Shown here: piece after piece, positions 1 to 64,000 of the stretch
Position numbering within the stretch: the first letter of the stretch is position 1
How the letters are laid out: each line of letters starts with the position of its first letter
DNA from: Escherichia coli
GTDB taxonomy: Bacteria > Pseudomonadota > Gammaproteobacteria > Enterobacterales > Enterobacteriaceae
Reading direction: 5' to 3' (one strand)
Length of the DNA: 64,000 bases
Assembly: GCF_024502345.1 (NCBI RefSeq)
Contig: NZ_JALDNN010000003.1
Position numbers and translations under genes: made by a program
The notes under the pieces: generated by a model
The model's input: the letters and a program-made list of their open reading frames with translations, nothing else
What the model was told of the DNA's origin: nothing
Database searches by the model: none

Positions 1-2
1 AA

Positions 3-528
3 AAGCAGCAGTACCGAGCCATTTGGCTGCAAGCACTGGCTAATCACGGTGGAGCCAAGGCAGCCAGGCAAGACGGAGCAGGGGCATGTTACGCCTGGCT
101 CTATCGTCATGACCGACACTGGCTGATGGTTGCGAACCAGGTCAGGCAGCGCCGACAGGGCAACAACAGCCACATCGACTGGCGAGCGCGTGACATAAGG
201 TTGGTGCGCCTGCTGATCCGGATTGGTAGAGGTAGCGAAGAAGACCTGGGCCTTCCGCGCAGGAGTCGCAACTGGTTCCTGCAGCAGCTACCCCATCGGG
301 CATCAGTCGAGCACCGTCTCGATCAATTGCCTCTTTGCTGCACCTTCCTGGATCGCTATGCCGAGTCCGTCGGCGAGTATCAGATCCGTCGCCTGACTGC
401 AGCGATGCTGAAGGATGTACAGACAGGCATAACGTCTAGGCGCTGGGAGCTGGAAAAGCGTTGTGGATTGGAAAAAAGCAGGGTGGCACCACTGACCACT
501 GCGTTCATTCGATTGATAGGAAGATGGA

Positions 529-536
<8 letters not shown>
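3..536 (+). CDS. hypothetical protein, C-terminal part (gene begins upstream of the window)
   Basis: Frame is open from the first bases of the window to TAG at 534-536; no family recognised from the translation. Confidence 0.3.
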
Positions 537-2420
<1,884 letters not shown>

Positions 2421-2604
2421 GTGGCAGTTCGTGGATGCCGTTTCCCGGGTGCACGCGATCCGAGACCACGCGATCAAGCAGGAAAACAAGCACCTGGGCT
2501 TGCCTGACTGACCGCAGGCCGGCGACGACAAGGTGGAAAAGTTCGGCGTGTGGCTCTGGCGGCAACGATCCCGCGAAGGGCGGACGGTGCTTGAGCTGTT
2601 GAAC

Positions 2605-3007
2605 GTAAGCGTGCGGGCAGACCGTCTTGCGCGACTATGCCGGATGCCACCTATGCGGCAGCAGCTCTGCAATCTCACTCGCCCGCTGCGTCGGCAACCG
2701 TGTCAGCACATCCTTGAGATAGGCATACGGATCGTGCCCATTATTACGGGCCGACTGGATCAAACTCATGATCGCAGCAGCGCACTTGAGCATGCGATCC
2801 CGCGCCGAGCATTTGAGAAGGCAACGGGATGAACGCTGGCTGGATAGCCGTGGTTTTCTGGGTATGCAGCCGAATCCATTTGTGGACGAGGTTGGCATTG
2901 AGGCTGTAGCCCAAGGCGATGTTTGCGATGGAGGCACCGGGTTCAGAACACTCCTGAATGACCTGGGCCTTGAAAGATTTGCTGTAGGTACGGCGCTGAG
3001 GGGGCAT
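2605..3007 (-). mobile_element. Internally deleted IS66-family remnant (orfA-like N-terminus plus TnpC C-terminal tail and one terminal repeat)
   Basis: Minus-strand translations: ...RRTYSKSFKAQVIQECSEPGASIANIALGYSLNANLVHKWIR (orfA-like, 2744-3007) and ...SARNNGHDPYAYLKDVLTRLPTQRASEIAELLPHRW (matches C-terminus of the intact IS66-family TnpC at 39863-41455); GTAAGCGTG at 2605 lies 30 bp past the TnpC-tail stop, the same spacing as in the intact copy. Confidence 0.5.
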
Positions 3008-3447
3008 GGAAAATCCGCTTGATGGGCCATGGCCTTCGGCGGCGGTGTCGGGAAGGTGTGTTGGCAGGACGGATACTGTTGAACTACGTTGTCTGGGGCA
3101 ACGGAGGTTTTTCGGCCCGACTCTGGAACGCGATCCGCAGCGACGACTGGGCAATTCCGCACATTGGCCTGAGCAGCCTCGGGGAAATCGTCGGCTGGGC
3201 GCGCCCAGACGAGTTTCCGCCAAGGAACATGCGCACGAGCAAGGGGCTGCGGGCGCTCGGTTACAACGTGAGGATCGGTGTTTGATCTGCGGCCGTGGGC
3301 GGCGCCCGCAAGGTCCCGATCAACCCACCGTCCCCTGCGCCGGACCGGCCCGCCCTGGCATACCGTCCTTGAAGATTTGAGTCACATCAATCGGCCAGCA
3401 GATCGCTGGATGTTGACTCTTGACTTTTGGCATATTAGGCGCAATAT

Positions 3448-3465
3448 CTTGCAAAGTCTTGCAAG
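3448..3465. promoter_or_regulatory. Tandem palindromic TTGCAA hexamers upstream of the HTH regulator gene (candidate operator)
   Basis: cTTGCAAagtcTTGCAAg about 50 bp upstream of the regulator start; TTGACT -35-like hexamers at 3410-3424. Confidence 0.25.
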
Positions 3466-3512
3466 AACTTCCTCAGGCGAGGCCGCGTGACGACGGAACT
3501 TGTGGGGGTGGT

Positions 3513-3794
3513 ATGACAGCGCGCCAGCAGGCGATCTTCACACTCGACGAGTTGGCTACCTACTTAAAGGTCGGCAAGCGGACGCTCTACCGGCTCGCCG
3601 CGCACGGGGAGATTCCGGCCTTCAAGGTCGGCGGGACGTGGCGGTTTCGTCAAAGTGAAATCGATCGATGGATCAATGATCAGATCCAAGCAGGCAGAAA
3701 GAAGGAGGTGATACGTACAGATGAGCAGCCGAAGTCAGCGAAACATCCCGTGTTGCCTGGGCGCGCTATCCATAGCCGCAGGCAAACGGAGTGA
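3513..3794 (+). CDS. Excisionase/MerR-like helix-turn-helix DNA-binding protein (first gene of the heat-resistance locus)
   Basis: MTARQQAIFTLDELATYLKVGKRTLYRLAAHGEIPAFKVGGTWRFRQSEIDRWI is a typical excisionase-family HTH; GGTGG upstream of the ATG. Confidence 0.75.
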   Translation: MTARQQAIFTLDELATYLKVGKRTLYRLAAHGEIPAFKVGGTWRFRQSEIDRWINDQIQAGRKKEVIRTDEQPKSAKHPVLPGRAIHSRRQTE

Positions 3795-3829
3795 GCGAGA
3801 GTCTTCAATTTTTGTTCTGGAGGTGTGAC

Positions 3830-4399
3830 ATGGACATTGATTTCAAGAAGTTGGCTCCCTGGAACTGGTTCAAGAAGGAGCAGGAAGAACAACAGAGCAC
3901 TGCCTCGCTGCCGGTGCAGCGCAATGACCTGCCGGTAGCGGGTGGGCCCGTCAGTCCCATCCTGCAATTGCACCGCGAGATCGACCGCCTCTTCGACGAC
4001 ACGTTTCGAGGCTTCGGCTTTCCGGCGCTGGCCATGCCACGCTGGCCGTCGGACTGGCCGGGCCTGCTGAAGCCGGCGCTGGACATCCAGGAGACCGACA
4101 AGCAGTACAAGATTTCTTTGGAGGTTCCCGGCGTCGAGGAAAAAGACATCCATATCACGCTCGACAACGACGTGCTGCTGGTTCGCGGTGAAAAGCGTCA
4201 GGAGCAGGAAAGCAAAGACGGCGGTTTCCACCGGGTGGAGCGCTCCTACGGCAGCTTTCAGCGCGCTCTGAACCTGCCGACCGATGCCAACCAGGACACG
4301 ATCAAGGCCGCTTTCAAGAACGGCGTACTCACGATCACAATGGAAAAGCGCGAGGCCAGTGCGCCCAAGCAGGGCCGCTCGATCCCGATCAACGGCTGA
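3830..4399 (+). CDS. hsp20: Small heat-shock protein, Hsp20 family (alpha-crystallin domain)
   Basis: GGAGG RBS 6 nt before ATG; translation has the alpha-crystallin core (DIQETDKQYKISLEVPGVEEKDIHITLDNDVLLVRGEK...GVLTITMEK). Confidence 0.9.
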   Translation: MDIDFKKLAPWNWFKKEQEEQQSTASLPVQRNDLPVAGGPVSPILQLHREIDRLFDDTFRGFGFPALAMPRWPSDWPGLLKPALDIQETDKQYKISLEVPGVEEKDIHITLDNDVLLVRGEKRQEQESKDGGFHRVERSYGSFQRALNLPTDANQDTIKAAFKNGVLTITMEKREASAPKQGRSIPING

Positions 4400-4440
4400 C
4401 GCCGATCGGCTTGTTCTCTACAGAAAAACCAAGTGAATGG

Positions 4441-4467
4441 CGAGGCGCCGTGACCTTCGGCGCCTCG
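4441..4467 (+). other. Perfect 10-bp stem-loop between hsp20 and clpK (possible attenuator or processing site)
   Basis: CGAGGCGCCG-tgacctt-CGGCGCCTCG, 30 bp upstream of the clpK RBS. Confidence 0.4.
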
Positions 4468-4496
4468 TCAAATCAGTCCTCTCAAGGAGCATGAGC

Positions 4497-7346
4497 ATGG
4501 CCAGAAAACAATGCCAGGTCTGCGGCCAGCCCGCCACGGTGCGGGTGGAAGCCAATCTCAATGGTCGCCACAGCACCATGCTGTTGTGTGACGATCACTA
4601 TCGCCAACTGGCGCGCCAGCAAAAGCGCACCGTCTCGCCGCTGGAAGCCTTGTTTGGCTCGCGCAGCGGCTTGTTCGAAGACTTCCTCGGCAGCGACTTC
4701 TTCCGCATCGGTGACGATTCGCCGTCCATGGCGGCCGATACCGACGAGGTGGTCGATGCCTCGTTCGGCGAACCCGCCCCGGCCGGTACGGGCACTGCGC
4801 GCCGTCGCGGCAGTGGGCTCGCCAGCCGTATCAGCGAACAGTCCGAGGCCCTATTGCAGGAGGCCGCCCGACACGCTGCAGAGTTCGGGCGCGCCGAAGT
4901 CGATACCGAACACCTGCTGCTGGCGCTATCCGACAGCGACGTGGTGAAGACCATCCTGGGACAGTTCAAGATCAAGGTCGATGACCTCAAGCGACAGATC
5001 GAATCCGAAGCCAAGCGCGGCGAGAAGCCGTTCGAGGGCGAAGTCGGCGTGTCGCCCCGGGTCAAGGACGCGCTCAGCCGCGCTTTCGTGGCCTCCAACG
5101 AACTCGGCCACTCTTATGTCGGGCCGGAGCATTTCCTGATCGGGCTCGCTGAGGAAGGCGAAGGTTTGGCGGCCAACCTGCTGCGCCGTTACGGCCTCAC
5201 GCCGCAAGCGCTGCGCCAGCAGGTAAGCAAGGTGGTCGGCAAAGGGGCCGAGGATGGCCGCGCCGAGACGCCGACCAACACGCCCGAGCTGGATAAATAC
5301 TCGCGCGACCTCACCAAGATGGCGCGCGAGGGCAAACTCGATCCAGTCATCGGCCGTGCGCAGGAGATCGAGACCACCATCGAGGTGCTGGCCCGGCGCA
5401 AGAAAAACAACCCGGTGTTGATCGGTGAGCCCGGCGTCGGCAAGACCGCCATTGTCGAAGGGCTGGCGCAGCGCATGGTCGCCGGTGAAGTGCCCGAGAC
5501 GCTGCGCGACAAGCGTCTGGTCGAGCTCAACATCAACGCCATGGTGGCAGGCGCCAAGTATCGCGGCGAGTTCGAGGAGCGCGTGCAGAAGGTGCTCAAG
5601 GAAGTGACCGAGCACCAGGGCGAGATGATTCTCTTCATCGATGAAGTGCACACCATCGTCGGTGCAGGCCAGGGTGGCGGCGAAGGCGGGCTGGACGTGG
5701 CCAACGTGTTCAAGCCGATGATGGCGCGCGGCGAACTGAACCTGATCGGCGCCACCACGCTCAACGAGTATCAGAAGTACATCGAGAAGGACGCCGCGCT
5801 GGAGCGTCGTTTCCAGCCGGTGATGGTGCCCGAGCCGACGGTAGCGCAGACCATGATGATCCTGCGCGGCCTGCGCGACACCTTCGAGGCGCACCACAAG
5901 GTCAGCATCACCGAGGATGCGATCATCGCCGCCGCCGAGTTGTCGGACCGCTACATCACCGCGCGCTTTTTGCCTGACAAGGCCATCGACCTGCTTGACC
6001 AGGCGGCCGCACGCGTGAAGCTGTCGGCCACGGCTCGCCCGGTGGCGGTGCAGGAGCTGGAGTCCGAACTGCACCAGTTGCGGCGTGAGCAGGACTACAT
6101 GGCCTCGCGCAAGCAGTACGACAAGGCCGCCGAGCTGGGCAAGCGCATCGAGGCCAAGGAGACTGAACTCAAGCAGCTCGTCGAGGAATGGGAACGCGAG
6201 CGCGCCTCGGGCAGCGCCGAAGTCAAGGCCGAGCATGTCGCGCAGATCGTCTCGCGCCTGACCGGCATTCCGGTCAACGAGCTGACGGTGGAAGAACGCG
6301 AGAAGCTGCTGCATCTGGAGCAGCGGCTGCATGAGCGCCTGGTGGGCCAGGACGAAGCGGTGCGCGCGGTGGCCGATGCCGTGCGGTTGTCGCGCGCGGG
6401 CCTGCGCGAAGGCGACAAGCCGGTGGCGACTTTCCTGTTCCTTGGGCCGACCGGCGTGGGCAAGACCGAGCTCGCCAAGGCGCTGGCCGAGTCCATCTAT
6501 GGCGATGAAGGTGCGCTGCTGCGCATCGACATGTCCGAGTACGGGGAACGCCATGCCGTGGCACGCCTGGTGGGCGCGCCTCCGGGTTATGTGGGCTATG
6601 ACGAGGGCGGCCAGCTCACCGAGAAGGTGCGTCGCAAGCCCTACAGCGTGTTGCTGCTCGATGAGATCGAAAAAGCGCACCCCGACGTCTACAACATCCT
6701 GCTGCAGGTGTTCGACGACGGGCGGCTCACCGACGGCAAGGGCCGGGTGGTGGATTTCACCAATACCATCATCATCGCCACCTCGAACCTGGGCTCGGAC
6801 ATCATCCAGCGTCGGCTGAAGGCCGGTGGCGCCGCCGGCGAGGAATACGAGAAGACCAAGTCCGAGGTGATGGACGTGCTGCGCGGACACTTCCGCCCCG
6901 AGTTCATCAACCGCATCGACGAGATCATCGTCTTCCATGCGCTGGGCAAGGAGGAAATCCGCCATATCGTCGGCCTGCAGCTTGATCGTGTGGCCCGCAA
7001 CGCCGCCAGCCAGGGCGTGACGCTGACCTTCGATCAGACCTTGATCGACCACTTCGCGGAGGAAGGCTACAAGCCCGAGTTCGGCGCGCGTGAGCTCAAG
7101 CGGCTGATCCGCAGCGAGCTGGAAACCGCGCTGGCGCGCGAGATGCTGGGTGGCGGTATCGGCAAGGGTGATCACGCCAACGCCCGCTGGGACGACAAGG
7201 CCGAACGGGTGGTCTTCGAGCGCCAGGAGCCACCCGCGAAGTCGGCTGAGCCTGAAAAGCCCGATGCCGCGGACGTGGCCGAGGCACCGCCTGGCGACGC
7301 GAGCAAGCCTGCGCGCAAGAAGAAGTCAGCGGATGGCGAATCTTGA
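4497..7346 (+). CDS. clpK: ClpK/ClpG-type Clp ATPase disaggregase with N-terminal zinc-finger extension
   Basis: AAGGAG RBS; N-terminus [38 protein letters not shown] (Cys4 motif) followed by two AAA+ modules ([13 protein letters not shown]...; [19 protein letters not shown]...) as in ClpB/ClpK. Confidence 0.9.
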
Positions 7347-8793
7347 GCGATGGGAGGCTGTCGTGTCCGACCCCAATGGGCTGACATGGGCAGCCACCCT
7401 CGTGTCGCTGGCGGTCGCTATCCCCACAGCGGGGCATGCGGTCATCTACAAGCGTGACCCTCGATCGGCCACGCTGTGGGTACTGCTGATCGCCTTGCTG
7501 CCGCTGGGCGGTTCGCTGCTGTATGGGCTGTTCGGCATCAACCGTTACCAGCGGCGGGCGCGGCGGCTCTTCCCGGGGGCAGATCCTGCTGTTCGGCAGG
7601 ATCTCTCGCCCACGATACCCGAGGCTGTATCGCCGCCACTTGCCGGTCTGGCCCACCTGGTGGGACGCGCCACCGGCCAGTCGCTGACCGGCGGCAACCG
7701 CATCGAGCCGCTTGTCGATGGCGAGCAGGCCTACCCGGCCATGCTCGCCGCCATCGAATCGGCGCGGTACAGCGTCGCCTTGACCTCGTACATCTTCGAC
7801 AGCCAAGGTATCGGGGCGCAGTTCGTCGATGCGCTGCGCCGGGCTCATGAGCGCGGCGTGCAAGTGCGGGTGCTGATCGACGACGTGTATGCCCGCTGGA
7901 CGCCCCGCAGCGCCTACCGCGCCTTGCAGCGCGCCGGCGTTCCGGCGGCGACGTTCAACCCTACATTGATTCCCGCGCGCCTGCATGCCGCGCATCTGCG
8001 CAATCACCGCAAGCTGCTGGTGATCGATGGCGAGACGGGTTTCACCGGCGGATTGAACATCTTCAGCCCGTACTGGCGGCCCGATGCGCCGGACCAGGCC
8101 TGTCACGATTTGCACTTTCGTCTGCGCGGGCCGGTGATTGCGCATCTGATGCGGTGCTTCACCGATGATTGGTGCGATACCACGGGCGAGCGGCTCAGCA
8201 AGGGTTACTGGGGCGAACCGCCCGTAACGGCTGATGAGCAAGGAACCTCTTGGGCGCGCGGCATCGAGGCCGGTCCCGATGAGGCCCTGGACCGGATGCG
8301 CTGGACCTTCATGGGCGCTTTGAGCGCCGCGAAGCATTCGGTGCGCATCTGGACACCTTACTTCGTCCCCGATCAGCCGATGATCGCGGCGCTAAGCACG
8401 GCCGCGTTGCGCGGCGTGCGTATCGACGTGCTGACGCCCGCAAACGGCGACCATCCCACGGTGCAATGGGCCGCGCGCGCCCACTACTGGCAGGTGCTGG
8501 AGCACGGTGTGCGCATCTTCGAACGGCCTGGCCCGTTCGACCACAGCAAGCTGATGCTGGTAGACGGAGCGTGGTGCTGCCTGGGTTCGGCCAATTGGGA
8601 TGCACGCAGTTTGCGCCTCAACTTCGAGTTCAATGTGGAGGTGTACGACACCGCGTTGTCTACGCGGCTGTCATCCCTTTTTGATGCCGCTCGTGATGCG
8701 TCGGGCGAGATATCGGCGAAGGCGTTGCGCGCCCGCCCGCTGGCCATCCGCTTGCGCGACGGGGTGGCCCGTCTGTTCACCCCCATTCTCTAG
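7333..8793 (+). CDS. cls: Cardiolipin synthase / phospholipase-D family protein (two HKD motifs)
   Basis: ATG overlaps the clpK stop; HKD motifs HLRNHRKLLVIDGETGFTGGLN and FDHSKLMLVDGAWCCLGSANWD; N-terminal hydrophobic segment. Confidence 0.8.
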   Translation: MANLERWEAVVSDPNGLTWAATLVSLAVAIPTAGHAVIYKRDPRSATLWVLLIALLPLGGSLLYGLFGINRYQRRARRLFPGADPAVRQDLSPTIPEAVSPPLAGLAHLVGRATGQSLTGGNRIEPLVDGEQAYPAMLAAIESARYSVALTSYIFDSQGIGAQFVDALRRAHERGVQVRVLIDDVYARWTPRSAYRALQRAGVPAATFNPTLIPARLHAAHLRNHRKLLVIDGETGFTGGLNIFSPYWRPDAPDQACHDLHFRLRGPVIAHLMRCFTDDWCDTTGERLSKGYWGEPPVTADEQGTSWARGIEAGPDEALDRMRWTFMGALSAAKHSVRIWTPYFVPDQPMIAALSTAALRGVRIDVLTPANGDHPTVQWAARAHYWQVLEHGVRIFERPGPFDHSKLMLVDGAWCCLGSANWDARSLRLNFEFNVEVYDTALSTRLSSLFDAARDASGEISAKALRARPLAIRLRDGVARLFTPIL

Positions 8794-8820
8794 CGACACG
8801 ACTTGCGAGGAACATTGCCC

Positions 8821-10650
8821 ATGGAAAAGAAAGATCAATGGAACATAGGCTACTGGATCGTCGCCGGCCTGTTGCTGCTGACGCTGCAGAACTACTGGCA
8901 GGCGGCCAAGACCGTCGAGCCCGTGCCCTACAGCGAATTCGAGAAGGCGCTGGCCGAGGGGCGCGTCGCCGAAGTGCTGGTGTCGGACCGCACGGTCACC
9001 GGGCACCTGAAATCGCCGGACAGCCGGGGCAAGACCACCATCGTGGCCACCCGTGTCGAACCCGACCTGGCCGAGCGGCTGTCCAAGTACGACGTGCCCT
9101 ATGCGCGGGTGGTGGAAAGCACCTGGCTGCGTGATGTGCTCTCCTGGATTCTGCCGGCGGTGGCCTTCTTCGGCGTCTGGTTCTTCCTGTTCCGCCGCTT
9201 CGCCGAGAAGCAGGGCATGGGTGGCTTCCTGAGCATCGGCAAGAGCCGTGCCAAGGTATTCATGGAGAAGAACACTGGCGTGACCTTTGCCGATGTCGCT
9301 GGCGTCGATGAAGCCAAGGCGGAGTTGGTTGAGATCGTCGATTTCCTCAAGAATCCGCAGGAGTATGGACGGCTCGGGGCGCGCATTCCCAAGGGCGTGT
9401 TGCTGGTCGGCCCACCGGGCACCGGCAAGACATTGCTGGCCAAGGCTGTTGCCGGCGAGGCGGCGGTGCCCTTCTTCTCCATCTCCGGATCAGAGTTTGT
9501 CGAGATGTTCGTCGGCGTGGGTGCAGCGCGCGTGCGCGACCTGTTCGAGCAGGCCCGCGGGCAGGCGCCGGCCATCATCTTCATCGACGAGCTCGATGCG
9601 CTGGGCCGCGCGCGCGGCGTCGGCGGCCCCATCGGCGGCCACGACGAGCGCGAGCAGACCCTCAACCAGCTGCTCACGGAGATGGACGGCTTCGACAGCT
9701 CGGTCGGGCTGATCATCCTCGCCGCCACCAACCGCCCCGAAATCCTCGACCAGGCGCTGCTGCGCGCCGGTCGCTTCGACCGTCAGGTGCTGGTGGACCG
9801 GCCCGACAAGAAGGGACGGCTGGACATCCTGAAAGTCCACGTCAAGAAGGTGACGCTGGCTCAGGATATCGATCTCGAACAGGTGGCTGCGCTGACCACG
9901 GGCTTTTCGGGTGCAGACCTCGCGAACCTGGTCAACGAGGCCGCGCTGGCCGCGACCCGGCGCAAAGCGTCCGCCGTGGAGTTGCAGGATTTCACCGCCG
10001 CCATCGAGCGCATCGTGGCGGGCCTGGAGAAGAAGAACCGCGTGCTCAATCCCAAGGAGCGGGAAACCGTGGCCTATCACGAGATGGGCCATGCGCTGGT
10101 GGCGCTGGCGCTGCCCGGCACCGACCCCGTGCACAAGATCTCGATCATCCCGCGCGGCATCGGCGCGCTGGGCTACACGCTGCAACGCCCCACCGAAGAC
10201 CGCTTCCTGATGACGCGCGCCGATCTGGAACACAAGATCGCCGTGCTGCTGGGCGGTCGTGCGGCCGAGAAGCTCGTGTTCGGCGAGCTGTCCACCGGGG
10301 CTGCCGATGACCTCGCACGGGCCACCGACATTGCCCGCGACATGATCACCCGCTTTGGCATGGACGAAGGACTGGGCTACATCGCCTTCGAGGCGCAGCG
10401 GCCACGCTTTCTCGATACACCGGAACTGGCCCACGGCGGCTGCCGGGTGGCCGAATCGACCCAGGCGCGCATCGATCAGGCCATCCGCGACATCGTGATG
10501 GGCGTGTTCGAGCGCGCCTACCGGATCCTCGACACCAACCGCGCGGTGCTGGAGCGTTGTGCGCGCGAACTGCTGGCGCGGGAAACGCTCGACGAGAACG
10601 ACATCCTTCAATTGACCCAAGGACTTGTTCTAGATAGAAACGAAAAGTAG
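8821..10650 (+). CDS. ftsH: FtsH-family ATP-dependent zinc metalloprotease
   Basis: N-terminal TM helices, AAA module ([26 protein letters not shown]), zinc site HEMGHALVA. Confidence 0.9.
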
Positions 10651-10728
10651 TAGGCGCTATTCAGAGTGAGCCGGCGGCTCTGTTCGGTGCGTCATCCAAT
10701 TCGCCGGCATTGTTCAAGGAGAACCGAT

Positions 10729-11187
10729 ATGTCTGCATTGACTCCGTGGGACCCCTTCCGGGAACTGGATGAATTGCAAAACCGCCTGGCGACGATGTTG
10801 GGACGGACACCCCAGCGACAGGGCGCCCGTACCGGCAACGAAGCCCTGACCACGGCGGACTGGGCACCAATGGTGGACATCAGCGAGGATGAGAACGCAT
10901 TCCTCCTCAAGCTGGATCTGCCGGAGGTCCCCAAGGATGCCGTGCGCGTCAGCGCGGAAAACGGCGTGCTCACCATCAGCGGCGAGCGCAAACTGGAAAA
11001 AGAGGAGCAGGGCAAGAAATTCCACCGCATCGAACGTGCGTATGGCCGCTTTGTGCGCAGCTTTGTCTTACCTGACAACGTTGATCCGACCAAGGTGACG
11101 GCTTCGATGAAAGACGGCGTGCTGGAAGTGCGGCTTGTCAAGGCCGAGCAAGCCAAGCCGAAGCAGATTGAAATTTCAGTCAATTAA
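10729..11187 (+). CDS. Small heat-shock protein (Hsp20/IbpA-like)
   Basis: AGGAGA RBS; alpha-crystallin domain (DISEDENAFLLKLDLPEVPKDAVRVSAENGVLTISGERK). Confidence 0.9.
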   Translation: MSALTPWDPFRELDELQNRLATMLGRTPQRQGARTGNEALTTADWAPMVDISEDENAFLLKLDLPEVPKDAVRVSAENGVLTISGERKLEKEEQGKKFHRIERAYGRFVRSFVLPDNVDPTKVTASMKDGVLEVRLVKAEQAKPKQIEISVN

Positions 11188-11208
11188 CTTCAATTGGAGT
11201 CCAACATC

Positions 11209-12117
11209 ATGAATATCAAACAGCCCCAATACATCCGTTCCGCACTTGCCCTGGCGGTCTGCATCGGACTGAGTGGACCGGTTTTGGCCCAATCGGCGGC
11301 AAGTCCAAGCGCTGCAGCGCCCTCTGTCGCACCCAAGGCGGCGCAGCCACAAGTAGACGACAAGGCCGCCCAGGAAGCCGAAAAAAAGCGTTCCGAGCTC
11401 ACTCAGGACGCCATCACGGCGCTCACCAAGACCCAGGAGGCTTTGACCCTCCTTGATGCAAATAAGACCAAGGAGGCGCTCGCTGCGCTGGAACTGGCCA
11501 CCGGAAAGCTGGAACTGGTATTGGCACGCGACGCCAAACTTGCTTTGGCGCCGGTCGATGTACGCGTCATCACCCATGATATCCACGCCAACGTGGAATC
11601 GGTAAAGAAAGCGGTCAAGTTGTCTCGGGAGTTGTTGGGTGATGGCGAGGTGCAAAAGGCCCGGCCCATCGTTGCCAATCTGGCCAGCGAAATCGTGATC
11701 GAAACCGACAACCTGCCCATGGCAACGTACCCGGCAGCGATCAAGTCGGCTGCACGGCTCGTCGACAGCGGCAAGATCGACGAAGCCAAAGCAGAGCTCG
11801 CCCGAGCACTGAACACGCTGGTGGTCACCCAAGTTGTACTCCCTCTGCCCGTGCTACGGGCCGAAGCCGCGATAGCAAAAGCTGAAAAGCTGGCCGAGAC
11901 TGACAAGCGCGATGCCAAGCAGAACGAGGAGCTCAGCACCTTGCTGTCGTCCGTGCGCACGGAGATCGAGCTGGCGCAAATCCTGGGTTATGGCAAGAAG
12001 GAGGACTTCAAACCCATCTTCGATCAGGTGAAGTCCATTGAGCAAAAGTCGGCTGGTGGCAAAAGCGGCAATGGATGGTTCGACGAGTTGAAGACGCGCA
12101 TCCAAAAGCTGTTTTGA
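11209..12117 (+). CDS. yfdX: YfdX-family periplasmic protein (copy 1)
   Basis: Signal-peptide-like N-terminus (MNIKQPQYIRSALALAVCIGLSGPVLAQSA); repeat architecture shared with the next ORF. Confidence 0.75.
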   Translation: MNIKQPQYIRSALALAVCIGLSGPVLAQSAASPSAAAPSVAPKAAQPQVDDKAAQEAEKKRSELTQDAITALTKTQEALTLLDANKTKEALAALELATGKLELVLARDAKLALAPVDVRVITHDIHANVESVKKAVKLSRELLGDGEVQKARPIVANLASEIVIETDNLPMATYPAAIKSAARLVDSGKIDEAKAELARALNTLVVTQVVLPLPVLRAEAAIAKAEKLAETDKRDAKQNEELSTLLSSVRTEIELAQILGYGKKEDFKPIFDQVKSIEQKSAGGKSGNGWFDELKTRIQKLF

Positions 12118-12219
12118 GGTGATGAAGGGGCCGACTGCTCCATCGGTCAGTCTCGCGATATTCGCAGTCGGCCCCAATAGATTCCCCTATTTTCACTATC
12201 TCATACGAGGCATATCACC

Positions 12220-13107
12220 ATGAATGAGCAAACATCGAATCCCAACGCGATCAACGAAGGCACGAACGAACAGGCCGCGGTAAGCAGCCTTCCTGCCAGA
12301 CCAGAGCCCAAGCCTGAAGTCGTCACGGAGGTACAGCCTGAGGTTCAGAAGGAAACGGACTCGCAGGCGGCAGACAAACGTAAACAAGTCCTCGATGAGG
12401 CCGTCTCGGCCTTGGCGCTGACCAAATCAGCGCTGGCGGCCCTGGACGAAAAAGAATCCGCGCGAGCACTGGCAACGCTGGCCGAAGTGACGGGAAAGCT
12501 GGAGCTGATCGTTGCACGCGAACCCACGCTCGCCCTGGCCCCCGTTGATGTGCGCACCATCGTGCACGACTTGTTCGCCAACACGGAAACCATTGAGGCG
12601 ATGACCGACGAGGCGCTGGATGCCCTCAAACATGGCGAGGTGCAACAGGCTCGCCACGTGCTGGCTTTGCTGGCCAGTGAAATCGTGATCACGGTCACCA
12701 ACATCCCTCTGGCGTCCTATCCCGCAGCCGTGAAGGCAGTCGTGCCGCTGATCGATCAGGGCAAGATCGAAGAAGCCAAAGCCGCGCTGCAGTCAGCGCT
12801 CAGCACGCTGGTCGAGGAGCGCAGCGTGCTTCCGCTGCCCGTCCTGCGTGCGAAGCTGCTCCTGAAGCGCGCCGAGCCTCTGGTAGAAGATGGTCAGCGC
12901 AGCGAAGCATCCAATGAGCGCCTGGAGACATTGTTGAACGAAGCCCGGCAGCAGTTGGAAATGGCAGAACTGCTGGGCTATGGAAAAAGGAAGGACTTTG
13001 AGCCCCTGTACGCTGAACTCAAGAAAATCAAGGAAAAGACGGGAGGGGGAGGCTTCGGAAAAGGCTGGCTCGATGAAGTCAAGGCAAAACTGTCCAGGTT
13101 GTTCTGA
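12220..13107 (+). CDS. yfdX: YfdX-family protein (copy 2)
   Basis: Paralogous to the preceding ORF (shared ...GKLELxxAR(D/E)xxLALAPVDVRxIxHD...LLGYGKxxDFxP...). Confidence 0.75.
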   Translation: MNEQTSNPNAINEGTNEQAAVSSLPARPEPKPEVVTEVQPEVQKETDSQAADKRKQVLDEAVSALALTKSALAALDEKESARALATLAEVTGKLELIVAREPTLALAPVDVRTIVHDLFANTETIEAMTDEALDALKHGEVQQARHVLALLASEIVITVTNIPLASYPAAVKAVVPLIDQGKIEEAKAALQSALSTLVEERSVLPLPVLRAKLLLKRAEPLVEDGQRSEASNERLETLLNEARQQLEMAELLGYGKRKDFEPLYAELKKIKEKTGGGGFGKGWLDEVKAKLSRLF

Positions 13108-13115
13108 AACCGCTG

Positions 13116-13142
13116 GAGAGGGGGCGCATAGTGCCCCCTCTC
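13116..13142 (+). terminator. Stem-loop downstream of yfdX copy 2 (candidate terminator)
   Basis: GAGAGGGGGC-gcatagt-GCCCCCTCTC perfect 10-bp stem; T-rich tract follows only after about 20 nt. Confidence 0.45.
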
Positions 13143-13196
13143 TTGTCCCATGAGTGTTTGATTTTTTATTTTGTATAGATCTTTAGGAGATATTGC

Positions 13197-13808
13197 ATGA
13201 ACACAGACACCATCACCGATTCCAGTGCGGATGACCCCACCAAAGCACTGTGTTCGCTTAGCCAAAATTGGTGGCTTTTTGTGCTGCGCGGTGTCTTGGC
13301 ATTGATTTTTGCAGCCCTCGCGTTCTGGATGCCACAATCGGCTCTGTTGGCCATGACCATCATGTTCGGCGCATTTTCCTTGGTCAATGGCGCGTTCAAC
13401 TTGTTTGCAGCGGTGCGCCATATCCAGAAAAAAGAGCGCTGGGGCTGGTTGTTGTTCAGCGGCATTGTCGGCATACTTACGGGCGTCGTCGTCCTGGTTG
13501 CTCCTTGGGTCGCCACGATAGTCCTGGCTTCTTTTTTATGGGCTAGCGTGGGCTTCTGGGCGATTTTCACCGGTGTGCTGGAGATATCTGCCGCCGTTCG
13601 GCTGCGTCGGGAAATCAAGGGTGAAATCTGGCTTGCCCTCAGTGGACTGCTCTCGATTATCCTTGGTGCTATCGTCTTGTGGATATTTTTTACCCGCCCG
13701 GTCGAGTCATTCGTGGCCGCAGGCTGGCTGTTGGGTTTCCATGCGGCAGTCTATGGCGTCACGCTTTTGTTCTTGAGTTGGAGTCTTCGCAAAACGCGCC
13801 AGGGGTAA
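13197..13808 (+). CDS. hdeD: HdeD-family acid-resistance membrane protein
   Basis: Six hydrophobic segments; HdeD-like N-terminus (NWWLFVLRGVLALIFAALAF...). Confidence 0.8.
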   Translation: MNTDTITDSSADDPTKALCSLSQNWWLFVLRGVLALIFAALAFWMPQSALLAMTIMFGAFSLVNGAFNLFAAVRHIQKKERWGWLLFSGIVGILTGVVVLVAPWVATIVLASFLWASVGFWAIFTGVLEISAAVRLRREIKGEIWLALSGLLSIILGAIVLWIFFTRPVESFVAAGWLLGFHAAVYGVTLLFLSWSLRKTRQG

Positions 13809-13887
13809 GAGCGTGCCAAACCAAAATCTATGGATATGAGCATCCTCGATTCATGCCTCCATAGAAATGACATCGAAGGAGTCATAC

Positions 13888-14562
13888 ATGCAGATACAAT
13901 ATAGCTATCGAGCTATCGACAAAGAGTTTCATGAACCTTGGCAGAGAGCTTTGGGAAATGTGATCGAGCACGCCCTCAAGCCATTGCTCGACAAACACAC
14001 TAAAGATTCAGCGCGACTTCAAATCGTCCTTGATCGCGACAAGATCAAGCGGCAATTTCTGGCCAGTGGCTATATGCACCTGCCCGGCAAAAAGATTGTC
14101 AGTGTTACTGCATCACATGACGAGCTGACGCCCCTCGCGCAGATGCTCGCAAAGTCGTTGTTCCGTCAGGCCAAGAAGCATTTTGACCGACTGCATGCTC
14201 AGGATCAAATCAAGCGCAAAGCACGACGCGAGCGCTTGCGCGAGCTCAAGGTGCGGATTGCCGCAAAACCCGCATCAGCCGCCCATGAGGCCGAGGTGAT
14301 CCGAATGCCTCTACTGTCGAAACTTGAGGCTGTCGCAAGGCGTGAGCTGGCTTATCTGCGGGCCGTCGGCGATTTACCGCGCGATTATCCGACGCTGCGC
14401 GACGTGGTGGATGAAGCGATTGTCCAAGCTGAGGTGGAATGGCAATCCGTGCCGGAAGAAAAAGCGGTTCGGTATAAGACATGGGGGCAGCACCGTACCG
14501 GAAAGGTCAGGTGTTGCACTCAGTTTTTGCCGCCGCCAAGCATCAACCAGATAATCCGATGA
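13888..14562 (+). CDS. hypothetical protein (225 aa, basic/helical)
   Basis: AAGGAG RBS 6 nt upstream of ATG; no recognisable motif. Confidence 0.5.
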   Translation: MQIQYSYRAIDKEFHEPWQRALGNVIEHALKPLLDKHTKDSARLQIVLDRDKIKRQFLASGYMHLPGKKIVSVTASHDELTPLAQMLAKSLFRQAKKHFDRLHAQDQIKRKARRERLRELKVRIAAKPASAAHEAEVIRMPLLSKLEAVARRELAYLRAVGDLPRDYPTLRDVVDEAIVQAEVEWQSVPEEKAVRYKTWGQHRTGKVRCCTQFLPPPSINQIIR

Positions 14563-14645
14563 GATGCCGGTCTGTCTCACTCTCATGCAAAGGTAAGATC
14601 AACCATTTAATCCGCTTACCCCAGAATAATAGGGAGTGCATATAA

Positions 14646-15557
14646 ATGCATTTTTTGAATTTGCAGGTCACACAGGCAGAGCTCCTATCCGGCCTTATTT
14701 CCGTTTCCCAAACAGTTGCACAGATTGTGCTCGTCATGACCGTGGCGTGGCTCGTGTCCGCAGTGCTTTCGCGGGCCATCACACGCATCAGCAAAAGAAC
14801 CCGCACTTCCAAGAGATCTGCAGATGAGGTCAAACGCATTGAAACATCTCTTCGTCTGATCCGTTTCGTCAGTCGGCTGGTCGTGTGGGCCTTGGCCGTG
14901 ACCATTTCCCTCTCAATCCTTGGCATTTCTGTGGCACCGATCCTGACGACTGCGGGGGTAAGCGGCATCGCAGTGGGGTTTGCTGCGCAGAGCCTGATAA
15001 AAGACTATTTTTCGGGTTTGGTCTTGTTGCTGGAAGGGCAACTCCGCATCGGGGATATCGTGGATATTGGCGGTGTGGCAGGCCAAGTCGAAGAGATGAC
15101 GTTGCGCTATGTGCGCCTGCGTCAACTCAATGGTGACGTGGTCTATGTGCCCAACGGAGCCATCACCAATCTGACAAATAAGACAACGGACTATTCGATG
15201 GCCGTAATCGATGTCGGTGTCGCCTATCGCGAAAACCTTCAGGAGGCATTGAACGTTATGGAGAGTGTCGCCCGTGAGCTAGCTTCGGAAACAACCTGGT
15301 CAACGAGAATATTAGCCGAGCCAGAGGTCTTTGGGGTCGAAACGTTGGGTGACTCTTCGGTTATCCTGCGTCTTCGCCTCAAGGTCTTGCCAGGTGAGCA
15401 ATGGTCAATCCGGCGCGAATATCTGCACAGGATAAAACAGCGCTTCGACGAACTTGGCATCGAAATCCCTTATCCGCATCTGACGCTTTATGCCGGCCAG
15501 GACAAGGATGGAAAAGCCCCTGCCTTTCGGATCGAAGCTCCGGCTGGTGCCCAATGA
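14646..15557 (+). CDS. MscS-family mechanosensitive ion channel
   Basis: Three N-terminal TM helices and the conserved MscS core (GIAVGFAAQSLIKDYFSGLVLLLEGQLRIGDIVDIGGVAGQVEEMTLRYVRL). Confidence 0.8.
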   Translation: MHFLNLQVTQAELLSGLISVSQTVAQIVLVMTVAWLVSAVLSRAITRISKRTRTSKRSADEVKRIETSLRLIRFVSRLVVWALAVTISLSILGISVAPILTTAGVSGIAVGFAAQSLIKDYFSGLVLLLEGQLRIGDIVDIGGVAGQVEEMTLRYVRLRQLNGDVVYVPNGAITNLTNKTTDYSMAVIDVGVAYRENLQEALNVMESVARELASETTWSTRILAEPEVFGVETLGDSSVILRLRLKVLPGEQWSIRREYLHRIKQRFDELGIEIPYPHLTLYAGQDKDGKAPAFRIEAPAGAQ

Positions 15558-15568
15558 CACGGCCAAAA

Positions 15569-16388
15569 GGCACTGTTGCAAATAGTCGGTGGTGATAAAC
15601 TTATCATCCCCTTTTGCTGATGGAGCTGCACATGAACCCATTCAAAGGCCGGCATTTTCAGCGTGACATCATTCTGTGGGCCGTACGCTGGTACTGCAAA
15701 TACGGCATCAGTTACCGTGAGCTGCAGGAGATGCTGGCTGAACGCGGAGTGAATGTCGATCACTCCACGATTTACCGCTGGGTTCAGCGTTATGCGCCTG
15801 AAATGGAAAAACGGCTGCGCTGGTACTGGCGTAACCCTTCCGATCTTTGCCCGTGGCACATGGATGAAACCTACGTGAAGGTCAATGGCCGCTGGGCGTA
15901 TCTGTACCGGGCCGTCGACAGCCGGGGCCGCACTGTCGATTTTTATCTCTCCTCCCGTCGTAACAGCAAAGCTGCATACCGGTTTCTGGGTAAAATCCTC
16001 AACAACGTGAAGAAGTGGCAGATCCCGCGATTCATCAACACGGATAAAGCGCCCGCCTATGGTCGCGCGCTTGCTCTGCTCAAACGCGAAGGCCGGTGCC
16101 CGTCTGACGTTGAACACCGACAGATTAAGTACCGGAACAACGTGATTGAATGCGATCATGGCAAACTGAAACGGATAATCGGCGCCACGCTGGGATTTAA
16201 ATCCATGAAGACGGCTTACGCCACCATCAAAGGTATTGAGGTGATGCGTGCACTACGCAAAGGCCAGGCCTCAGCATTTTATTATGGTGATCCCCTGGGC
16301 GAAATGCGCCTGGTAAGCAGAGTTTTTGAAATGTAAGGCCTTTGAATAAGACAAAAGGCTGCCTCATCGCTAACTTTGCAACAGTGCC
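15569..16388 (+). mobile_element. IS26 (IS6 family), copy 1, intact 820 bp
   Basis: 14-bp terminal inverted repeats GGCACTGTTGCAAA at 15569 and TTTGCAACAGTGCC ending 16388; canonical tnpA inside; flanking 8 bp differ (no direct target duplication). Confidence 0.95.
15632..16336 (+). CDS. tnpA: IS26 transposase Tnp26
   Basis: MNPFKGRHFQRDIILWAVRWYCKYGISYRELQEMLAERGVNVDHSTIYRWVQRYAPEME..., 234 aa. Confidence 0.95.
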   Translation: MNPFKGRHFQRDIILWAVRWYCKYGISYRELQEMLAERGVNVDHSTIYRWVQRYAPEMEKRLRWYWRNPSDLCPWHMDETYVKVNGRWAYLYRAVDSRGRTVDFYLSSRRNSKAAYRFLGKILNNVKKWQIPRFINTDKAPAYGRALALLKREGRCPSDVEHRQIKYRNNVIECDHGKLKRIIGATLGFKSMKTAYATIKGIEVMRALRKGQASAFYYGDPLGEMRLVSRVFEM

Positions 16389-16709
16389 GAAGAAACAACC
16401 GCGTACTGGATGATTACCCCACCAAAAGGGAAAATATTAGGCGTTGTCAAAGGGAAACCTGCGTGGGTTGATATTCCTCCGCCAACACAGGAAGAGCTGA
16501 TCCAGGTCGCTGAGCGTGAGAAAAAGCGACTAATTAATGTGGCTAACGACTTCATTAATAGTAAACAATGGCCTGGTAAAGCGGCAATCAAACGACTGAA
16601 AGACAATGAACTGGTGCAATACAATCTGTGGCTTGATTATCTTGATTACCTTGAATCAACAGACGCATCAACAGCACCTGATATTGACTGGCCTGAGATG
16701 CCAATATAG
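16389..16709 (+). pseudogene. Phage tail-fibre assembly protein (Tfa), C-terminal fragment truncated by IS26
   Basis: Frame is open from the IS26 boundary; C-terminus ...LWLDYLDYLESTDASTAPDIDWPEMPI resembles Tfa C-termini. Confidence 0.6.
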
Positions 16710-16819
16710 GAACCTTTTGTGGATTGAGATTTTTAATGTCAGCGAAGCTCTTCGTCAAAAGTGAAACTCTGATAACCTGGTTCTACTGACGAACAGAAGG
16801 ATAAGCAGGAGATCGCTTT

Positions 16820-17380
16820 ATGATTATTGGGTATGCACGAGTATCAAGTAACCATCAGGACACCGAGCTTCAGATGCAGGCGCTCAGAGCTGCTGGCTGT
16901 AAGTTAATTTTTGAGGAAAAGGCTTCTGGCCGTAAGACGAACCGACCAATTTTGAAGAAAGTGGTTGAGATGCTTGAACCCGGTGACGAGCTGGTCATCT
17001 GGAAGCTGGATCGTATCGGTCGCAATGTGCTGCACGCATTATTGACGTTTCAGAGCCTCGCAGAACGCAATGTTAACATCCGTTCTATTACTGATGGCGT
17101 TGACCTGAGTACCGCCAGTGGGCGCTATAACTTCCGTAATATTCTCTCTGCGGCACAATATGAGTCTGATCTGAATAGTGAACGCACTTTGGCGGGGTTA
17201 GCGGTTGCCCGCGCTAAGGGGAGGATTGGCGGACGTAAGCCTAAGTTCACTAATGAGCACTGGGATGCGTTTGAACGGGAAATTAAGTCCGGCTGCTCAC
17301 ATCGTGATATAGCTCTCAAATATGGAGTCGGCCTGTCGACTCTCTACAAACGTTATCCGGCTCAGCAAGAGCATCAGTAA
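16820..17380 (+). CDS. Serine recombinase, DNA-invertase type (Hin/Gin/Pin/Cin-like)
   Basis: MIIGYARVSSNHQDTELQ... with catalytic Ser near the N-terminus and C-terminal HTH (GVGLSTLYKRYPA); position after a tfa fragment matches phage invertible-segment layout. Confidence 0.85.
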   Translation: MIIGYARVSSNHQDTELQMQALRAAGCKLIFEEKASGRKTNRPILKKVVEMLEPGDELVIWKLDRIGRNVLHALLTFQSLAERNVNIRSITDGVDLSTASGRYNFRNILSAAQYESDLNSERTLAGLAVARAKGRIGGRKPKFTNEHWDAFEREIKSGCSHRDIALKYGVGLSTLYKRYPAQQEHQ

Positions 17381-17622
17381 ACACTCTTTGCGTTCATTTT
17401 TGCACTGTGCAGAATGTGTCTTTTTGGCACCTTCCGACAGTGCAAAATTTATCGCGTTTTTGTGCAAAAAAAATCGCCGCGCTACAAAACGTGTGCTATA
17501 CTTGTGCTCATGCGGTTGGATTTCCTATCCCCCCGACCCGCGCTGCGGCGGGCCGAAAAATCCCAGGGATGGGTTTTTTCGGTGTTTTCCTCGTTGGCAC
17601 ATTCAAGAGTAAGGAGCGTTCC

Positions 17623-18231
17623 ATGAAGCTGTATTACACCCCCGGCGCCTGTTCCATGGCCCCGCACATCGCCCTGCGCGAAGCCGGCCTGAAATTCGAC
17701 CTGGAAAAGGTCGACCTGATGACCAAGAAAACCGAATCGGGCGCCGACTTCACCGCCATCAATCCCAAAGGCTACGTGCCGGCGCTGCAGCTCGACAACG
17801 GCCAGGTGCTGACCGAGGTCGGCGTGGTGCTGCAATACATCGCCGACCAGAAGCCGGGCAGCGGACTGGCCCCGGCCGCCGGCACGCTCGAGCGCTACCG
17901 CCTGATGGAGATGCTGAATTTCATCTCCACCGAGCTGCACAAGAACTTCGGTCCGCTGTTCAACCCGGCGGCCGGCGACGACGCCAAGAAAGCAGCCATC
18001 GAGATGATCGGCAAGCGCCTTGGCTACCTCGACCAGCAGCTGGCCGGCAAGCAGTATCTGCTCGGTGACACCTTCACGGTGGCCGACTGCTACCTCGCCA
18101 CCATGCTCGGCTGGTGCCAGTACGCCAAGCTCGACCTGTCGGCCTGGCCGAACATCGGCGCTTACGCCGGCCGCGTGATGAGCCGCCCGGCGGTGATCGA
18201 GACGATGAAGGCCGAAGGCCTGATGGGCTGA
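17623..18231 (+). CDS. Glutathione S-transferase
   Basis: AAGGAG RBS; MKLYYTPGACSMAPHIALREAGL... typical GST N-terminal thioredoxin-like fold; about 67% GC. Confidence 0.8.
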   Translation: MKLYYTPGACSMAPHIALREAGLKFDLEKVDLMTKKTESGADFTAINPKGYVPALQLDNGQVLTEVGVVLQYIADQKPGSGLAPAAGTLERYRLMEMLNFISTELHKNFGPLFNPAAGDDAKKAAIEMIGKRLGYLDQQLAGKQYLLGDTFTVADCYLATMLGWCQYAKLDLSAWPNIGAYAGRVMSRPAVIETMKAEGLMG

Positions 18232-18314
18232 GGGCCACCTGCCGATGCGGCGCGGGTCACGCCCGCGCCGCACGGCGTCAATCCATACCCCCCATCGATT
18301 CCCCAGGAGCCCCC

Positions 18315-19106
18315 ATGCTCGTCGAACGCATCTGGACCGGTAATTCGTACCGCAACTTCAACTACCTGATCGCCTGCCCCGAGACCGGCGAAGCGCTGGC
18401 GATCGATCCGCTGGACCATGAAAAAACCCTGAACACGGCCAGGGTCAAGGGCTGGCAGATCACGCAGATCCTCAACACGCACGAGCACCACGACCACACC
18501 GGCGGCAACGCGGCCGTGGTGGCGGCCACCGGCGCCAAGGTGATCGCGCACCACAAGGCCGCGGGCAAGATCGAAGGCATGGACCGCGGCGTGAAGGCCG
18601 GGGACGTGATCAAGGTCGGCCGGCACATCGAACTGGAATGCCTGGACACGCCCGGCCACACGATGTGCCACATCTGCCTGCGCTCGCACACCGACGAGCC
18701 GGCGCTGTTCTCCGGCGACACGCTGTTCAACGCGGGCGCGGGCAACGTGCACTACGGCGGCAGCGTGGACGAGCTCTACACCACCTTCGTGCAGCAGCTC
18801 GCGAAGCTGCCGGAGAACACCCGCGTCTACCCGGGGCACGACTACATCGAGAACAACCTGCGCTTCACGCTCGCGCGCGAGCCCGGCAACGCGGCCGCGC
18901 AGGCATTGCTGCCGCGGGTGACCGGGCATGACCCGGCCACTTCGGTGGTCACCACGCTGGCCGAGGAGAAGCGCTTCAACACCTTCTTCCGCCTGGCCAG
19001 CCCCGAGGTGATCGCCAAGCTGCGCGAGAGCTTTCCCGAGCTGCCGGAACAGCCCGACGCGAAGACCGTGTTCACCAAGCTGCGCGAGCTGCGCAACCAG
19101 TGGTGA
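18315..19106 (+). CDS. gloB: Hydroxyacylglutathione hydrolase (glyoxalase II), metallo-beta-lactamase fold
   Basis: AGGAG RBS; metal-binding motif THEHHDHTGGN; C-terminal glyoxalase-II-like region. Confidence 0.75.
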   Translation: MLVERIWTGNSYRNFNYLIACPETGEALAIDPLDHEKTLNTARVKGWQITQILNTHEHHDHTGGNAAVVAATGAKVIAHHKAAGKIEGMDRGVKAGDVIKVGRHIELECLDTPGHTMCHICLRSHTDEPALFSGDTLFNAGAGNVHYGGSVDELYTTFVQQLAKLPENTRVYPGHDYIENNLRFTLAREPGNAAAQALLPRVTGHDPATSVVTTLAEEKRFNTFFRLASPEVIAKLRESFPELPEQPDAKTVFTKLRELRNQW

Positions 19107-19151
19107 GCAGCGGCCGGCGCCGGCCCCTTACTTCAGCGTGAACCGCACGGT

Positions 19152-20165
19152 GTGCACTTCCATGTCTGCGCAGTCGATGGCGTGTTTGAGGAAGTGGCGG
19201 GCGAGGAGGGCGATGCTGCTGATGCAGCTTCTCAAAGCTCACCATCGCGCATCATCTTCCACCCCGCCACCGGCGTGACTGCGGATGCCGTGGGTCAGGT
19301 GCAGGCCAGCTTACGCAAACGCATCCTGCGCGCCTTTGTCGGACGGGGCCTGCTGGAGAGTTTCGAGGCCCAAGAGATGCTGGGCTACAAGCACAGCGGG
19401 TTTTCGGTGGACACCAGCGTGTGCATAGCGGCGCACGACCGCGCCGGGCTGGAGCGGCTGCTGCGCTACTGCGCCCGCCCGCCGTTTGCCATGGAGCGGC
19501 TGCGCAAAGCGGGCAGCGAGCTGGTCTACCGCTGCGCCAAGCAGCACAGCGAGCCCGGCAGCCTGCCTCACAACAAGCGCGGCGTAAAGGCCGATGAGAT
19601 CACCCTCACCCCGCTGGAGCTGATTGAACGTATCGCCAAGCTGGTGCCCCCGCCGCGCACGCACCGCCACCGCTACTTTGGCGTGCTGGCACCGAACTCA
19701 CCCTTGAGGCCTGCCGTCACGGCGCTGGCGCGTGATGCAGCGGTGAAACCGGCGCAGGTGCAAGCCGAGCCAGCCAGCACGGCTGCAGGCGAGGGCGCAC
19801 TTGGGGTAAGAAGCCCACTGCCAACCCAGACCGAGCCCGCCCAGCCGGTGCCACCCAAGCGCCCGGCGCACTATTTGTGGGCGGTGCTGATGGCCCGTAT
19901 CTACGAGGTGTTCCCGCTGCTGTGCCCCATCTGCGGCGGGCAAATGCACATCATCGCCTTCATCACACACAGTGCCGATATCCGCCAAATACTGGAGCAC
20001 ATCGGGGTGGAGACGGAGCCGCCGCACATCACCCCGGCACGCGGGCCGCCACTGTGGGACGAGTGCGACGCGCAAGCCGCAGAGGGCGTGGAGCCAGCCC
20101 CAGACTGGGATGAAGCGACCCAACCGGCCCCGGACTTCGAGGTCGATCAGCGCGTCAGTTGGTAG
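19152..20165 (+). pseudogene. IS91/ISCR-family (HUH, rolling-circle) transposase, N-terminally truncated
   Basis: ORF opens at an HUH-like motif (HFHVCAVDGVF) and contains HRHRYFGVLAPNS and a CPICGG zinc-ribbon-like motif; no N-terminal domain; abuts the gloB stop. Confidence 0.4.
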
Positions 20166-20582
20166 GGTGGCAACAGCGGTTAACAGTGGTTTTGCCAACG
20201 TTGCGAGGCAGCGCTGCGCCTGTCACCGCCAAAAACGGGTCATACCGAAAAATCTCGGGCAACTGGCTTTGAGAAATCAACCCAGCAGTCCCCTGTGTGC
20301 ATGCCTGAGACGCCCCAAACTGTGGGGAGGTGATCGTTTTTGCATGGGGGAGAGGTCTTGATAAAATGCCGGGAGGGCTTGCGGTAAGCGAGATTGAGAG
20401 AAAAACTGAGTTTTGCACTACTAAAAAAGAAATGAGAAAAAATAGCTATTTTTGCGTTTAATTTTGCACTTTTATGAAAGTCTTTAGATCCGTTTTAAAG
20501 ACCGTTTAAGCATTTATCAATGCCAGGCACTATACCGTATAGTAGGTTGGTATGTAAGAAGTTGGCTCTGACACCATCTAGC

Positions 20583-21215
20583 TTAAACGGCCTTCTTGTC
20601 TTCACTTGTTAGGCCAGATTCGGCTGCCTTCTGATCAAGTTCAGATGACCCTTTTTTCATCTGCTCATGTATTCGAAGTAAGCGCTCTTGTTCTGCTTGT
20701 GGTAGTTCTACCAGTACGCTGAGCGTATCGTTATATTTCGAGAGAAGATCTAGTACACCTCTAACCCCCATCCTTGCATAGATATCGATGAGTTTCTTTT
20801 TCTCATCGTGGTCTAATGCTTCAAAAAACATTGCCCATGTTAGAGATAAAAATTTGTCATCCTTAAGTGGCACTGCTGTAAATGCGAAAGGACTTGAGCC
20901 ATCGGTTAAACCATTCTCTATGATTGGTTGAGCCTGTCCATTGCTGCTATGAGCTTCATCCAACATGTAGACGCCATCCTTACCGGTCGCTAGCCACGCA
21001 AGGCTCACGTTTTCTATCTCTGAAATTTTCACCAGGATTTCCACACTCGGAGTGGCTGAACGTGCGAAGTAGTTGTTCAGCGTCGAGTATGGCAGGTCCC
21101 AATCTAGAGAAACTTTCCTGAGACTTCTCCCTTTGAAAAGAGACTTCATCCTATCGCGAATACTTTCTTTTCCTGATTGAGCAAAAGAAACATTCTCTTT
21201 CTTTACTGTATTCAT
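20583..21215 (-). CDS. Mu-like phage repressor (c/Repc family)
   Basis: 210 aa ending ...SEDKKAV (Mu repressor ends ...KKAV); divergent from ner. Confidence 0.65.
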   Translation of the reverse strand: MNTVKKENVSFAQSGKESIRDRMKSLFKGRSLRKVSLDWDLPYSTLNNYFARSATPSVEILVKISEIENVSLAWLATGKDGVYMLDEAHSSNGQAQPIIENGLTDGSSPFAFTAVPLKDDKFLSLTWAMFFEALDHDEKKKLIDIYARMGVRGVLDLLSKYNDTLSVLVELPQAEQERLLRIHEQMKKGSSELDQKAAESGLTSEDKKAV

Positions 21216-21397
21216 TTTCTTTTCCTTTTAACTGGTTGAAATAATTAATTAAAATTGATTTTCTCACCTGAGTTTTCTCACATGAGAAAAGAAAGAGCTT
21301 TATTTGCTTTACTCTTTCTCAAATTGGATCAATACTTATCCCAACGGATAACCCCTGCGGATTATCCGCCCGGTTAACTTTTTAGGGTAATCGAAGT

Positions 21398-21625
21398 ATG
21401 GAAATAAATGAAGTACAGCGTGACTGGCATCGCATTGATATTGTCGCCGAGCTGCACAAGCGTGGCGTCACTATGCGCGGCCTTTCCGCCAGCGCGGGAC
21501 TAAAACCCGACACGCTGAAAAATGCGCTGGCACGCTCTTATCCAAAAGGAGAGCGCATTATTGCAAATGCTCTCAATTTAGAACCCGCCAGTATCTGGCC
21601 AAGCCGTTACAACAAGGACCTGTGA
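21398..21625 (+). CDS. ner: Ner-like DNA-binding protein
   Basis: 75 aa; ...RDWHRIDIVAELHKRGVTMRGLSASAGLKPDTLKNALARSYPKGERIIANALNLEPASIWPSRY matches Mu Ner closely. Confidence 0.75.
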   Translation: MEINEVQRDWHRIDIVAELHKRGVTMRGLSASAGLKPDTLKNALARSYPKGERIIANALNLEPASIWPSRYNKDL

Positions 21626-21626
21626 C

Positions 21627-21742
21627 ATGTTCGTGACTGTTAACGAATTAGTTGGCGTCCCTGGACTGCCAACAACACAACAAGGACTGCGATACAGCCT
21701 TAAAAAAAGTGCAGGCAACTCCCCTGAACTGGTTCGCAAACG
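21627..21742 (+). pseudogene. MuA-like transposase, first 39 codons only (truncated by IS26)
   Basis: MFVTVNELVGVPGLPTTQQGLRYSLKKSAGNSPELVRKR starts 2 nt after the ner stop as in Mu; interrupted by the IS26 left repeat. Confidence 0.5.
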
Positions 21743-22562
21743 GGCACTGTTGCAAATAGTCGGTGGTGATAAACTTATCATCCCCTTTTGCTGATGGAGC
21801 TGCACATGAACCCATTCAAAGGCCGGCATTTTCAGCGTGACATCATTCTGTGGGCCGTACGCTGGTACTGCAAATACGGCATCAGTTACCGTGAGCTGCA
21901 GGAGATGCTGGCTGAACGCGGAGTGAATGTCGATCACTCCACGATTTACCGCTGGGTTCAGCGTTATGCGCCTGAAATGGAAAAACGGCTGCGCTGGTAC
22001 TGGCGTAACCCTTCCGATCTTTGCCCGTGGCACATGGATGAAACCTACGTGAAGGTCAATGGCCGCTGGGCGTATCTGTACCGGGCCGTCGACAGCCGGG
22101 GCCGCACTGTCGATTTTTATCTCTCCTCCCGTCGTAACAGCAAAGCTGCATACCGGTTTCTGGGTAAAATCCTCAACAACGTGAAGAAGTGGCAGATCCC
22201 GCGATTCATCAACACGGATAAAGCGCCCGCCTATGGTCGCGCGCTTGCTCTGCTCAAACGCGAAGGCCGGTGCCCGTCTGACGTTGAACACCGACAGATT
22301 AAGTACCGGAACAACGTGATTGAATGCGATCATGGCAAACTGAAACGGATAATCGGCGCCACGCTGGGATTTAAATCCATGAAGACGGCTTACGCCACCA
22401 TCAAAGGTATTGAGGTGATGCGTGCACTACGCAAAGGCCAGGCCTCAGCATTTTATTATGGTGATCCCCTGGGCGAAATGCGCCTGGTAAGCAGAGTTTT
22501 TGAAATGTAAGGCCTTTGAATAAGACAAAACGCTGCCTCATCGCTAACTTTGCAACAGTGCC
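21743..22562 (+). mobile_element. IS26, copy 2, intact 820 bp (one substitution versus copies 1 and 3)
   Basis: Terminal repeats at 21743 and 22549-22562; ACAAAACGCTGCC near the right end versus ACAAAAGGCTGCC in the other copies; no flanking 8-bp duplication. Confidence 0.95.
21806..22510 (+). CDS. tnpA: IS26 transposase Tnp26
   Basis: Identical translation to copy 1. Confidence 0.95.
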   Translation: MNPFKGRHFQRDIILWAVRWYCKYGISYRELQEMLAERGVNVDHSTIYRWVQRYAPEMEKRLRWYWRNPSDLCPWHMDETYVKVNGRWAYLYRAVDSRGRTVDFYLSSRRNSKAAYRFLGKILNNVKKWQIPRFINTDKAPAYGRALALLKREGRCPSDVEHRQIKYRNNVIECDHGKLKRIIGATLGFKSMKTAYATIKGIEVMRALRKGQASAFYYGDPLGEMRLVSRVFEM

Positions 22563-23246
22563 GTTTTACTTTCCCGCACAATCAACAAGCTGGAGCCGGG
22601 TTCTTGCACATTCCCGCAGGAGTTCAATCATAAGCGTTGGCTGGACCAGGAATTCAATGACGGAATGGCCAAAATGTTTGGCATCTCCTCATGGGATGAC
22701 TTACTGGATGGCCCGAAAAAAGCCATTTTGCCGAGTTCTGCGGCCTGGTATGACCGCAAATTTAAAACCCCCTCAGGAAAGTTTGAGTTCAGATCTGAGC
22801 TGTGTGAGAAAAATGGCCATACGGCGCTGCCGGAATACAAACCGGAGGCGAAAAGCACGCTGCCATTCCACTTGTTTACACCGCATGTGCAGTTCGGTAT
22901 CCATTCCCAATTTATCAACCTTGACTGGATGCAGGTCTTCTATCCGGAGCCGTTTGTCTATATGCATCCGATTTCCGCAGAAAAAAGAGGCATTGCCGAA
23001 AACGACCTGGTGAAAGTGTTTAACACCGTAGGTGAAGTAGAACTGCGTGCGAAGGTGACCGCTAACGTTCCGGAAGATTTCCTGGTGATGTACGAGGCGT
23101 GGTTCCCGAAAAGGAAATACAACGTTCAAAACGTGGTGGCAGATACCCCAGCCGATATGGGGTTGATGAAAACCGGTGCGCCAGGTGCGGCTATCCACAG
23201 TCAGTTTGCGGACATCATTTTGATCAGTAAAGGAGCAGCGGCATGA
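22563..23246 (+). pseudogene. Molybdopterin oxidoreductase catalytic subunit (DmsA/PhsA-like), C-terminal fragment truncated by IS26
   Basis: Frame is open from the IS26 boundary to the stop at 23246; overlaps the Fe-S subunit start (ATGA). Confidence 0.55.
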
Positions 23247-23800
23247 GACGCGCGTTTTTAGTTAATAGCGATAAATGCATCGGCTGCCGTGGCTGTGCAA
23301 TGGCGTGTAAGAGTTTTAACCAGTTGGAACCTGAACGTTTCTGGCGCTATGTCTACCCGCTGGATAAAGAAATTTATCCGCATGAAGAGCGGGCGTTCTA
23401 TTCGCTGGCCTGTAACCACTGCGAAAACCCGGCCTGTCTGGCGGCGTGTCCGGTAGAGGCGTACACCAAGCGTGAAGATGGTGTCGTGGTGCATAACCCA
23501 GAGCGCTGTATTGGATGCAAAAACTGTATCCGCAACTGCCCATACGGTGCGCCGCGTTTTAATGAGGAGACGAAGAAAGCGGAAAAATGCAGCATGTGCT
23601 ACGAGCGCCTTGATGTTGGTATGCAACCGGCTTGCGTGAATGCCTGTCCGGTAGGTGCGCTGACGCTTATCGATCTGGATGCCGATCCTATACCTGACAA
23701 TGCCGTACAGTATCCGCCGGGATTCCCGCGTATGCCGCAGCTTAATCCTGGCACGCGTTTTATCCTTGCGCGTCAGCCGAAGCAGCCGGAGGGTAATTAA
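23243..23800 (+). CDS. 4Fe-4S ferredoxin-type electron-transfer subunit of an anaerobic molybdo-oxidoreductase
   Basis: Four Cys clusters (CIGCRGCAMAC, CNHCENPACLAACP, CIGCKNCIRNCP, CSMC...CVNACP). Confidence 0.8.
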   Translation: MRRAFLVNSDKCIGCRGCAMACKSFNQLEPERFWRYVYPLDKEIYPHEERAFYSLACNHCENPACLAACPVEAYTKREDGVVVHNPERCIGCKNCIRNCPYGAPRFNEETKKAEKCSMCYERLDVGMQPACVNACPVGALTLIDLDADPIPDNAVQYPPGFPRMPQLNPGTRFILARQPKQPEGN

Positions 23801-24567
23801 TGGAAAAGTATGAACTTCCGCTGGTCATTTTTACCGTATTGAGCCAGATGTCGGTTGGGATCACGCTCATTCTGACGCTACGCACGCTGCAAGGAAAACT
23901 GGAAAGCAAACGCCTGTACTGGCTGGTAAGTGGGCTGGTTCTGGCGGTGGCGTCCGTTGCAGCGATCCTGCACCTTGCGCATCCGGATCGCGCCTACGAT
24001 GCCCTGATTAACCTGCAGCACGCCTGGCTGAGCCGTGAAATTCTTGGCGCCACCTTATACGGTGCGGCGGTCGGGGTGACGTTTTTGGCAAAAGGGCACA
24101 AAGCGCCAGCTGTTCTGGCCTCTGTTCTCGGTATCGCGCTGGTGGCGGTGCAGGGGATGACCTATGCTGCCCCGGCAATGGTGGCGATCGCCAACGGTCT
24201 GACAATGCTGTTGTTCTTTATCACGGTGTGGGTGATGGGGTGTGCGGCGATTCCACTGCTTAACCTTGCACCTGCCGTTGCCGCATTACGCCAGGGGATT
24301 GTTGTGTGTATGGCGGTCATGATCGCCGCGCCCATTATCTGGCTAAGCGGCGGCACCATCATGCAGATGACGGCGCATGCCTGGCTGACGTCGCCGCTTT
24401 ATCTGGCGAGTCTGGTGTGTCTGGCGGTGGCCTTTGTGCTAAGCCGTCAGGGAGAGCGTCGCGCAAAAGCGCTTTTTGTCCTGCTGTTTGTTGGCATATT
24501 CCTGAGTCGTCTGACGTTCTTTGGCGATACGATCAGCACCATCGTGAATATCGGTCATTTGTATTGA
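23800..24567 (+). CDS. Integral-membrane anchor subunit (DmsC/NrfD-like)
   Basis: 255 aa, about 8 hydrophobic helices, start overlaps the upstream stop. Confidence 0.6.
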   Translation: MEKYELPLVIFTVLSQMSVGITLILTLRTLQGKLESKRLYWLVSGLVLAVASVAAILHLAHPDRAYDALINLQHAWLSREILGATLYGAAVGVTFLAKGHKAPAVLASVLGIALVAVQGMTYAAPAMVAIANGLTMLLFFITVWVMGCAAIPLLNLAPAVAALRQGIVVCMAVMIAAPIIWLSGGTIMQMTAHAWLTSPLYLASLVCLAVAFVLSRQGERRAKALFVLLFVGIFLSRLTFFGDTISTIVNIGHLY

Positions 24568-24584
24568 TCGTGAGGTAATAAAAA

Positions 24585-24612
24585 CCCCTGTCAGGCGTTA
24601 ACCTGACAGGGG
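24585..24612. terminator. Bidirectional rho-independent terminator between convergent genes
   Basis: CCCCTGTCAGG-cgttaa-CCTGACAGGGG flanked by AAAA upstream and TTTTC downstream. Confidence 0.65.
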
Positions 24613-24636
24613 TTTTCTTTAGCGAATCAGTGGCTG

Positions 24637-25065
24637 TTAACGAACAACCAGCACTGGCAAAGTCGCGTGGCGGACAACGCTGGAAGCGTTTGAGCCGAGC
24701 AGATGGGTGCTGATTGATGGGTTACGCGACCCAATGACAACGACATCTGCATTCAACTCTTCACCCAACTCGTTGACCACATCACGGACACTGCCAAAGC
24801 GGACGTGTTGCTTAATACGGGAAGGATCGATGCTGAAGTGACCGACCATCGTTTGCAGACGGGTTTCCGCTTCGTGTTGCAGATGCTCTTCAAAACGACG
24901 GACATCGGCCGCAAAGCGGTGCAGGCTTAAGCTCGCTGAGCCTGGCAGCACATGCAGCAGATGGATAACCCCTTTATCCTGGGCCAGAAATTCTGCATGG
25001 CGAATAGCCTTGTCGCTCAGTTCCATTTCGAATACATCAACAGGCATTATGATTGTGTTGTACAT
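24637..25065 (-). CDS. uspG: Universal stress protein (UspG/UspF type)
   Basis: AAGGAG RBS; [48 protein letters not shown]...; adjacency to rnk favours uspG. Confidence 0.75.
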
Positions 25066-25248
25066 AAACATTCTCCTTGTCATTACATGAACACATAACA
25101 GCATAGTATTAAAAATGATTCTGTCAGTCACGACACAGATTTATGTTTTGCGAACAGGAAAGAAAGCGAGGAGCAGGGAGATCTAACCGGAAAGAGGATG
25201 CAGATGCATCCTCTGTAAGATAAAGCGAGTGGCTTTGATAAGACAGAG

Positions 25249-25659
25249 TTAGCGCAGGTAGTCGCCTGCAGCTTCAGGCTGGTACTCAAGCTCAATAACT
25301 TCGAGGTGCGTTGAGGTCCCGCCTGGCAGTTCCCAGTGAATGGTATCACCAACGCGCAGCCCCAAAAGTGCAGCGCCGACAGGTGCCATTACCGAAAGCT
25401 GTGTGCTGCTGTCAGTCATAGTGGCCGGATACACCAGGGTACGCACACGGACTTCGCCATCACTCAGATTGCGGAATTTCACGCGGCTGTTCATGGTCAC
25501 GACATCGTGCGGCATGGTTTCTGGAGAACACATTTGGGCACGATCCAGCTCGGCGTTAAGGGCGTCGGCAATCGGTAAACCAGCAAACGCAGGTTGCTCC
25601 AACAGGCGGTCAATGCGTTCCGCATCGAGGTCGTTAATGATGATAGTTGGTCTGGACAT
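25249..25659 (-). CDS. rnk: Regulator of nucleoside diphosphate kinase (GreA/GreB-like)
   Basis: [79 protein letters not shown]... Confidence 0.9.
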
Positions 25660-25889
25660 TTATTACTCCATGTCGTCGATACTGCGGGTGCGCAGGTAAA
25701 TAATCCCAAAAGAAAACCCTCACCGTCAGGCGGCAAGGGTTTAGCTTTTATGATGATACTGAGACTTACCCCATGTTTGAAGTGATTTAGTTCACATTCA
25801 GGCAAATCATCAATATTGTCGCGTATGGTGTAATGTCAGTCAGTTAACGAACCTAAGGTAATAAATCTGTTGCCTCCGTCGCATTGCTA

Positions 25890-26070
25890 CGTTCACCTTA
25901 TGTTATTCACTTCTCTGAAACCATCCTACCTGTGAACGTGTTAAGGGTACTATCGCCGTACCCTTAACAATCCCGGCGGGAGCCTGGGTTGCAAGGGAGG
26001 CGGCGGTGAGCCTCCCTTGCTCGTTCACGGGTATCAGTGCTTCAGAGAAGTGATACCGCTGAGGTGAACG
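25890..26070. other. Highly structured intergenic element: three nested long-range helices enclosing two perfect hairpins
   Basis: Pairings 25890-25898/26062-26070, 25907-25919/26041-26053 (13 bp), 25932-25938/26022-26028; hairpins GTTAAGGGTAC...GTACCCTTAAC (25940-25968) and GCAAGGGAGG...CCTCCCTTGC (25991-26020); stems conserved while spacers differ. Confidence 0.4.
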
Positions 26071-26238
26071 GAACCCTGAGCCGGGATCACATGTTCCCTA
26101 TAATGCTTAACTGACAAGCATTACGCGTATGGTGTGATTTTAGCCGAAAAACGTGATCGTTCTCCAATTTGCATTATGCTTTTTAAGCGCTCGCTGCGGG
26201 CGCGTCAAACAACTCAGTGTTCCGCGACAGGAGATCTC

Positions 26239-27069
26239 ATGAGCCAGTACGACAAACTTACCTTGAAAGACGGCAGCTATTTGCATTTTAAAGATTGGGG
26301 AAGTGGACAGCCCATTGTCTTCAGTCATGGTTGGCCGCTGACGGCAGATGCGTTTGAGGATCAGATGTTATTCCTCGGGTCGAAAGGATTTCGTGTGATC
26401 GCCCATGACAGGCGTGGGCATGGGCGTTCGGCCCAACCCTGGGATGGTCACAATATGGAGCAGTATGCTGACGATCTGGCTGAACTTACCGCGCATCTCA
26501 ATCTTAAAGATGCCGTCCATGTCGGACACTCTACCGGCGGCGGGGAAGTGGCGCGGTATATTGGCCGCCATGGAACGCAGCGGGTCGCAAAAGCGGTGTT
26601 AATTGGCGCGGTGACGCCCATTATGATCAAGACTGACTTTAATCCAAATGGCGTGCCGAAAGAGGTATTCGATGGCATCCGTGAGGGGGTTGTGAACGAT
26701 CGCGCCGCCTTTTTCTATGAATTGACCGCTGCATTCTATGGCTACAACCGTCCTGGCGCAAAAGAGTCGAAAGCCGTCAGGGAAAGTTTTGTTGAACAGG
26801 GTTTACAAGGTTCCATCAAAGCGTTGTACGACTGTATCCACGCGTTTTCGGAAACAGATCTGCGTGAGGATCTCAAAAAGATGACCATCCCGACGCTGGT
26901 GATCCACGGTGATGACGATCAGATTGTCCCGTTTGAAACCTGCGGAAAGGTCGCGGCGGAAATACTGCCTGATTCGCAGTTGAAGGTATATGTCGGCGGC
27001 TCGCATGGCATTTGCACCACCCATAAACAACAGATCAACGGTGACCTGCTCAACTTTATTCAGTCGTAA
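26239..27069 (+). CDS. Alpha/beta-hydrolase (non-haem haloperoxidase/esterase type)
   Basis: GGAG RBS; nucleophile elbow GHSTGGG; 277 aa. Confidence 0.75.
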
Positions 27070-27165
27070 TCGTTGGCAGATTGTTCTACGCTGATCTTCT
27101 TTTTCCAGGGGGATGAGCGAAGCATAATTTGTGCTGCGCTGACGTTAACTTCAACAGGGAACGCT

Positions 27166-27789
27166 ATGTATTTCTATCAACCGTCACAGGGACACGGCTT
27201 ACCGCATGACCCGCTAAATGCCATCATTGGACCGCGCCCGATTGGTTGGATTGCGTCGCGTGACGGCAATGGTCGGCACAATCTGGCACCATACAGTTTC
27301 TTTAACTGTTTTAACTATCATCCGCCGATTATCGGTTTCGCCAGCAGCGGCTGGAAAGACAGCGTGCAGAATATTATTGAAACCGGTGAATTTGTCTGGA
27401 ACCTGACGACTCTTGAGCTGGCCACTGCGATGAACGAAACGTCAGCCAGCTTGCCGCACGGTGAGGACGAGTTTTTTGCCGCCGGGCTTAGCAAGGCAGA
27501 TAGCCGGATAGTCAACGTGCCGCGCGTGGCGCAAAGCCCGGTCAATTTTGAGTGTCGCTTATCGCAAAGCCTGCAACTAACTACCGCTGATGGCTCACCG
27601 GTTGATACCTGGCTGGTATTGGGGGAAGTGGTGGGCATCCACATCGATGAAACGCTCCTGGAGGACGGCATCTATCAGACGGCGAAAGCGAAGCCGGTAC
27701 TGCGCGCAGGTGGGCCAACGGCATATTATTCGATCAGTGAAACACACCGTTTTGATTTAGTTCGCCCGGACGCCCGAGCAAAACGCTAA
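27166..27789 (+). CDS. Flavin reductase-like domain protein
   Basis: 208 aa with ...IGWIASRDGNGRHNLAPYSFFNCFNYHPPIIGF... typical of flavin-reductase-like FMN-binding proteins. Confidence 0.65.
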   Translation: MYFYQPSQGHGLPHDPLNAIIGPRPIGWIASRDGNGRHNLAPYSFFNCFNYHPPIIGFASSGWKDSVQNIIETGEFVWNLTTLELATAMNETSASLPHGEDEFFAAGLSKADSRIVNVPRVAQSPVNFECRLSQSLQLTTADGSPVDTWLVLGEVVGIHIDETLLEDGIYQTAKAKPVLRAGGPTAYYSISETHRFDLVRPDARAKR

Positions 27790-27830
27790 GCTTACGGACC
27801 GACGCCAGCTTGCAGCGTCGGTCGCAAGTT

Positions 27831-28637
27831 TCAATATCCCACTTTGTCGATAATAAACTGTTTACCGCAGATACCTGGATGCGGTTGCGGTAAGAATGAC
27901 TGTGCAGATAACGTCTGGTTGATGTTGTCGGCTTTCAGGGATAACTGGATCTCAGTGAGATACGCCGGATTGCCGTGGCAGCTTAGCTTCACAGCTTTGA
28001 CGTTCTCTTTGCCCCAGCTTTTGGCAACTGCGGCGTCAAATGCGTTACGGCTGACAGTTTTGCCGTAGTTTTCCGCCAGGAATTTGCCCACCTCGCTGTT
28101 CTTAACCTCATTATTCAGCCGTACCATCGTGCCAAAGTACGCGTCGGGATCAAAACCGAAACACGCGCCATGTTTGGCATACTCGTAACGTTCCAGACAG
28201 GATCTCCCTCCAGCGCCGGGCATTACGGCGCTGAGTTTTGCTGCGCTTTCCAGCGACAGCCCGGTTTCGGGGGCCGCGCATTTACGGCTGGCACGTGCTT
28301 CAGGCAGGTTGGGAATAGGGCGAGTCGCGCAGCCAAAACGCATCCAGCGGCGGTTGTCGACTCCACGGGCGGCAATGGATTTAGGCAGGCTGGGCCATAA
28401 ACCGTGAACGGTCAGGAAATCCGCTTTGTCTGCGCTCTCTTTTTGTAAACGACATTCGTCAGGCTCCTGACGATTACGCTCGTGTTGGCTCTGACAAAAT
28501 CCGGTTTGCCAGGAGAGGGCCAGCACGTAGCTGTCAAAATCAGTGTATTGTTTTGCCTGAAGTTCATCGGCCTGAGCTGCAGAAACTGGCAGCAGAAGCG
28601 CTGCCAGTAATGAAGAATAACGCCATGTTGATGTCAT
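27831..28637 (-). CDS. rna: Ribonuclease I (RNase T2 family), periplasmic
   Basis: Signal peptide then ...YVLALSWQTGFCQSQ...FLTVHGLWP...RYEYAKHGACFG...; near-full-length match to RNase I. Confidence 0.9.
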   Translation of the reverse strand: MTSTWRYSSLLAALLLPVSAAQADELQAKQYTDFDSYVLALSWQTGFCQSQHERNRQEPDECRLQKESADKADFLTVHGLWPSLPKSIAARGVDNRRWMRFGCATRPIPNLPEARASRKCAAPETGLSLESAAKLSAVMPGAGGRSCLERYEYAKHGACFGFDPDAYFGTMVRLNNEVKNSEVGKFLAENYGKTVSRNAFDAAVAKSWGKENVKAVKLSCHGNPAYLTEIQLSLKADNINQTLSAQSFLPQPHPGICGKQFIIDKVGY

Positions 28638-28747
28638 GATGATTTCGGATACTTATATAAATTCTGAATATCATCTATTTAATCATAAAAAATGCCAGTC
28701 AGGTTTAGCTGACTGGCATCATTTTCATCAGGTGTGAACCGAAATGA

Positions 28748-30211
28748 TTAGCTCCACATCGCCAGAATCGGCCAGCCGACCAGCAGAAGCATAGAGATGT
28801 AGATAACGCCGAAGATAGCACCCAGACGCCAGTAGTCTTTGGACTTCACATAACCACAGCCGTAGATGATAACGCCAGGGCCTGTTGCATATGGAGTCAG
28901 ACAGCCCATGATACCGATGGACAGTACCAGCAGGATACACAGGTGTTCCATCGGCACGCCCGGGATACCTTTACCGACAGCCAGAATAACCGGCAGCATG
29001 GTGGCAGTGTGTGCAGAAAGGCTGGCAAACAGGTAGTGAGCAAAGTAGAACACCAGCACCAGCACGATTACGGTCGCGTTAGGCGAGAAGCCTTCCAGGT
29101 GCGTGCTCATGGTGTTGGCGAACCAGTCGATGAAGCCTGAACGGGTTAAACCATTCGCCATAACGACCAGCGTGGCGAGGTTAACCAGGGTGTTCCATGC
29201 GCTGTTATAGCGGGTAATGTCTTTCCACGGTACCACATGCAGCGCCAGCATCAGGGAGACAGCAAGCAAACCCACTGCGGTTGCATCAATCAGTTTACCA
29301 CCGAAGACCCACAGGCCCAGGCTGAGCAGAACCAGACCGATCAGCGTTATCTCTTTACGGGTCAATTTACCCATGCCTTTCAGTTCATCACCGGCCCATG
29401 CGGCAACTTCAGCACTGTGAGTGACCTCTGGTTTGTACAGAACGTATGACAACCACGGAGCAACGATCAGCAAAATAATACCAACCGGCAGGAAGCTGAG
29501 GAACCATTGCAGCCAGCTGATTTGAATACCGGCAATTTTGTTGACGAATTCCAGACCCAGTACGTTTGGCGCAGCGCCGGTCACGAACATAGAGGAGCTC
29601 AGGCTGGTACTGATTACCATCATCCACATCAGGTATCCGCCGATACGGCGCGCGGAAGGATCGTTCGGGAATGATTTAAACAGCGGCGGCAGGTTTTTGA
29701 TAACCGGGAATACGGTACCACCGGTACGCGCGGTGTTAGACGGTGTAAACGGCGCCAGCAGAATGTCGATGATAACAATCGCATAGCCCAGCGTCAGGGT
29801 GCGTTTACCCATGAATTTCACCAGGAACAGCGCGATACGACGACCCAGACCGGTGACTTCATAACCCAGTGCGAAGATAAACGCACCAAACACCAACCAC
29901 ACGGTGGTGCTGGAGAAGCCCGCCAGACCCCATTTCAGCGCTTGCTTACCCGCTTTAAATGCCGGGTCGGCCAGTTCTGAAGCATCAAACAGCAGATAGT
30001 TGCTGCCGATAACGCAGATCGTTACGGCGATAAAGCTGATCGCTGTTGCCGGAATTGGCTCCAGGATCATACCGACGATCATCGCCACAAACACGGCAAA
30101 GTAGTGCCAGGCCTGTGGAGGCATTCCATCAGGGACGGGGATAAGAAACATGACGCCCATTACGACCAATGGGGCCAGTAACTTCCATATTTTATCTTTT
30201 GCTAAAGACAT
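28748..30211 (-). CDS. citT: Citrate:succinate antiporter (DASS family)
   Basis: 487 aa polytopic membrane protein; follows citG in the conserved cit cluster order. Confidence 0.9.
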   Translation of the reverse strand: MSLAKDKIWKLLAPLVVMGVMFLIPVPDGMPPQAWHYFAVFVAMIVGMILEPIPATAISFIAVTICVIGSNYLLFDASELADPAFKAGKQALKWGLAGFSSTTVWLVFGAFIFALGYEVTGLGRRIALFLVKFMGKRTLTLGYAIVIIDILLAPFTPSNTARTGGTVFPVIKNLPPLFKSFPNDPSARRIGGYLMWMMVISTSLSSSMFVTGAAPNVLGLEFVNKIAGIQISWLQWFLSFLPVGIILLIVAPWLSYVLYKPEVTHSAEVAAWAGDELKGMGKLTRKEITLIGLVLLSLGLWVFGGKLIDATAVGLLAVSLMLALHVVPWKDITRYNSAWNTLVNLATLVVMANGLTRSGFIDWFANTMSTHLEGFSPNATVIVLVLVFYFAHYLFASLSAHTATMLPVILAVGKGIPGVPMEHLCILLVLSIGIMGCLTPYATGPGVIIYGCGYVKSKDYWRLGAIFGVIYISMLLLVGWPILAMWS

Positions 30212-30236
30212 GTGTGTGATTCTCCGGAAAGGATCT

Positions 30237-31142
30237 TTAATTGTGATAATGATGAACTTGTGAAATCTGAGCTAAGAACCAGGTGACGATCAGCAGATCG
30301 GCGCAGCCTCCGGGACTGAGGTTGCGTTCAATGCACTGTTGGTCGAACTGGTGTAGGTATTCGAGATCGGCAGGGGTACGAATCCCCCCTTGCTGCATCA
30401 GGGCAGTGGCCTGCTGCTGTAGCCAACGCAGACCTTCTGCGCCGCCACGTGAAGCCACGTTGGTGTCGCCGTTGATAGACATCAGCAGCAATAAAGTGTC
30501 GAGTAACGCCAGTTCAGGGTCGCGGCCCTGAGTCAGCAGTGCGCGGTAGTGCGGCAGGGCATGCTGGATGACTAGCGGGTATCCCGCTTCGGCTTCGCCC
30601 CGTGCGCCGGTTAATCCCAGTTGCTTATAAAGACGTTGGCCTGCCGTGAGTTGTTGATTGTTCTGGCGCAGTTCGCGCTCGGTCAGACCACGGCAAAATG
30701 TCGCTGCCGTAGAGCAAATGGTTTCAGCGGTAACAGTTAGTTGGAGCTGGTGCAGGCGGCCAATGGCGGCGCACAGCAGGCCCAGAGAAAAGATGCTTCC
30801 TTTATGAGTGTTCACCCCGGCGGTGGCGCGGAACATATCAGCTTCGCAGGCCATGCCCAGCGGGCGCAGTCCTTTCAATACATCCTCAGGCGACAGCTGT
30901 GCGCTAAACGCCCCATATTCAATAAAACGTGGCAGCCAGGCCTGAATAGCCTCGGCGCTGCGATGAAAATCTTCCAGCGCCATATCTTTATGCGCGCCGT
31001 TGTTAATACGATCTACCAGACCGGGTTTGGGTGACAGGTTGACTTCAGTCAGCATGGCGCGCCACGCGAGCGTTGCGTAAGCATCAGGCAGATCCAGAGG
31101 AAGGACTGCATTATTGGTTGATGTTGCGGGAATCGGCATCAT
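30237..31142 (-). CDS. citG: 2-(5''-triphosphoribosyl)-3'-dephospho-CoA synthase
   Basis: MMPIPATS...[35 protein letters not shown]...; start overlaps the citX 3' end. Confidence 0.85.
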
Positions 31143-31665
31143 GCAGCAGTGCCTCCATCTGAGTGAGTAAGTCGGAAAGTGCGTGGGTTTTACCCCGCGC
31201 ACAGTCGGCAGCACTTTGCTCGCACAGCAGACAGCGGCGGGCAGGGAGTGCGAAATGACGCCGGGACAGAATTTCCCCTTCAGGGGTCAGGACATCGATG
31301 TCCCATAGCCGTCCCAGCGGGTGTGAATGCTCAAGTTCAATCGTGGCGAGCTTGAGGTCGTGGGCCGGAGCCTCAATAGACAAAAGACCTTCTGGACCGC
31401 TGGCAGAAACCAGCGCTGTTTGCTCCCTGACAATCCAGGCTGATTGTTCCGCCAGCGCGAGCAAGGCGGTTACGCCGTGATTAAAGATGCGACGGGTTAA
31501 TGCGCTGTCTTTAATCGGACCCGGTGCGACTACGGTGAACGAGACCAGTGGCGCAGAGTGGCGTGTCAGCCAGTCCTGTTGCCTTGCTTGTCTCTTATCG
31601 CGGCTGGCGAGCAGCTCGGGAATCGAAACCGCGTGTTGGGTGGCGAGTTCAGGGAGCAGGTGCAT
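31111..31665 (-). CDS. citX: Apo-citrate lyase phosphoribosyl-dephospho-CoA transferase (holo-ACP synthase)
   Basis: 184 aa, position between citF and citG. Confidence 0.8.
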
Positions 31666-31668
31666 GGC

Positions 31669-33201
31669 TTATTCCTTCACCTGATGCACAACGTCAATCA
31701 CTGAACCGTCGCGATAACGCACAACGGCAATCACGCGGTCAGTGAATTCGATAGCGCGTGGCTGACCGGTGAGTTGCTGTGTACGTTCGCGCAGCCATTC
31801 AATGGACACCACTTTCATACCGGCTTCTTTCAGTCGTTCTGCCAGTTCCGGACGTGCAGGGTTGACGGCGATACCATGGTCAGTGACCAGAATGTCAACG
31901 CTGGAGCCAGGGGTTACGCAGGTCAGCACGTTATCAACCAGCGTCGGGATGCGTCCGCGAACCAGCGGTGCGACGATGATGGAAAGCGCTGCGGCCACAG
32001 CCGTATCACAGTGTCCGCCGGATGCGCCTCGCAGTACGCCGTCAGAACCGGTCAGTACGTTCACATTGAAGTTGGTGTCTACTTCTAATGCGCTCAGTAC
32101 CACCACATCCAGACGGTCAACGGATGCGCCTTTTGAACCCCAGTTGGCATACTGGTTTGCACTGATTTCAATGTGGTTTGGGTTGCGGGCCAAGGACTCA
32201 GCCGCGTTACGGTCGAAGCTCTGCACGTCCAGCAGTTTGCGAATCAGGCCTTTTTCATGCAGATCCACGATGGTGGCGGTGATGCCGCCCAGCGCGAAGT
32301 CAGCACGGATATCGCGGCTGCGCATTTTGTCTTCCAGGAAACGCGTCACGGCCAGAGAAGCGCCGCCGGTGCCTGTCTGCAGTGAGAAGCCTTCATTGAA
32401 GTAGCCGGAGTTAGCAATGACCTCTGCCGCGCTACGGGCGATTAACAGTTCACGCGGGTTAGTGGTCATGCGGGTCGCATCAGCACCGATTTTGTCCGCA
32501 TCGCCGACCTGATCGATCTGCACGATCAGATCTACCTGATCCTGTGTAATGCTGGCCGGGTTATGTGGATAGGTCAGCAGTTGTTCAGTCAGCAGGACAA
32601 CCTGTTTCGCGTTTTCGGCATCTACGCGGGCATAGCCCAGTGAACCGCAGCATGCTTTACCGGTATAACCGTTGGCGTTACCAAACTGGTCGCAGGACGG
32701 TACGCCGAGAAACGCCACATCAATGCTGAGTTCGCCACTTTGTACCAAGTGTACACGTCCACCGTGGGAGTGAATCTGTACCGGTTCGGCCAGCAGGCCA
32801 CGGGAGATCTCTTCCGCCAGCGGGCCACGCAACCCGGAGGTATAAATACGGCTGACCACGCCCTGACGGATGTGCTCAACCAGCGGAGCATGGCAATCGC
32901 TCAGAGAGCTGGAGGCCAGCGTCAGATTTTTAAAGCCCATACTGGCGATGGCGTCCATCACCAGGTTAATCGTCAGATCGCCACCGCGAAAAGCGTGGTG
33001 GAAAGAGATGGTCATGCCATCCTGTAAACCTGAACGACGAATGGCGTCTTCCAGGTTAGCGCACAGCTTTTTGTCGCGCGGTTTTTGCGCCTGTAGTTCT
33101 ACTTTTGCGGTGCTCTGATAAGCGGAAAGCTCACTTTCTGCATGACGGCTCCAGGTCGCCACGCGATCCTGGCGTTGAGACTGTTCGATTTTCTGCGTCA
33201 T
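31669..33201 (-). CDS. citF: Citrate lyase alpha subunit (citrate CoA-transferase)
   Basis: 510 aa; conserved cluster position. Confidence 0.9.
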   Translation of the reverse strand: MTQKIEQSQRQDRVATWSRHAESELSAYQSTAKVELQAQKPRDKKLCANLEDAIRRSGLQDGMTISFHHAFRGGDLTINLVMDAIASMGFKNLTLASSSLSDCHAPLVEHIRQGVVSRIYTSGLRGPLAEEISRGLLAEPVQIHSHGGRVHLVQSGELSIDVAFLGVPSCDQFGNANGYTGKACCGSLGYARVDAENAKQVVLLTEQLLTYPHNPASITQDQVDLIVQIDQVGDADKIGADATRMTTNPRELLIARSAAEVIANSGYFNEGFSLQTGTGGASLAVTRFLEDKMRSRDIRADFALGGITATIVDLHEKGLIRKLLDVQSFDRNAAESLARNPNHIEISANQYANWGSKGASVDRLDVVVLSALEVDTNFNVNVLTGSDGVLRGASGGHCDTAVAAALSIIVAPLVRGRIPTLVDNVLTCVTPGSSVDILVTDHGIAVNPARPELAERLKEAGMKVVSIEWLRERTQQLTGQPRAIEFTDRVIAVVRYRDGSVIDVVHQVKE

Positions 33202-33210
33202 TTTTTTGCC

Positions 33211-34119
33211 TTATTCTTCGCGAATGCCGGAAAGTTCTGCACGGGAGATAACCAGAAGGGCGCGCTCGATAACCGGGCTGTCGACCATTTTGCCGTTCAG
33301 GGAAACCACTCCACGACCTTCGCGGGCAGCGGCTTCAGCGGCTTCTACGACCAAACGGGCGTGAGCCAGCTCTTTGCGCGTCGGGGCGTACAGGTTATGC
33401 AGGAGTTCGATCTGGCGCGGGTTGATGAGCGACTTGCCGTCAAAACCCAACTGCTTGATGTGTGCGGCTTCGTGCAGGAAACCTGCTTCGTTGTTGGCAT
33501 CGGAATACACGGTGTCGAACGCCTGAATACCGGCAGAACGTGCAGCCTGCAAAATAGAGCAGCGGGCAAACAGCAGTTCAGTACCCTCCGGCGAGCGTTC
33601 AGTGCGCAGGTTACGCACATAATCTTCAGCACCCAGAGCAATACCGATCAGGCGCTCGGAAGCGTGGGCAATTTCTACCGCACGGGTAATGCCTAACGGC
33701 GACTCAATGGCGGCTAACAGGCCGGTGCTGCCGGGTTCACGGCCACAGGCGTTCTCGATGCGCAGAATTTCACTTTCGATGTCGATGACATCCTGCGCGG
33801 TATCGGTCTTCGGTAAACGTACGATGTCAGCACCGCCGCGTACCACGGCTTCAAGGTCGTTGATGCCCCATTCGGAGTCGAGGGCGTTTACACGCACGAT
33901 AGTTTCAACGTCGTGATACAGCGGATGCTGCAGCGCGTGGTACACCATGCGGCGAGCGGTATCTTTTTCACGCAACGCGACGGAGTCTTCCAGGTCGAAC
34001 ATCAGTGCATCTGCCGGGTAGATGAACGAGTTGCTGACCATGGCGGCATTGGCACCCGGTACGAACAACATGCTGCGGCGAGTACGGGTTTTACGTTGTT
34101 GCAAAGATGCGGAAATCAC
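33211..34119 (-). CDS. citE: Citrate lyase beta subunit (citryl-CoA lyase)
   Basis: GTG start preceded by GGAGGA and overlapping the citD stop (GTGA); [30 protein letters not shown]... Confidence 0.9.
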
Positions 34120-34412
34120 TGGCAATCCTCCCATGGCAGTGCCGGAATACCGCCAGCGCGGGCCAGTAGTGCTTCCAGTCGCGCACGTAAAATGCAGTCC
34201 AGTGCGCCTTTATCATCAACATTTAATTGCACGCCGCGTACGTTGTAGCGGGACAGAACGTCCAGGATGGTGGTCCGAATGGCATCACCGAACTGTTTTT
34301 CGACGCTACTGTTAACCTGCAGGTCAATATCCTGCGAATCGAGTGGGGCGATGCGAATCATCACATCACCGGACTCGAGTGTGCCTGCGACGGCTGCCTG
34401 GTTTATTTTCAT
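34116..34412 (-). CDS. citD: Citrate lyase acyl carrier protein (gamma subunit)
   Basis: 98 aa, [24 protein letters not shown]... Confidence 0.9.
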
Positions 34413-35485
34413 TTTTCACCTGTTGCTAATGCGGGGGTATTTTGGCGGACTGCCGCACCCGATGAGGCTCGTTCAACCATGCTTTGCAGATAGTGCAGCG
34501 TGGCGTCAGGGACCAGGGATGCGATAGCCGTGAGATCTTTTTTAACCAGCAGCTTGCGCACCCAGGAGGCGGAAATCGGCATCTCCTGGAAGCACAGCCG
34601 CTCAATTTCCACCAGTTCAATCGGTGGGGCGGGAAGCGTTGGGGTCTCCAGCCAGTAGCGCATATCGTTGTTGTACTGGGAGGTGACGGAGCAATACGGC
34701 TCGGTACCGACGAAACGATGTGTAACGCCGAGAGCCGGTGCCAGGTACTGGCGGAAGATTTTCAGGTCTATTTCGGTGTAGCAGTGGTTAATAACGCTCT
34801 GCTCTTTGATGAAGTAGCACGGGAACGTGGCGCGGGAAATGATGTATTCCGAACCGCGATGCACGGTTAAACGTGGAATATCTTTTGTCCCTTTAAGCAC
34901 CAGATCCAACCGGTCTTCATACGGAAACCGTGAGGTATCCTCTTTGACCAAAAACAGATGCAGCCAGTCACATTGTGCGGCCGCCTGTTGGATCAGAAAA
35001 CGATGTCCGTTGGTGAAGGGGTTGGCGTTCATGACGATGCAACCAATTTTTTTCCCTTCACGACGCTGTTTTGCCAGAGATTCAGCGTAACGTTTCAGAC
35101 GCGTGGTGCTGTTTTCCATCAGCACCATAATGCCGGGAACGCTGGTCAGCGTAGAAAAGCCACACTGTTTAAACAGCGATTCGTACTCGGTTTTGGTATA
35201 GATGAAGAGGTGCGTACAGTGGCGCTCATAGGCGAGGTTGATTAACTCGGTCGCCAGCGTCAGCGCTAAGCCTTCGCCCCGTACGGATTCGCAGATGGCG
35301 ACACATTTTATAATATTCCCAGCGATACCGCCGCAGGCAATCAGGCGGTCGTCTCGGGTGACGGTGATAAATACTTCGACGGTGGTGTCAACGCTCAAAT
35401 CATTCTCTTTCAGAAATTGCGTGATAGCCGCCATCTTTTTATTTTCTGAGCGTTTAACTTGCGTGAATATATTATTACCGAACAT
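34409..35485 (-). CDS. citC: [Citrate (pro-3S)-lyase] ligase
   Basis: 358 aa, N-terminal acetyltransferase-like and C-terminal nucleotidyltransferase-like regions ([16 protein letters not shown]). Confidence 0.85.
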
Positions 35486-35875
35486 AGTGAATAGAGCCCC
35501 GATGCTATATTTGTTACTGGGTTTCTGTTTTTGTTGCTCTGCTTAGCAACCTGATAACGTTTTGTTTGCAATTGAAGGGAATGGTTTTTTATTACGGAGT
35601 ATTTCTTTTTTTCCCTGCTGCATACATCGTAAGGGGTATTTTGGAGGTAATTTTTGATTTATTTCACAATAAGTTAGAAGGTTTTAATGTGTTTTATGGT
35701 TTTAAGTTTTTTAATTAATTTAACCTCGAAATAGCGTGTGGTTTTAATTTGTTTAATTGATTTAAAGTGGGGAATCTGCAACGATCTTGTTTTATACACG
35801 TAACGTGTAAATAAAACATTTCTATTACAACTACAATGAGAAATAAGTTTCGGGCAACGTGGATGAGGAAGATAT
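35486..35875. promoter_or_regulatory. Divergent AT-rich control region between citC and citA
   Basis: 390-bp AT-rich spacer between divergent operons; cit operons are controlled from this region in enterobacteria. Confidence 0.45.
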
Positions 35876-37537
35876 ATGGCTGAGCAGAAAAATAAAACAC
35901 GGTTTCCTTTTTTCCGCAGCCTGGCGTTTCCTTTACGCATCTTTCTGCTTATTTTGGTCGTTTCTGTTTTTATCATCGCCGCCCTGGCACAATACTTTAC
36001 CGCCAGCTTTGAAGATTATCTGGCCGCGCATGTCCGCGATATGGCAATGAACCAGGCCAAAATCATCGCCTCTAACGACAGTATCATCACGGCAGTTAAA
36101 CATCGTGATTACAAGCGTTTGGCGACGATTGCCGACAAACTGCAGAGCGGAACTGACTTCGACTATGTGGTTATCGGGGATACCAACTCCATTCGTCTAT
36201 ATCATCCGAACCCGGAAAAGATTGGCTACCCGATGCAGTTCACCAAACCCGGTGCGCTGGAAAAAGGGGAAAGCTACTTTATTACCGGTAAAGGGTCCAT
36301 CGGGATGGCAATGCGCGCTAAAACGCCCATCTTTGATGACGATGGCAAAATCATTGGCGTAGTCTCAATTGGTTATCTGATCAGCAAAATCGATAGCTGG
36401 CGATCGGATTTCTTACTCCCGATGGCCGGTGTGTTTATCTTGCTGTTGTTGGTTCTTATGCTGCTATCCTGGTTTTTCGCTGCCCATATTCGTCGGCAGA
36501 TGTTGGGTATGGAACCGAAACAAATTGCGCGGGTGGTACGTCAGCAGGAAGCGTTGTTCAGCTCGGTATATGAAGGATTGATTGCCGTGGATCCTGATGG
36601 ATATATCACCGCAATAAACCGCAGTGCGAGGAAAATGCTGGGGCTGTCTTCACCAGGGCGAAAGTGGCTTGGAAAACCGGTGAGTGAGGTGGTTCAGCCA
36701 GCGGACTTTTTCACCCAACAGATTGCGGAAAAACGACAGGATGCGATGGTAAACTTTAATGGCCTGAGCGTTATCGCCAACCGTGAAGCGATTCGCTCTG
36801 GTGACGAACTGCTTGGGGCAATCATCAGTTTTCGTAGTAAAGATGAAATTGCTACCCTTAATGCGCAATTAACGCAGATCAAACAGTATGTAGAGAGCCT
36901 GAGAACGCTGCGTCATGAGCACCTGAACTGGATGTCGACCATCAATGGCCTGCTGCAAATGAAAGAATATGACAAGGTTCTGGCCATGGTGCAGGGAGAA
37001 TCCCAGGCGCAACAGCAACTGATTGACAGCCTGCGTGGCGCGTTTGCCGATCGTCAGGTCGCCGGTCTGTTGTTTGGCAAGGTTCAGCGCGCACGGGAAC
37101 TGGGCCTCACCATGACTATCGTTCCGGGGAGCCAACTGCATCAACTCCCCGAGGGGCTGGATAGCACAGAGTTTGCAGCAATTGTTGGCAATCTGCTTGA
37201 TAATGCATTTGAAGCGAGCTTACGCACCCAGCAAGGCAACAAGGTCGTAGAGCTCTATTTGAGCGATGAAGGGGATGACGTGATCATCGAAGTTGCCGAT
37301 CAGGGATGCGGTGTGCCGGAAGCATTGCGTGAGAAAATATTTGAACAGGGTGTGAGCACCCGTACCGATGAACCAGGTGAACATGGCATCGGTTTGTATC
37401 TGATTGCAAGTTATGTGAGGCGCTGTGACGGGGTGATTACGCTCGAAGATAACTCCCCTTGCGGTACCTTATTTTCTTTATTTCTTCCGAAAGTGAAAAA
37501 AAATAATGACGGAACCATTAACGCTGTTGATCGTTGA
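35876..37537 (+). CDS. citA: Citrate-sensing sensor histidine kinase
   Basis: Two TM helices flanking a periplasmic sensing domain, PAS, HisKA and ATPase (GIGLYL) regions. Confidence 0.9.
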   Translation: MAEQKNKTRFPFFRSLAFPLRIFLLILVVSVFIIAALAQYFTASFEDYLAAHVRDMAMNQAKIIASNDSIITAVKHRDYKRLATIADKLQSGTDFDYVVIGDTNSIRLYHPNPEKIGYPMQFTKPGALEKGESYFITGKGSIGMAMRAKTPIFDDDGKIIGVVSIGYLISKIDSWRSDFLLPMAGVFILLLLVLMLLSWFFAAHIRRQMLGMEPKQIARVVRQQEALFSSVYEGLIAVDPDGYITAINRSARKMLGLSSPGRKWLGKPVSEVVQPADFFTQQIAEKRQDAMVNFNGLSVIANREAIRSGDELLGAIISFRSKDEIATLNAQLTQIKQYVESLRTLRHEHLNWMSTINGLLQMKEYDKVLAMVQGESQAQQQLIDSLRGAFADRQVAGLLFGKVQRARELGLTMTIVPGSQLHQLPEGLDSTEFAAIVGNLLDNAFEASLRTQQGNKVVELYLSDEGDDVIIEVADQGCGVPEALREKIFEQGVSTRTDEPGEHGIGLYLIASYVRRCDGVITLEDNSPCGTLFSLFLPKVKKNNDGTINAVDR

Positions 37538-38186
37538 GGATGAAACGCTACTGGCGGAAATGCATGCTGAATATATCCGCCATATACCCGGTTTCAGCCA
37601 GATATGGCTGGCGGGTAATCTTGAGCAGGCGAGGATGATGATTGAGCGTTTTAAGCCCGGTCTGATACTGCTCGATAACTACTTGCCGGACGGCAAGGGA
37701 ATTACGTTGCTGCATGAGCTGACCCAGGCGCGCTATCCGGGCGGCGTAGTGTTTACCACGGCGGCCAGCGATATGGAAACGGTCTCCGAGGCTGTGCGCA
37801 GCGGTGCGTTTGATTACCTGGTCAAACCCATTGCCTACGAGCGGCTGGGGCAGACCCTGACGCGTTATCAACAACGTCGACGCATGTTGGCGGGGAATGA
37901 CAGCGCCAGCCAAAAGCAGATTGATGAAATGTTTAATGCCTACGCGCGGGGCGAACCGAAAGGGGATTTACCGACTGGGATTGATGCGTTAACACTAAAT
38001 GCAGTGTTGAAATTATTCGCCGACCCGACGGTACACCATACTGCGGAAACGATCGCCCAGGCGCTTACCATCAGCCGAACGACTTCCAGACGCTACCTGG
38101 AGTACTGTGCCAGCCGTCATTTGATTATTGCGGAGATTATTCACGGTAAGGTAGGCAGGCCGCAGCGTATTTATCATGGCGGCTAA
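37506..38186 (+). CDS. citB: Response regulator of the CitA/DpiB two-component system
   Basis: Start overlaps the citA 3' end; MTEPLTLLIVEDETLLAEMHAEYIRHIPGF... Confidence 0.9.
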   Translation: MTEPLTLLIVEDETLLAEMHAEYIRHIPGFSQIWLAGNLEQARMMIERFKPGLILLDNYLPDGKGITLLHELTQARYPGGVVFTTAASDMETVSEAVRSGAFDYLVKPIAYERLGQTLTRYQQRRRMLAGNDSASQKQIDEMFNAYARGEPKGDLPTGIDALTLNAVLKLFADPTVHHTAETIAQALTISRTTSRRYLEYCASRHLIIAEIIHGKVGRPQRIYHGG

Positions 38187-38200
38187 ATGCTGATTTCTGA

Positions 38201-38290
38201 CGTAGGCCGGATAAGATGTTTTAGCATCGACATCCGGCAACGGTGCGGTTTAAATGCCGGATGCGGCGTAGATGCCTAATCCGGCCTACA
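38201..38290. repeat. REP/BIME-type enterobacterial extragenic palindromes
   Basis: GTAGGCCGGATAAG...CATCCGGC and GCCGGATGCGGCGTAGATGCCTAATCCGGCCTAC match the REP consensus. Confidence 0.7.
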
Positions 38291-38302
38291 TTTCACTGAG
38301 TA

Positions 38303-39044
38303 TCAGCCGCCAACGACGGCTGAAGAAGAACCTGGTACCATCACTTCAGTTGCGATAATCACAACCAACAGCCCAACCAGAACCGGAACCGAGGTACGTT
38401 TCACCACTTCGAACGGAGAAATCTTTGCCATACCTGCGACAGCGACAACCACGCCGGAGACCGGGGAGATTGTGCGCCCAAGGTTTGACGCCTGCAGCAT
38501 CGGGATAACAAGGTAAGCCGGGTTAATGCCGGAAGAATGCGCCAGCTTAGGGATCATTTCAACGAAGGCGTAGAACGGGGCGTTACCGGAACCCGTAGTC
38601 ATTGCCGCCAGCATAGTCAGGATCACCAGCACCATCATCAAGATAATGCTCGCTGAACCAAACGAGGTGGCGATAGAAATCAGACTCTGAATAAAGCCGA
38701 TTGTGCTCAGACCCTGGGCAAAAACACCCGCAGCGACTAACAACATCACCACGTTAGCAAAGGCATCCGCCATGCCACGGTAAGCGACTTCCAGACCAGA
38801 GAAAACCTTTTGGGTGTTGAACCCACGTACGAACTCCAGAATAGCCGCGATGAGCATGCACAGAACCAGAATCGTAATGATGTGCAACTGCGGGCCCCAT
38901 TTACCATCAAAAATCAGGACGCCAACGATCGGGGTAAACGGCAGAATGGCGTAAAATGACGGGGCAGTCGTGGTGATTTCAGCCACATCTAACATTTCAT
39001 GAGAAATGTTCTCTTTTTTATCCAGAAAACGCTGCCAGAAAAAG
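38303..39044 (-). pseudogene. dcuC: Anaerobic C4-dicarboxylate transporter DcuC, C-terminal about 245 codons, 5' end removed by IS26
   Basis: Translation matches the C-terminal half of DcuC and runs into the IS26 left repeat at 39045. Confidence 0.8.
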
Positions 39045-39832
39045 GGCACTGTTGCAAATAGTCGGTGGTGATAAACTTATCATCCCCTTTTGCTGATGGA
39101 GCTGCACATGAACCCATTCAAAGGCCGGCATTTTCAGCGTGACATCATTCTGTGGGCCGTACGCTGGTACTGCAAATACGGCATCAGTTACCGTGAGCTG
39201 CAGGAGATGCTGGCTGAACGCGGAGTGAATGTCGATCACTCCACGATTTACCGCTGGGTTCAGCGTTATGCGCCTGAAATGGAAAAACGGCTGCGCTGGT
39301 ACTGGCGTAACCCTTCCGATCTTTGCCCGTGGCACATGGATGAAACCTACGTGAAGGTCAATGGCCGCTGGGCGTATCTGTACCGGGCCGTCGACAGCCG
39401 GGGCCGCACTGTCGATTTTTATCTCTCCTCCCGTCGTAACAGCAAAGCTGCATACCGGTTTCTGGGTAAAATCCTCAACAACGTGAAGAAGTGGCAGATC
39501 CCGCGATTCATCAACACGGATAAAGCGCCCGCCTATGGTCGCGCGCTTGCTCTGCTCAAACGCGAAGGCCGGTGCCCGTCTGACGTTGAACACCGACAGA
39601 TTAAGTACCGGAACAACGTGATTGAATGCGATCATGGCAAACTGAAACGGATAATCGGCGCCACGCTGGGATTTAAATCCATGAAGACGGCTTACGCCAC
39701 CATCAAAGGTATTGAGGTGATGCGTGCATTACGCAAAGGCCAGGCCTCAGCATTTTATTATGGTGATCCCCTGGGCGAAATGCGCCTGGTAAGCAGAGTT
39801 TTTGAAATGTAAGGCCTTTGAATAAGACAAAA
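39045..39832 (+). mobile_element. IS26, copy 3, positions 1-788 (interrupted by an IS66-family insertion)
   Basis: Left repeat at 39045; sequence matches copies 1 and 2 up to ...AGACAAAA and then switches to GTAAGCGT... Confidence 0.9.
39108..39812 (+). CDS. tnpA: IS26 transposase Tnp26 (intact)
   Basis: Same translation as the other copies. Confidence 0.95.
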   Translation: MNPFKGRHFQRDIILWAVRWYCKYGISYRELQEMLAERGVNVDHSTIYRWVQRYAPEMEKRLRWYWRNPSDLCPWHMDETYVKVNGRWAYLYRAVDSRGRTVDFYLSSRRNSKAAYRFLGKILNNVKKWQIPRFINTDKAPAYGRALALLKREGRCPSDVEHRQIKYRNNVIECDHGKLKRIIGATLGFKSMKTAYATIKGIEVMRALRKGQASAFYYGDPLGEMRLVSRVFEM

Positions 39833-39862
39833 GTAAGCGTTAAGTGAGCGCCGTATTGACGG

Positions 39863-41455
39863 CTATTTATTGGTGAGATCTACGTTCCATGGCAGCAGTT
39901 CGGCCACTTTGTTGATGGGCCACTCCGGCAATACGCTCAGGATATGGCGAAGGTAACCCTCTGGATCGATACCGTTCAGCCTGCACGTTCCGATCAGACC
40001 ATACAGCAGGGCACCACGTTCACCACCATGATCACTGCCGAAGAAGATGTAGTTTTTCTTGCCCAGACAGACCGCTCGTAGCGCGCGCTCAGCAGCGTTA
40101 TTATCCGGCTCTGCCAGACCATCATCGCAGTAGTAACACAGGGCATCCCACTGGTTCAGTGCATAAGCGAACGCCTCGCCTAACCGGGATTTTTTCGACA
40201 GAGTGGCTCTTTTCTCCACCAACCAGTCATGCAGGGATATCAGCAACGGTTTACTTCGGGACCGTCTGGCGGCCAGCCGCTGAGATGCCGGAAGGCCGCG
40301 TATTTCCTCTTCTATCGCGTATAACTCACTGATGCGCTTCAGAGCCTCCTCTGCTGTGGCCGTCCGGGTGCTGATATAGACGTCATGGATTTTGCGCCGC
40401 GCATGAGCCCAGCATGCCGCTTCTGTCAACGGGCCACCTTCACGCTCTGCGCTGAACAACCTGTCGTACCCTGCGAAGGCATCTGCCTGCAGCACGCCAT
40501 GATAGTGCCGAAGATGTTGCTGAGGGTGTTTCCCCTGTCGGTCCGGTGAGAAGGCGAACCATGCCGCTGGCGGATCTGATGAACCCGCGCTTCTGTTATC
40601 ACGGACATATGTCCAGATACGCCCGGTTTTCGTCTTCTTTCTGCCCGGCGCCAGCACGGGCACCGGAGTGTCATCCGTATGCAGTTTGCGGCAGTCCATC
40701 ACGTAGTGGTAGAGGGCTTCATCCAGCGGGGCCATTAACCGGCAGCACGCATCCACCCAGTTGGAGAGCAGCGCACGACTCAGATCCACACCCTGACGGG
40801 CAAAGATTTCGCACTGGCGATACAGCGGCAGGTGTTCACAGTATTTGGCCGTTAACACGCGGGCCAGCAGACCCGGCCCGGCGATGCCCCGGTCGATAGG
40901 ACGTGAGGGCGCTGGCGCTTCAACGACGCAGTCGCATCGGGTACAGGCCTTTTTCACTCTGACCGTGCGGATCACTTTCAGGGCGCTGGAGACCAGCTCC
41001 AGTTGCTCCGCGCTGACTTCGCTGAGATAGGCCATATCACTACCGCAACCAGGACAGCTGGTTTCAGCTGGCTCCAGTCTGTTTATTTCGCGGGGAAGAT
41101 GTTCCGGTAACGGGCGACGATGACGGGACTGGCGCAACTGACGCGGAACCTGCTGATCATTGTCCCGGCCGTTGTAACGATCGCTTTGCTGCTCCTGCTG
41201 TTTCAGCAGGGCTTCGGCTTCTTCGACCTGCCGGCGTAGCTTTTCTGAACGGGTACCGAACAGCATTCGGCGCAGTTTTTCTATCTGAGCCCGCAGATAT
41301 TCTATTTCACGCTCTTCGTTCTCTATTTTCTCTTCTGCGCGGGCCAGCGCCGAACGCAGGAACGACTCAGTCTCAGCAACGAGACTGAGCTGGCTGTCTT
41401 TCTGGCGAAGCGCGTCTTCCAGCGCAGCGATACGGGCGAGATAGTCCTGACTCAT
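39863..41455 (-). CDS. tnpC: IS66-family transposase TnpC
   Basis: 530 aa with N-terminal coiled coil, zinc-finger region and DDE core. Confidence 0.85.
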   Translation of the reverse strand: MSQDYLARIAALEDALRQKDSQLSLVAETESFLRSALARAEEKIENEEREIEYLRAQIEKLRRMLFGTRSEKLRRQVEEAEALLKQQEQQSDRYNGRDNDQQVPRQLRQSRHRRPLPEHLPREINRLEPAETSCPGCGSDMAYLSEVSAEQLELVSSALKVIRTVRVKKACTRCDCVVEAPAPSRPIDRGIAGPGLLARVLTAKYCEHLPLYRQCEIFARQGVDLSRALLSNWVDACCRLMAPLDEALYHYVMDCRKLHTDDTPVPVLAPGRKKTKTGRIWTYVRDNRSAGSSDPPAAWFAFSPDRQGKHPQQHLRHYHGVLQADAFAGYDRLFSAEREGGPLTEAACWAHARRKIHDVYISTRTATAEEALKRISELYAIEEEIRGLPASQRLAARRSRSKPLLISLHDWLVEKRATLSKKSRLGEAFAYALNQWDALCYYCDDGLAEPDNNAAERALRAVCLGKKNYIFFGSDHGGERGALLYGLIGTCRLNGIDPEGYLRHILSVLPEWPINKVAELLPWNVDLTNK

Positions 41456-41485
41456 GACCCCATTTATAATGCGGTCATGCGCTTT

Positions 41486-41836
41486 TTACAACATCGTCAG
41501 TGAGTTAAGGCGTGCAGTTTTAGGTTGCCGCCAGTCCAGCTTATCGAGGAGCATGGCGAGTTGTGAGCGGGTGATGGCGATTTTGCCGTCGCGTACAGCA
41601 GGCCAGACGAACTGTCCCTCTTCCAGACGTTTGGTAAACAGACACAGACCGTCAGCATCAGCCCAGAGGATCCTCACGGTGTCACCTTTACGACCACGGA
41701 AGATAAACAGGTGGCCGGAGAACGGATTGTCATCAAGAACATGCTGGACCAGTTCGCCCAGACCATTGAAGGACTTACGCATATCGGTGACCCCGGCAAC
41801 CAGCCAGATACGAGTGCCTGACGGTAAGGGTATCAT
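41486..41836 (-). CDS. tnpB: IS66-family accessory protein TnpB (orfB)
   Basis: MIPLPSGTRIWLVAGVTDMRKSFNGLGELVQHVL...; ATGA overlap with orfA. Confidence 0.8.
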   Translation of the reverse strand: MIPLPSGTRIWLVAGVTDMRKSFNGLGELVQHVLDDNPFSGHLFIFRGRKGDTVRILWADADGLCLFTKRLEEGQFVWPAVRDGKIAITRSQLAMLLDKLDWRQPKTARLNSLTML

Positions 41837-42240
41837 CGGCTCCTCCCGGTCAGCTCGCGGATCAGCGTTTTCAGAAGTGCAGGTGATAAATCCCCGGACA
41901 GACGCAGGCTGGCACCGCCGACAGTCACCTCGCATGTCATGGCCTCGCGGCAGGCTGGAGCGGCGGGTTCATAGTGCGGCTCAGCATGGTGTGACAGGGC
42001 CATATCAGGCAGGACAACGGGGATAACAGAGTCTTGCTCTCTGATTGACCGTTGTATTTCATCGGGCAGAAGATGTCTGTAACGCTGGCGCCAGGTAAAC
42101 AGCAGATTGTCATTAATTCCATTATCCCGCGCCAACCGGGCAACACAGGCTCCAGGCTGATATGACTTTTCGACGAGAGCCAGCTTAAAGTCCATTGAGT
42201 AGGACGCCCGCGCCCTGCGGGGCTGAAGAGTGTTTGACAT
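41833..42240 (-). CDS. IS66-family accessory protein TnpA (orfA)
   Basis: 135 aa, HTH-containing N-terminus. Confidence 0.75.
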   Translation of the reverse strand: MSNTLQPRRARASYSMDFKLALVEKSYQPGACVARLARDNGINDNLLFTWRQRYRHLLPDEIQRSIREQDSVIPVVLPDMALSHHAEPHYEPAAPACREAMTCEVTVGGASLRLSGDLSPALLKTLIRELTGRSR

Positions 42241-42334
42241 TGATAGAGTCCATTAACGTTAATAAGAGGACTCTATCATCGTCAATCGTTAGTAATCGCA
42301 ACAGGCGGCAGTGGCTTGACGCTTACAGACAAAA

Positions 42335-42366
42335 GGCTGCCTCATCGCTAACTTTGCAACAGTGCC
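42335..42366 (+). mobile_element. IS26 copy 3, terminal 32 bp including the right inverted repeat
   Basis: GGCTGCCTCATCGCTAACTTTGCAACAGTGCC resumes the IS26 sequence after the duplicated AGACAAAA. Confidence 0.9.
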
Positions 42367-44834
42367 GTCGCTGACATCGTGCAACGACACAGAGCTAACG
42401 CTTAGGGTGTCATTTCGCCCTCAGCCGGAACCGACCCCAAGGACAGCGACTCTCAGTGATGGAGCACCTAAAAAGAGGCCCTGTCACTATCAGCGGCCCC
42501 GCATTCACTGAAGCACTTGAACGTTACACTCGCCTGCGCAGCCTGGAATTTTCCTGCCTGAATTTCACTGGGCTGCCTGCCATACAGCTCCGCAACCTGG
42601 CACGCTATGCCGGAATGGCATCGGTGAAATATATCAGCAGAATGCCAGAAGAACGGCGGCTGGCTATCCTTACCGCGTTCGTGAAAGCGCAAGAAATCTC
42701 GGCGCTGGACGAGGCCGTTGACGTGCTGGATATGCTGATCCTCAATATTACCAGGGAGGCGAAGAAAACCGGGCAGAAAAAGCGACTTAGGACGCTCAAG
42801 GATCTTGACCGTGCGGCGTTGTTGCTGGCGCGGGCATGTGCACTTTTACTTGATGAAGATACTGGTGATGATTTGCTGCGAAAGACCATATTCAGCAGTG
42901 TACCTGTCGCCAGACTGGCAGAGTCAGTGGAAAAAGTGAATGAACTGGCCCGCCCCCAGGATACAAACTTTCAGGATGAAATGGTGGAGCAGTACGGACG
43001 GGTAAGGCGTTTTTTGCCCGCACTACTGCGCGATCTGCACTTCCGGGCGGCCCCAGACGGTGAACATACCCTCGCGGCCATCCATTACCTGGCAGAGCTA
43101 AACGGCTCGAAAAAACGGATCCTGGACGATGCACCTGAGCATATCATTTCAGGCCCTTGGAAACGCCTGGTGTACGATGCTGAAGGTCGGATACAGCGAG
43201 CGGGTTACTCGTTGTGTCTGCTGGAGCGACTTCAGGATGCGCTACGCCGTCGTGACATCTGGTTGGAAAACAGCGATCGTTGGGGTGATCCGCGCCAAAA
43301 ACTTCTTCAGGGGGAGGAATGGCAGGCGCAGCGGGTTCCAGTGTGCCGGGCATTGGGTCACCCCACCAATGGCAGTAAAGCATCGGTGCAATTGGCAGCA
43401 CGGTTGGATGAAACCTGGAAAACGGTGGCATCACGTTTTGACCGCAATACCGCCGTAGACATCTGCAATGAAGGTAAACATCCTTCGCTGACCATCAGCA
43501 GCCTGGATAAATTGGATGAGCCACCGGCGCTGATACGACTGAGCAGCCGAGTCAGACAATTGCTCCCACCCGTTGACCTGACAGAACTGTTGCTTGAGAT
43601 TGACGCCAGAACGGGTTTCACCCGTGAATTCAGCCATGTCAGCGAGTCAGGTGCCCGCGCGCAGGATCTGCATATAAGCCTGTGTGCGGTGATGCTGGCT
43701 GAGGCCTGCAATATCGGACATGAGCCGCTGATCAAGCACAATATCCCTGCACTGACCCGCCATCGCCTGAGCTGGGTGAAACAGAACTACATCCGAGCAG
43801 AAACGCTGGTCAGCGCCAATGCGCGGCTGGTTGATTTTCAGTCCTCGTTAGCGTTGGCAGGATACTGGGGTGGCGGTGAGGTGGCCTCCGCTGATGGTAT
43901 GCGTTTTGTCACACCAGTGAAAACGGTGAATTCTGGCCCCAACAGAAAATACTTTGGTTCAGGGCGCGGCATTACCTGGTACAACTTTGTCTCTGACCAA
44001 TATTCGGGTTTTCATGGCATAGTGATCCCTGGAACGCTGCGGGATTCCATTTTTGTGCTGGAGGGACTACTTGAGCAACAAACGGGACTAAACCCGGTTG
44101 AAATCATGACGGACACAGCAGGTACCAGTGACATTATCTTTGGCTTGTTCTGGCTACTGGGATACCAATTTTCACCTCGTCTGGCGGATGCTGGTGAGGC
44201 GGTGTTCTGGCGGGCTGACAAAGCAGCGAATTACGGGGCGTTGGACGAACTGGCTCGGGGTTGTGTTGACCTTTCTAAAATCGAAAGCCACTGGGATGAG
44301 ATGATGCGGGTTGCAGGTTCGCTGAAGCTGGGCACAATTCATGCGTCAGAACTCATTCGATCGCTATTGAGAAGTACCCGACCGTCAGGGCTTGCTCAGG
44401 CAATAATGGAGGTCGGAAGAGTTAACAAGACACTGTATCTTCTCAACTATATTGATGATGAGGACTATCGCCGCAGGATCCTAACACAGCTTAACCGGGG
44501 CGAAGGTCGCCATGCCGTGGCAAGAGCCATTTGCTACGGTCAGCGTGGTGAGATCAGAAAACGTTACCGCGAGGGGCAGGAAGATCAGTTGGGTGCGCTG
44601 GGTCTGGTGACAAACGCAGTGGTGCTGTGGAATACGCTTTATATGCAGGAAGCCTTGTCGCACCTGCGTAGCACTGGGGAAGGGCCAGAAGATGAACATA
44701 TCGCGCGGCTTTCGCCTCTGATGCATGGTCATATCAACATGCTGGGACATTATACGTTCACACTACCGGAGGATATTATGAAGGGGGAATTGAGGCCGTT
44801 AAATCTCAATTTAAACAATGAATTACCTCCTTAG
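42367..44834 (+). pseudogene. tnpA: Tn3-family transposase TnpA, lacking roughly the first 200 codons (truncated at IS26)
   Basis: Translation aligns with Tn3-family TnpA from about residue 210 to the C-terminus (...LGALGLVTNAVVLWNTLYMQEAL...MLGHYTFTLPE...); in-frame stop 30 bp from the IS26 boundary. Confidence 0.8.
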
Positions 44835-44867
44835 CGTGGTTTTTTACATCATTGGCCCTCAAACCCC
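44830..44867. repeat. Tn3-family 38-bp terminal inverted repeat (tnpA-proximal end)
   Basis: Reverse complement GGGGTTTGAGGGCCAATGATGTAAAAAACCACGCTAAG has the GGGG...ACGCTAAG signature; tnpA stop codon lies inside it. Confidence 0.8.
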
Positions 44868-45056
44868 TTATATGCGTTCTTAACGTTTGCTGCCCACTGT
44901 TCAATGCGGAGCATCATTGCATATGTTGCTGCGGCATCAAGATCCAGTTGTTCAGAGTGTTCAGGGAGCAGAATTTTACAATATTCCAGTCATGAGCCAC
45001 AGCTCCGAGCCGTTCATAAAGTGTAGATAGTTGCGTTATGGAATCATCAGTGCGGT

Positions 45057-45725
45057 TCATGAATAGCGCCGACTTCCAATAATATATTGAGCAAGTTTGA
45101 TGTTAAGACATACCATGTTGCTTGATAGTTGGCGCATCATACGGGATTCGCTACGAATTAAATAGGATTCAAGTAGTCCAGAATATTCCCCTGACGTTAC
45201 AACCGTCAACTGGGCAATGTGATTATTTAATTTGCTTACCCCTGCCAGGATATCATCCTCCGTCGCCTCGATATAAACGGGGGAGGCAGCGATAACATAA
45301 TCATCGAAAGGTCTTGCTGCCATCAATGTCTCAATAGATTTCGCCGTCCTTTCTTTCCCGAATGTATTTGTTAATTCCCGCCACCATTGTCGGTGACTGA
45401 ACGGTAAATCATGAAAGGTGGCTTCATAAGCGTCCACGAGGTCACGACTATTCAAAAAACCCAACCCGGCCGAGATCACCCACAACTCCAGGTTCTCAGT
45501 TGTCCGTAATATCTCTTTTGCCGTTGACCAGTGATTACCGGCATAGAGCGACAGGGCCGGTACCGGTGAAGCACTTTGCGACCGTTTAATCGTTGCTGCC
45601 CAGCTGGACATTGCCTCTTCTGGTGTCTGTCCAGACCGGATACTCAGTTCTGGCATGGAGCCGCACTGGCTGTGCTTACCTTTGGTACAGGACGTTATTA
45701 GGTGTGTAATTCGCGACGCCGCCAT
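45057..45725 (-). CDS. hypothetical protein (222 aa)
   Basis: ATG with GAGGG RBS; no motif recognised. Confidence 0.45.
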   Translation of the reverse strand: MAASRITHLITSCTKGKHSQCGSMPELSIRSGQTPEEAMSSWAATIKRSQSASPVPALSLYAGNHWSTAKEILRTTENLELWVISAGLGFLNSRDLVDAYEATFHDLPFSHRQWWRELTNTFGKERTAKSIETLMAARPFDDYVIAASPVYIEATEDDILAGVSKLNNHIAQLTVVTSGEYSGLLESYLIRSESRMMRQLSSNMVCLNIKLAQYIIGSRRYS

Positions 45726-45933
45726 TTTGTAGCCCTCAGCCAAATGTGTGTAATCACTGTCTAACTATCGTAACAGCCCCTCATCCGCCATAACGACAAA
45801 GAGGAAGCCCTAAACGTAAACGACTACCCCATTATACATTTAGTCATGCCTTTACTAATAACTAGATACCAAAGTAAACACCCCAGAGGTGACACCGTCA
45901 CGTTTTTCGGCTTTATTTAGTTCATTTTATGTA

Positions 45934-45965
45934 CTATGGGATTTAATTATGGGTAAATCCCATAG
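45934..45965. promoter_or_regulatory. Palindromic candidate operator in a 420-bp divergent intergenic region
   Basis: CTATGGGATTT-n10-AAATCCCATAG perfect 11-bp inverted repeat. Confidence 0.3.
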
Positions 45966-46233
45966 ATTTACACCTCTACTCAAAAGAGCCTAATAGAAAC
46001 TAAATCCTTATATATCAATAACTTGAATTCGCCATCACGCACCCATAGAGAGCACCCGTCTTTTGTCGGGCCGTAGGGTTGTTGGCCCCATAGTAACTGC
46101 ATGCTAATCTCTTTCATGCTTAGTCACTAGTAAAGGCTTTACTAATTGCGATGCTACGTGAATATTATTGACGGAGGAGGGGGTTGGGGCAGTGAAAATC
46201 TCTCAGCCAAAACAGTGGGAAAAGGATCGTGAA

Positions 46234-47046
46234 ATGAGCATGAATTATCAGCCGGAACTGAAGTTGAGTACCCGCACCGAACAACTCGCCAGTAGTCGTG
46301 ATGCCGCTATGCAAAAATTTCTGGACGGTATTATGCTGATTGCCGAAGCCTCAGCTATTTGCGGGTTTTCACTATTTAACAGCAAAATTATGGCCCCTAA
46401 TGCTTTTGGCCTTCCTGCGTCCCTGGCCGCAAGCATCGAGGAAGGGCGACAGCAAATAGACCGTAAGACATGGAACAATCTTTTTGAAGAAACGGGTATT
46501 GACCGATTCTGGAATCACAACCAGCGAGCGGAGTTCAGTGAGTCTCTCCGGTCCGCTCCGCCAATTGCGTCGTTAACCGTAATCCGTAGCACATTGCGCC
46601 AGGCAGTGGCCATTCGGAGCATCACGCTTGCTCAAGGGTTTGTTGATCTGCTATGCCAGCTTGATCGCCGGTATAAAACTAATGCCCAGCAATTTGTGAT
46701 GCCAAAAAAACTGGTACTACGTGGCATTTTTCCCGACTCGAACATGATGAGATATAACGGCTTTTCTCAGGATAATCTCTTCTATTTGAACGACTTTGAG
46801 AATATCGTTTGCATCTGCTCCAACGCAGCGACACCTCCTGTCGGCAGTGGATTGAATATGTACGACCGGCTTGCTGCCTTAAGGAAAACCGATTTTACTG
46901 GTGACATTACCGACCCGAAGGGCTGGAAGTGCCGATTGTTCGTAAATGGTAATGTCCATATTTCAGTTGAGTGTGAAAGCCTGCATAACACACTGAATGA
47001 CCTGATTAGCATTTATTTTGCCAACCAGATCCCGGCCAAAGGATAA
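46234..47046 (+). CDS. hypothetical protein (about 270 aa; alternative upstream starts to 46168)
   Basis: AAAGGA RBS 8 nt before ATG; stop 2 nt before the next gene start. Confidence 0.45.
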   Translation: MSMNYQPELKLSTRTEQLASSRDAAMQKFLDGIMLIAEASAICGFSLFNSKIMAPNAFGLPASLAASIEEGRQQIDRKTWNNLFEETGIDRFWNHNQRAEFSESLRSAPPIASLTVIRSTLRQAVAIRSITLAQGFVDLLCQLDRRYKTNAQQFVMPKKLVLRGIFPDSNMMRYNGFSQDNLFYLNDFENIVCICSNAATPPVGSGLNMYDRLAALRKTDFTGDITDPKGWKCRLFVNGNVHISVECESLHNTLNDLISIYFANQIPAKG

Positions 47047-47048
47047 GA

Positions 47049-48269
47049 ATGATGACTGACAATGAAAATTTGATGAACGGGGATGAACAGACAGCGTCCA
47101 ATTTAAGTGAAGAGACAACAAAAAAGCGCCCTCTCAGCCCCGAACTACTGAAGAATTCTCCTTATTCATCAATAGCTAAGGTTAAATATTTCACCGAAAT
47201 TGAACAAATCTGCCTCGATAAGGGCATCAGCACCGAAAACCTCGATCAGTTTTTCAAAGCCCACTGGCTGCGGGATAAAATGGGGGGGTCTTTTGCCCGC
47301 GCTCAGGAGATGCTGGCTGCCTACAAGCAATACGTGGACGAGGTGCCCGAGGAAGCGCGTGCGATTGAAATCCCTGACCAGATTAAAGAAGCATTTAGTG
47401 ATTTTACTGCGTTTATCATCTGGTACTTCCGCTTAAGCTATACGGCTATCCAGAGTGATAGCGTGAAAATTGCGAAGGCAGAAATTACTCAGTTAAGACA
47501 TCGGAATGCTGAAATTCTGGAAGAACTGTCACAGTCGAAAGAACAGGTTACAGTACTGAATAACGAAAAAGTTAACCTGATTAACCAGCTGGAACAACAG
47601 CGTGAACTCGCCAGTAAATTGGGGGATTCACTTCGGGAAGCAGAAGAAGCGCTGGCTACAACCCAAAGTGAATTACAGCATGCCCAAAACGAGATTCAGC
47701 TTATACAGCAGACAGTAGGGACACTGAACCAACAACTGAGTGAGCGCAAGCAGGAACTGGCCTCCCAGCAGGAGTACCAGAAGCAACTGAATGATGAGAA
47801 TAAAGAGCAGCAGGTAGAGCTGACAGCCCTCAAAAGCCAGAATGAACACTTACAACGGACCGTATCTGATTTAAAGGTCAGTGTCAGTCAGCTTGAACAG
47901 GACCTTTCCTCAGCACAAACCCATTCCTCTGAATTGAGCTCATCTTTAGCCGAAAAGGACACGGCCCTGACGCTCGTGCGGTCGGAGCTGTCAACAGCTA
48001 AAGGGGAGAATGAACAACTTCGAGCTGAAGCACAACGCTTAGGTGATGAGAGCCTGCTTGCCAAAAAGGTGCAAACAGCTCAGACAGAAGAACTTCGGAA
48101 GCTCCAGAATCAGATGATATCCATGGAAGCGACACTCAATGCGGAAAAGACCATTTCAGAGTCTTTACGAGGAACAATCAAGCAGCTTACCGAAGCTATG
48201 ACCGGCGCAGTTGCCATCAAACCTAAATCCTCTGGGGCATCAAAACCGCGAAACAAAAAGACGACATAA
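47049..48269 (+). CDS. Coiled-coil protein with KfrA-like N-terminal putative DNA-binding region
   Basis: N-terminal about 100 aa then about 250 aa of Q/E/L-rich heptad-like sequence (...LREAEEALATTQSELQHAQNEIQLIQQTVGTLNQQLSERKQELASQQ...). Confidence 0.4.
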   Translation: MMTDNENLMNGDEQTASNLSEETTKKRPLSPELLKNSPYSSIAKVKYFTEIEQICLDKGISTENLDQFFKAHWLRDKMGGSFARAQEMLAAYKQYVDEVPEEARAIEIPDQIKEAFSDFTAFIIWYFRLSYTAIQSDSVKIAKAEITQLRHRNAEILEELSQSKEQVTVLNNEKVNLINQLEQQRELASKLGDSLREAEEALATTQSELQHAQNEIQLIQQTVGTLNQQLSERKQELASQQEYQKQLNDENKEQQVELTALKSQNEHLQRTVSDLKVSVSQLEQDLSSAQTHSSELSSSLAEKDTALTLVRSELSTAKGENEQLRAEAQRLGDESLLAKKVQTAQTEELRKLQNQMISMEATLNAEKTISESLRGTIKQLTEAMTGAVAIKPKSSGASKPRNKKTT

Positions 48270-48540
48270 CTGCTCCCGCCAGGAATTTGCAATAGACTTA
48301 AATTCCTGGCGTCCACAGGCTCTTTATCCCGTTCGCAGGAGTTTACGTCCTTCCGACAGCATTAGGCTGATTTTCCCCGAATCACTGATCTCAATAGCAT
48401 CAACCAGGCTAGTGATCCCGCCAACAGCTTGCTGTTGTGAAATAGCTCCCAGTTTGTAGTCATCGAGTACTGCCGCCAAAAACGCCTTCAGTTTAACCTG
48501 CTCACTCATCGAAAGTATGTACGCCATTTTTAGCCCCATT

Positions 48541-49860
48541 TTAAGGTTGTGATTCGGGTGAATTGTATCGTCTAGCTTCCGGGAAATGAGGGAGTTCCTG
48601 GTATTCAGTCTTCTCCGTAGCATCCCAGTGCCACCATCCATAGGCCCCATATTCCTGGTTGTAATACGCCTTCTTAAGTTCCTTTCGCGCAAGATAGGCA
48701 GGTGTCGACATCCCGAAAACTTCCATCGGGAACGGCTTATCACTTCGTGTATCCAGTAAATAAAAATCTGGGAAAACATCGCTCACACTGGCGTCATACC
48801 GCATAGGCTTAACATAGTGCCGGTGTTCGGCATCAAGTTTACGGGACACTATCGCTTCGTAGGAGGAGTCCAGAGGTATCCAGTTATCACTCACCAGCAT
48901 AAGCACTATCTGATGAGCTCGTGCAGAGATACCTCTACTGGTCACCGATACGGGAGATGTAAGAGCAAAAACAACAACTTTGCCCCCATTTTTCCAGGCG
49001 GCATATTCCAGAGGGAATCGCCGCTTCACGCTATCCCAGTGCCCGTCTGAGTTAAAGAAGGTAAGGGGCATACCGCCGAAGTTACGCATAGGTAGAAACT
49101 TCAGCGGCTTCTCATGCTTTTCTGCGTCATAGCGCGGCAGTACTGATAGCAGCAGCAGTCGTTTGTCGCTCAGTTCCGCCGACGACAGCAGTTGAACCTG
49201 CTCACTGGCCACTTTGCTTTTAGAGTCCGCCACCCCGATAAAAAGATGGTCGCCAATACATGCTCTACCCGATCTAATCTGCTTTGCGGCTTCCAACATC
49301 CGGTATCGAACCAGCGAATCATTTCGCTTCCCGGCCATATTCGGATACCAGACATTAAGACCGGCTTCAGTCCACAACAGACTCAGAAGTCCGGACAGGG
49401 TCATTGAAGCCTGGCCACCTTCAGGTCGCTGGATTTGGGGCAGGGAAGGAACCTCAGACTTTTCCGGCGGATCTTTCTCCGTCATGCCTATTCCAAGGCG
49501 GATTGACATGGTCCCCTCATTGTTGATGCGTACAACATTGCTGGCATAACCCTTTAACCCTGTATGCCTGGCATCAAGGTCGAAAAACACACACGATGGA
49601 TCATGCTCAGTGCCGGTATTTGCAGCCTTAATCAGGATGAACGTATCACTGTTTGGTAGTGAGCGGACGTAGAGACGCTTTGCGCCTTTTCCCCGACATC
49701 CGCAGCTGATCACAGATTTCTGCCCGGACGTGTGGTGTGCTTTCTTCAGGGCCGACTGCCATCCCTTTACATACTCATCCTGTGTCTGAAATTCAGCCGA
49801 GTATCGTTTCGTGTTTGGTTCGTCATCGTAAGCAATAAAAACTGCAAACTTCTGGCCCAT
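48541..49860 (-). CDS. hypothetical protein (439 aa), last gene of the Dcm-like methyltransferase operon
   Basis: AGGAGG RBS; Cys/His cluster near the N-terminus (SCGCRGKG...HDPSC) and a possible D-x9-D-x-K segment (IGDHLFIGVADSKSK). Confidence 0.5.
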   Translation of the reverse strand: MGQKFAVFIAYDDEPNTKRYSAEFQTQDEYVKGWQSALKKAHHTSGQKSVISCGCRGKGAKRLYVRSLPNSDTFILIKAANTGTEHDPSCVFFDLDARHTGLKGYASNVVRINNEGTMSIRLGIGMTEKDPPEKSEVPSLPQIQRPEGGQASMTLSGLLSLLWTEAGLNVWYPNMAGKRNDSLVRYRMLEAAKQIRSGRACIGDHLFIGVADSKSKVASEQVQLLSSAELSDKRLLLLSVLPRYDAEKHEKPLKFLPMRNFGGMPLTFFNSDGHWDSVKRRFPLEYAAWKNGGKVVVFALTSPVSVTSRGISARAHQIVLMLVSDNWIPLDSSYEAIVSRKLDAEHRHYVKPMRYDASVSDVFPDFYLLDTRSDKPFPMEVFGMSTPAYLARKELKKAYYNQEYGAYGWWHWDATEKTEYQELPHFPEARRYNSPESQP

Positions 49861-49884
49861 GGGACCTCCTGAAATTTAAAAATA

Positions 49885-50052
49885 CTAATAGCCTAGCCAT
49901 ATCAATACTTCTTGCGCGTTGTACTCTTCCCTCTCACCCAACTCGGAAAAAAATACGTCTATGTCGCTGGCTACGACGCAATGTTTTGCAAGCTCTTGCA
50001 GAGCTCTCTGTTTTGAAATGGTGAGGTCTTCTGCTGAATCAAAATACGTCAT
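49885..50052 (-). CDS. small hypothetical protein (55 aa) between the methyltransferase and the 439-aa gene
   Basis: Not in the supplied ORF track (under 60 aa); GGAGG RBS 5 nt upstream of ATG; translation MTYFDSAEDLTISKQRALQELAKHCVVASDIDVFFSELGEREEYNAQEVLIWLGY. Confidence 0.35.
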   Translation of the reverse strand: MTYFDSAEDLTISKQRALQELAKHCVVASDIDVFFSELGEREEYNAQEVLIWLGY

Positions 50053-50183
50053 CATTACCTCCTGATGAAGGAGTTGACTGAAGCAGGCCTTTCTCTCCCT
50101 GCCCAGGTTTTTTTCTGTGCAAAAGTTACAATATTAGTGAAATAAACCATTACGTTAACCTGCAAAATCACACAGAAGAATTA

Positions 50184-51611
50184 CTATGATGCCGCTTCAA
50201 ATTCTCCCTTGAGACGAGCCGCAACGGCGATCTCAATACGGCTTCGAAGCAAACTGGCCACGGCCGCAAATACGTCGACGATGACCGAATTGCCGAACTG
50301 GCGATAGGCCTGGGTATCAGAGACTGGAATGCGAAAAGTAACTTTTCCCGGTTGCTCGAATCCCATAAGGCGGGCACATTCTCGCGGGGTTAAACGGCGC
50401 GGGCGCCTTGCCATATTTACAGGATCATTAAAGTCCTTTTCGCCTATGCTGTGATCCCATCCACGGTCTAGCAAAATTTCAGAGCCATCACGATAGTACC
50501 GTGCGCTGAGTGTTCTGCAAACAACTGATTTATCAAGTGGATTTACCAGTCCGAAGCCAAATCCATTACCTTTTGCCTGGTGCTTTTTAGCGTAGTTATA
50601 AAGGTACTCCCAGAGCTTTGGAGAAAGGATGTAACGGCTATCGACCTCAGCGTCCAGCAGCTCCCCAAGGGTTGGCCGTCGTGAAGGATAAAGAGCCGAT
50701 ACACCACTTAACGAAAAGCCATCATGGAGCTTCAGATCGCGCCTGAATCCAACCAACACGATACGTTCCCGGTGCTGAGGCCTGAAGTTCTTACCGTCAA
50801 TTATTTTGGGGTCCTTTGATCCGTGAGCATCGCAGTCGGCAACATCGTAGCCAAGTTCATCAAGCGCTTTCATGATGATGCGGAACGTATTTCCCTTATC
50901 GTGGCTCTTCAGATTTTTTACGTTCTCAAGAACGAAAATGGCAGGCTGTTTGGCTCGGATGATCCGGGCGACATCAAAAAAAAGGGTCCCCTGGGTGTCG
51001 CATTCAAAGCCGTGTTTTCGGCCCAAAGAGTTCTTTTTGCTGACACCGGCAATACTGAACGGCTGGCATGGGAAACCGGCGAGCAAAACATCATGGTCAG
51101 GAATGGATGCAGCGATAGAAGCATACGCCTGGTCTTCCGACACATCGGGAAGATTGCTGAGTGTAATGTCCCGGATATCTGAGTTGAAATGGTGCTCGGT
51201 GTCTTCGCAGTACCAGTTTGCACTGTATGTCCGGCGGGAGAACTGATTCCATTCGCTTGTAAACACGCATTTCCCGCCAATGGCGTCAAAACCACTCCGG
51301 AGGCCACCGATCCCAGCAAACAAGTCAATAAAACGGAAAAATTTCTGGTCATAGTCTGCTGGGCGTGAGGGGAGCAACGATCGAAGATAATGATATTCTT
51401 CCTGGGTTATTCGACATTCATTAACTGAACCTTTGATCTGGCGAATAAGTGATGCCCTCGACCAGTCGCTGCCGGTTGCAGCATTAAGTTGCGCAGCCAA
51501 ATCTTTTACGTCATAGATACTTGCAACCTGAACCAGTAATTTATGGATAGAGGAATGTGTCTCATCATTTAGCAATGCAGTTATTGCAGGCTCATTTCTC
51601 GCGCTGTACAT
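50184..51611 (-). CDS. dcm: DNA (cytosine-5) methyltransferase, Dcm/M.EcoRII-like
   Basis: Motif [16 protein letters not shown], motif [13 protein letters not shown], motif VI ENVKNL, motif X QFGNSV; full-length collinearity with Dcm (475 aa); GGAG RBS. Confidence 0.9.
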
Positions 51612-51833
51612 CCTTACTCCGTGAAATGTGATTAATTTAGGTTCTCAGACTACCACGCGCAGAAAATTCAATTTTTCTTTAAAGCCCTTTATTTTCATCT
51701 CCTGAAATAAATTTTTTATCCACTTAAATTGCCTCCGTTAACGGAAATTTGCCCGGGTTCTAATTGGTACAATAAGCACTTCTAATCACACGACTAATTT
51801 GTTACTACAAACCATCTAATTCAGGGAGAATGT

Positions 51834-52349
51834 ATGACTCTGTTGAAAAAGTTACTTTTGCCGACATTAATTGTCCTTTTCCCGGCGGCAGTTCTGGCTG
51901 GTCAGTCTTCATTTGAAGCAAAAGTGGTAAAAATTATCGATGGGGACACCATTACCGCGCTCGACGGTCAGAATACAAGCATCAAAATCCGTATGTACGG
52001 TATTGATGCCCCCGAAAGTAAGCAGGCCTTTGGACAAAAGGCTAAACAAGCGTTGAGCTCCGCGATTGCTGCACAGAATATTACGGTAATAGACCACGGA
52101 CCTGATATTTACGGCAGGATGTTGGGGACTATTTGGCTTGATGGTTATGACATCAACGCTTCAATGGTAGACAGTGGTTATGCATGGGTATATCGGTTTG
52201 ACGGTAATCCCATCGTCCCAAACTATCTTAAATTCGAAGCTTCAGCTCAGAAAGCCGTTAAAGGTCTCTGGGTAGATCCTAATCCCGTTGCTCCTTGGGA
52301 GTGGCGCCAGCAAAACCAGAAACCTCAAAAGACGAAAAGCAGGGGGTGA
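51834..52349 (+). CDS. Secreted thermonuclease (staphylococcal-nuclease/SNase fold)
   Basis: Signal peptide MTLLKKLLLPTLIVLFPAAVLAG; SNase-like core (VVKIIDGDTI...IRMYGIDAPE...). Confidence 0.7.
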   Translation: MTLLKKLLLPTLIVLFPAAVLAGQSSFEAKVVKIIDGDTITALDGQNTSIKIRMYGIDAPESKQAFGQKAKQALSSAIAAQNITVIDHGPDIYGRMLGTIWLDGYDINASMVDSGYAWVYRFDGNPIVPNYLKFEASAQKAVKGLWVDPNPVAPWEWRQQNQKPQKTKSRG

Positions 52350-52354
52350 GCGCG

Positions 52355-53287
52355 ATGACAAGCCAGCATCCTTTACTGAAAATTGCACTTAATGGCGATG
52401 GACTTCTTTCGTGGCCAAATTCACCCGGACAGACTATGCGCTGCCCAACGTGTATGCGAGATGTTATTACGGGTCCGGATGGTGATTTAATACATCAAAT
52501 GGAAGAGGGCGCTAACCCCTGCACGCCATCTGTTGATGTTGTCATTTCAAAGGCGATCATTGAACTACTCAGCACGGGTGAGCGCCTCTATGTCAACCCA
52601 GTTAAGAACGCGAATAGAACACTGGCCCCATCGTTTATCTTTCTGCATAAAGACAAGCAACTTCGACCATTCATAAATACGGAATATCAACCAGCAGGTG
52701 CCACCTGGAGAAGTGATAAAGGGAACAGGCTTGGTTTTTTCTATATGGATGCGCGAGCGTCTAAAATTAATAAGGACCAGTTCGATTTTATTGCTGTAAT
52801 AGACCCATCTACTTTTCAAGCAGAATTTAAGACCTTATGGTCCATGTGTGAATTCGATAACCCCCTTGCCGCGTTACAGCACTTATTGGTTTCAGAGAAT
52901 ATGTCTTCAGTCTGGGTGAAATGGCCTGTTAAAAGCCTACAACCGAGGAAAGAAGCAGTGAAGGCCGATTACTGGTATGACTATTATTCACCTCACTACC
53001 CAGCGCAGCAGGCAGCTTGCACAGCAACAGTGATTGGACTGGAAGGAAATGTATCCGGGGAAACTATTTACATGCTCCAGATCGCTGTAGACCGGTCGAT
53101 AGTTGAGTACCAGCTTGTAAAATCGCTAGGGGTTATATTGCTATTGGATAATACGGGAAATTTGGTATCGGAGACGCGCCCACACTTTGATATAATCATC
53201 AAAGCTTGCATCTCGGGTGTCAGAGACTTTGTACGTCAAAATCCTCGAATGCGAAGTGTGGAGCATCAGATTACCAGTGCAATATGA
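52355..53287 (+). CDS. hypothetical protein (310 aa)
   Basis: Starts 6 nt after the nuclease stop; no motif recognised. Confidence 0.45.
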   Translation: MTSQHPLLKIALNGDGLLSWPNSPGQTMRCPTCMRDVITGPDGDLIHQMEEGANPCTPSVDVVISKAIIELLSTGERLYVNPVKNANRTLAPSFIFLHKDKQLRPFINTEYQPAGATWRSDKGNRLGFFYMDARASKINKDQFDFIAVIDPSTFQAEFKTLWSMCEFDNPLAALQHLLVSENMSSVWVKWPVKSLQPRKEAVKADYWYDYYSPHYPAQQAACTATVIGLEGNVSGETIYMLQIAVDRSIVEYQLVKSLGVILLLDNTGNLVSETRPHFDIIIKACISGVRDFVRQNPRMRSVEHQITSAI

Positions 53288-53380
53288 GGAAATGGATCAG
53301 CGACTAAATCTGTTGCTCGCCGTAAATACAAGTGCGCACCATAAAATAAAAACACTTTATAAATCAATGACTTTGTCAAA

Positions 53381-53403
53381 GCTAAGTAGAGATGTCCGGG
53401 GTG
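53381..53403 (+). repeat. Left copy of a 23-bp imperfect inverted repeat
   Basis: GCTAAGTAGAGATGTCCGGGGTG matches the reverse complement of 60508-60530 at 20/23 positions; second ATGTCC motif 23 bp inward. Confidence 0.45.
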
Positions 53404-53781
53404 GGGCAAAGTTCAAATGTCCTTTGATAATATTGAATTCCTGGATAAAAATCGCATCTTAACCTCTTCGTTTGAGTACCTTGTTGGGTTGACCCCGTAT
53501 TCGCTTTATTTGTAGTATTGGGCTGCTTTGAAGTGTTTCATGTTCAAACGCGACGTGTTCTGTAAGTTCTTCCTGACAACAGAGCCGACAATATATACAC
53601 ATCCGCTATGGAGAATCTGACAACCGCTATGCGTATTACGCCACCCTGAGTTTTTCCTTCCTCTGTCGTACTGAGCAAGCCTCAGCACGCACTCAATAAC
53701 ATCCCGTCTGCGGATGTGCTTTACCGTACGTAAAAATGTAGCCCTCCAGGGCTGACTGTATCTAAAAACTGAGAAATTACT

Positions 53782-55260
53782 ATGTTGCTGTCCTCGACGC
53801 GTAAGGACTGGCTGGGTAACGTCCGTGGTGACGTTCTGGCCGGTATTGTTGTCGCGCTCGCACTCATTCCAGAAGCGATCGCCTTTTCCATTATCGCCGG
53901 TGTTGATCCCCAGGTGGGCCTCTACTCGGCGTTCTGTATTCCTCTCGTTATGGCCTTCTTTGGCGGACGTCCGGCGATGATTTCGTCCTCCACCGGTGCA
54001 ATGGCTCTCCTGATGGTGACGCTGGTGAAAGATCATGGCTTACAGTATTTACTGGCTGCCTCCATACTGACCGGGGTATTCCAGCTGATAGCCGGATATC
54101 TGAAGCTTGGCGGGCTGATGCGTTTTGTTTCACGCTCAGTGGTCACGGGGTTTGTTAATGCACTGGCAATACTGATTTTTATGGCCCAGTTGCCTGAGCT
54201 GACCAATGTGACATGGCATGTTTATGCCATGACTGCGGCAGGGCTGGGGATCATCTATCTCTTCCCTTATATCAACAAAACCATTCCTTCACCGCTTGTG
54301 TGCATCGTGGTGCTGACTGGGATTGCCATGTGGCTGCATCTGGATGTGCGAACCGTCGGGGATATGGGGAAACTTCCCGACAGTCTGCCGGTCTTCCTGC
54401 TCCCGGACGTGCCTTTAAATCTTCAGACGCTGCTCATCATCCTGCCATATTCTGCGGGGCTTGCGGTGGTTGGCCTGCTTGAGTCGATGATGACCGCCAC
54501 TATCGTGGATGACATGACCGACACGCCAAGCGACAAAAACAGGGAGTGCAAAGCTCAGGGCATCGCGAACATCTGCACATCCTTTATCGGAGGAATGGCA
54601 GGCTGCGCGATGATTGGGCAATCTGTTATCAACGTAAAATCCGGTGGACGCGGACGACTTTCAACCCTCACGGCGGGCGTGGTGCTGCTTTGCCTGATTG
54701 TGTTCCTGCGCAACTGGGTCTCCCAAATTCCGATGGCAGCGCTGGTCGCGGTGATGATTATGGTTTCCATCGGGACATTCTCCTGGCGCTCCATTGCCAA
54801 CCTGCGGACACACCCCCTTTCAACCAGCGTGGTCATGCTTGCCACCGTAGCGGTTGTGGTGGCAACACATAATCTGGCCTTCGGTGTGCTGACCGGTGTA
54901 CTGATTGCTTCGCTCAATTTTGCCACTAAAGTATCCCGGTTCATGCGTGTAACCTCAGTTCTGGAGGGGACGAGCCGGACGTATACCGTCACCGGCCAGG
55001 TATTCTTTGCATCAGCAGACCGCTTTACGAGCCACTTTGATTTCCGTGAAGCGATTGAGAATGTGGTGATAGACGTTTCACATGCCCATTTCTGGGACAT
55101 CACGTCCGTCAGCGCCCTGGATAAGGTGGTCATTAAGTTCCGCAGAGAGGGCGCCGGGGTTGAAATACGTGGGATGAATGAAGCCACCCGCACCATCGTT
55201 GACCGGTTTGGTGTTCACGATAAACCTGAAGAAGTCGAAAAACTGATGGGCGGTCATTAA
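53782..55260 (+). CDS. SulP-family anion transporter with C-terminal STAS domain
   Basis: 492 aa, polytopic N-terminal domain and C-terminal STAS-like region. Confidence 0.8.
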
Positions 55261-55278
55261 CAGACTGGAGGGAAAACT

Positions 55279-56106
55279 ATGAATAATACTGTTACAGCTT
55301 GTGTGGACGGTTCACTTTCAACGCGGTCAGTGTGTGAATATGCGGCGTGGGCAGCCCGCACTTTGCAATCACAGCTAGCACTGTTGCACGTTATCGAAAA
55401 AGACAGCACCCCGGTAGTGTCAGACCTGACCGGCACTCTCGGCATAGACAGTCAGCAATTGCTGACCGATGAGCTGGTAGAAATTGAAGGGCAACGTAAT
55501 CGCCTGCTGATGGCCCAGGGGAAAGCAATACTGGAAAGTTGTGCTGAACTGCTTCAAAAACAGGGAAGCCCGGATGTGCTTTTGATGCAAAAACACGGTA
55601 CACCGGATGAAGTTCTGGCAGAGCTGAGCGACCTTCGTCTCATGGTGCTGGGGCGTCGGGGTAGCCAGCATCCGGTAGGCTCTCATCTGGAAAGCGTTAT
55701 TCGTCTGCAAAAGAAACCCCTACTGGTTGTTCCGGAGAACTACTCAGTGCCTTCCAGAGTCATGCTGGCTTATGATGGCAGTGAAGAAAGCAGGAGTAAC
55801 CTGGAACGTCTGACGATGAGTCCCTTACTCAGGGGGCTGGAGTGCCACCTTGTCATGGTAAACGGTAAGAAGGAAGAGCTGCTGACCGCACAGCAAATTT
55901 TACGTGACGCGGATATAGAAAACAGCACAACACATCTTACCGGGCAATCAGTCGGGGACGCGCTTATTCGTTACGCCGAGGAAAATGCTGTCGATCTGAT
56001 AGTGATGGGGGCCTACGGTCATTCCAGGTTGCGGCAGTTCTTTATCGGTAGTCATACCTCCGAAATGCTGCAAAAGACGCAACAACCGCTTCTTATCCTC
56101 CGTTAG
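55279..56106 (+). CDS. Universal stress protein, tandem UspA-domain type
   Basis: Two Usp-like halves, C-terminal half ending ...DLIVMGAYGHSRLRQFFIGSHTSEMLQKTQQPLLIL. Confidence 0.75.
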   Translation: MNNTVTACVDGSLSTRSVCEYAAWAARTLQSQLALLHVIEKDSTPVVSDLTGTLGIDSQQLLTDELVEIEGQRNRLLMAQGKAILESCAELLQKQGSPDVLLMQKHGTPDEVLAELSDLRLMVLGRRGSQHPVGSHLESVIRLQKKPLLVVPENYSVPSRVMLAYDGSEESRSNLERLTMSPLLRGLECHLVMVNGKKEELLTAQQILRDADIENSTTHLTGQSVGDALIRYAEENAVDLIVMGAYGHSRLRQFFIGSHTSEMLQKTQQPLLILR

Positions 56107-56127
56107 CACTGATTATCTTAAATAAAA

Positions 56128-56149
56128 AAGGGCGAGTTCTCTCGCCCTT
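56128..56149. terminator. Rho-independent terminator between convergent usp and arsC
   Basis: GGGCGAG-ttct-CTCGCCC stem flanked by an A-tract on the plus strand (T-tract for the minus-strand ars transcript). Confidence 0.6.
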
Positions 56150-56165
56150 CGTCACAAGAACACGT

Positions 56166-56591
56166 TTAGTTCAGCCGGTTACCTTTTTCATCAACTACCT
56201 TCTCACCGTCCTCTTTCGTGAACGCGCTTTTCTGCGCATCGGGAAGAATATCCAGCACGACTTCAGAAGGGCGGCATAGCCGGGTACCCAGCGGCGTTAC
56301 CACGATAGGGCGATTGATCAGAACAGGGTGCTGCAACATAAAATCGATTAACTGCTCGTCAGTAAAGCGGTCTTCCGCCAGCCCTAACGCTTCAAAAGGT
56401 TCGACATTCTTACGCAGCAGCGCTCGTACCGTGATCCCCATATCCGCAATGAGTTTTACCAGCTCAGCTCGTGATGGTGGGGTTTCAAGATAATGAATAA
56501 CGGTCGGCTCTGTACCGCTGTTGCGGATCATTTCAAGGGTATTGCGTGACGTGCCGCAGGCCGGGTTGTGATAAATGGTAATGTTGCTCAT
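56166..56591 (-). CDS. arsC: Arsenate reductase (glutaredoxin-coupled)
   Basis: MSNITIYHNPACGTSRNTLEMIRNSGTEPTVIHYLETPP... with catalytic Cys12. Confidence 0.95.
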   Translation of the reverse strand: MSNITIYHNPACGTSRNTLEMIRNSGTEPTVIHYLETPPSRAELVKLIADMGITVRALLRKNVEPFEALGLAEDRFTDEQLIDFMLQHPVLINRPIVVTPLGTRLCRPSEVVLDILPDAQKSAFTKEDGEKVVDEKGNRLN

Positions 56592-56603
56592 ATCAGTATC
56601 TCA

Positions 56604-57893
56604 TTACAAAGTGAAAGACAGACGAAGCGCCAGTGCTGCAAGCGTGACAAACAGCACGGGGATTGTCATGACAATGCCCACCCGGAAGTAATATCCCCAG
56701 GTAATTTTGATATTTTTCTGCGACAGAACGTGCAGCCACAGTAACGTTGCCAGACTGCCGATAGGGGTAATTTTTGGCCCCAGGTCGCTGCCGATGACGT
56801 TGGCGTAAATCATCGCTTCTTTGATAACACCGGTCGCAGTGCTGCCATCAATCGACAGCGCCCCGACCAGCACGGTCGGCATATTGTTCATCACTGATGA
56901 CAGGAAGGCCGTCAGGAAGCCCGTACCCAGCGTTGCCGCCCACAATCCCTGCTCTGCCAGCTGATTCAGCAAGGAAGAGAGATAGTGGGTCAGACCGGCA
57001 TTTCGTAAGCCGTAGACCACCAGGTACATCCCCAGCGAGAAGATAACGATTTGCCAGGGCGCACCACGCAGCACCTTACCGGTGTTAATGGCATGCCCTT
57101 TTTTCGCAACAGCAAACAGAAGCAATGCACCAGCGGCTGCGACCAAACTGACCGGTACGCCCAGCGGCTCCAGTCCGAAGAATCCCACCAGAAGCAACAC
57201 CAGAACCAGCCAGCCGGTTTTAAAGGTATTCACATCACGTATAGCGTCTTTCGGTTCTTTCAACAGAGAAACGTCGTAAACGGCGGGAATGTCCTTACGG
57301 AAAAACAGATGCAGCATCACCAGCGTAGCCGCAATCGCGGCCAGGTTAACCGGGACCATCACGGCGGCATATTCTGAGAAACCAAGCTTAAAGAAATCCG
57401 CCGAGACGATATTCACCAGGTTTGAGACAATCAGTGGCAGGCTTGCCGTGTCAGCGATAAACCCTGCGGCCATGATAAACGCTAAGGTTGCCCCCCGGCT
57501 GAATCCCAGCGCCAGCAGCATCGCGATAACGATAGGTGTCAGGATCAGTGCCGCACCGTCGTTGGCAAACAGTGCCGCAACCATCGCACCAAGCAGGACG
57601 ATCCAGGTGAAGAGCAGCCGCCCCCGGCCATTCCCCCAACGGGCAACGTGCAGCGCGGCCCATTCAAAGAAGCCGGATTCGTCGAGCAGAAGACTGATGA
57701 TGATCACGGCGATAAAGGTGGCGGTCGCATTCCACACTATCTGCCAGACCACCGGAATATCCCCCAGATGAACGACGCCAGTCAGCAATGCCAGAATTGC
57801 GCCCAGTGAGGCACTCCAGCCAATCCCCAGCCCTCTGGGTTGCCAGATAACCAGGACGAGCGTGAATAAAAAGATAGCACCAGCCAGTAACAT
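56604..57893 (-). CDS. arsB: Arsenite/antimonite efflux permease
   Basis: GGAG RBS before the second ATG; 429 aa polytopic membrane protein collinear with ArsB. Confidence 0.95.
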
Positions 57894-57938
57894 CAGAAAC
57901 TCCATTCACATTTGTTTATTCGGATATATATATCGCCA

Positions 57939-58259
57939 TCAGCAGGAGACAGATGCCACGCTACTGAGCTTGTTGCGTATGTTTTCTCGTTCACAGTTCC
58001 AGGCTGTATCAATAATACCCGCAGCCCATGCTGGCATGTGTGGCGACAGTCGGTAATGCACCCATTTTCCTTCGCGACGGTCGATGACCAGCTCGGCTTC
58101 ACGTAAAAGGGCCATATGGCGAGAAATTTTTGGCTGAGACTCTGCGGTTGCCGCACAGATGTCACAGACGCACATTTCACCGGACTCCCTGAGAAGCATC
58201 ACGATAGTTGAACGGGTCTCGTCGGCGAGCAGTTTAAAAAGCTGAACAGGCTGTAGCAT
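57939..58259 (-). CDS. arsR: ArsR/SmtB-family arsenite-responsive repressor
   Basis: MLQPVQLFKLLADETRSTIVMLLRESGEMCVCDICAATAESQPKISRHMALLREAELV... with the ELCVCD metalloid-binding motif. Confidence 0.9.
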   Translation of the reverse strand: MLQPVQLFKLLADETRSTIVMLLRESGEMCVCDICAATAESQPKISRHMALLREAELVIDRREGKWVHYRLSPHMPAWAAGIIDTAWNCERENIRNKLSSVASVSC

Positions 58260-58285
58260 GCTTAACCTCGTAAAAAAATAACAAT

Positions 58286-58305
58286 ACATATGGTATTTCA
58301 TATGT
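58286..58305. promoter_or_regulatory. Candidate ArsR operator in the arsR-arsH divergent region
   Basis: Imperfect palindrome ACATATGgtatttCATATGT between divergent arsR and arsH. Confidence 0.35.
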
Positions 58306-58345
58306 GATAACTTTTAAAGCATAGCTTATGAAATGGAGATTTTTT

Positions 58346-59050
58346 ATGACCGACTTACCAGCAATCGAACCGGCTTATTTTGATGATGCGCTTGCCAGCA
58401 AACTTACGGGCAACAACGAAACCATGCCGCGAATTCTCATCCTGTACGGTTCAGTACGAGAGCGGTCCTACAGTCGTTTTGCAGCGGAAGAGGCCGGGCG
58501 GTTGCTGGCAAAGATGGGGGCTGAGGTGAAAATATTTAACCCATCCGGTCTGCCGTTACCCGATGATGCGCCCGAAAGTCACCCCAAAGTGCTTGAACTC
58601 CGCGAGCTGGTCAGGTGGTGTGACGGAATGGTCTGGAGTTCTCCGGAAAGACATGGCGCCATGAGCTCGGTGATGAAGGCCCAGATTGACTGGATACCCC
58701 TGAGTGAAGGTGCTGTTCGTCCTTCCCAGGGTAAAACGCTGGCCGTCATGCAGGTTTGTGGTGGTTCACAGTCGTTTAACACGGTCAATCAGATGCGGAT
58801 ACTTGGCCGCTGGATGCGGATGTTCACCATCCCCAATCAGTCGTCAGTGCCAAAGGCATGGCAGGAATTTGATGATGAAGGGCGCATGAAACCCTCACCC
58901 TGGTATGACAGGATTGTCGACGTTACCGAAGAGTTGTTCAAAATGACGTTACTCCTGAAAGGGCACACAGCCTACCTGTCCGACCGCTACAGCGAAAGGA
59001 AAGAGAGTCATCAGGAGCTCGCGGCACGGGTCAATCAGGCCAAAATCTGA
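58346..59050 (+). CDS. arsH: ArsH, NADPH-dependent FMN reductase
   Basis: GGAG RBS; ...[27 protein letters not shown]... flavodoxin-like fold. Confidence 0.85.
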
Positions 59051-59082
59051 CAGCCAGGCATGCCCGGATGGATTACCGGGCT

Positions 59083-60486
59083 TTAAATCGGTTTCTTCCC
59101 AAATATCTCTTCAGAGCGTGACTGAAGTTTCACCAGGGCATTGAACATATCGTCCTGATCCAGGGAACGCTGGGATTTCTTCGTCGTGGGAGCTTTACGC
59201 CTGCGAGAAGGGCCGTCTCCGGATGGTACGGATTGCGACCGGTTATTATCCCGCTCGGCCTGGACCAGCTGCGCCATTTCCAGGGCCCGCCCCAGACGTT
59301 TGTTATCCACAATGGCCCCCTGATCGATTTCAGAAAGCTTGTCATAGGTGGAGTAGGGAAGTGATACGCCATTAAGCCGGAGCTCTTTATGTCCATCCGG
59401 GTAATGCCAGACATCGATGTATTTACCAATCGCCCGACGACTGAATTCGCTGTCTTCAATCAGATAAAGGACTTTGTCGTATTGCACTGTGAGTGATTTC
59501 GACACTTTACGAGCTTCACGCCAGTTAAATACCATATCAAGATCGTCATCGACATCCAGTTCCCGATGAACATCAAACTCCTGGCGAGGCGCTTTTGCGA
59601 AACGACGGTTGTAATCGTTCATGAACTCTTCGGCAAATGCGTTCGCAGCTTCCATGGAACTGATGCCCTGGAGCCTGAGCTCCTTGACCAGTCGGTCCTG
59701 AAGCGTCAGGTGCGCCCGTTCAACGCGGCCTTTGGCAGCACTGGTTTCTGCACAAATGGTCTGAATGTTCAGTTCATGCATCGCACGGCCAAACTGGGTA
59801 TCGCCGTCGCCGCCGGTTGCATTTTTATTGTTGATCCTGAATACGCTGGCTTTGTCGCTGTACAGCGCAAGCGGTTTGCCATGTTTTTCAATATAGCCCC
59901 GGGTCGCTTCAAAATAGGTGAAAGTAGACTCAGATTTCACGAAAAGAAGCTGCATTAAACGACTGGTTGCGTCATCAACGTAAACCAGTGCCGTACACTT
60001 AGGTCCCCGATTTTCAAACCAGTGGTGGTCGCAGCCGTCGATTTGTATGAGTTCACCGGCACAGGCACGGCGGTAACGAGGTTGCTGAATTTTTGGCGCA
60101 CGTTGCTTACGTGGGACCCACAGACTGGCCTGAGTCATCAGCTTACGGACGGTTTCTTTGGAAAGATGAACACCGTGCACCTCAGACAGTTTTTCACAGG
60201 CCAGCGTCGGACCGAAATCGTTATAGCGTTCGCGAATAATGTTCAGCGCGTATGCGGCCAGTCCCTGAGGCAACTGGTTGTTACTGGATTTACCACGACG
60301 GCGGCTGGTCATGCCAATCGGACCATCTTCACGATAACGCGCAAGCAGACGACGGCACTGACGGTCGGAGATACCAAGCCGCTGAGCTGCCATTTGTGTT
60401 GTCAGACGCCGGTCGATGACATCCTGAATGATTTTGAGTCGGTTAACTTCATCCAATGTGAAAAACTCCGCTGCGAGAGCCGTCAT
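59083..60486 (-). CDS. DDE transposase with N-terminal HTH and integrase-core domain (IS481/ISNCY-like)
   Basis: 467 aa; HTH (MAAQRLGISDRQCRRLLARYRE); integrase-core residues (...LIQIDGCDHHWF...ALYSDKASVF...TSAAKGRVERAH...); AAGGA RBS. Confidence 0.7.
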   Translation of the reverse strand: MTALAAEFFTLDEVNRLKIIQDVIDRRLTTQMAAQRLGISDRQCRRLLARYREDGPIGMTSRRRGKSSNNQLPQGLAAYALNIIRERYNDFGPTLACEKLSEVHGVHLSKETVRKLMTQASLWVPRKQRAPKIQQPRYRRACAGELIQIDGCDHHWFENRGPKCTALVYVDDATSRLMQLLFVKSESTFTYFEATRGYIEKHGKPLALYSDKASVFRINNKNATGGDGDTQFGRAMHELNIQTICAETSAAKGRVERAHLTLQDRLVKELRLQGISSMEAANAFAEEFMNDYNRRFAKAPRQEFDVHRELDVDDDLDMVFNWREARKVSKSLTVQYDKVLYLIEDSEFSRRAIGKYIDVWHYPDGHKELRLNGVSLPYSTYDKLSEIDQGAIVDNKRLGRALEMAQLVQAERDNNRSQSVPSGDGPSRRRKAPTTKKSQRSLDQDDMFNALVKLQSRSEEIFGKKPI

Positions 60487-60507
60487 GGTAATCCTTACTT
60501 GATTATA

Positions 60508-60530
60508 CACGCCGGACATCTTAACTTAGC
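60508..60530 (-). repeat. Right copy of the 23-bp imperfect inverted repeat, 21 bp upstream of the transposase start
   Basis: CACGCCGGACATCTTAACTTAGC is the reverse complement of the 53381-53403 repeat (20/23); additional GGACAT motif at 60538-60543. Confidence 0.45.
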
Positions 60531-60780
60531 CATTATCGGACATTACAACTTTGCTACTACAGACTTTGTCAAAGCAAGTTTAAAATGTCACCTCTTTGTG
60601 CAAGATAGAAAGGGCACTTTCAGCCTATGTAATCATATTAATGTGACTGCTGCGTTATCCCACTCAACCAATTAATAAAGCAAAAGTTAAATATGAAAGA
60701 CTGGAATAAAAATATAACGAAAACATCTTAATATGGAAATATCTGTGTCAACGGGATCTTTAGTTATTGAATATCTGGTT

Positions 60781-61587
60781 CTAAATAGGTTCTACATTCA
60801 ACGGGAAGGGAAACCAAATATCTATATGTTTTTTATAAATACCATTACGTGGCAAACAACAATCTGCATATTTTTTTAAAGAATCTCCACATGGACAAAT
60901 ATTTTCTGGCGATAATACTCCATCATGTTCTTTCGCCTTAAATCTCCAGGTCGTAATATTGAAAATTTGATGTGGGGATTGTATGTATTTGACAACACTA
61001 ATTAAAGTTGAATAGTTATAATGATCACCATCATTGGAGAAAAAAACACTACATTTGTTAACGGGATTACTAACTATGTCATAAGTAATTAATTCAAAAT
61101 CGATCACTTCATCAAAGCAAAGAACTCCATTATAAAGTTTATTTTTAACATGACCACAATCATTAATAAAACTACGGGTTGTATTACATACTGAACATTT
61201 CACTTCTTTTATTATTTCACGAGAACTACCGAAGATTTTATATGGGAATAACGCCTGCCAATTACATACCATTCTCGCTAAGAAGTTAACACCATAGAAA
61301 TTAACCTCAGGCAGAAACTCATTATTTTCTTTAATATGTATTAAATCTATTTCTATCCTTTCAAGTTCTACCCATGCTTCATAAAAATCACCTCTTGTAA
61401 GTAAATTAATGACTTGAATATATTTTAAATGGGCTAGTAAAATTGTTTTGTATAAAAACAATCTGTTTGATTCATTATTCAAGCTCAAGGATTGAGCTTT
61501 TTTTAACTCAGCATTAAGATAATCAAGAATAGCACTATCTTCTTGAGTAATACACATCCAACGCTTTAACTTTTCGTGAATATTCAT
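60781..61587 (-). CDS. hypothetical protein with C-terminal SEC-C-like metal-binding motif
   Basis: 268 aa, about 30% GC; C-terminus CPCGDSLKKYADCC and an internal CSVCNTTRSFINDCGH cluster. Confidence 0.55.
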   Translation of the reverse strand: MNIHEKLKRWMCITQEDSAILDYLNAELKKAQSLSLNNESNRLFLYKTILLAHLKYIQVINLLTRGDFYEAWVELERIEIDLIHIKENNEFLPEVNFYGVNFLARMVCNWQALFPYKIFGSSREIIKEVKCSVCNTTRSFINDCGHVKNKLYNGVLCFDEVIDFELITYDIVSNPVNKCSVFFSNDGDHYNYSTLISVVKYIQSPHQIFNITTWRFKAKEHDGVLSPENICPCGDSLKKYADCCLPRNGIYKKHIDIWFPFPLNVEPI

Positions 61588-61604
61588 AATATCTATATAG
61601 ATTT

Positions 61605-62051
61605 TTATTTGATTTTGTTAATTACTTTTAAAACATCGTCTACTTTTCCAGAAACAGTGTATTTCACATGTTTTCCTGATTTATTTTTTTTAATTATAGA
61701 GACTTTAACGTCTATATCTCTAGTTCCAAAGTTATCAATTTTTTTCTGAATATAATTTGAAACAAGATTTACTAAAAAAGGTATCATTACTGATGTGGCA
61801 AAGAAAGTGCCTAACGCTAACGTTATACTGTTTAATTGCAGGTACGAAACACCATTAGAATCTCCGTACACTTTAACATTAGAATGTGATTGCTTGGTGA
61901 ACTGGAAAAAATCCAGTGCATTACCTCCAGTAATTTTTGAACTATCAAAAACGATCGCAATCTCATCATCTTGAGGTTCATATGAAGAAATGATTTTTAC
62001 CTCTTCATCTTCATCACTCATTTCACTCAAAGTAATGGGGTTCATTCTCAA
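61605..62051 (-). CDS. hypothetical small protein with one predicted transmembrane helix
   Basis: 148 aa; acidic N-terminus, hydrophobic segment ITLALGTFFATSVMIPFLVNLV, basic C-terminus. Confidence 0.5.
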   Translation of the reverse strand: MRMNPITLSEMSDEDEEVKIISSYEPQDDEIAIVFDSSKITGGNALDFFQFTKQSHSNVKVYGDSNGVSYLQLNSITLALGTFFATSVMIPFLVNLVSNYIQKKIDNFGTRDIDVKVSIIKKNKSGKHVKYTVSGKVDDVLKVINKIK

Positions 62052-62197
62052 CTCCTTGTTTTATATTTTTACATTCAAATTTTACTATACGACTGGTTAA
62101 TTGCTCCTGTCCAACACACACCAGAGTTCATATGCTTAGCATACAAGGGACCAATGCCAGTAGCGACAGGCTAGTGTGTCAAAAAACCACATGAAGA

Positions 62198-63559
62198 TCA
62201 ATCTCCTGCGGAAAATTTGGCCGCAATTAGTTTCATTGTCCTTTCCATGCCTTGATAAACTGTCGCATCTGTAATGTTTAACCTTGCGAGTTCCTTAAGT
62301 ATTCTAGCTTTGTTTCTGATCACTATTTTTTCTACTTTAAACTCTTGCATAGCATCATCAGGGTTTGAAACTAAATCGGGATAAACAGCATTATTCCCAA
62401 ATAATAAGAATGCACCTGACTGTGATGACATCCTTTCATTATTATTTCTTCCTTTAACGAAAATTAACCTTTCCAAATCTGATGGTATAATTACATCTTT
62501 AAAATAAGGTTTTTCATCTTTAATGTAATGTATGAGTTTTTGACAAGCTTCAGTTTTATTGAAAGCCTCCTTGTCCATTTTACAATCCAGCTGATCTTTC
62601 AGTGTTTGACTTAGCATTGATATATTTGATATGCAACTTACTGTATCAGAGTCAAAGAATTTTATACGATCCCTTTTTGTTTTGAAAATAATAACATGTC
62701 CATCAACCTCATTTGTATTTTCATTATTACTAATGTCGCAACAAGCGAAATACAGAGCGATTAGTGGATTTGATGTTATATCCAACAAACGAGTTGGTAG
62801 TCCGTAGTGTTGCATCCTTACTAACTTGTCTAGCATTGTTTTATCATCAACAAACTCAGTTGGCCTTGCTGTTAGGGCTTCACGGACTAAATTTGATTCA
62901 CTGTGCAAATGCTTGAAGTTACCTTTTTTGTTTTTCCTGAAAACTGATGGAGCCAACTCGTAAGATACATCAGAATGTCCACGATAAAATATTTCTGCAT
63001 CTTCTTCATGATCTTGTTCTAAAACACGCGCCATGAAACTTTGAACATTATCTATTATTGGGTAGTTATCAACTTCATCAGGAAGTGCTTCAGTAGGAGG
63101 AAGTGGTGTACTTCTTGTCGTTATATTTAGAAGTGCTAATGTTTGATTTAAATCACGTGCTTTTATTCCCCAGTGAGTCCGTTTCAGCCCATATGCACCT
63201 AATTCTAAAGCTGTTTGATATAACTCTTTGTTTATCACTACGACATCATCTTGTGAGTGAGTGATTCTGAAATCAAACTCAACATTTTTGTTAACTGTTC
63301 GTAGATTTGAAATTACACCAAGTCGCAAAGTAATGTATTCAACATTGTCTCGGGAATAAAGTTCTGACATAAAAAGCGTAGGTAATTTCTCAATATAAGA
63401 TAATGCTTTATCATTCAAAGGCGTTAACTTCAACCGGATGTCATCAGAGGTGCCTTCTAACATACGTGATATAGGAAAATCACAACTCCCACTAACCCGT
63501 TCATACATGGGCCAATGTTCAAAATAGTCAGGTTCTCCGCCCATAATTAGATTAAACAT
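62198..63559 (-). CDS. FRG-domain protein (453 aa)
   Basis: FRG signature IFYRGHSDVSYELAPSVFR followed by HYGLPTRLLDITSNPLIALYFAC; flanking N- and C-terminal regions unrecognised; AAGGA RBS. Confidence 0.65.
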   Translation of the reverse strand: MFNLIMGGEPDYFEHWPMYERVSGSCDFPISRMLEGTSDDIRLKLTPLNDKALSYIEKLPTLFMSELYSRDNVEYITLRLGVISNLRTVNKNVEFDFRITHSQDDVVVINKELYQTALELGAYGLKRTHWGIKARDLNQTLALLNITTRSTPLPPTEALPDEVDNYPIIDNVQSFMARVLEQDHEEDAEIFYRGHSDVSYELAPSVFRKNKKGNFKHLHSESNLVREALTARPTEFVDDKTMLDKLVRMQHYGLPTRLLDITSNPLIALYFACCDISNNENTNEVDGHVIIFKTKRDRIKFFDSDTVSCISNISMLSQTLKDQLDCKMDKEAFNKTEACQKLIHYIKDEKPYFKDVIIPSDLERLIFVKGRNNNERMSSQSGAFLLFGNNAVYPDLVSNPDDAMQEFKVEKIVIRNKARILKELARLNITDATVYQGMERTMKLIAAKFSAGD

Positions 63560-63572
63560 TAAAACTAAATCC

Positions 63573-64000
63573 TTATATTTTACTTAATGAATTATTTACA
63601 ATCCAATCAATTGCGCCAGAGGTGCGAATCCAAGGCTTTATATTATGATTCACATAATAAATGGCTTCATCCATTCCACCTAACGTGATATATCCACTGT
63701 TAGACTTGATCTGTAATCTGCACTTCGATAACAAGCCGGGGATGTGTCTATTAGAATCAATCGCAGCTTTAGCGATATCATCGGCATCCGGGGATGACTG
63801 TCGGTAGGCGAGTAGGGCGCGTGTATACTGAAAAAACGAACGCATATCCCCAGGATAATCGTCCAGTAGCAAGGCCAGATCATCCACCATTTCAAGCTCA
63901 AGGTAATAGTTCGCTAATAAATGACGAATCCCCTGGTTATCGTTCGGGTTGAGCTTCAGCATTTCGCGGCTATGAGCCATAGCCGGATAAAAATTACCAG
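63573..64000 (-). CDS. hypothetical protein, probably 5'-incomplete at the window edge
   Basis: Frame open from the window end; first ATG at 63980 lacks a convincing RBS; stop 13 bp before the FRG gene start. Confidence 0.4.
   Translation of the reverse strand, partial: GNFYPAMAHSREMLKLNPNDNQGIRHLLANYYLELEMVDDLALLLDDYPGDMRSFFQYTRALLAYRQSSPDADDIAKAAIDSNRHIPGLLSKCRLQIKSNSGYITLGGMDEAIYYVNHNIKPWIRTSGAIDWIVNNSLSKI

Follow-up and report, generated by a model that had tools for sequence, protein, structure and literature searches.

Analysis of the region 21743-42366 of the window (the whole 64,000-nt stretch of Escherichia coli DNA, GCF_024502345.1, NZ_JALDNN010000003.1) points to an IS26-bounded module with the architecture of a pseudo-compound transposon, which would be carried by an IncHI1-type conjugative plasmid and whose core would have been recently captured from the chromosome of Citrobacter freundii (probability of about 0.85). 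Indeed, the copies of IS26 are in direct orientation, the genes at both ends of the segment are cut at the IS26 termini and target duplications are absent, in agreement with the earlier note, which had read the structure as an IS26 pseudo-compound transposon.

The segment bracketed by IS26 extends from 22563 to 39044 (16,482 bp). It begins with a 3' fragment of a molybdopterin oxidoreductase gene of the DMSO reductase family (22563..23246, + strand; PGAP pseudogene 'missing N-terminus'), followed by two complete genes of the same oxidoreductase operon, coding for a 4Fe-4S subunit (23243-23800, +; Pfam Fer4 families) and a DmsC-like membrane anchor (23800-24567, +; Pfam DmsC). The next genes, identified from ORFs and annotation, are uspG (24637-25065, -) and rnk (25249-25659, -), then come an alpha/beta hydrolase gene (26239-27069, +) and a flavin reductase gene (27166-27789, +), and then rna, coding for ribonuclease I (27831..28637, -; ORF and annotation). 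The citrate genes are citT, coding for a citrate/succinate antiporter (28748-30211, -; Pfam CitMHS/Na_sulph_symp), the citrate lyase activation genes citG (30237-31139, -; Pfam CitG), citX (31111-31665, -; Pfam CitX) and citC (34409-35485, -; Pfam Citrate_ly_lig), and the citrate lyase genes citF (31669-33201, -; Pfam CitF), citE (33211-34119, -; Pfam HpcH_HpaI) and citD (34116-34412, -; Pfam ACP). They are followed by the dpiB/citA sensor kinase gene (35876-37537, +) and the dpiA/citB response regulator gene (37506-38186, +), both identified from ORFs and annotation. All citTGXFEDC ORFs are full length, with 0 indels relative to the chromosome. According to the ORFs, PGAP and Pfam, a complete E. 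coli-type cit set is thus encoded, namely the CitT antiporter, the lyase subunits, the activation genes and a divergent two-component system. The earlier gene list (uspG, rnk, two extra genes, rna, citTGXFEDC and citAB, i.e. dpiBA) is entirely present, but it had left out the two complete oxidoreductase subunit genes. The two extra genes are those of the hydrolase and the flavin reductase; they are native to the C. freundii locus, being present in the matching chromosomal loci of C. freundii, and the stretch that contains them (26239..27789) has no match in the alignments with the E. coli locus, which cover 71% of the segment in three pieces.

The dpiA-dcuC intergenic region contains two REP-like units in inverted orientation (BIME-like; 38201..38290), as had been noted earlier. 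The REP-like core occurs at 38206 and 38256 only across the whole 64-kb window, and the 100-nt stretch that contains both cores (38196-38295) forms a long hairpin with a fold energy of -45 kcal/mol. The segment ends with a 3' fragment of dcuC (38303..39044, -; PGAP pseudogene 'missing N-terminus'). The native oxidoreductase gene codes for 756 aa and is intact in the chromosomal loci L083-L087, and native dcuC codes for 461 aa and is intact in L089-L097. Alignment with the intact chromosomal loci showed that both genes are cut exactly at the IS26 termini and lack their N-terminal parts, as previously claimed for the boundary genes; the dcuC side of the dcuC'-IS26 junction reads ...CCAGAAAAAG up to the IS26 end. 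The genes of the segment are exclusively metabolic and regulatory, and it brings no transposition functions itself.

Three copies of IS26 are present in the window, with 14-bp terminal repeats at 15569/16388, 21743/22562 and 39045/42366, and tnp26 lies on the + strand in all of them according to ORF calls and PGAP annotation, so that the two copies around the segment (21743-22562 and 39045-42366) are in direct orientation, as reported before. Copy 1 (15569..16388, +, 820 bp), recognized from its terminal repeats, its identity to the other copies and the tnp26 annotated in a near-identical record, lies outside the boundaries of the cit unit and forms the edge of a neighbouring swappable module (16389-21742). 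Copy 2 (21743..22562, +, 820 bp), which forms the left edge of the captured segment, is intact with both terminal repeats, differs from copy 1 by a single base (G789C) and is followed on its right by GTTTTACT, which the junction alignment identifies as C. freundii oxidoreductase sequence. Copy 3, at the right edge, is split: nucleotides 1-788 are found at 39045..39832 (+; C685T), with an intact tnp26 (39108-39812; protein WP_001067855.1), and nucleotides 781-820, including the right terminal repeat, at 42327..42366 (+). Both terminal repeats are thus retained, and the total length is 3,322 bp because of a 2,494-bp IS66-family insertion after nucleotide 788, which separates the right repeat from the rest. 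The right end at 42366 given by the earlier note is correct, but this interruption had gone unmentioned.

The IS66-family element (39833..42326, -) encodes tnpC (39863-41455), tnpB (41486-41836) and tnpA (41833-42240), has terminal repeats that start with GTAAGCG, and is flanked by its own 8-bp duplication AGACAAAA at 39825-39832 and 42327-42334. Its three proteins are also encoded on the C. freundii plasmid pNFYY361-1. Only 32 bp of IS26 sequence (nucleotides 789-820) lie to the right of this insertion. With so little left, the right end of copy 3 may react poorly in the conservative pathway, for which extended identity is required at the end that reacts (PMC7885326).

The 8-bp flanks differ at each copy of IS26 (ggccaaaa/gaagaaac, cgcaaacg/gttttact and agaaaaag/gtcgctga for copies 1 to 3), and no matching 8-bp target-site duplication was found at any of the three, as the earlier note had observed, nor was any partner found among all ten IS26 copies of the plasmid record NZ_LR890350.1. 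The absence of duplications is consistent with movement via a translocatable unit or a cointegrate rather than as a classical compound transposon, and the occurrence of one junction in different contexts gives indirect evidence of it.

Outside two swapped blocks, the window shares 99.97-99.98% identity with NZ_LR890350.1, a circular E. coli plasmid of 300,631 bp that is typed IncHI1A/MOBH/MPF_F, is conjugative and carries the IncHI trh transfer genes; the replicon type is taken from this near-identical record. The sole flank common to the IS26 copies of NZ_LR890350.1 is a duplicated neighbouring sequence. On the IncHI backbone, the segment has as neighbours a heat-resistance locus, a Tn7-like element and a Tn3-family remnant. 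The remnant is a Tn3-family transposase gene without its 5' end (42367..44834, +; 'missing N-terminus'), which is cut by IS26 copy 3 and provides the flank gtcgctga. Judging from these sequences, the flanks of the segment are plasmid DNA of an IncHI1-type conjugative plasmid. The chromosomal gene order and the REP elements could also be those of a native locus of the host chromosome into which the IS26 copies had inserted in situ, and a chromosomal contig with intact duplications was the scenario that the earlier note had set against its own reading. However, the flanks are plasmid DNA, target duplications are absent, identity with the E. coli locus is 79.5%, and the chromosome continues differently past both junctions; the junction alignments accordingly rule out in situ insertion.

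The segment is 99.95% identical to the native cit locus of the chromosome CP154587.1 of C. freundii NFYY361 (6-7 mismatches per 12-13 kb), in which the synteny is native on both sides (ahpCF...dcuC-pagP-cspE-crcB-lipA), and 99.3% identical to CP058318.1 (sister record: C. freundii M92); the species label of these chromosomes rests on the names given by the submitters to neighbouring accessions (NZ_CP154588.1 being C. freundii NFYY361). The representatives of other Citrobacter species share 87-96% identity with the segment (C. portucalensis 95-96%, C. youngae 93%, C. braakii 92-93%). A scan of GTDB representatives, which gave no representative of C. freundii sensu stricto, had a best identity of 93-96%, and the donor was found via exact-protein look-ups. 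The cit locus of E. coli, present in 5,422 of 5,426 genomes, is approximately 79.5% identical. Beyond both IS26 junctions, the aligned C. freundii chromosome continues differently from the window. Near-identity and synteny, clearly above those of the other species, thus designate C. freundii as the donor, with endpoints in the oxidoreductase gene and in dcuC. Comparison with enterobacterial chromosomes therefore bears out the capture of the cit locus from such a chromosome that had been proposed earlier.

Across the window, NZ_LR890350.1, L088, L086/L095 and the chromosome, nine sites are variable in 16,482 bp, three of which are private to the chromosome. The dcuC'-IS26 junction is common to at least four assemblies that are a handful of SNPs apart, and is identical in L088 and L095. 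These nine sites in four mobile copies and the chromosome indicate, at the level of sequence, one recent capture. Repeats of IS26 are a classic source of mis-joins, and C. freundii chromosomal contigs could have been joined into a plasmid through them by an assembly artefact or contamination. Such an origin is highly improbable, given that the junctions recur base for base in two further assemblies as well as in a complete, independent circular record, and that the mobile copies have in common SNPs that set them apart from the closest chromosome.

One of the sibling structures is longer. Indeed, in L086/L095 (GCA_042748925.1) the same dcuC'-IS26 junction is present, and the captured DNA reaches 2.1 kb further left, to an IS1; in L086 the 756-aa oxidoreductase gene is complete and the IS1 cuts a chaperone gene, in plasmid/phage-plasmid surroundings. 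At three sites, L086/L095 have the ancestral base and both the window and NZ_LR890350.1 a derived one. Since this sibling shares the right junction yet extends further left, the left IS26 boundary probably arose by later trimming and the two boundaries are probably of different age, an order of events that rests on one sibling whose 3.15-Mb contig, JBHZEU010000001.1, was read over 34 kb and might be a mis-join. A leftward walk along this contig with a P1-like tail-assembly protein returned ordinary P1-like plasmids and not the contig itself. Alternatively, a single translocatable unit could have had both present boundaries from the start, the longer IS1-bounded form having recovered the missing 2.1 kb at a later time from a C. 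freundii chromosome through homologous recombination. Both boundaries are clean IS26 ends, as expected from one adjacent deletion (PMC8722046), and the mobile copies are so close to C. freundii chromosomes that recombination in a Citrobacter host is possible. This one-step origin is nevertheless unlikely: it requires an additional recombination and an independent IS1 event, the longer form has plasmid and P1-like DNA on both sides rather than native chromosome, and the ancestral bases at the three sites fit the shorter form as the younger branch.

Under the preferred reading, a capture followed by trimming, IS26 would first have entered dcuC in a C. freundii cell, either by copy-in cointegrate formation from a resident plasmid or by insertion and adjacent deletion. 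The adjoining chromosome would then have been freed with one IS26, as a circular translocatable unit or via aberrant cointegrate resolution, and joined to the plasmid beside an IS26 already present there, either in a targeted conservative reaction or through homologous recombination; no 8-bp duplication would be expected at this step because neither process leaves one. The original capture would have been at least 2.1 kb longer leftward, the present left boundary being formed later by an IS26 adjacent deletion or rearrangement, and the IS66-family element would have entered the right IS26 downstream of tnp26. No C. freundii chromosome that is native apart from an IS26, as an intermediate of this route would be, was found. 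Translocatable units are known to form by adjacent deletion and to insert by conservative targeted insertion, and pseudo-compound transposons to move via units formed by homologous recombination (PMC8722046, PMC4894685, PMC7885326). The unit could still be mobile: recombination across the 788 bp common to the bounding IS26 copies would free a unit composed of IS26 and 16.5 kb, and the left end of either IS26 would still be available for the conservative reaction. Carriers are rare, with one among 72,556 PLSDB plasmid records and one among 5,426 E. coli genomes; among the metagenome contigs scanned, none matched the dcuC'-IS26 junction exactly, and an exact-protein look-up of the 193-aa truncated oxidoreductase ORF returned only one unrelated metagenome fragment of 1.2 kb. 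This rarity in plasmids, E. coli genomes and metagenomes argues against frequent movement.

In cit systems of the E. coli type, CitT swaps citrate for succinate, CitDEF splits citrate into acetate and oxaloacetate once CitC, CitX and CitG have activated it, and DpiB/DpiA turn on the cit genes with citrate under anaerobiosis. The cit promoter region of the segment is identical to that of the chromosome, with no indels in the alignments and no variable site between 33695 and 37279. Acquisition of a Cit+ phenotype by promoter capture at an IS26 end was considered and rejected, as over 6 kb separate citT from each IS26 and the sequence upstream of it is still the native one. Since the E. coli host of the near-identical plasmid already has a citrate fermentation pathway, which the segment would duplicate in a diverged form, it is most likely passenger DNA. 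It is improbable that the segment is retained for a benefit to the plasmid or the host, either through plasmid DpiBA adding to DpiA dosage or through an extra Citrobacter cit system aiding anaerobic use of citrate in the gut. Effects of E. coli DpiA on SOS induction and beta-lactam survival and on plasmid destabilization have both been described (reviewed in PMC6863773), and an added DpiA dosage could, if real, raise SOS induction and short-term survival of beta-lactams, or destabilize competing plasmids.

The same genes, in the same order and orientation, are found between rna and dcuC in the E. coli chromosomal locus citCDEFXGT-dpiBA (citAB), from which the window copy differs by its nucleotide sequence (approximately 79.5% identity) and its plasmid location; the two extra genes between rnk and rna and the DMSO-reductase-type operon upstream of uspG are features of the Citrobacter version and not of E. 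coli. Citrate determinants of R27-like plasmids encode a citrate carrier that allows citrate to be used aerobically, and are not known to encode the citrate lyase pathway. A citrate-related trait (the 'citrate operon') is also present on R27-like IncHI1 plasmids (bioRxiv 10.1101/334409). R-prime and F-prime plasmids offer another parallel, being conjugative plasmids with an unbroken block of donor chromosome, which in them results from IS-mediated integration and aberrant excision; unlike in them, IS26 is present here on both sides, inside an IS26-rich accessory region, and the block can therefore also be read as the insertion of a translocatable unit. A search of the literature found no description of this IS26-cit unit. 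Published precedents that the structure matches include the recruitment of blaSHV and oqxAB by IS26 from the chromosome of Klebsiella pneumoniae (Tn6010-type structures). There too, direct IS26 copies surround a piece of enterobacterial chromosome with end genes cut at the IS ends, on conjugative plasmids, and translocatable units together with conservative targeted insertion account for movement and assembly (PMC4894685, PMC8722046). The present structure differs from them by its 16.5-kb cargo without a resistance gene, its C. freundii donor, the bounding IS26 split by an IS66-family element and the apparently secondary left boundary.

In summary, this is a clear but ordinary example of IS26 putting chromosomal DNA on plasmids, and it leaves the current view of IS26 and of citrate metabolism unchanged. 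When an E. coli assembly contains a second cit/dpi locus of foreign origin, that locus can be misread as contamination and could confuse typing or metabolic inference. The module would represent a clean, datable case of IS26 moving a large non-resistance chromosomal block between genera, from Citrobacter to E. coli, on a conjugative IncHI1 plasmid, with sibling structures in which DNA next to the same IS26 copies appears to have been trimmed step by step and modules to have been swapped, and it would illustrate that IS26 traffic extends beyond resistance genes.

Three long direct repeats begin at positions 15569, 21743 and 39045 of the window, with 14-bp IS26 terminal repeats at 15569/16388, 21743/22562 and 39045/42366. 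IS26 copies 1 (15569-16388) and 2 (21743-22562), both 820 bp long and on the + strand, differ by a single base (G789C). Copy 3 (39045-42366, + strand) aligns to IS26 nt 1-789 (with C685T) and then to nt 781-820, with 2.5 kb between. Indeed, it is split by a 2,494-bp IS66-family element (39833-42326; GTAAGCG... terminal repeats; tnpA, tnpB and tnpC on the - strand), flanked by an 8-bp duplication, AGACAAAA, that corresponds to IS26 nt 781-788. The element sits downstream of the transposase gene tnp26, which is intact; all three tnp26 genes lie on the + strand and encode an identical protein. The earlier note had correctly described two direct IS26 copies around the cit segment and the end of the right copy at 42366, but omitted this interruption. 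In PLSDB, the IS26::IS66 junction occurs only in NZ_LR890350.1, a near-identical relative plasmid of the window, and it is therefore a lineage marker. The IS66-family element is also carried by the Citrobacter freundii plasmid pNFYY361-1 (NZ_CP154588.1).

The bracketed DNA (22563-39044; 16,482 bp) begins with the 3' part of a molybdopterin oxidoreductase gene, followed by that operon's 4Fe-4S and DmsC-like genes, both complete. Then come uspG, rnk, genes for an alpha/beta hydrolase and a flavin reductase, rna, citT-citG-citX-citF-citE-citD-citC, dpiB-dpiA (citAB), two REP-like units and, last, a 3' fragment of dcuC. All the genes and REP elements listed previously were found; the two complete oxidoreductase subunit genes had been left out of that list.

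The segment shares only about 79.5% identity with the cit locus of E. coli itself, which 5,422 of the 5,426 complete E. coli genomes carry. A search with CitG against species-representative genomes gave the C. freundii complex as best representatives (C. portucalensis, 95-96%; C. youngae, 93%; C. braakii, 92-93%; C. werkmanii, 92%). When the DmsC-like protein and DpiB were looked up by exact protein match, multi-megabase contigs came back that keep the native gene order (ahpC-ahpF, chaperone, oxidoreductase ABC, uspG...dpiBA, dcuC, pagP, cspE, crcB, lipA, lipB, dacA) and share 99.0-99.95% identity with the window. The nearest is CP154587.1 (6 mismatches over 12,008 bp and 7 over 13,169 bp), whose species name comes from the sister accession NZ_CP154588.1 (C. 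freundii NFYY361); CP058318.1, neighbouring a record labelled C. freundii M92, is 99.3% identical. Beyond the exact IS26 ends the chromosome runs on with unrelated sequence, so that comparison with enterobacterial chromosomes gives both a C. freundii donor locus and endpoints at the IS26 termini, where the end genes had been said to be truncated.

IS26 is known to make cointegrates only: copy-in generates an 8-bp duplication, and the targeted conservative reaction beside an existing IS26 leaves none; circular translocatable units from adjacent deletion are the presumed first step of gene recruitment, and homologous recombination between direct copies also yields such units (PMC8722046, PMC4894685). 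The 8-bp flanks of copies 1-3, compared in every pairing, do not match, as the earlier note had reported, and no target duplication was found at any of the ten IS26 copies of NZ_LR890350.1, two of which have the same left flank. The segment appears to fit the published scheme, since its IS26 copies are direct, its end genes are cut at the IS termini and duplications are lacking. With a C. freundii donor and plasmid flanks, this supports the proposed pseudo-compound transposon with a captured cit locus. The segment would have reached the plasmid either as a free circle or, in an R-prime-like manner, through aberrant resolution of a plasmid-chromosome cointegrate. For the conservative reaction, the reacting end must share extended identity (PMC7885326); on its right side, past the IS66-family insertion, copy 3 has just 32 bp of IS26 (nt 789-820). 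Because its left 788 bp and tnp26 are retained, copy 3 could still undergo recombination or left-end reactions.

The region is matched across its full length by NZ_LR890350.1, plasmid 2 of E. coli MSB1_9D from a human rectal swab in Australia. This circular 300,631-bp record is typed in PLSDB as IncHI1A, MOBH, MPF_F and conjugative; it encodes two initiators of RepB type as well as the IncHI trh genes for transfer. Identity is 99.97-99.98% over 1-16388, 21742-53387 and 60557-64000. Two blocks differ: 16389-21741 (serine recombinase, gstA, gloB and an IS91/ISCR-like fragment, versus ferritin, IS5, relE/parE and IS110) and 53388-60556 (sulP(-like), arsC, arsB and ISNCY, versus IS3, an STM4504-family gene and ISNCY). 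The window thus belongs to a sibling plasmid distinct from that record, its own plasmid being absent from the collections searched. Ten IS26 copies populate the accessory region in which the segment sits, where adjoining IS26-bounded modules vary between sibling plasmids, and the 16389-21741 difference looks like IS26-mediated module swapping. That module, wholly unlike its counterpart in the record, is instead matched by an Enterobacter cloacae IncL/M plasmid, and the SNP state of copy 1 differs between window and record. Coordinates inferred from the NZ_LR890350.1 annotation, shifted by 247 bp, place a locus of heat resistance (sHSP, clpK, cls, ftsH, hsp20-GI, yfdX1/2, hdeD-GI) at about 3830-13808, ending near copy 1 and adjoining Tn7-like tnsD/tnsE genes (1-2151). 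A Tn3-family transposase gene (42367-44834) has its 5' end cut by copy 3. Outside the window, NZ_LR890350.1 carries further IS-bounded, chromosome-like modules (51962-59587, 171402-191784, 196430-202978, 210085-211236) with rpoH, a Mla-like ABC system, glgBCAP-pgm, malT, a sucrose PTS operon and nhaA.

The same dcuC'-IS26 junction and segment occur in two further assemblies. In GCA_052935275.1 (locus L088, 314,650-bp contig), the dcuC' junction is separated from the IS26::IS66 copy by an additional IS26 and a 1.2-kb unit with a ParB-like HTH gene (region L088 13170-18535). C685T is present in both IS26 copies, the pattern that insertion of a translocatable unit beside the IS26::IS66 copy would give. 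In GCA_042748925.1, a long form spans L086 1-8760 and L095 13990-21662 of contig JBHZEU010000001.1 (3.15 Mb), either a chromosome-integrated plasmid or a mis-join. Its right end is a plain IS26 followed by IS3 and plasmid-type hsdMSR; on the left, Citrobacter DNA extends 2.1 kb further, with a complete 756-aa oxidoreductase gene, to a chaperone gene cut by IS1 beside a P1-like phage-plasmid fragment. An intact copy of the Tn3-family gene lies upstream of the long form, and its 3' end is identical to that of the window's truncated gene (44319-44868). Across the window, NZ_LR890350.1, both assemblies and the NFYY361 chromosome, only nine sites vary over 16,482 bp (three chromosome-private; three derived and common to window and NZ_LR890350.1), none disrupting a gene, which indicates one recent capture from a lineage near NFYY361, rearranged afterwards. 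Since deletion cannot restore lost DNA, the simplest reading is that the longer left arm came first and that the IS26 boundary within the oxidoreductase gene arose in a later IS26 event.

The unit is rare, being found in 1 of 72,556 plasmid records and 1 of 5,426 E. coli genomes; its dcuC'-IS26 junction had no match in metagenomes, and literature searches found no published description of it. The nearest known cases are the recruitments of blaSHV and oqxAB by IS26 from the K. pneumoniae chromosome (PMC4894685), from which it differs in lacking a resistance gene, in size and donor, and in having one of its flanking IS copies interrupted. R27-like IncHI1 plasmids have a 'citrate operon' (bioRxiv 10.1101/334409), which is probably a different determinant. 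The earlier observation is confirmed, and its interpretation holds up in refined form: IS26-mediated chromosomal capture is already known, and this cit unit is a further example.

Judging from its genes, the cargo is an anaerobic citrate system of the E. coli type, comprising the antiporter CitT, citrate lyase (CitDEF, with CitC/X/G) and the regulator DpiBA; oxaloacetate decarboxylase and CitS genes are absent from the segment. All its genes for this system are intact, with a regulatory region that does not differ from that of the chromosome. In E. coli, extra DpiA causes replication-origin interference, SOS induction and better short-term beta-lactam survival (PMC6863773), and selection through extra DpiA dosage would be a low-probability alternative. 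Because nearly all complete E. coli genomes searched have their own pathway, the cargo is expected to add no new capability to E. coli; passenger DNA is the likeliest reading of the segment.

Follow-up and report, generated by a model that had tools for sequence, protein, structure and literature searches.

A strongly paired segment at 25890-26070 of the window (i.e., the whole stretch of 64,000 nucleotides analyzed here) is very probably the interior of an internally deleted, nonautonomous DNA transposon, namely, a MITE with IS4-type ends. Several features together point to an IS4-type MITE: the terminal repeats match those of IS4, the target is duplicated over 11 (or 12) bp, the element is small and lacks a transposase, its copies are few and dispersed, and the insertion is polymorphic, with a precise empty site. 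The striking fold would accordingly be a by-product of a truncated palindromic transposon and not a regulator of rnk, which removes a false lead. The family is apparently undescribed, a statement that we make provisionally; no description of it was found in the literature on Citrobacter MITEs, IS4 and MITEs, and twoAYGGAY or with printed sequence strings. MITEs as a kind of element are already known.

The element is flanked on one side by rnk (25249-25659, - strand) and on the other by an alpha/beta-fold hydrolase gene (26239-27069, + strand); these genes are transcribed divergently. The gene order is dmsC-like, uspG, rnk, hydrolase, flavin reductase, rna, and citT; judging from this order and from the related loci, the window belongs to a Citrobacter chromosome. 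The parts of the element and of its immediate surroundings are as follows.

25812-25839, - strand: promoter-like hybrid site CTGACA-16-AATATT facing rnk (9 of 12 positions match the consensus)
25820-25830: target-site duplication, left copy CGCGTATGGTG, a direct repeat that is single in empty alleles
25831-26123: whole mobile element, short form, 293 bp; this stretch plus one 11-bp target copy is missing from empty alleles
25831-25847, + strand: left terminal inverted repeat TAATGTCAGTCAGTTAA, 16/19 identical to the IS4 end TAATGCCAGTCAGTTAAGC
25848-25889: left subterminal tail, sharing ca. 90% identity with that of the long allele and conserved in locus L028
25890-25938, - strand: left-arm tip module CGTTCAC...TTCTCTGAA...GTGAACG, holding the 5' halves of the three long-range helices; a diverged copy of 26022-26070 in inverted orientation
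25939-25969: hairpin 1, stem of 12 bp, the equivalent, on the left arm, of hairpin 2
25970-25990: central spacer with the deletion junction TCCCGGC/GGGAGCC between 25977 and 25978
25991-26020, + strand: hairpin 2, stem of 11 bp, a conserved feature of every arm in the family
26022-26070, + strand: right-arm tip module CGTTCAC...CAGAGAAG...GTGAACG, holding the 3' halves of the long-range helices
26071-26106: right subterminal tail GAACCCTGAGCCGGGATCACATGTTCCCTATAATGC, conserved after the right arm in Citrobacter copies
26107-26123, - strand: right terminal inverted repeat, reverse complement TAATGCTTGTCAGTTAA, 17/19 identical to the IS4 end
26124-26134: target-site duplication, right copy CGCGTATGGTG

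The first-pass annotation had confined the unit to 25890-26070, which is too narrow. The element ends came out as inverted copies of each other with a direct repeat on their flanks, and the unit comprises 25831-26123 plus the duplicated target on each side; both the terminal inverted repeats and the target duplication lie outside the annotated range and had been overlooked. The ends of the window element (TAATGTCAGTCAGTTAACG and TAATGCTTGTCAGTTAAGC) share 16 and 17 of 19 positions, respectively, with the IS4 end TAATGCCAGTCAGTTAAGC. For comparison, the IS4 copy of K-12 has the ends TAATGCCAGTCAGTTAAGC and TAATGCCGATCAGTTAAGG, with a 12-bp duplication around them. The duplication in the window was scored as 11 bp; the T that follows it is ambiguous, so that 12 bp is possible. 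Duplications of 11 to 13 bp are an unusual hallmark of IS4 (12 bp for the K-12 copy). The right terminal repeat and 26101-26108 form a small terminal hairpin (TAATGCTT/AAGCATTA), and the same right end was present ca. 130 nt past the hairpin 2 motif in some 25 Citrobacter copies. A TATAAT hexamer at 26099-26104 was considered as an outward promoter and rejected: it is not conserved in the other copies, it forms the inner arm of the terminal hairpin, as in the IS4 end, and it was not called by the promoter scan.

Regarding coding capacity, a tblastn search with InsG detected no IS4-like transposase in the window or in the long allele described below (L109), and no associated protein gene accompanies the element. 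The long form holds open reading frames that overlap one another, on either strand of its palindrome (the protein comparison was made with the IS4 transposase only). A protein-coding passenger was rejected on these grounds, i.e., the exclusively overlapping frames and the missing match to the IS4 transposase.

We compared the alleles of this site on contigs encoding an identical Rnk protein, which gave ten places. The rnk-hydrolase spacer is 275 bp long in 7 of the 10 (the empty alleles L105-L108, L110, L111, and L113) and 975 bp in the other 3; that of the window is 579 bp (25660-26238). The flanks are identical in the alignment of empty, long, and short alleles. The empty allele reads ...AAAATC ACACCATACGCG ACAATATT..., with a single target, and both filled alleles carry the target in duplicate around an insert bounded by TAATG...GTCAGTTAA and TTAACTGAC...CATTA. 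At this one site, the element thus occurs in a long form of 689 bp and in the short form of 293 bp; the long form is also found at the rnk site of C. youngae. A site with empty, long, and short-and-inverted alleles offers a natural example of the insertion of a palindromic MITE, deletion at a hairpin, and flipping.

In the long form, two inverted arms of ca. 255 nt, ca. 66 to 70% identical to each other, surround an AT-rich center and make up a large palindrome (-355 kcal/mol; z = -14). At a second Citrobacter locus (torD-yeiP in a C. freundii record), the long form likewise has ca. 400 extra bases between the two hairpins. Between 25977 and 25978, the window copy lacks 396 bp that are present in the long alleles. 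The missing block starts directly after TCCCGGC and ends in TCCCGCC, a 6/7 direct repeat of the retained TCCCGGC; the deletion therefore joins 7-bp direct repeats that bracket the inner palindrome. What the window retains is the last ca. 95 nt of each arm, facing each other. Because two inverted tips face each other, their shared motifs form the 9-, 13-, and 7-bp helices, while the variable spacers of the tips give loops that appear unrelated, with the two hairpins in the middle.

Short forms with the same junction were found at three different loci: the window, L021/L077 (orthologous to each other), and L028. The retained repeat variant is GGC in the window and GCC in L021, L077, and L028, which implies either that the deletion happened more than once or that short forms transpose. 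Deletion between direct repeats is a classical outcome of slippage across a hairpin, and the inner deletion may have arisen by slipped mispairing across the hairpin-prone palindrome. The opposite order of events, in which the long form is a short form that received a second, nested MITE, was rejected: in the single arms of other genera, ...CGATTTTCCCGCC/GGGAGCC... always runs uninterrupted across the junction, and cutting the inner palindrome out exactly does not give the short sequence.

The orientation of the interior provides a further difference between the alleles. In a blast comparison, positions 1-147 and 141-293 of the window element matched positions 1-147 and 538-689 of the long allele with ca. 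90% identity. The interiors of the window element and of L109 (1641-2329) have the same orientation while their chromosomal flanks are opposite, and the outer 17 bp at each end match at 100% in the orientation consistent with the flanks. From this conflict between the interior and the outer 17 bp, it follows that the interior was flipped between the terminal repeats. An independent insertion in the opposite orientation was rejected, given the 100% match of the outer 17 bp in the flank-consistent orientation. Candidates for the cause of the inversion are recombination in the 9-bp GTCAGTTAA, template switching, and transposase action.

The fold that originally drew attention to the segment is real. 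Three nested, perfect long-range helices of 9, 13, and 7 bp are present as first described: CGTTCACCT (25890-25898) pairs with AGGTGAACG (26062-26070), TCACTTCTCTGAA (25907-25919) pairs with 26041-26053, and GTGAACG (25932-25938) pairs with CGTTCAC (26022-26028). The two enclosed hairpins are likewise present and perfect, but with stems of 12 bp (hairpin 1; 25939-25950/25958-25969) and 11 bp (hairpin 2; 25991-26001/26010-26020) instead of 11 and 10 bp. The two halves are, as had been noted correctly, identical in their stems and unrelated in their spacers. The GTGAACG/CGTTCAC motif occurs four times in the window copy, symmetrically placed. The minimum free energy of 25890-26070 as RNA is -108.1 kcal/mol for the + strand and -107.0 kcal/mol for the - strand, and the corresponding shuffle means are -59 (z = -10.2) and -55 (z = -11.7); none of 200 shuffles equaled the native fold. 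Folded as DNA, the whole element gave -70.3 kcal/mol (z = -9.4). That the + and - strands are equally stable indicates a DNA palindrome and not an RNA signal of one strand.

One reading of these data would be pairing by chance or a local inverted duplication, with neither a family nor mobility. A search for a second copy within the 64-kb window found none, as this reading would predict, but many genera have related copies, dozens in all, at unrelated loci, some alleles of the site are empty, and the fold lies ca. 10 standard deviations beyond the shuffles. We therefore give it practically no credence.

The IS4-type MITE reading draws further on the comparison with IS4 itself. The element ends follow the TAATGnnnGTCAGTTAA pattern, with 16 to 17 of 19 positions shared, and relatives of 564 to 737 bp in Lelliottia have ends identical to the IS4 end over 21 of 21 nt. 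These Lelliottia copies carry duplications of their own (11 to 14 bp) at other sites, so that target duplications of 11 to 14 bp and several insertions in palindromic, terminator-like targets are features in common with IS4. In contrast to IS4, the element has no transposase, and its interior consists of two inverted structured modules of ca. 255 nt that are also found without IS4-type ends. As the interior shares nothing with IS4 beyond the ends of ca. 19 bp, simple deletion within IS4 does not account for the element. Among IS4-family elements, MITE-like derivatives are known from Bacillus cereus (MIC231/IS231). By the proposed mechanism, an IS4-type DDE transposase would move the element in trans, recognizing only its terminal repeats and making target cuts staggered by 11 to 13 bp. 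Searches of the window and of the related loci found no autonomous IS4-type partner in Citrobacter. IS4 at ≥95% identity was detected in Escherichia, Shigella, and Enterobacter plasmids; Citrobacter is outside the ten most frequent host genera listed. The only nearby relative that we observed was, in Silvania, an internally deleted IS4-like remnant (L035 8495-9164) with transposase pieces 42 to 56% identical to InsG and the ends TAATGCTGGTCACTTAAGG; it lies in a terminator-like palindrome, ca. 25 nt from an Enterobacter-type arm element.

The element proved to belong to a dispersed family with related copies at unrelated loci. We scanned one genome per species for a 20-nt motif, GGGAGCCNGGGTTGCNAGGG, which is part of hairpin 2. 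The scan returned 101 stretches, 94 from Enterobacteriaceae and 7 from unrelated phyla; for the latter 7, a back-of-envelope estimate gives ca. nine such matches by chance in the collection. The Enterobacteriaceae genera represented were Citrobacter, Enterobacter, Lelliottia, Silvania, Leclercia, Phytobacter, Franconibacter, Yokenella, Buttiauxella, Atlantibacter, and Escherichia, with up to 8 to 9 copies per genome. Many copies lie at contig ends, as would be expected of repeats, which break short-read assemblies. No match to the element was found in the phage collection.

Two kinds of terminal repeat surround the arm. Dispersed copies with IS4-type ends occur in Citrobacter and Lelliottia. 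In Enterobacter, Escherichia, Silvania, Leclercia, and Phytobacter, a single arm without IS4-type ends is bracketed by inverted repeats of ca. 35 bp (CCCTCnCCC...ATCCCCAGTAAT in Enterobacter and its relatives) that hold a CCCTCTCCC-type hairpin. The Enterobacter loci L006-L018, L023, L031, L046, and L067 show such a single arm in a unit of ca. 450 bp with inverted repeats of ca. 35 bp (CCCTCnCCC...GGGnTGAGGnATCCCCAGTAATTT), so that the module has repeats of a second kind at its ends. Franconibacter (L090-L092 and L101-L104) has CGTTCGC/GCGAACG in place of CGTTCAC/GTGAACG, followed by 2 to 3 direct repeats of GCGAACGGAACCTTTCACC.

Toward its terminus, each arm carries one hairpin and then the tip module, which reads CGTTCAC - variable - CAGAGAAG - variable - GTGAACGGAA. 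The motifs shared by the tips (CGTTCAC, TTCTCTGAA/TTCAGAGAA, and GTGAACG) are nearly invariant over 57 arms, and the spacers vary. The right tip module can alternatively fold on itself, which corresponds to helix 9 in single arms. A long helix closes the inner domain of the arm and occurs in compensatory versions, GAAAAT/ATTTTC and GTAAAT/ATTTAC; the domain also contains two hairpins whose loops read CA(U/G)GGA(U/C)G. The forward strand folded better than the reverse in all 57 arms (-117 versus -108 kcal/mol), a bias to which the G-richness of the forward strand could contribute.

Analysis of covariation supported the local hairpins but not the long-range helices. In the four short copies, the 9-bp and 7-bp helices never vary and are therefore uninformative; the 13-bp helix is paired in 88.5% of cells, with six broken cells and no compensatory changes, and 4 of the 12 pairs of hairpin 1 show compensatory changes. 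The RNAalifold consensus of the 57 arms contains 48 pairs, with 99.2% of cells paired and compensatory changes in 12 pairs (164 cells). None of 500 shuffles reached its covariation score, and slid controls were 35 to 42% paired. This consensus takes in hairpin 2 (helix 8 in the alignment, with 99.1% of its cells paired and compensatory changes in 4 pairs) and a local CGTTCAC/GTGAACG stem, against which the CGTTCGC/GCGAACG of Franconibacter is a compensatory pair. Since pairing is kept within arms and not across them, what is conserved is the local structure of the individual arm. The long-range nesting in the window follows thermodynamically from the presence of two inverted tips.

These results bear on the possibility that the segment functions as a structured RNA whose nested fold is active; it could be the gene of a small RNA or part of a 5' UTR that controls rnk or the hydrolase gene. 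Such an RNA would fit the extreme stability of the predicted fold, the compensatory changes by which hairpins 1 and 2 keep their pairing, the location beside the known rnk leader, with a divergent gene downstream on either side, and the parent arms, which behave like structured RNA and resemble the TwoAYGGAY motif. However, most genomes with an identical Rnk lack the element at this site, Rfam gave no match, both strands fold equally, and no promoter/terminator pair surrounds the structure. Moreover, the long-range helices are invariant or broken in the other copies, with zero compensatory pairs, and the window copy has lost the TwoAYGGAY-like part together with the center of the long form. 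We consider an active RNA of this kind very unlikely. Of the initial suggestion of a structured RNA or structured repeat element, the dispersed mobile repeat was substantiated, while the RNA found no support for the window copy. A stand-alone small RNA gene is disfavored, as no promoter and terminator bracket the structure and the site is empty in most related genomes.

The sequence next to rnk was examined in the same light. The rnk leader (RF01771) matched over its full length at 25705-25813 on the - strand (122.5 bits), with a terminator-like hairpin at 25714-25742, and the insertion point is ca. 6 nt upstream of the 5' end of this leader. The possibility that the structure is part of the rnk leader was ruled out, given that the structure begins 77 nt and the element 18 nt upstream of the RF01771 match. 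The promoter and terminator scan found no pair bracketing the structure. At the left boundary, the hybrid site CTGACA-16-AATATT takes its -35-like hexamer from the element end and its -10-like hexamer from the flank; it is present in filled alleles and absent from the empty allele. The empty allele has a promoter-like TGGAGA-18-TAAAAT that ends just before the target (9/12 consensus match) and that is shifted ca. 300 or ca. 700 bp away in filled alleles. We infer that the window copy has no function of its own and that it would, at most, alter rnk transcription by its position.

A palindrome that functions at the DNA level (e.g., a cruciform, a protein-binding array, or a recombination site that serves the host or another mobile element), with IS4-like ends that are incidental, was also weighed. 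It would accommodate the four symmetric occurrences of GTGAACG, nearly invariant over the 57 arms, as well as the additional direct repeats of GCGAACGGAACCTTTCACC in Franconibacter, the in situ inversion of the interior, and the high stability of the element as single-stranded DNA. Against it, no associated protein gene travels with the element, and presence or absence with a target duplication is the signature of transposition and not of a host site. In addition, CGTTCAC/GTGAACG and CGTTCGC/GCGAACG covary as a stem, which argues for pairing and not for recognition of a fixed duplex. This explanation is very improbable in our judgment.

Rfam and known repeat families were consulted for both the short element and its parent forms. 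A scan of the structure found nothing, even at an E value of 10, other than the neighboring rnk leader. Permissive Rfam searches of the window, the long form, and single arms returned only the rnk leader and subthreshold matches to TwoAYGGAY (RF01731). TwoAYGGAY is a probable RNA of unknown function from the human gut, gammaproteobacteria, and Clostridiales (Weinberg et al. 2010, PMC2864571). Scores of 25.6, 29.1, and 30.6 bits were obtained for the long form and for single arms, against a gathering score of 43. Membership in TwoAYGGAY was accordingly rejected; the arms fall below 43 bits and the window has no match. A full arm resembles TwoAYGGAY in its long closing helix, its short inner stem, and its pair of hairpins (loops, CA(U/G)GGA(U/C)G), and it differs in having extra 3' hairpins outside the model. 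AYGGAY-type loops are present in full arms and deleted from the window copy, which has lost the TwoAYGGAY-like part completely. A relative in E. coli K-12 between lysO and aqpZ (L119 3537-3676) aligns to the whole 168-position TwoAYGGAY model with 30.6 bits. Repeats of this lysO-aqpZ type were present in 5,425 of 5,426 E. coli genomes (median, 3 places; maximum, 9) and are unannotated in NC_000913.3, and a related repeat occurs up to 6 times in a Klebsiella chromosome (L117 2440-2700).

The initial remark that the structure is neither REP nor ERIC held, with no match to either. The consensus of ERIC is ca. 127 bp, and its cores are used as primers ERIC1R and ERIC2; these two core sequences had no match within 3 mismatches anywhere in the window. 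ERIC/IRU and Correia/NEMIS elements resemble the family in being small, noncoding, intergenic, and imperfectly palindromic, in forming long hairpins on either strand, in being polymorphic among strains, and in being able to place promoter-like hexamers by genes. They differ in that there is no sequence similarity (the ERIC cores were compared), the ends and the duplication length are different (the target duplication of Correia elements is TA), and the copy number of the element is much lower (ca. 1 to 9 per genome). REPs and BIMEs are likewise intergenic, palindromic, and repeated. REP units measure 20 to 40 bp, are headed by GTAG or CGTC, and number in the hundreds per genome (PMC3733652). 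In contrast, the element is 293 to 689 bp long, with transposon-type ends, a target duplication, and few copies; a REP/BIME identity was thus ruled out for a 293-bp unit with transposon-type ends that occurs once in 64 kb.

The arm, strongly covarying and TwoAYGGAY-like, is the unexplained part of the family. We know of no need of a DDE-type MITE for a covarying module or a strand-biased fold. One tentative explanation, which we regard as possible but doubtful, is that the arm of ca. 255 nt is a mobile structured-RNA gene related to the orphan TwoAYGGAY that has spread in Enterobacteriaceae within at least two kinds of terminal repeat; the Citrobacter MITE would then be a vehicle with two divergent copies, and the window copy would be a dead derivative. 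Relatives of the arm are found in nearly every E. coli genome. If the arm is indeed an RNA, TwoAYGGAY-like RNAs would gain a mobile-DNA context in tractable bacteria, including E. coli K-12. Alternatively, the arm may be a single-stranded-DNA signal for which IS4-type ends are one vehicle. In either case, the window copy is a pointer to an apparently undescribed repeat family with a strongly covarying module of ca. 255 nt.

Several further copies and neighbors were recorded. Downstream of yegH, the yegH-asmA intergenic region of E. coli (L002 2490-2603; further loci of this group, L005, L019, L060, and L071) contains a relic of ca. 100 nt of the 3' part of an arm, which is kept in 3,651 of 5,426 complete E. 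coli genomes and, by eye, resembles the product of a deletion between two TACCCGAT repeats. Genuine REPs lie beside this relic and differ in appearance from the element. Escherichia albertii and some Escherichia strains have a full arm downstream of yegH. A C4 antisense RNA (RF01695; phage P1/P7 type) lies ca. 200 bp from repeat copies in C. gillenii (L100 1286-1373) and in an Enterobacter MAG (L007 863-949).

Matches on records labeled as plasmids did not make the element plasmid-borne, an assignment that was rejected; they represent captured or misassigned chromosomal DNA. A 300-kb record, "E. coli MSB1_9D plasmid 2" (NZ_LR890350.1 96265-102465; L001), is 100% identical to the window and carries chromosomal Citrobacter-type genes (dmsC-like, uspG, rnk, rna, and citT), and it looks misassigned or contaminating. 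An E. coli IncHI1B plasmid (NZ_CP060066.1; L120 3001-3057) carries a solo right tail between torD and uspF, in a Citrobacter-like chromosomal fragment among IS26, IS30, and ISKpn26 copies.

Follow-up and report, generated by a model that had tools for sequence, protein, structure and literature searches.

An IS66-family element nested within IS26

The window analyzed here, a 64,000-nucleotide stretch of an Escherichia coli contig (NZ_JALDNN010000003.1), contains a copy of IS26 (copy 3) in which the last 32 bp are separated from the transposase gene by a 2494-bp insert. This arrangement raises the question of how the insert came to be there and whether the interrupted IS26 can still function. 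A sequence-only reading of the window had described an IS66-family element (orfA, orfB, tnpC) located 32 bp from the right end of IS26 with an 8-bp duplication, and its coordinates and sequences all held up (Table 1). The nested insertion is real but ordinary.

Table 1. Features of the interrupted IS26 copy, the inserted element and the flanking genes
Feature	Position	Strand	Details
IS26 copy 3, left 788 bp	39045-39832	+	GGCACTGTTGCAAA at 39045; Pfam DDE_Tnp_IS240, E=2.4e-48
IS26 left 14-bp terminal repeat	39045-39058		
tnp26, intact	39108-39812	+	Counterpart in NZ_LR890350.1 annotated WP_001067855.1, IS26 family transposase
Left target-site duplication copy, AGACAAAA	39825-39832		IS26 nt 781-788
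Complete 2494-bp IS66-family insertion sequence (ISEsp1-like)	39833-42326		Genes on -
tnpC-proximal terminal inverted repeat, GTAAGCGTTAAGTGAGCGCCG	39833-39853		21 nt, 76% complementary to 42306-42326
tnpC, 530-aa DDE transposase	39863-41455	-	Pfam and NCBIfam; WP_039264109.1 in other records
tnpB, 116-aa IS66 accessory protein	41486-41836	-	Pfam and NCBIfam
tnpA, 135-aa helix-turn-helix accessory protein	41833-42240	-	Pfam and NCBIfam
tnpA-proximal terminal inverted repeat	42306-42326		Reverse complement GTAAGCGTCAAGCCACTGCCG
Right target-site duplication copy, AGACAAAA	42327-42334		
Displaced last 32 bp of IS26	42335-42366	+	Right 14-bp repeat TTTGCAACAGTGCC at 42353-42366
dcuC, 5'-truncated, adjoining IS26 left end	38303-39044	-	Pfam DcuC positions 215-460 of 461 only; listed by RefSeq under the matching segment
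Tn3-family transposase gene, right of IS26	42456-44834	+	Lacks ~188 N-terminal codons; NCBIfam transpos_Tn3 positions 189-954 of 954; also Pfam DDE_Tnp_Tn3

When the insert and one copy of the direct repeat that bounds it were removed, and positions 39045-39832 were joined to 42335-42366, an 820-bp IS26 was obtained. The rebuilt copy has the length, the 14-bp terminal repeats and the single 234-aa Tnp26 of IS26, and it differs from the uninterrupted copies at 15569-16388 and 21743-22562 by 1 and 2 nt, respectively. Its Tnp26 is identical to that of both of these copies. With the insert in place, the nested composite of IS26 and the IS66-family element is 3322 bp long. No 8-bp duplication surrounds IS26 copy 3 itself (AGAAAAAG on the left and GTCGCTGA on the right). 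A missing duplication is usual for IS26 copies after conservative reactions or deletions and does not affect their identity.

The probability that an exact flanking repeat (8 of 8 positions) would arise by chance is ~1.5e-5, and the repeat falls exactly at the ends of the inserted element, the boundaries of which are set by 11 independent copies. Nominally, the repeat is 9 nt long (AGACAAAAG), as the insert happens to begin with the base that comes next in IS26; comparison with the sequences of other copies of the element settles the boundaries, giving a duplication of 8 bp and GTAAGCG as the terminus. The insertion site (IS26 nt 788/789) lies inside an AT-rich, 38-bp non-coding spacer that separates the stop codon of tnp26 (IS26 nt 768) from the 14-bp terminal repeat at the right end (nt 807-820), and therefore tnp26 and both terminal repeats were left undamaged.

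Identity of the inserted element and evidence for recent activity

The sequence of the insert is that of an intact member of the IS66 family, with the transposase, accessory genes, termini and 8-bp duplication characteristic of it. The tnpC product matches Pfam DDE_Tnp_IS66 (PF03050; E=5.6e-97) over profile positions 1-283 of 284, as well as zf-IS66, LZ_Tnp_IS66 and DDE_Tnp_IS66_C, and scores 450 bits against NCBIfam transpos_IS66 (NF033517; cut-off, 180). TnpB matches Pfam TnpB_IS66 (PF05717; E=5.9e-36) and NCBIfam IS66_TnpB (118.5 bits; cut-off, 50), and TnpA matches Pfam HTH_Tnp_1 (PF01527; E=2.3e-12) and NCBIfam IS66_ISRel24_TnpA (80.6 bits; cut-off, 74); the NCBIfam models for the two accessory proteins are NF033819 and NF047595, both above cut-off. 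The start of tnpB overlaps the stop of tnpA as ATGA, and 30 nt lie between the end of tnpB and the start of tnpC. The ends of the element are GTAAGCGTTAAG and, reverse-complemented, GTAAGCGTCAAG, with GTAAGCG at the start, and they form an imperfect inverted repeat in which 16 of 21 bases are complementary.

The prototypes IS66 and IS679 have imperfect terminal repeats beginning with GTAA. They also have the gene order tnpA-tnpB-tnpC and an 8-bp duplication, as does the window element, and both of these characteristics have been described for IS66 (PMC6778807). The prototypes have another host range, and their sequence likeness to the window element is at the family level only.

The NCBIfam search names the element to family level only. 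Nucleotide similarity indicates that it is probably ISEsp1, a name that comes from the label of one depositor and not from an ISfinder reference sequence; by the ISfinder convention, a name is given at ≥95% nucleotide identity to the reference sequence. The copy so labeled, on pUR-EC3.2 (MZ382871.1), shares 99.9% identity with the window element from end to end and has the same gene order and size; it is 2 bp longer and is annotated as 'ISEsp1 family transposase / ISEsp1 accessory protein / IS66 TnpB'. ISEsp1 has been named beside mcr-9 (PMC10940312, PMC13049778, PMC8252965), without sequence details.

ISKox1 and ISEc23, which belong to the IS66 family and have the same three-gene layout, occur on similar plasmids, often beside IS26. 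They are insertion sequences other than the window element, with IS26 beside rather than around them; the ISKox1 and ISEc23 records are ~84 to 91% identical to the query, an average that includes near-identical IS26 pieces. The termini of the insert had also been likened to that of an IS66 remnant at position 2605 of the window. The likeness extends to the family-wide GTAAGCG and to the same layout from the end to the 3' end of tnpC, but the remnant is not a close relative. Its terminus (GTAAGCGT) is followed on the - strand by a C-terminal IS66-family transposase domain (2781..2656; Pfam DDE_Tnp_IS66_C, E=1.8e-16) that has 43% amino acid identity over 42 aa.

Eleven further copies of the element were found at distinct sites; nine are identical, one differs by 1 nt and one is 2 bp longer. 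All 11 are flanked by their own, different, perfect 8-bp duplications. Near-identical copies, each with its own perfect duplication, suggest that the element has been recently active. The copies are located on E. coli chromosomes and on plasmids of Klebsiella, Enterobacter and Citrobacter, and one strain carries the element on both its chromosome and a plasmid. The GC content of the duplications is 30%, versus 53% for the window. A twelfth copy (L003), which differs by 7 nt, has flanks without a duplication. Full-length copies that are 100% identical were present in at least 16 plasmid records, and the best match was at least 99% in 103 plasmid records. In the species-representative genome collection, the terminus of the element gave only two matches, both in elements that are related but not the same, one in Lelliottia (84% over 2 kb) and one in Pantoea (89% over 100 bp).

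Expected activity of the interrupted IS26

The closest experimental analogue of the interrupted copy is IS26::catA1, a synthetic construct with an insert at IS26 nt 775/776 that keeps 44 bp of the right end (Harmer & Hall 2021; PMC7885326). In reactions with IS26, this construct formed targeted conservative cointegrates at the wild-type frequency (5.5e-4), and 30 of 30 cointegrates had formed at the left end (PMC7885326). In both IS26::catA1 and the composite, foreign DNA lies between the end of tnp26 and the right repeat, both repeats and tnp26 are intact, and a long identity on the left is paired with a short identity on the right. The composite is natural, whereas IS26::catA1 was engineered, and the analogy may be quantitatively imperfect: the passenger here is a 2.5-kb autonomous insertion sequence convergent with tnp26 rather than the 0.7-kb catA1 resistance gene, and the right end retains 32 bp here, compared with 44 bp in IS26::catA1.

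By analogy with this construct, the interrupted copy is expected to be active through its left end and to have lost right-end reactions, and it is most likely that the insertion leaves IS26 largely functional. The sequence-only reading had suggested that the insertion may impair the mobility of this copy, which would hold for the right end, where the loss of reactions is expected, but not for the left end, which is expected to be active with tnp26 and both repeats intact. Copy-in movement of the whole 3.3-kb composite may also be possible.

It seems unlikely, although it deserves consideration, that the 2.5-kb separation and convergent transcription block assembly of Tnp26 on both ends, in which case the IS26 copy would be a passive homology patch. 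High-frequency IS26 reactions require active Tnp26 from both partners (PMC4196232), so that lower expression of Tnp26 would matter. The tnpABC genes read toward the 3' end of tnp26, and no same-strand hairpin was called after tnpC; the sole terminator-like hairpin past the end of tnpC (39850-39863) was assigned to the + strand, opposite to that of tnpABC. A promoter scan of the region revealed no sigma-70-like promoter, and terminator-like sites in the region were no more common than in shuffles. The fact that the composite is known from a single genomic location would also fit a disabled copy. However, the insertion has spared tnp26, the left end that precedes it and both 14-bp repeats, Tnp26 recognizes and binds the 14-bp terminal repeat itself (PMC8477213), and IS26::catA1 had no drop in targeted cointegration frequency. 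A copy that remains active through its left end is thus the preferred reading.

Occurrence of the composite and alternative origins

A search of other plasmids for the same insertion in IS26 gave one match, plasmid 2 of E. coli MSB1_9D (NZ_LR890350.1), which is the only public record in which the composite is 100% identical. This plasmid is related to the window yet distinct, with two whole segments that differ, and the possibility that the window is simply NZ_LR890350.1 was rejected on these grounds. In searches of plasmids, E. coli genomes, species-representative genomes and metagenome contigs, the composite turned up at no other location, and with a single known location there is therefore no sign that the composite has moved as a unit. 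In exact searches, neither the left junction (species-representative genome collection) nor the right junction (metagenome contigs) had a match. PLSDB yielded no ancestral plasmid in which the flanks of the composite enclose an uninterrupted IS26, and the empty-site query (dcuC'-IS26-Tn3' without the insert) matched no record with ≥80% coverage.

IS26 frequently truncates neighboring elements, and on several plasmids it adjoins other IS66-family members (ISEc23, ISKox1), as might be expected if recombination or deletion had brought two IS26 fragments beside a pre-existing IS66-family element with no insertion. Such an origin is highly improbable for the composite, in which the two pieces of IS26 add up to exactly one full copy (788 + 32 = 820 bp) and have in common the 8 bp expected of a target duplication; in the cases of adjacency, a complete IS26 lies beside the IS66-family element and not around it. 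Likewise, H32, H33, H34 and H69 were rejected as independent insertions of an IS66-family element into IS26, as they have a complete, uninterrupted IS26 beside ISKox1, ISEc23 or a second copy. Among multi-piece matches there was no evidence for a recurrent insertion hotspot in IS26. Both elements are multi-copy repeats of the type at which assemblers fail, but a wrong joining of IS26 and IS66 repeats is hardly credible when both junctions are identical in a separately deposited, complete plasmid that differs from the window in two segments, and when an artefact would neither create a perfect duplication of 8 bp, the usual length for the element, nor restore IS26 exactly.

Proposed origin and implications

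The composite is very probably the product of a single transposition of the IS66-family element into the IS26 spacer, with a copy of IS26 that, by analogy, would be competent at its left end. An active IS66-family element would have transposed once into an IS26 copy that an IncHI1-type plasmid already carried, landing in the AT-rich 38-bp spacer that extends from the tnp26 stop to the right terminal inverted repeat, and the resulting 3322-bp composite would since have been passed on to at least two plasmid variants. If IS26::catA1 is an appropriate guide, the interrupted IS26 would still make normal Tnp26 and keep both 14-bp terminal repeats, so that Tnp26-dependent targeted conservative cointegration and RecA recombination could still proceed through the 788-bp left part. 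Right-end reactions, which need extended identity, would be lost, as IS26 has been cut to 32 bp on that side, and any copy-in event would carry the entire 3.3-kb composite. A more tentative proposal, on which we would not yet rely, is that the composite could be a natural counterpart of IS26::catA1, that is, a functional, end-biased IS26 whose reactions are confined to the left end and that carries a passenger insertion sequence.

The insertion alters no resistance or virulence gene, and its significance lies mostly in correct annotation. Its two exact breakpoints provide a rare, easily typed junction that marks a plasmid lineage. The current activity of the IS66-family element appears to extend to clinical Enterobacterales, including the chromosome and plasmid pair in one strain. 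According to a published rule, IS26 undergoes targeted conservative recombination only when the end that reacts has extended identity, and the composite may serve as a natural test of this. If it is indeed a counterpart of IS26::catA1, a second autonomous insertion sequence would ride on IS26 cointegration, and the spread of the IS66-family element would be coupled to the high-frequency IS26 pathway.

Structure of the interrupted IS26

A reading of 38700-42700 and a script check placed the left terminal repeat of IS26 copy 3 (GGCACTGTTGCAAA) from 39045 and its inverted partner up to 42366, and found the octamer AGACAAAA twice (39825-39832 and 42327-42334), with 2,494 bp between the two copies (39833-42326). 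This insert starts with GTAAGCGTTAAG and ends, reverse-complemented, with GTAAGCGTCAAG. Joining 39045-39832 to 42335-42366 produced an IS26 of exactly 820 bp, 1 nt different from the intact copy at 15569-16388 and 2 nt from that at 21743-22562. The nucleotide difference is silent, and the transposase Tnp26 (234 amino acids) is the same in all three copies. With the insert conceptually excised, copy 3 has the length, Tnp26, and 14-bp terminal repeats that define IS26. The octamer corresponds to IS26 nt 781-788, between the stop codon of tnp26 at nt 768 and the right terminal repeat at nt 807-820; 32 bp of IS26 has thus been displaced. These coordinates and the rejoined IS26 agree with the sequence-only reading, which had placed an IS66-family element 32 bp before the right end of IS26 with an 8-bp duplication. 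A repeat search reports 9 nt at the IS26/insert junctions, since the insert begins with a G that is also the next base of IS26; comparison with other copies of the element fixes the repeat at 8 bp, and their boundaries are the same as those of the 2,494-bp insert originally proposed.

The insert carries three intact genes on the minus strand, as anticipated from the sequence (orfA, orfB, and tnpC), and their profile matches agree. tnpC also has the IS66 zinc-finger, leucine-zipper, and C-terminal domains and scored 450 bits against NCBIfam transpos_IS66 (cut-off, 180). tnpA and tnpB overlap at ATGA, and 30 nt separates tnpB from the tnpC start. GTAA-type termini are a feature of the IS66 family, whose prototypes were reportedly described by Han et al. 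2001 and Gourbeyre et al. 2010. The insert ends form a 21-nt inverted repeat with 16 of 21 bases matched. Members of the family have tnpABC and produce an 8-bp duplication (PMC6778807). The insert is an IS66-family member, with each testable defining feature present.

Features of the window
Feature	Coordinates	Strand	Description
tnpA	42240-41833	-	135 aa; HTH_Tnp_1; NCBIfam IS66-like TnpA above cut-off
tnpB	41836-41486	-	116 aa; TnpB_IS66, E=5.9e-36
tnpC	41455-39863	-	530 aa; DDE_Tnp_IS66, E=5.6e-97
Inverted repeat	42234-42285		18 nt, 89% complementary, 16-nt spacer, covers the start codon of tnpA and sequence upstream of it; may serve as an operator or regulatory hairpin
Heat-resistance island	1-15500		clpK/ftsH/yfdX/hdeD-GI, "transmissible locus of stress tolerance" type
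Tn7-like TnsE gene	529-2151		within the island
IS66-family remnant	2605-3162		end fragment of a distantly related element, in high-GC DNA
Segment between IS26 copies 1 and 2	16389-21741		resolvase, GstA-like glutathione transferase, GloB-like hydrolase, truncated IS91/ISCR-like transposase, CI-like repressor
Chromosomal-type segment between directly oriented IS26 copies 2 and 3	22563-39044		dmsB/C-like genes, uspG, rnk, rna, citT, citGXFEDC, dpiBA, truncated dcuC; Citrobacter-type protein accessions
Tn3-family transposase gene	42367-44834		lacks first ~188 codons; starts 90 bp right of IS26 right end (42366); presumably cut by IS26
SulP transporter/ars/ISNCY segment	53388-60556		7.2 kb; often carried by IncHI-type plasmids of Enterobacter, Salmonella, and Klebsiella

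Occurrence of the composite

The search for the same insertion in IS26 of other plasmids, proposed in the sequence-only reading, returned one record. Among plasmid records, only NZ_LR890350.1 (E. coli MSB1_9D plasmid 2; IncHI1A; 300,631 bp; rectal swab, Australia) matched the 3,322-bp composite of IS26 and nested element in one piece at 100% identity, and a search of 5,426 complete E. coli genomes gave no other such match. Positions 1-15500 and 21742-53387 are collinear with this plasmid, with six mismatches in the latter stretch. The window is not the same plasmid, as the segment between IS26 copies 1 and 2 and the SulP transporter segment differ completely; these are therefore two distinct plasmid variants with both junctions in common. 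Misassembly of the junctions is very unlikely, given that the two variants share them, that the duplication is present, and that IS26 is restored exactly.

The exact junctions were not found in a species-representative genome collection or in metagenome contigs, and no plasmid carried an uninterrupted IS26 with flanks matching those of copy 3. Other multi-piece matches were rejected as repeat events, IS26 lying merely beside a different IS66-family element, and nothing in them pointed to a recurrent hotspot. The composite was not found at a second location in plasmids, E. coli genomes, species-representative genomes, or metagenome contigs.

The heat-resistance island is 100% identical in NZ_LR890350.1 and several ~304-kb E. 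coli plasmids. Between IS26 copies 1 and 2, NZ_LR890350.1 has instead a 5.1-kb segment with a ferritin-like protein, IS5, and a RelE/ParE toxin-antitoxin pair, a difference that looks like an IS26 translocatable-unit exchange. The SulP transporter segment replaces a 4-kb IS3/ISNCY segment of that plasmid. The chromosomal-type segment is an IS26-bounded unit with citrate-fermentation genes on a plasmid; no duplications flank this unit.

Other copies and identity of the element

A megablast search of the element against 72,556 plasmids gave 103 plasmid records with a best match at least 99% identical. At least 16 copies were full length and 100% identical, in Klebsiella, Enterobacter, Citrobacter, and E. 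coli plasmids. Twelve further copies were fetched with flanks, and 8 bp was taken from each side. Eleven occupied different sites, each with its own perfect 8-bp duplication (GCATATGA, AAAGTAAT, ATGATATT, GATTAACT, GTCGACTC, TTGAAAGC, GGATATGC, GTTCATCA, GCAAAAAA, GTTAATTC, and AATCATAA); nine were identical to the window copy, one differed by 1 nt, and one was 2 bp longer. The twelfth (L003, seven differences) had no duplication in its 8-bp flanks. Near-identical copies at different sites, each with its own duplication, identify the insert as what appears to be a recently active IS with the boundaries first proposed. The GC content of the duplications (30%, versus 53% for the window) suggests that the element prefers AT-rich targets, consistent with insertion into the AT-rich IS26 tail.

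A second 100%-identical copy, with duplication AAAGTAAT, is in the MSB1_9D chromosome (L007; NZ_LR890349.1, 52391-54885), which fits recent transposition within that lineage, in either direction. Its setting is a cryptic-prophage-like region (ypjK, yfjS, and a WYL-domain gene). The K. pneumoniae plasmid pKSB1_9E_1 (Australia; isolate label similar to MSB1_9D) also carries an identical copy. Many plasmids (search matches H70-H88, e.g., NZ_CP008824.1) carry a 99.6%-identical variant matching element positions 1 to ~2333 only; the last ~160 bp (tnpA 5' end and adjacent terminus) is different or missing, and the PLSDB gene table, itself incomplete, lists tnpB alone. This variant may be a truncated or hybrid IS.

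The element is probably ISEsp1, a name that stands as a lead: one depositor labeled a 99.9%-identical copy (MZ382871.1) "ISEsp1 family." ISEsp1 has been named beside mcr-9 (PMC10940312, PMC13049778, PMC8252965). ISKox1 and ISEc23 were rejected, as records carrying them match at only ~84 to 91% identity.

The termini had also been said to resemble those of the remnant at 2605. There, a GTAAGCGT terminus is followed by a minus-strand open reading frame ending in an IS66 C-terminal domain (PF13817, E=1.8e-16), with 43% amino acid identity to the TnpC of the insert over 42 residues; no nucleotide-level similarity between remnant and insert was found. The resemblance holds at the family level (same terminus and end-to-gene layout) but not as a close relationship.

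Expected consequence for IS26 function

tnp26 and both 14-bp terminal repeats, which Tnp26 specifically binds (PMC8477213), are intact; only the distance from gene to right repeat is altered. For targeted conservative cointegration at high frequency, each of the two IS26 partners must supply active Tnp26 (PMC4196232). A synthetic IS26 with an insert at nt 775/776 that keeps 44 bp of the right end (IS26::catA1) formed cointegrates with R388::IS26 at the wild-type frequency (5.5e-4), and the 30 cointegrates that were mapped had all formed at the left end, owing to the need for extended identity at whichever end reacts (PMC7885326). The natural composite shares this design, with 788 bp on the left and 32 bp on the right, although its passenger is larger and convergently transcribed. 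By this analogy, IS26 copy 3 would be expected to participate normally via its left end and in RecA recombination over 788 bp and to have lost right-end reactions; copy-in movement, should it occur, would have to take in the entire 3.3-kb unit. The earlier suggestion that the insertion may impair mobility thus finds only partial support. A simple promoter and terminator scan of the region was uninformative: no sigma-70-like promoter was seen, and terminator-like sites were no commoner than in shuffles.

Nesting of one IS in another is commonplace, and a gene-by-gene annotation of the present case already exists in a public RefSeq record. Four papers were located that mention IS26 being interrupted or inserted into, and neither their titles nor their abstracts name an IS66-family element. 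The composite may be a functional left-end-only IS26 derivative with another IS as passenger. If so, it would confirm in a natural setting the "identity at the reacting end" rule.

Follow-up and report, generated by a model that had tools for sequence, protein, structure and literature searches.

The segment at positions 42367-44867 of the Escherichia coli DNA analyzed here (a 64,000-nucleotide stretch of contig NZ_JALDNN010000003.1, hereafter the window) is very probably inert debris, left on the backbone of an IncHI1A resistance plasmid by a succession of three mobile-element events. The original prediction, made from the sequence by itself, had described a Tn3-family relic close to IS26 that retained around 80% of tnpA and one terminal repeat, and this description was borne out. 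It had also treated the segment as one element, which it is not: two relics are stacked there, 72 bp of Tn5403 followed by 2,429 bp of Tn5396. The relic is ordinary and already known, and its tnpA is already annotated as a pseudogene in a near-identical plasmid.

Two stacked transposon stubs beside IS26

The larger stub (42439-44867, + strand) agrees at every position with the distal 2,429 bp of the 7,517-bp copy of Tn5396 in plasmid pEC22 (NC_025058). It consists of a 5'-truncated tnpA (42439-44834, + strand; nucleotides 614-3009, residues about 205-1002), of which 2,396/3,009 nt or 79.6% remain, and of the 38-bp right terminal inverted repeat (44830-44867, - strand; reverse complement GGGGTTTGAGGGCCAATGATGTAAAAAACCACGCTAAG). 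The residual open reading frame (42456-44834, + strand) matched the Pfam family DDE_Tnp_Tn3 (PF01526) with E=2.9e-153. As originally proposed, tnpA ends inside the repeat, with its TAG stop at 44832-44834. The repeat has the GGGG...TAAG form of Tn3-family inverted repeats, a pattern with a chance expectation of zero; it is the sole such copy in the window and agrees at 37/38 positions with the left repeat of intact Tn5396 copies. It is followed by TTATA (44868-44872), the right copy of a 5-bp target-site duplication that is present singly in the empty site of L005. A megablast search of 72,556 plasmids returned 3,781 matching records, 680 of which covered at least 80% of the query. Identity to full-length copies runs at 100% from position 42435, and that to pEC22 is 100% over 42435-44867 and 99.9% when the junction gap is included. 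However, the first four of these positions (42435-42438, CCCC) belong to the Tn5403 repeat and agree with Tn5396 by coincidence; aligning the window with pEC22 placed the start of true homology at 42439, which is nucleotide 614 of tnpA.

Membership of the Tn3 family is evident from several features. The full-length transposase is large (about 1,000 aa), and its residues 25-994 align with the TnpA of Tn4430 (7QD4/7QD8, E=2e-141), D690, D763 and E893 falling on the Tn4430 catalytic triad D679/D751/E881 (PMC9579193). The codons of all three residues are present in the stub (43893-43895, 44112-44114 and 44502-44504, respectively). Terminal repeats of around 38 bp, one of which contains the end of tnpA, are likewise typical, that one alone lying in the window, and 5-bp duplications were found as TATAA in pEC22, GTACC in pEncl-922cz and a duplicated TTATA in sibling plasmids. 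Both tnpR and res occur in intact copies and are absent from the window. Assignment to Tn5396 itself follows from near-identity to the pEC22 copy, the NC_025058 record serving as type sequence. The window thus holds a relic of Tn5396 and no functional member.

Between this stub and IS26 lie 72 bp from the tnpR end of Tn5403 (42367-42438, + strand), identical at 72/72 positions to pC15-1a 3593-3664. The final 39 nt of tnpR (42367-42405, + strand) make up the first part of this stub and overlap its terminal repeat of 38 bp (42401-42438; reverse complement GGGGTCGGTTCCGGCTGAGGGCGAAATGACACCCTAAG). A plasmid search with the tip of the element found 71/71 identical positions in pC15-1a (3593-3663, E=4e-28); in all, 2,808 plasmid records contain these 71 bp. 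Plasmid pC15-1a is annotated with a 'Tn3-like element Tn5403 family transposase' and with tnpR at 3026-3631. Identity over both the terminal repeat and the 3' end of tnpR identifies the stub as Tn5403, described as a cryptic tnpA-tnpR transposon of about 3.66 kb by Rinkel et al. (1994), in so far as that work is cited in PMC5142620. The stub stops exactly at the terminal base of the transposon (...ACCCC). The break in the Tn5396 tnpA, which the original prediction had placed at the IS26 boundary, was therefore made by the Tn5403 repeat at 42438/42439, and it is Tn5403 that IS26 truncated.

The IS26 copy is itself interrupted. Its left 788 bp (39045-39832, + strand) carry the left repeat and the whole tnp26 gene, and its right 40 bp (42327-42366, + strand) include the 14-bp right repeat (42353-42366). 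The two parts make up an 820-bp element bounded by 14-bp repeats (GGCACTGTTGCAAA) at 39045 and 42366, and the sequence is that of IS26 except for the insertion of a 2,494-bp IS66-family element (39833-42326, - strand) with GTAAGCG... termini and RefSeq-annotated tnpA, tnpB and tnpC genes. The latter matches Pfam DDE_Tnp_IS66 at 39863-41455 (E=5.6e-97) and is bracketed by an 8-bp duplication, AGACAAAA (39825-39832 and 42327-42334). Positions 39045-39833 are 99.9% identical to the IS26 of L005, an IS26 transposase is annotated in the near-identical plasmid NZ_LR890350.1, and a motif scan of the 64-kb window located six IS26 ends, with zero expected by chance. No 8-bp target duplication flanks this IS26: the 8 bp on its left (AGAAAAAG) differ from those on its right (GTCGCTGA), which points to a deletion or rearrangement and not to a simple insertion.

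Intact Tn5396, its flanks and the sibling plasmids

Complete copies of Tn5396 (7,517 bp) were found in pEC22 and in plasmids of Citrobacter, Salmonella and Enterobacter, in the order left repeat, DUF87/HerA, SIR2, tnpR, tnpA (1,002 aa), right repeat. They are flanked by 5-bp duplications in pEC22 and in the IncX3 plasmid pEncl-922cz. The Tn3-family transposon of pEC22 was named Tn5396 in two papers that give its layout as left repeat-tnpA-tnpR-orf6-orf7-right repeat and credit it to Elhai, Cai & Wolk (1994) (PMC5052281, PMC5034289); our use of the name rests on the pEC22 record and on these secondary papers. PADLOC identified orf6 as SIR2 (E=4e-155) and orf7 as HerA (E=6.6e-250). The cargo of Tn5396 is thus a SIR2-HerA defence pair, located on the other side of tnpR and without a copy in the window. 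The solved SIR2-HerA (Nezha-type) complexes were considered as possible equivalents of the Tn5396 proteins and set aside, the similarity to 8j4u being only distant (E=2.8e-21 and E=1.5e-32). A literature search for a Tn3-family transposon together with SIR2 and HerA found no paper combining them. Recognition of the long-cryptic orf6 and orf7 as SIR2-HerA would make Tn5396 a widespread defence-carrying transposon.

The DNA to the right of the relic had been proposed to be either former cargo or flank (44868-53380), and of these two options the flank stands and the cargo falls. Positions 44868-53396 are collinear with IncHI1A plasmids that have or do not have the insertion and encode a DUF6884 protein, a DUF4942 protein, a hypothetical protein, a DUF1173 protein, a C5 cytosine DNA methyltransferase, a thermonuclease and a further hypothetical protein (Pfam). 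In pYPE10-190k-tetX4 the site is empty and uninterrupted, reading ...GTTGGTA|TTATATGCG...; it falls within a small ORF that has an hns-like gene on one side and the DUF6884 gene on the other. The right repeat of Tn5396 adjoins rop in pEC22, IS4321 in pAR-0405, higB in pSYM6 and an IncX3 backbone gene in pEncl-922cz, and it meets unrelated DNA in pEC22, IncX3, IncR and pSYM6 plasmids. Wherever it was examined, the repeat at the tnpA end forms the outer limit of Tn5396 and borders on unrelated DNA, precisely the observation that the original prediction had named as fatal to a cargo. Given the collinearity with insertion-free plasmids and the variety of DNA abutting the right repeat, 44868-53396 is, on comparative grounds, IncHI1 backbone flank and not cargo.

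These data also bear on a one-element account of the locus, in which one Tn3-family transposon was cut directly by IS26 and 44868-53380 holds its former passenger genes. The position of IS26 immediately to the left of the relic and the mostly uncharacterized DUF genes downstream would suit it. Against it, however, 72 bp of Tn5403 with its own repeat separate IS26 from Tn5396, the right repeat is an outer end whose flanks vary among pEC22, pAR-0405, pSYM6 and pEncl-922cz, insertion-free plasmids carry the downstream DNA as an unbroken piece of IncHI1 backbone, and the real cargo, SIR2-HerA, lies on the opposite side of tnpR. We give this account next to no credence and retain two nested transposons on a plasmid backbone.

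In the sibling IncHI1A plasmids, Tn5396 is part of a larger unit. Its order is a Tn1000-like repeat, arsR-arsD, a ter cluster in the 35,243-bp version only (the short version measures 13,167 bp), IS903B, a toxin-antitoxin pair of the RelE family (HTH/RelE) and a complete Tn5396. The left backbone of siblings such as CP029729 and CP119492 ends with ...GGTATTATA at the Tn1000-like repeat GGGGTCTGAGGGCCAATGGAACGAAAACGTACGCTAAG. This repeat is identical to the Tn5396 repeat at 29/38 positions. TTATA brackets the whole unit, with one TTATA in the empty site, and the duplication is unmatched at Tn5396's own left repeat in the siblings (TTAGC versus TTATA). The Tn5396 tnpA is the sole Tn3-family transposase inside the unit. 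No record covered at least 80% of a synthetic left-junction query representing Tn5396 inserted by itself between the two backbone flanks. Since the empty site holds a single TTATA, the whole unit seems to have transposed as one piece, and on this comparison we consider the chances about even that the right repeat preserved here belonged to a compound Tn3-family transposon of 13-35 kb, of which it is the last remaining end. If that were so, the Tn5396 TnpA would have used a foreign repeat, matching its own at 29/38 positions, as a surrogate left end, and heavy-metal resistance, a toxin-antitoxin pair and a SIR2-HerA anti-phage system would have moved into the backbone in one step. About 529 plasmid records contain the Tn1000-like repeat with arsRD in full, starting at its first base; the one context inspected, in the mosaic pB12IMP1, did not reveal the parent transposon of this module.

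Order of events

By comparison with the sibling and empty-site plasmids, the earliest event shown is the insertion of a unit ending in Tn5396, which entered the small backbone ORF beside the hns-like gene and duplicated TTATA. The second event shown, from a junction lying exactly at the terminal base of Tn5403, is the transposition of Tn5403 into the Tn5396 tnpA, between nucleotides 613 and 614; a junction placed exactly at a transposon terminus is a signature of transposition. The reciprocal left Tn5403 junction in Tn5396, with its expected duplication AAGGA, is gone from the window. From the absence of an 8-bp IS26 duplication and from the sequences missing in the window, we infer a third step, in which IS26 would have inserted into Tn5403 at a distance of 72 bp from the tnpR end and an IS26-mediated deletion or rearrangement would have removed the rest of Tn5403 and everything further left, including the left 5.1 kb of Tn5396 (HerA, SIR2, tnpR, res and the 5' end of tnpA), joining the spot to a citrate-fermentation segment. 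The IS66-family element also inserted into this IS26 at some stage. The rest of the window contains no left part of Tn5396, no Tn5403 body, no hns flank and no ars or ter DNA of the compound unit; the arsB gene at 56604-57905 is unrelated to the arsRD segment of that unit.

The Tn5403/Tn5396 junction was searched for in 72,556 plasmids and 5,426 E. coli genomes and turned up in a single record, NZ_LR890350.1. This IncHI1A plasmid of E. coli MSB1_9D shares 99.98% identity with window positions 30367-53387, and RefSeq annotates its tnpA as a pseudogene with 'missing N-terminus'. There were no matches in GTDB r220, with one genome per species, and no intermediate with a complete Tn5403 at the junction was found in the plasmid and E. 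coli collections. With the stacked junction in no record but NZ_LR890350.1, no intermediate is available that would confirm the order of events. An alternative is that Tn5396 carrying Tn5403 formed on another replicon and arrived by homologous recombination in Tn5396 or as an IS26 translocatable unit. Tn5396 and Tn5403 abound in plasmids of Enterobacterales (3,781 and 2,808 records, respectively), there are documented cases in which disrupted copies of Tn5403 recombined with each other (PMC5142620), and an IS26 without target duplication is compatible with such an arrival. Yet the junction is present in no other record, and the part to its right is 100% identical to sibling IncHI1A plasmids at the same backbone site. 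As this identity and shared site let an in-situ event take fewer steps, we judge arrival from another replicon improbable, and we favour stepwise insertion and deletion in place. There is precedent in pKPC-e4e, in which Tn5403 inserted and IS26 then deleted most of it (He et al., 2016; PMC5142620).

Residual function and relation to known systems

The relic lacks the DNA-binding N-terminus of the transposase, has no resolvase or res and possesses a single end, and its residual ORF follows in-frame stops and has no promoter-like site before it; from this structure we conclude that it is immobile and in practice non-coding. A truncated TnpA would be without about 204 N-terminal residues, all of which precede the DBD2 recognition helix (Tn4430 residues 261-267) in the alignment. 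DBD1, the N-terminal specificity domain, comes first in order and is the main determinant of repeat recognition (PMC9579193). The missing residues probably include DBD1, its exact boundary being a putative one.

The relic might instead have been kept because it is functional, for example through a truncated TnpA translated from GTG 42456 or ATG 42459 and acting as an inhibitor or immunity factor. A 792-codon frame is indeed open and retains the DDE triad, and the sequence is 100% identical to active copies. Perfect identity, however, is what a recent event would produce and is no sign of selection, DBD1, needed for repeat recognition, is missing, and the configuration is confined to a single plasmid lineage. 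Moreover, the residual tnpA ORF has no promoter-like site ahead of it on the + strand and is preceded by in-frame stops at 42372 and 42396. We regard retention for function as very improbable. An expressed truncated transposase was also considered as the leading reading and was rejected on the lack of an upstream + strand promoter-like site. Judging from what is generally known of the Tn3 family, an inert relic could still participate passively: the 2.4-kb stub could offer other copies of Tn5396 a stretch of homology for recombination, and the lone repeat could bring about target immunity or one-ended transposition, provided that an intact Tn5396 TnpA were supplied in trans.

The biological weight of the relic is limited; resistance plasmids offer other cases in which remnants have been layered by Tn3-family insertion and IS26 deletion. 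Its practical value lies in annotation, the segment being two stacked stubs and the 8.5 kb downstream IncHI1 backbone, and the stub marks a lineage-specific insertion site that is useful for tracing the ancestry of IncHI1A plasmids. Mildly more interesting are two matters outside the window, namely Tn5396 as a vehicle of SIR2-HerA and the possible hybrid-ended compound transposon in the siblings.

Compared with known elements, 32% of Tn5396 (2,429/7,517 bp) survives here, and nothing remains of its left repeat, HerA, SIR2, tnpR and res or of the initial 613 nt of tnpA. Of Tn5403, identical here to the pC15-1a copy at its tnpR end and 38-bp repeat, 72 bp are left, nested in the Tn5396 tnpA. Tn1000 (gamma-delta) is comparable in part: its repeat would share its first 18 bp with that of Tn5396 and differ at positions 19-30, and its TnpA would likewise be about 1,000 aa. 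In contrast to Tn1000, Tn5396 carries SIR2-HerA. The process seen in the window has close parallels in other plasmids. IS26-truncated copies of Tn5403 in pKPC-e4e and pKpQIL-6e6 (PMC5142620) likewise consist of a stub abutting IS26, and p2246-CTXM, pP10164-2 and pKP1814-3 hold Tn5396 remnants beside IS26. Unlike the cases of the pKPC-e4e type, the window has two Tn3-family stubs stacked on each other, an IS26 that carries an IS66-family insertion, and an IncHI1A host.

The insertion unit and its boundaries in related plasmids

In the sibling IncHI1A plasmids NZ_CP029729 (comparison loci L004 and L006) and CP119492 (L008), one TTATA duplication encloses a unit of 13,167 or 35,243 bp, in which a Tn1000-like repeat is followed by arsRD, (the ter cluster), IS903B, a RelE toxin-antitoxin pair and a complete Tn5396. 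The unit has the appearance of a compound Tn3-family transposon with hybrid ends, and its right junction corresponds to window 44867/44868. The insertion interrupts a small ORF of the plasmid backbone; this ORF is annotated as WP_001082182.1 on the minus strand of pYPE10-190k-tetX4, a plasmid with an empty insertion site, and only the 5' part of the ORF is left in the window, at 44868-45061. The Tn1000-like repeat was also found with an arsRDABC module in the IncL/M blaIMP-1 plasmid LC635857.1 (14001-18578), where the two immediately follow a class 1 integron's sul1 3'-conserved segment, and this placement shows that the repeat-bounded ars module has itself been widely redistributed.

Sequences flanking the relic

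The IS26 to the left of the relic (39045-42366) is interrupted by a 2,494-bp IS66-family element carrying tnpA, tnpB and tnpC (39833-42326, minus strand), which is flanked by the 8-bp duplication AGACAAAA. Since the insertion point lies 3' of the tnp26 stop codon, Tnp26 is intact and the right repeat of IS26 has been shifted by 2.5 kb. On its left side this IS26 adjoins a citrate-fermentation cluster (30367-39044; citCDEFXG, dpiAB and a truncated dcuC), whose usual location is the chromosome. Farther right, collinearity with NZ_LR890350.1 is lost at 53387, where that plasmid has an STM4504-family gene interrupted by IS3; the window therefore represents a sibling plasmid rather than exactly the same record. 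Beyond this point lies a SulP-family permease that contains a STAS domain (53782-55260), followed by a universal stress protein (55279-56106) and by arsB (56604-57905).

Defence genes and putative stress-tolerance genes

Thousands of Enterobacterales plasmids contain Tn5396 sequence. PADLOC identified its 'cryptic' orf6/orf7 as a SIR2-HerA anti-phage defence pair (L004 2403-5863; also in comparison loci L002 and L009-L011); the relationship of this pair to the SIR2-HerA complexes of known structure, 8j4u and 8su9, is only distant. The left part of the window begins this series with a TnsE-like protein (529-2151), TnsE being a Tn7-type targeting protein. After it come a ClpB/ClpK-like AAA+ ATPase (4437-7346), then a PLD/cardiolipin-synthase-like protein (7150-8793) and, at 8803-10650, an FtsH-like protease. 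Taken together, this plasmid-borne gene set (529-10650) is similar to the transmissible locus of heat/stress tolerance.

Follow-up and report, generated by a model that had tools for sequence, protein, structure and literature searches.

Positions 45057-48269 of the 64-kb stretch of Escherichia coli DNA analyzed here (the window) hold a locus that belongs to the conserved backbone of the IncHI-group conjugative resistance plasmids. It consists of two divergently transcribed units, one encoding a 222-aa protein of the DUF6884/DpdC family and the other a DUF4942 protein together with a 406-aa coiled-coil protein (Table 1). The spacer between the two units carries four conserved palindromic sites, with two classes of palindrome that are altered on both arms from lineage to lineage, and these support, at the level of sequence, local repression by an operon product, most likely the coiled-coil protein. 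The reading that joins these observations, which we favor but hold as tentative, is that of an IncHI backbone locus in which the rightward operon would encode a repressor of both promoters and which would have a role in DNA transactions and plasmid establishment.

Table 1. Features of the locus and its immediate surroundings, numbered from the first nucleotide of the window
Feature	Position	Strand	Description
DUF6884/DpdC-family gene	45057-45725	-	222 aa from ATG
Element A, operator-like	45837-45864 (core 45841-45857)		TAGTCATGCCTTTACTA; imperfect copy of D (direct repeat D1 + inverted repeat I1)
Element B	45889-45901		palindrome GTGAC-ACC-GTCAC
Element C, palindrome reported earlier	45934-45965		CTATGGGATTTA-n8-TAAATCCCATAG, perfect 12-nt arms
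Element D, operator-like	46121-46148 (core 46128-46144)		TAGTAAAG-G-CTTTACTA, perfect 8-1-8 palindrome
DUF4942 gene	46234-47046	+	270 aa from ATG
Coiled-coil protein gene	47049-48269	+	406 aa; ATG 2 nt after the DUF4942 TAA
Perfect inverted repeat	48277-48311		CGCCAGGAATTT-n11-AAATTCCTGGCG, 12-nt arms, 8 nt past the operon stop codon
Convergent gene	48324-48527		67 aa, as annotated; convergent with the coiled-coil gene

A backbone locus of the IncHI plasmids

In a DNA-level search the locus matches 290 plasmids of PLSDB, of which 278 are conjugative, and the plasmid origin that an earlier note on this DNA had surmised is borne out. The DUF4942 protein is present at an identity of at least 60% in 1,429 PLSDB records, the N-terminal domain of the coiled-coil protein in about 1,430 plasmids (1,430 records), solely of the IncHI type, and the pair of genes likewise in about 1,430 plasmids. 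The gene that lies divergently from this pair differs among relatives, the slot being filled by a DUF6884, an FRG or a GIY-YIG gene; in IncHI2 the slot begins with an additional gene of 126 aa, and the DUF6884 gene holds the same position in IncHI1 and IncHI2 plasmids at 57% protein identity. In two related lineages, L005 and L006, the DUF4942 and coiled-coil genes are the sole common neighbors of the spacer. Further out, the conserved neighbors of the locus are genes for a DUF1173 protein, an orphan Dcm methylase, a thermonuclease and H-NS, and alongside it stands a transposon with SIR2 and ATPase genes, a separate Tn3-family element whose inverted repeat ends at 44867. The annotation of the locus and its flanks shows no ParA, ParM or ParB gene, and in the stretches read in matching plasmids, which extend some 12-45 kb to each side, there are no annotated dpdA, dpdB, dpdD-K or preQ0-synthesis genes. 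Within about 22-25 kb of the locus in an IncHI1 Typhi plasmid and an IncHI2 plasmid no relaxase, ssb or psi gene was found.

The three reading frames given in the earlier note (222, about 270 and 406 aa) are all present in the sequence, as is the 2-nt gap between the second and the third. This gap recurs in L005 and L006 and is replaced by a 4-nt overlap in IncHI2, and tight coupling (a gap or overlap of 2-4 nt) is held in four lineages at 31-63% protein identity. Judged by this spacing, the DUF4942 and coiled-coil genes form a translationally coupled operon, as the note had proposed. Both are real genes under purifying selection, with pN/pS values, in comparisons with unsaturated synonymous sites, of 0.14 (DUF4942) and 0.20-0.26 (coiled-coil gene). 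The ATG that we take as the DUF4942 start is conserved in IncHI2, L005 and L006 and has AAGGA 8 nt upstream, the longest open reading frame here being one of 292 aa from a TTG at 46168; the ATG of the DUF6884 gene has GAGGG 9 nt upstream, within a longest frame of 228 aa from a TTG at 45743. The spacer thus measures 508 bp between the likely start codons and 424 bp between the longest reading frames, and its length as first given, 420 bp, agrees with the latter figure and not with the former. At the other end of the operon, the inverted repeat between the coiled-coil gene and the convergent gene is probably the 3' boundary of the operon and may act as a terminator; a terminator scan did not call it (loop of more than 8 nt, no T-run).

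Palindromes between the divergent genes

The palindrome that the earlier note put forward as an operator, our element C, is perfect and lies exactly at 45934-45965, with arms better spelled as 12-n8-12 than with the n10 center of that note. The earlier reader overlooked the other conserved elements of this spacer, A, B and D. A palindrome like C is not readily produced by chance: when the intergenic region was simulated with a first-order Markov model, 14 runs of 20,000 contained a perfect repeat with 12-nt arms and a loop of 12 nt or less, and a simulated 64-kb window had 0.08 such repeats on average. Element C is 91-97% conserved, as compared to 44-55% in the adjacent 155-nt spacer between C and D, and in L005 and L006 its position is taken by CTATGCGATATAA-n6-TTATATCGCATAG, in which both arms are altered together. 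Because it is conserved relative to the spacer and because both arms change in concert, the palindrome appears to behave like an operator. It is a single-copy site, as its half-site has no paired recurrence elsewhere in the window.

Elements A and D flank C as two copies of one motif, and the D motif finds only these two matches in the window, against 0.08 expected. The likely -35 boxes of the two promoters are overlapped by these elements: that of the minus-strand promoter, the -10 of which would be TATAAT at 45836-45831, by A, and that of the plus-strand promoter, with a candidate -10, TATTAT at 46163-46168, that aligns with TATAAT in L005, by D. These promoter positions are provisional: the hexamers were read by eye from the sequence, and a consensus promoter scan called no promoter in the spacer. 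Three related plasmids of the IncHI1 type show 100% conservation of element A, as compared to 76% for its left flank in two of them, and D is 79-89% conserved; taken together, the four elements lie at 77-100%, as compared to the 44-55% of the C-D spacer. In L005 and L006 the position of D holds another palindrome, CATAAC-AAA-GTTATG / CATTACC..GGTAATG, and the arms of A/D and of C both change together between lineages, giving two classes of palindrome. When 45820-46170 is folded as single-stranded DNA, A is predicted to pair with D (z-score about -3 on both strands), which only restates the repeats; for a single-strand promoter hairpin of the Frpo type, no duplex mimic of a -35/-10 was evident and no Rfam match was found.

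Element B follows a different pattern. Its arms are invariant in the window, IncHI2, L005, L006, Typhi, Leclercia and Citrobacter, and its 3-nt center varies, being inverted (ACC versus GGT) in two lineages; no other exact copy occurs in the window. A terminator role for B was considered and rejected, as the T-run that follows it is not conserved. Arms of the form TGTGAC-n3-GTCACA are also found next to a DUF4942 gene in an IncI plasmid. This recurrence, and the constancy of the B arms while the encoded proteins diverged to 31% identity, speak for an account in which there is no three-gene module at all, the DUF6884 gene being an independent passenger and the palindromes being bound in trans by regulators of the plasmid or the host, e.g., the H-NS/Hha circuitry or a factor acting at B. 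We consider this account somewhat unlikely. It is in keeping with the variable content of the divergent slot (including the extra gene of IncHI2), with the occurrence of DUF6884 relatives in 2,997 plasmids that lack the operon, with a recombination junction that lies inside the spacer and with the AT-richness of the spacer (42% GC versus 53% for the 64-kb window), but the placing of A and D, one motif set symmetrically at both promoters, argues for co-regulation of both units whatever occupies the slot. The change of A/D and C with lineage, moreover, is better explained by a regulator that is encoded locally and diverges along with them than by a conserved factor of the host, and the DUF6884 gene has kept its position in both IncHI1 and IncHI2.

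Under local repression, a dimeric product of the rightward operon would bind the spacer palindromes and repress both promoters, with A and D lying on the -35 boxes and C between them, and the outcome would be autoregulation of the operon plus co-regulation of whatever gene fills the divergent slot. The likeliest candidate for the repressor would be the coiled-coil protein, by analogy with KfrA and TlpA at their own promoters, and DUF4942 may be a second DNA-binding partner, since there are two lineage-specific classes of palindrome. With only two operator classes to compare, co-variation does not tell apart the coiled-coil protein, DUF4942 and a regulator from another part of the plasmid.

The DUF4942 and coiled-coil proteins

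The earlier note recognized no function for the 222-aa and 270-aa proteins, but profile matches place both in known but uncharacterized families, DUF6884/DpdC and DUF4942, respectively. The 270-aa protein is a DUF4942 member, matching Pfam PF13708 with an E-value of 4.2e-21 over model positions 2-187 of 190. Its AlphaFold2 model, though confident (pLDDT 90.2, pTM 0.86), matches no solved fold; the predicted fold is the same as that of DUF4942 entries in the AlphaFold database, and the AFDB50 matches are DUF4942 proteins only. Some of these, as is the case for many members of the family, are fused to N6-adenine methyltransferase domains, which the IncHI copy is not. There are 349 relatives among representative proteins. 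W80, D187, H242 and N255 are invariant, and an NGNxH motif is present. The family is almost confined to conjugative plasmids (4,292 of 4,638 records), and it ranks 24th and 76th among the families enriched in leading regions (Samuel et al. 2024, supplementary file 3). In an IncI plasmid the DUF4942 gene ydiA lies about 650 bp from nikA, adjoining oriT, and in pOXA-48 a DUF4942 gene sits within the ssb-klcA leading region, an ssb/antirestriction block upstream of mobA-traI. Distant DUF4942 genes also adjoin DUF1173, SNase and H-NS genes, with PsiA about 5 kb away in one lineage (L020). The IncHI protein shares its Pfam family and predicted fold with YdiA and YgfB of the IncI, IncF and IncL/M leading regions; it differs from them in being only 22-26% identical and in having a coupled coiled-coil partner, which the distant genes lack. 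Leading-region placement can be claimed only for the family elsewhere, because no relaxase or oriT was seen within about 25 kb of the IncHI1 and IncHI2 copies.

In the 406-aa protein, a conserved N-terminal region (residues ~38-135) that is predicted to be all-helical precedes a coiled coil of about 250 aa and a basic C-terminal tail, KPKSSGASKPRNKKTT. Residues from about 137 to 392 match coiled-coil segments of SMC and Rad50 proteins (profile matches at 143-391) and contain 1 Pro and 6 Gly, with hydrophobic occupancy of the heptad a and d positions of 0.5-0.84. The AlphaFold2 model of the N-terminus is of low confidence (pLDDT 52.6), and for none of the three proteins of the locus could a DNA-binding domain be established.

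KfrA (of the IncP plasmids RK2 and R751) and TlpA (of Salmonella pSLT) are coiled-coil proteins of plasmids that belong to the Pfam KfrA_N family and repress their own promoters. The 406-aa protein resembles them in size (342-406 aa), in having a short helical N-terminus that leads into a long, unbroken coiled coil and a G/K/R-rich C-terminal tail, and in being encoded at a first or early position of a small plasmid operon with a palindrome upstream. It differs in that its conserved N-terminal region lies about 40 residues further in and is about twice as long, in that its gene is second in the operon and coupled to DUF4942, and in that its family is confined to IncHI plasmids. KfrA_N (PF11740) gave no match to the protein, either at full length or with residues 1-166, or to its orthologues in L005, L006 and IncHI2. 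Three fragmentary close homologues did match KfrA_N at E-values of 0.1 or less (best 1.4e-3), below significance and possibly on the coiled coil. Neither of the hhalign comparisons, with R751 KfrA (E 0.76) and pSLT TlpA (E 0.23), was significant; the best local match in both, which is also the sole local profile match to the two proteins, lies in their N-terminal DNA-binding segments and involves the same motif of the query, LRxxxGG-SF....Y, aligned to residues 27-47 of KfrA and 25-52 of TlpA. Membership in the KfrA_N family is therefore not supported, and of the "KfrA-like" designation in the earlier note there remains a likeness in architecture only, as judged from the helical N-terminus, the heptad coiled coil and the basic tail.

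This likeness bears on a further account, in which the locus is an auxiliary maintenance module of the KfrA type, the coiled-coil protein acting as a scaffold or partition helper, with element C serving it as an operator or as an anchor akin to a centromere, and with DUF4942 as a partner like KfrB or KfrC. The KfrA/TlpA-like architecture with its basic tail, the palindrome upstream of the protein's own operon, the multi-gene operon (as in kfrA-kfrB-kfrC of R751) and the presence of the locus in the backbone of some 1,430 IncHI plasmids are all compatible with it, but KfrA_N membership is without support, there are no adjacent ParA/ParB genes, DUF4942 is unrelated to KfrB and KfrC and is elsewhere a leading-region family, and element C stands alone and not in an array. 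In one stably circulating Typhi IncHI1 plasmid, furthermore, DUF4942 is a pseudogene with an in-frame stop, and the pair is therefore not always needed as a pair. On balance we think a maintenance module unlikely. No clear homology of the locus to characterized partition or conjugation proteins was found.

The divergent DUF6884 gene and the role of the locus

The 222-aa protein matches the PADLOC DpdC model PDLC02818 with an E-value of 1.4e-55 over profile positions 5-232 of 319, six further PADLOC DpdC models, and Pfam DUF6884 (PF21818) with an E-value of 3.5e-7. DpdC is itself a DUF6884 protein (PMC11888242). The CxxxK and (L/I)SAxxG motifs, the first of which and LSAxxG have been described for the DUF6884 family (PMC11701544), are present as C13-T-K-G-K17 (CTKGK) and I84-S-A-G-L-G89 (ISAGLG) and are invariant in the IncHI1, IncHI2 and pOXA-48 homologues. 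RefSeq records of this lineage call the gene as 184 aa, by which the CxxxK motif is lost; a Typhi record calls it as 222 aa. The correspondence with DpdC is not full-length, the C-terminal ~87 profile positions being absent, and the protein falls in a plasmid-borne clade that some 3,000 PLSDB plasmids carry, with none of the dpdA, dpdB, dpdD-K or preQ0-synthesis genes of the Dpd system nearby. By its profile and motifs it is a stand-alone member of the DpdC family. The only characterized relative, DpdC of Salmonella Montevideo, hydrates preQ0 to ADG in DNA, and its activity, demonstrated in vitro, is exerted on DNA independently of DpdA/B (PMC10164549), so that a stand-alone enzyme is conceivable. 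DUF6884 has been described as a distant relative of YaaA (DUF328), which like YfjM is a DNA-binding protein of the "cantaloupe-fold" type; DUF6884 and YaaA have in common a DNA-binding cleft of positive charge, and for YfjM base flipping was modeled (PMC11701544). This likeness is taken from the literature; compared directly by sequence, the 222-aa protein matched neither YaaA nor any chain of solved structure. The plasmid protein would be an enzyme of the DNA-binding, base-flipping type. The association of the DUF6884 gene with the operon is not obligate, because FRG and GIY-YIG genes fill its slot in relatives and because its own relatives stand alone in 2,997 plasmids, e.g., behind an HTH gene in pOXA-48.

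That the DpdC-like enzyme joins the coiled-coil and DUF4942 proteins in an anti-phage or anti-MGE restriction system based on DNA modification, possibly with DUF1173 and Dcm, is improbable: the strong PADLOC DpdC match, weak PADLOC matches of the coiled coil to JetC and LmuB, the neighboring cytosine methyltransferase, the earlier classing of DUF1173 as PD-(D/E)XK-related, the FRG and GIY-YIG genes in the divergent slot of relatives and the adjacent SIR2-ATPase transposon all point that way, but the Dpd system needs DpdA/DpdB and DpdD-K, none of which is nearby, the JetC/LmuB matches cover coiled-coil segments only and ATPase heads are absent, DUF1173 is without a nuclease active-site signature, DUF4942 and DUF6884 match no other PADLOC system, and the SIR2 cargo belongs to the separate Tn3-family element. 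The "maintenance or defence cassette" of the earlier note is thus not upheld on either count, there being no par or dpdA/dpdB genes nearby, a DUF6884 gene that is dispensable to the arrangement and a DUF4942 gene interrupted in a Typhi IncHI1 plasmid.

Local repression by an operon product leaves the purpose of the locus as the least secure step of the reading that we favor. The locus would serve DNA transactions that aid the establishment of the plasmid in a new host or its coexistence there, and would belong with the DUF1173, orphan Dcm methylase, thermonuclease and H-NS genes of the IncHI backbone and not with partition or anti-phage defense.

A coupled gene pair in the IncHI backbone

The three open reading frames of the locus and the 2-nt gap between the two plus-strand genes, as read in the earlier note, are confirmed in the sequence and are listed with the surrounding features in the table. 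In four lineages of the locus, compared at 49-63% identity for DUF4942 and 31-41% for the coiled-coil protein, the DUF4942 and coiled-coil genes are joined by either a 2-nt gap or a 4-nt overlap, and next after the pair comes a convergent block of DUF1173, a small gene and Dcm. The slot on the divergent side holds DUF6884 in IncHI1 and IncHI2 plasmids (with an extra 126-aa gene placed first in IncHI2), an FRG gene in the diverged lineage L005 and a GIY-YIG gene in the diverged lineage L006. The kept coupling of the pair, beside a divergent slot that changes, identifies the DUF4942 and coiled-coil genes as the firm unit and DUF6884 as a frequent but replaceable neighbour. Both operon genes are under purifying selection (pN/pS 0.14 for DUF4942, 0.20-0.26 for the coiled-coil gene). 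Distant DUF4942 genes (~30% identity) retain DUF1173, SNase and H-NS neighbours and have no coiled-coil partner; in one of these loci, L020, PsiA lies ~5 kb away. The convergent DUF1173/Dcm/thermonuclease block is found together with DUF4942 in distant plasmids too; DUF1173 has been placed among the PD-(D/E)XK relatives, although it lacks the active-site signature (PMC3045609).

Matches to a 3.5-kb stretch of the locus occur in 290 PLSDB plasmids of Escherichia, Salmonella, Citrobacter, Klebsiella and Enterobacter, 278 of them conjugative, and those examined are typed as IncHI1A or as hybrids that include IncHI1A, with MOBH relaxases. A diverged copy, unchanged in arrangement, is found in IncHI2 plasmids at 57-63% protein identity, and the locus belongs to the conserved backbone of IncHI1 and IncHI2 plasmids. 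On the left, within 44830-45060, the right inverted repeat of the Tn3-family transposon interrupts a small gene that comes after DUF6884, the two overlapping by ATGA; this small gene is also frameshifted relative to its 90-aa Typhi counterpart. After it, IncHI1 Typhi and IncHI2 plasmids have an H-NS-family gene that is absent here. About 14 kb rightward in this plasmid type lies an FRG-domain gene (window about 62200-63560, minus strand, by correspondence with 1631-2992 of the related plasmid locus L003), which, together with the FRG gene in the slot divergent from DUF4942 in L005, suggests a pool of genes shuffled around this region of the backbone.

Features of the locus and its flanks (window coordinates)
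Feature	Position	Strand	Remarks
Tn3-family transposon right inverted repeat	44830-44867		38 bp; left of the locus, SIR2 and ATPase cargo further left
DUF6884 gene	45057-45725	-	222 aa from ATG at 45725; GAGGG 9 nt upstream
Element A	45837-45864		100% conserved in three IncHI1-type relatives
Element B	45889-45901		GTGAC-n3-GTCAC; all lineages share the same arms, two have the centre inverted
Element C	45934-45965		91-97% conserved
C-D spacer	45966-46120		155 nt; 44-55% conserved
Element D	46121-46148		79-89% conserved
DUF4942 gene	46234-47046	+	270 aa; AAGGA 8 nt upstream
Coiled-coil gene	47049-48269	+	406 aa; starts 2 nt after the DUF4942 ORF
Perfect inverted repeat	48277-48311		8 nt past the operon stop, between convergent genes
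Convergent block, right of the locus	48324-51611	-	67-aa gene, DUF1173 (439 aa), 56-aa gene (PHROG 25588), orphan Dcm-type cytosine methyltransferase (475 aa)
Thermonuclease gene	about 51830-52350	+	Approximate coordinates; after the Dcm-type methyltransferase

Conserved sites and candidate promoters of the spacer

The palindrome first reported in the 508-bp spacer, element C, is indeed perfect, but its 12-nt arms flank an 8-nt centre and not one of 10 nt. Perfect inverted repeats with 12-nt arms and a loop of up to 12 nt arose by chance in 14 of 20,000 first-order Markov simulations of the spacer, and the same class had a mean of 0.08 in simulations of the whole window. When the spacers of seven lineages are aligned, four conserved islands (A to D) stand out amid fast-diverging DNA. 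The core of D, TAGTAAAG-G-CTTTACTA, is itself a perfect palindrome, of which A is an imperfect copy, and neither the A/D motif nor the C motif occurs elsewhere in the 64-kb window. In L005 and L006 the C position is occupied by CTATGCGATATAA-n6-TTATATCGCATAG and D is replaced by a palindrome of the CATAAC/GTTATG type, both arms having been altered together at each site. Such lineage-specific sites point to a locally encoded dimeric binder that diverges along with them; the only genes that adjoin the spacer and are common to all four lineages are those for DUF4942 and the coiled-coil protein.

Candidate promoters could be read by eye on both strands: on the plus strand a -10 TATTAT (46163-46168), aligned with TATAAT in L005, with a plausible -35 overlapped by D; on the minus strand a perfect TATAAT (45836-45831) with its -35 overlapped by A. 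A consensus promoter scan of the spacer called none, these hand-read promoters being weaker than its threshold. The simplest reading of the arrangement is a divergent promoter pair in which one kind of operator would cover each promoter, with a further site in the middle.

Element B was rejected as an intrinsic terminator, since its T-run is not conserved, and as a CRP site on its spacing, TGTGA-n5-TCACA, the CRP consensus having n6 between TGTGA and TCACA. The IncI plasmid pSTM709 (L012, 9686-9700) carries a perfect palindrome, TGTGACATTGTCACA, 72 bp downstream of ydiA and just before mobB, with arms identical to those of element B (in Typhi, TGTGACACCGTCACA); this could be a site for a shared factor or a chance occurrence. 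Folded as single-stranded DNA, 45820-46170 forms a long-range A-D stem on both strands (z-score about -3). Elements A and D lie 287 bp apart, start to start, and the stem could be relevant to looping or to single-stranded DNA entering a recipient, or could merely reflect the repeats. Rfam gave no RNA family in the locus. The perfect inverted repeat past the operon stop probably marks the 3' end of the operon; others with arms of at least 12 nt lie at 24581-24616 (AAAACCCCTGTCAGG...CCTGACAGGGGTTTT) and 25939-25969 (TGTTAAGGGTAC...GTACCCTTAACA).

The spacer also records a mosaic history. Against the Typhi IncHI1 plasmid NC_016825.1 (L014), identity is 99-100% over the DUF6884 gene and over the spacer as far as C, and falls to 55% in the 155 nt that follow; pS in the coiled-coil gene is 0.16. 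This drop in identity at C (spacer 45726-46233) indicates a mosaic locus with a recombination junction at or beside the palindrome.

Family assignments of the three products

The 270-aa protein is assigned by Pfam to DUF4942 (E 4.2e-21); its AFDB50 matches are DUF4942 proteins only, many with fused N6-adenine methyltransferase domains, and no relative with a solved fold was found. Relatives occur in 4,638 PLSDB plasmids. In the IncI plasmid the DUF4942 gene ydiA is the nearest gene to oriT/nikA on the leading side, and in pOXA-48 the DUF4942 gene lies inside the ssb-antirestriction block. A pOXA-48-type IncL/M plasmid (L011, 6046-9825) has its leading-region DUF4942 directly after a DGQHR-domain gene split by IS1; the DGQHR domain is known from DndB and DpdB. 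The DUF6884-like and DUF4942 genes of pOXA-48 occupy separate places. Among families enriched in leading regions, the YdiA/YgfB DUF4942 families rank 24th and 76th, labelled uncharacterised (Samuel et al. 2024). The Typhi copy (L014 3954-4820) has an in-frame stop that leaves ORFs of 169 and 116 aa, upstream of an intact coiled-coil gene, and among the DNA-level matches listed from the roughly 95.8%-identity class, no plasmid has DUF4942 as a CDS; from these two observations, many classical IncHI1 plasmids may have DUF4942 only as a pseudogene.

The 406-aa protein has a conserved N-terminal part (~residues 38-135), predicted to be all-helical, which leads into a coiled coil of ~250 residues and then a basic tail. 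Its description as KfrA-like holds for this architecture but not in sequence tests: Pfam KfrA_N does not match it or its L005, L006 and IncHI2 orthologues, giving inconsistent sub-threshold matches elsewhere among homologues, and hhalign is not significant against the plasmid autorepressors KfrA of R751 (E 0.76) and TlpA of pSLT (E 0.23). Both of these alignments settle on one and the same short motif, located in the DNA-binding N-terminal part of KfrA and TlpA; we treat this as a lead only. Homology searches with the N-terminal domain returned IncHI relatives and fragments only, a PDB sequence search with it gave no match, and its AlphaFold2 model, from a 7-sequence alignment, is unusable (pLDDT 52.6); NCBIfam yielded only coiled-coil noise for the protein. 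The domain is confined to ~1,430 IncHI-type plasmids, equal to the number with DUF4942 at 60% identity or more. A maintenance role of the KfrA type is possible, with less support than the reading favoured below.

The 222-aa protein matches Pfam DUF6884 (E 3.5e-7) and, from residue 14 of its long form, the PADLOC DpdC profile PDLC02818 (E 1.4e-55, restricted to positions 5-232 of 319). The motifs CxxxK and LSAxxG, which define the family (PMC11701544), are present and are invariant across IncHI1, IncHI2 and pOXA-48 homologues. DpdC, the sole characterised DUF6884 protein (PMC11888242), converts preQ0-DNA to ADG-DNA in vitro without the help of other proteins (PMC10164549). Relatives occur in 2,997 PLSDB plasmids by tblastn (2,548 conjugative), and the annotation of the flanking stretches read in the matching plasmids contains no dpdA, dpdB or restriction gene. 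This wide spread and the lack of Dpd genes in those stretches place the protein in a plasmid-borne, stand-alone DpdC-like clade. A scan of genome contigs for DpdC-like relatives in Dpd islands used patterns that were too specific; it returned only 5 contigs, enterobacterial and plasmid-like, and says nothing on chromosomal relatives. NCBIfam has no family for DUF6884, DUF4942 or DUF1173, PHROGs gave unannotated families only, and a PDB search with the DUF6884 alignment gave a spurious PPR match only. In pOXA-48 (L008 8717-9669) the DUF6884-like gene comes after, and overlaps, an HTH gene. In RefSeq NZ_CP081775.1 (292506-293060) PGAP mis-calls the start (MSSWAAT...), shortening the gene in this lineage to 184 aa and dropping the N-terminal CxxxK motif; the Typhi plasmid record annotates 222 aa.

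Possible roles on IncHI plasmids

We favour an autoregulated divergent-promoter locus whose products would work on DNA while the plasmid establishes itself or coexists, together with the methylase, nuclease-like and H-NS genes nearby. This reading rests mainly on the association of the DUF4942 family with leading regions and on DUF6884 being a type of DNA enzyme; for this copy the argument is weak, since in the IncHI1 and IncHI2 plasmids examined no relaxase lies closer to it than about 25 kb. A defence role is possible and has less support. One more elaborate reading, very improbable, is a regulated counter-defence or establishment module specific to IncHI plasmids. The orphan DpdC-family enzyme would then alter or hide a modification of DNA bases, e.g., 7-deazaguanine-type marks, evading or mimicking Dpd-like restriction; DUF4942 would act on incoming DNA jointly with a TlpA-like coiled-coil repressor; and that repressor would make both promoters respond to temperature, in keeping with the fact that transfer of IncHI plasmids is thermosensitive.

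The locus as such is not new: hundreds of database records already contain its sequences with DUF labels, and its parts are of known kinds, namely an orphan DpdC-like enzyme, a DUF of leading regions and a plasmid regulator of the coiled-coil type. What is new is the assignment of the proteins to families, the correction of a start codon, the finding that DUF4942 is firmly paired with a coiled-coil protein specific to IncHI plasmids, the extent to which stand-alone DpdC-like genes have spread among plasmids and, as predicted from alignment, the four-element operator architecture with co-varying arms. A literature search found no functional study of DUF4942, DUF1173 or plasmid DUF6884. Should the locus turn out to be no more than an accessory operon with ordinary autoregulation, improved annotation would be the chief benefit. 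The spacer would be a compact regulatory system of two candidate promoters and four conserved sites, for which natural variants with both arms of a palindrome changed together are at hand. Both DUF4942 (~4,600 PLSDB records) and stand-alone DpdC-like DUF6884 (~3,000) are very widespread on conjugative plasmids, and IncHI1 and IncHI2 plasmids rank among the main vehicles of multidrug and colistin resistance in Salmonella, E. coli, Klebsiella and Enterobacter; the action of the orphan DpdC-like enzyme on DNA, and that of DUF4942 on arrival in another host, could bring to light a novel activity in plasmid establishment or against restriction.
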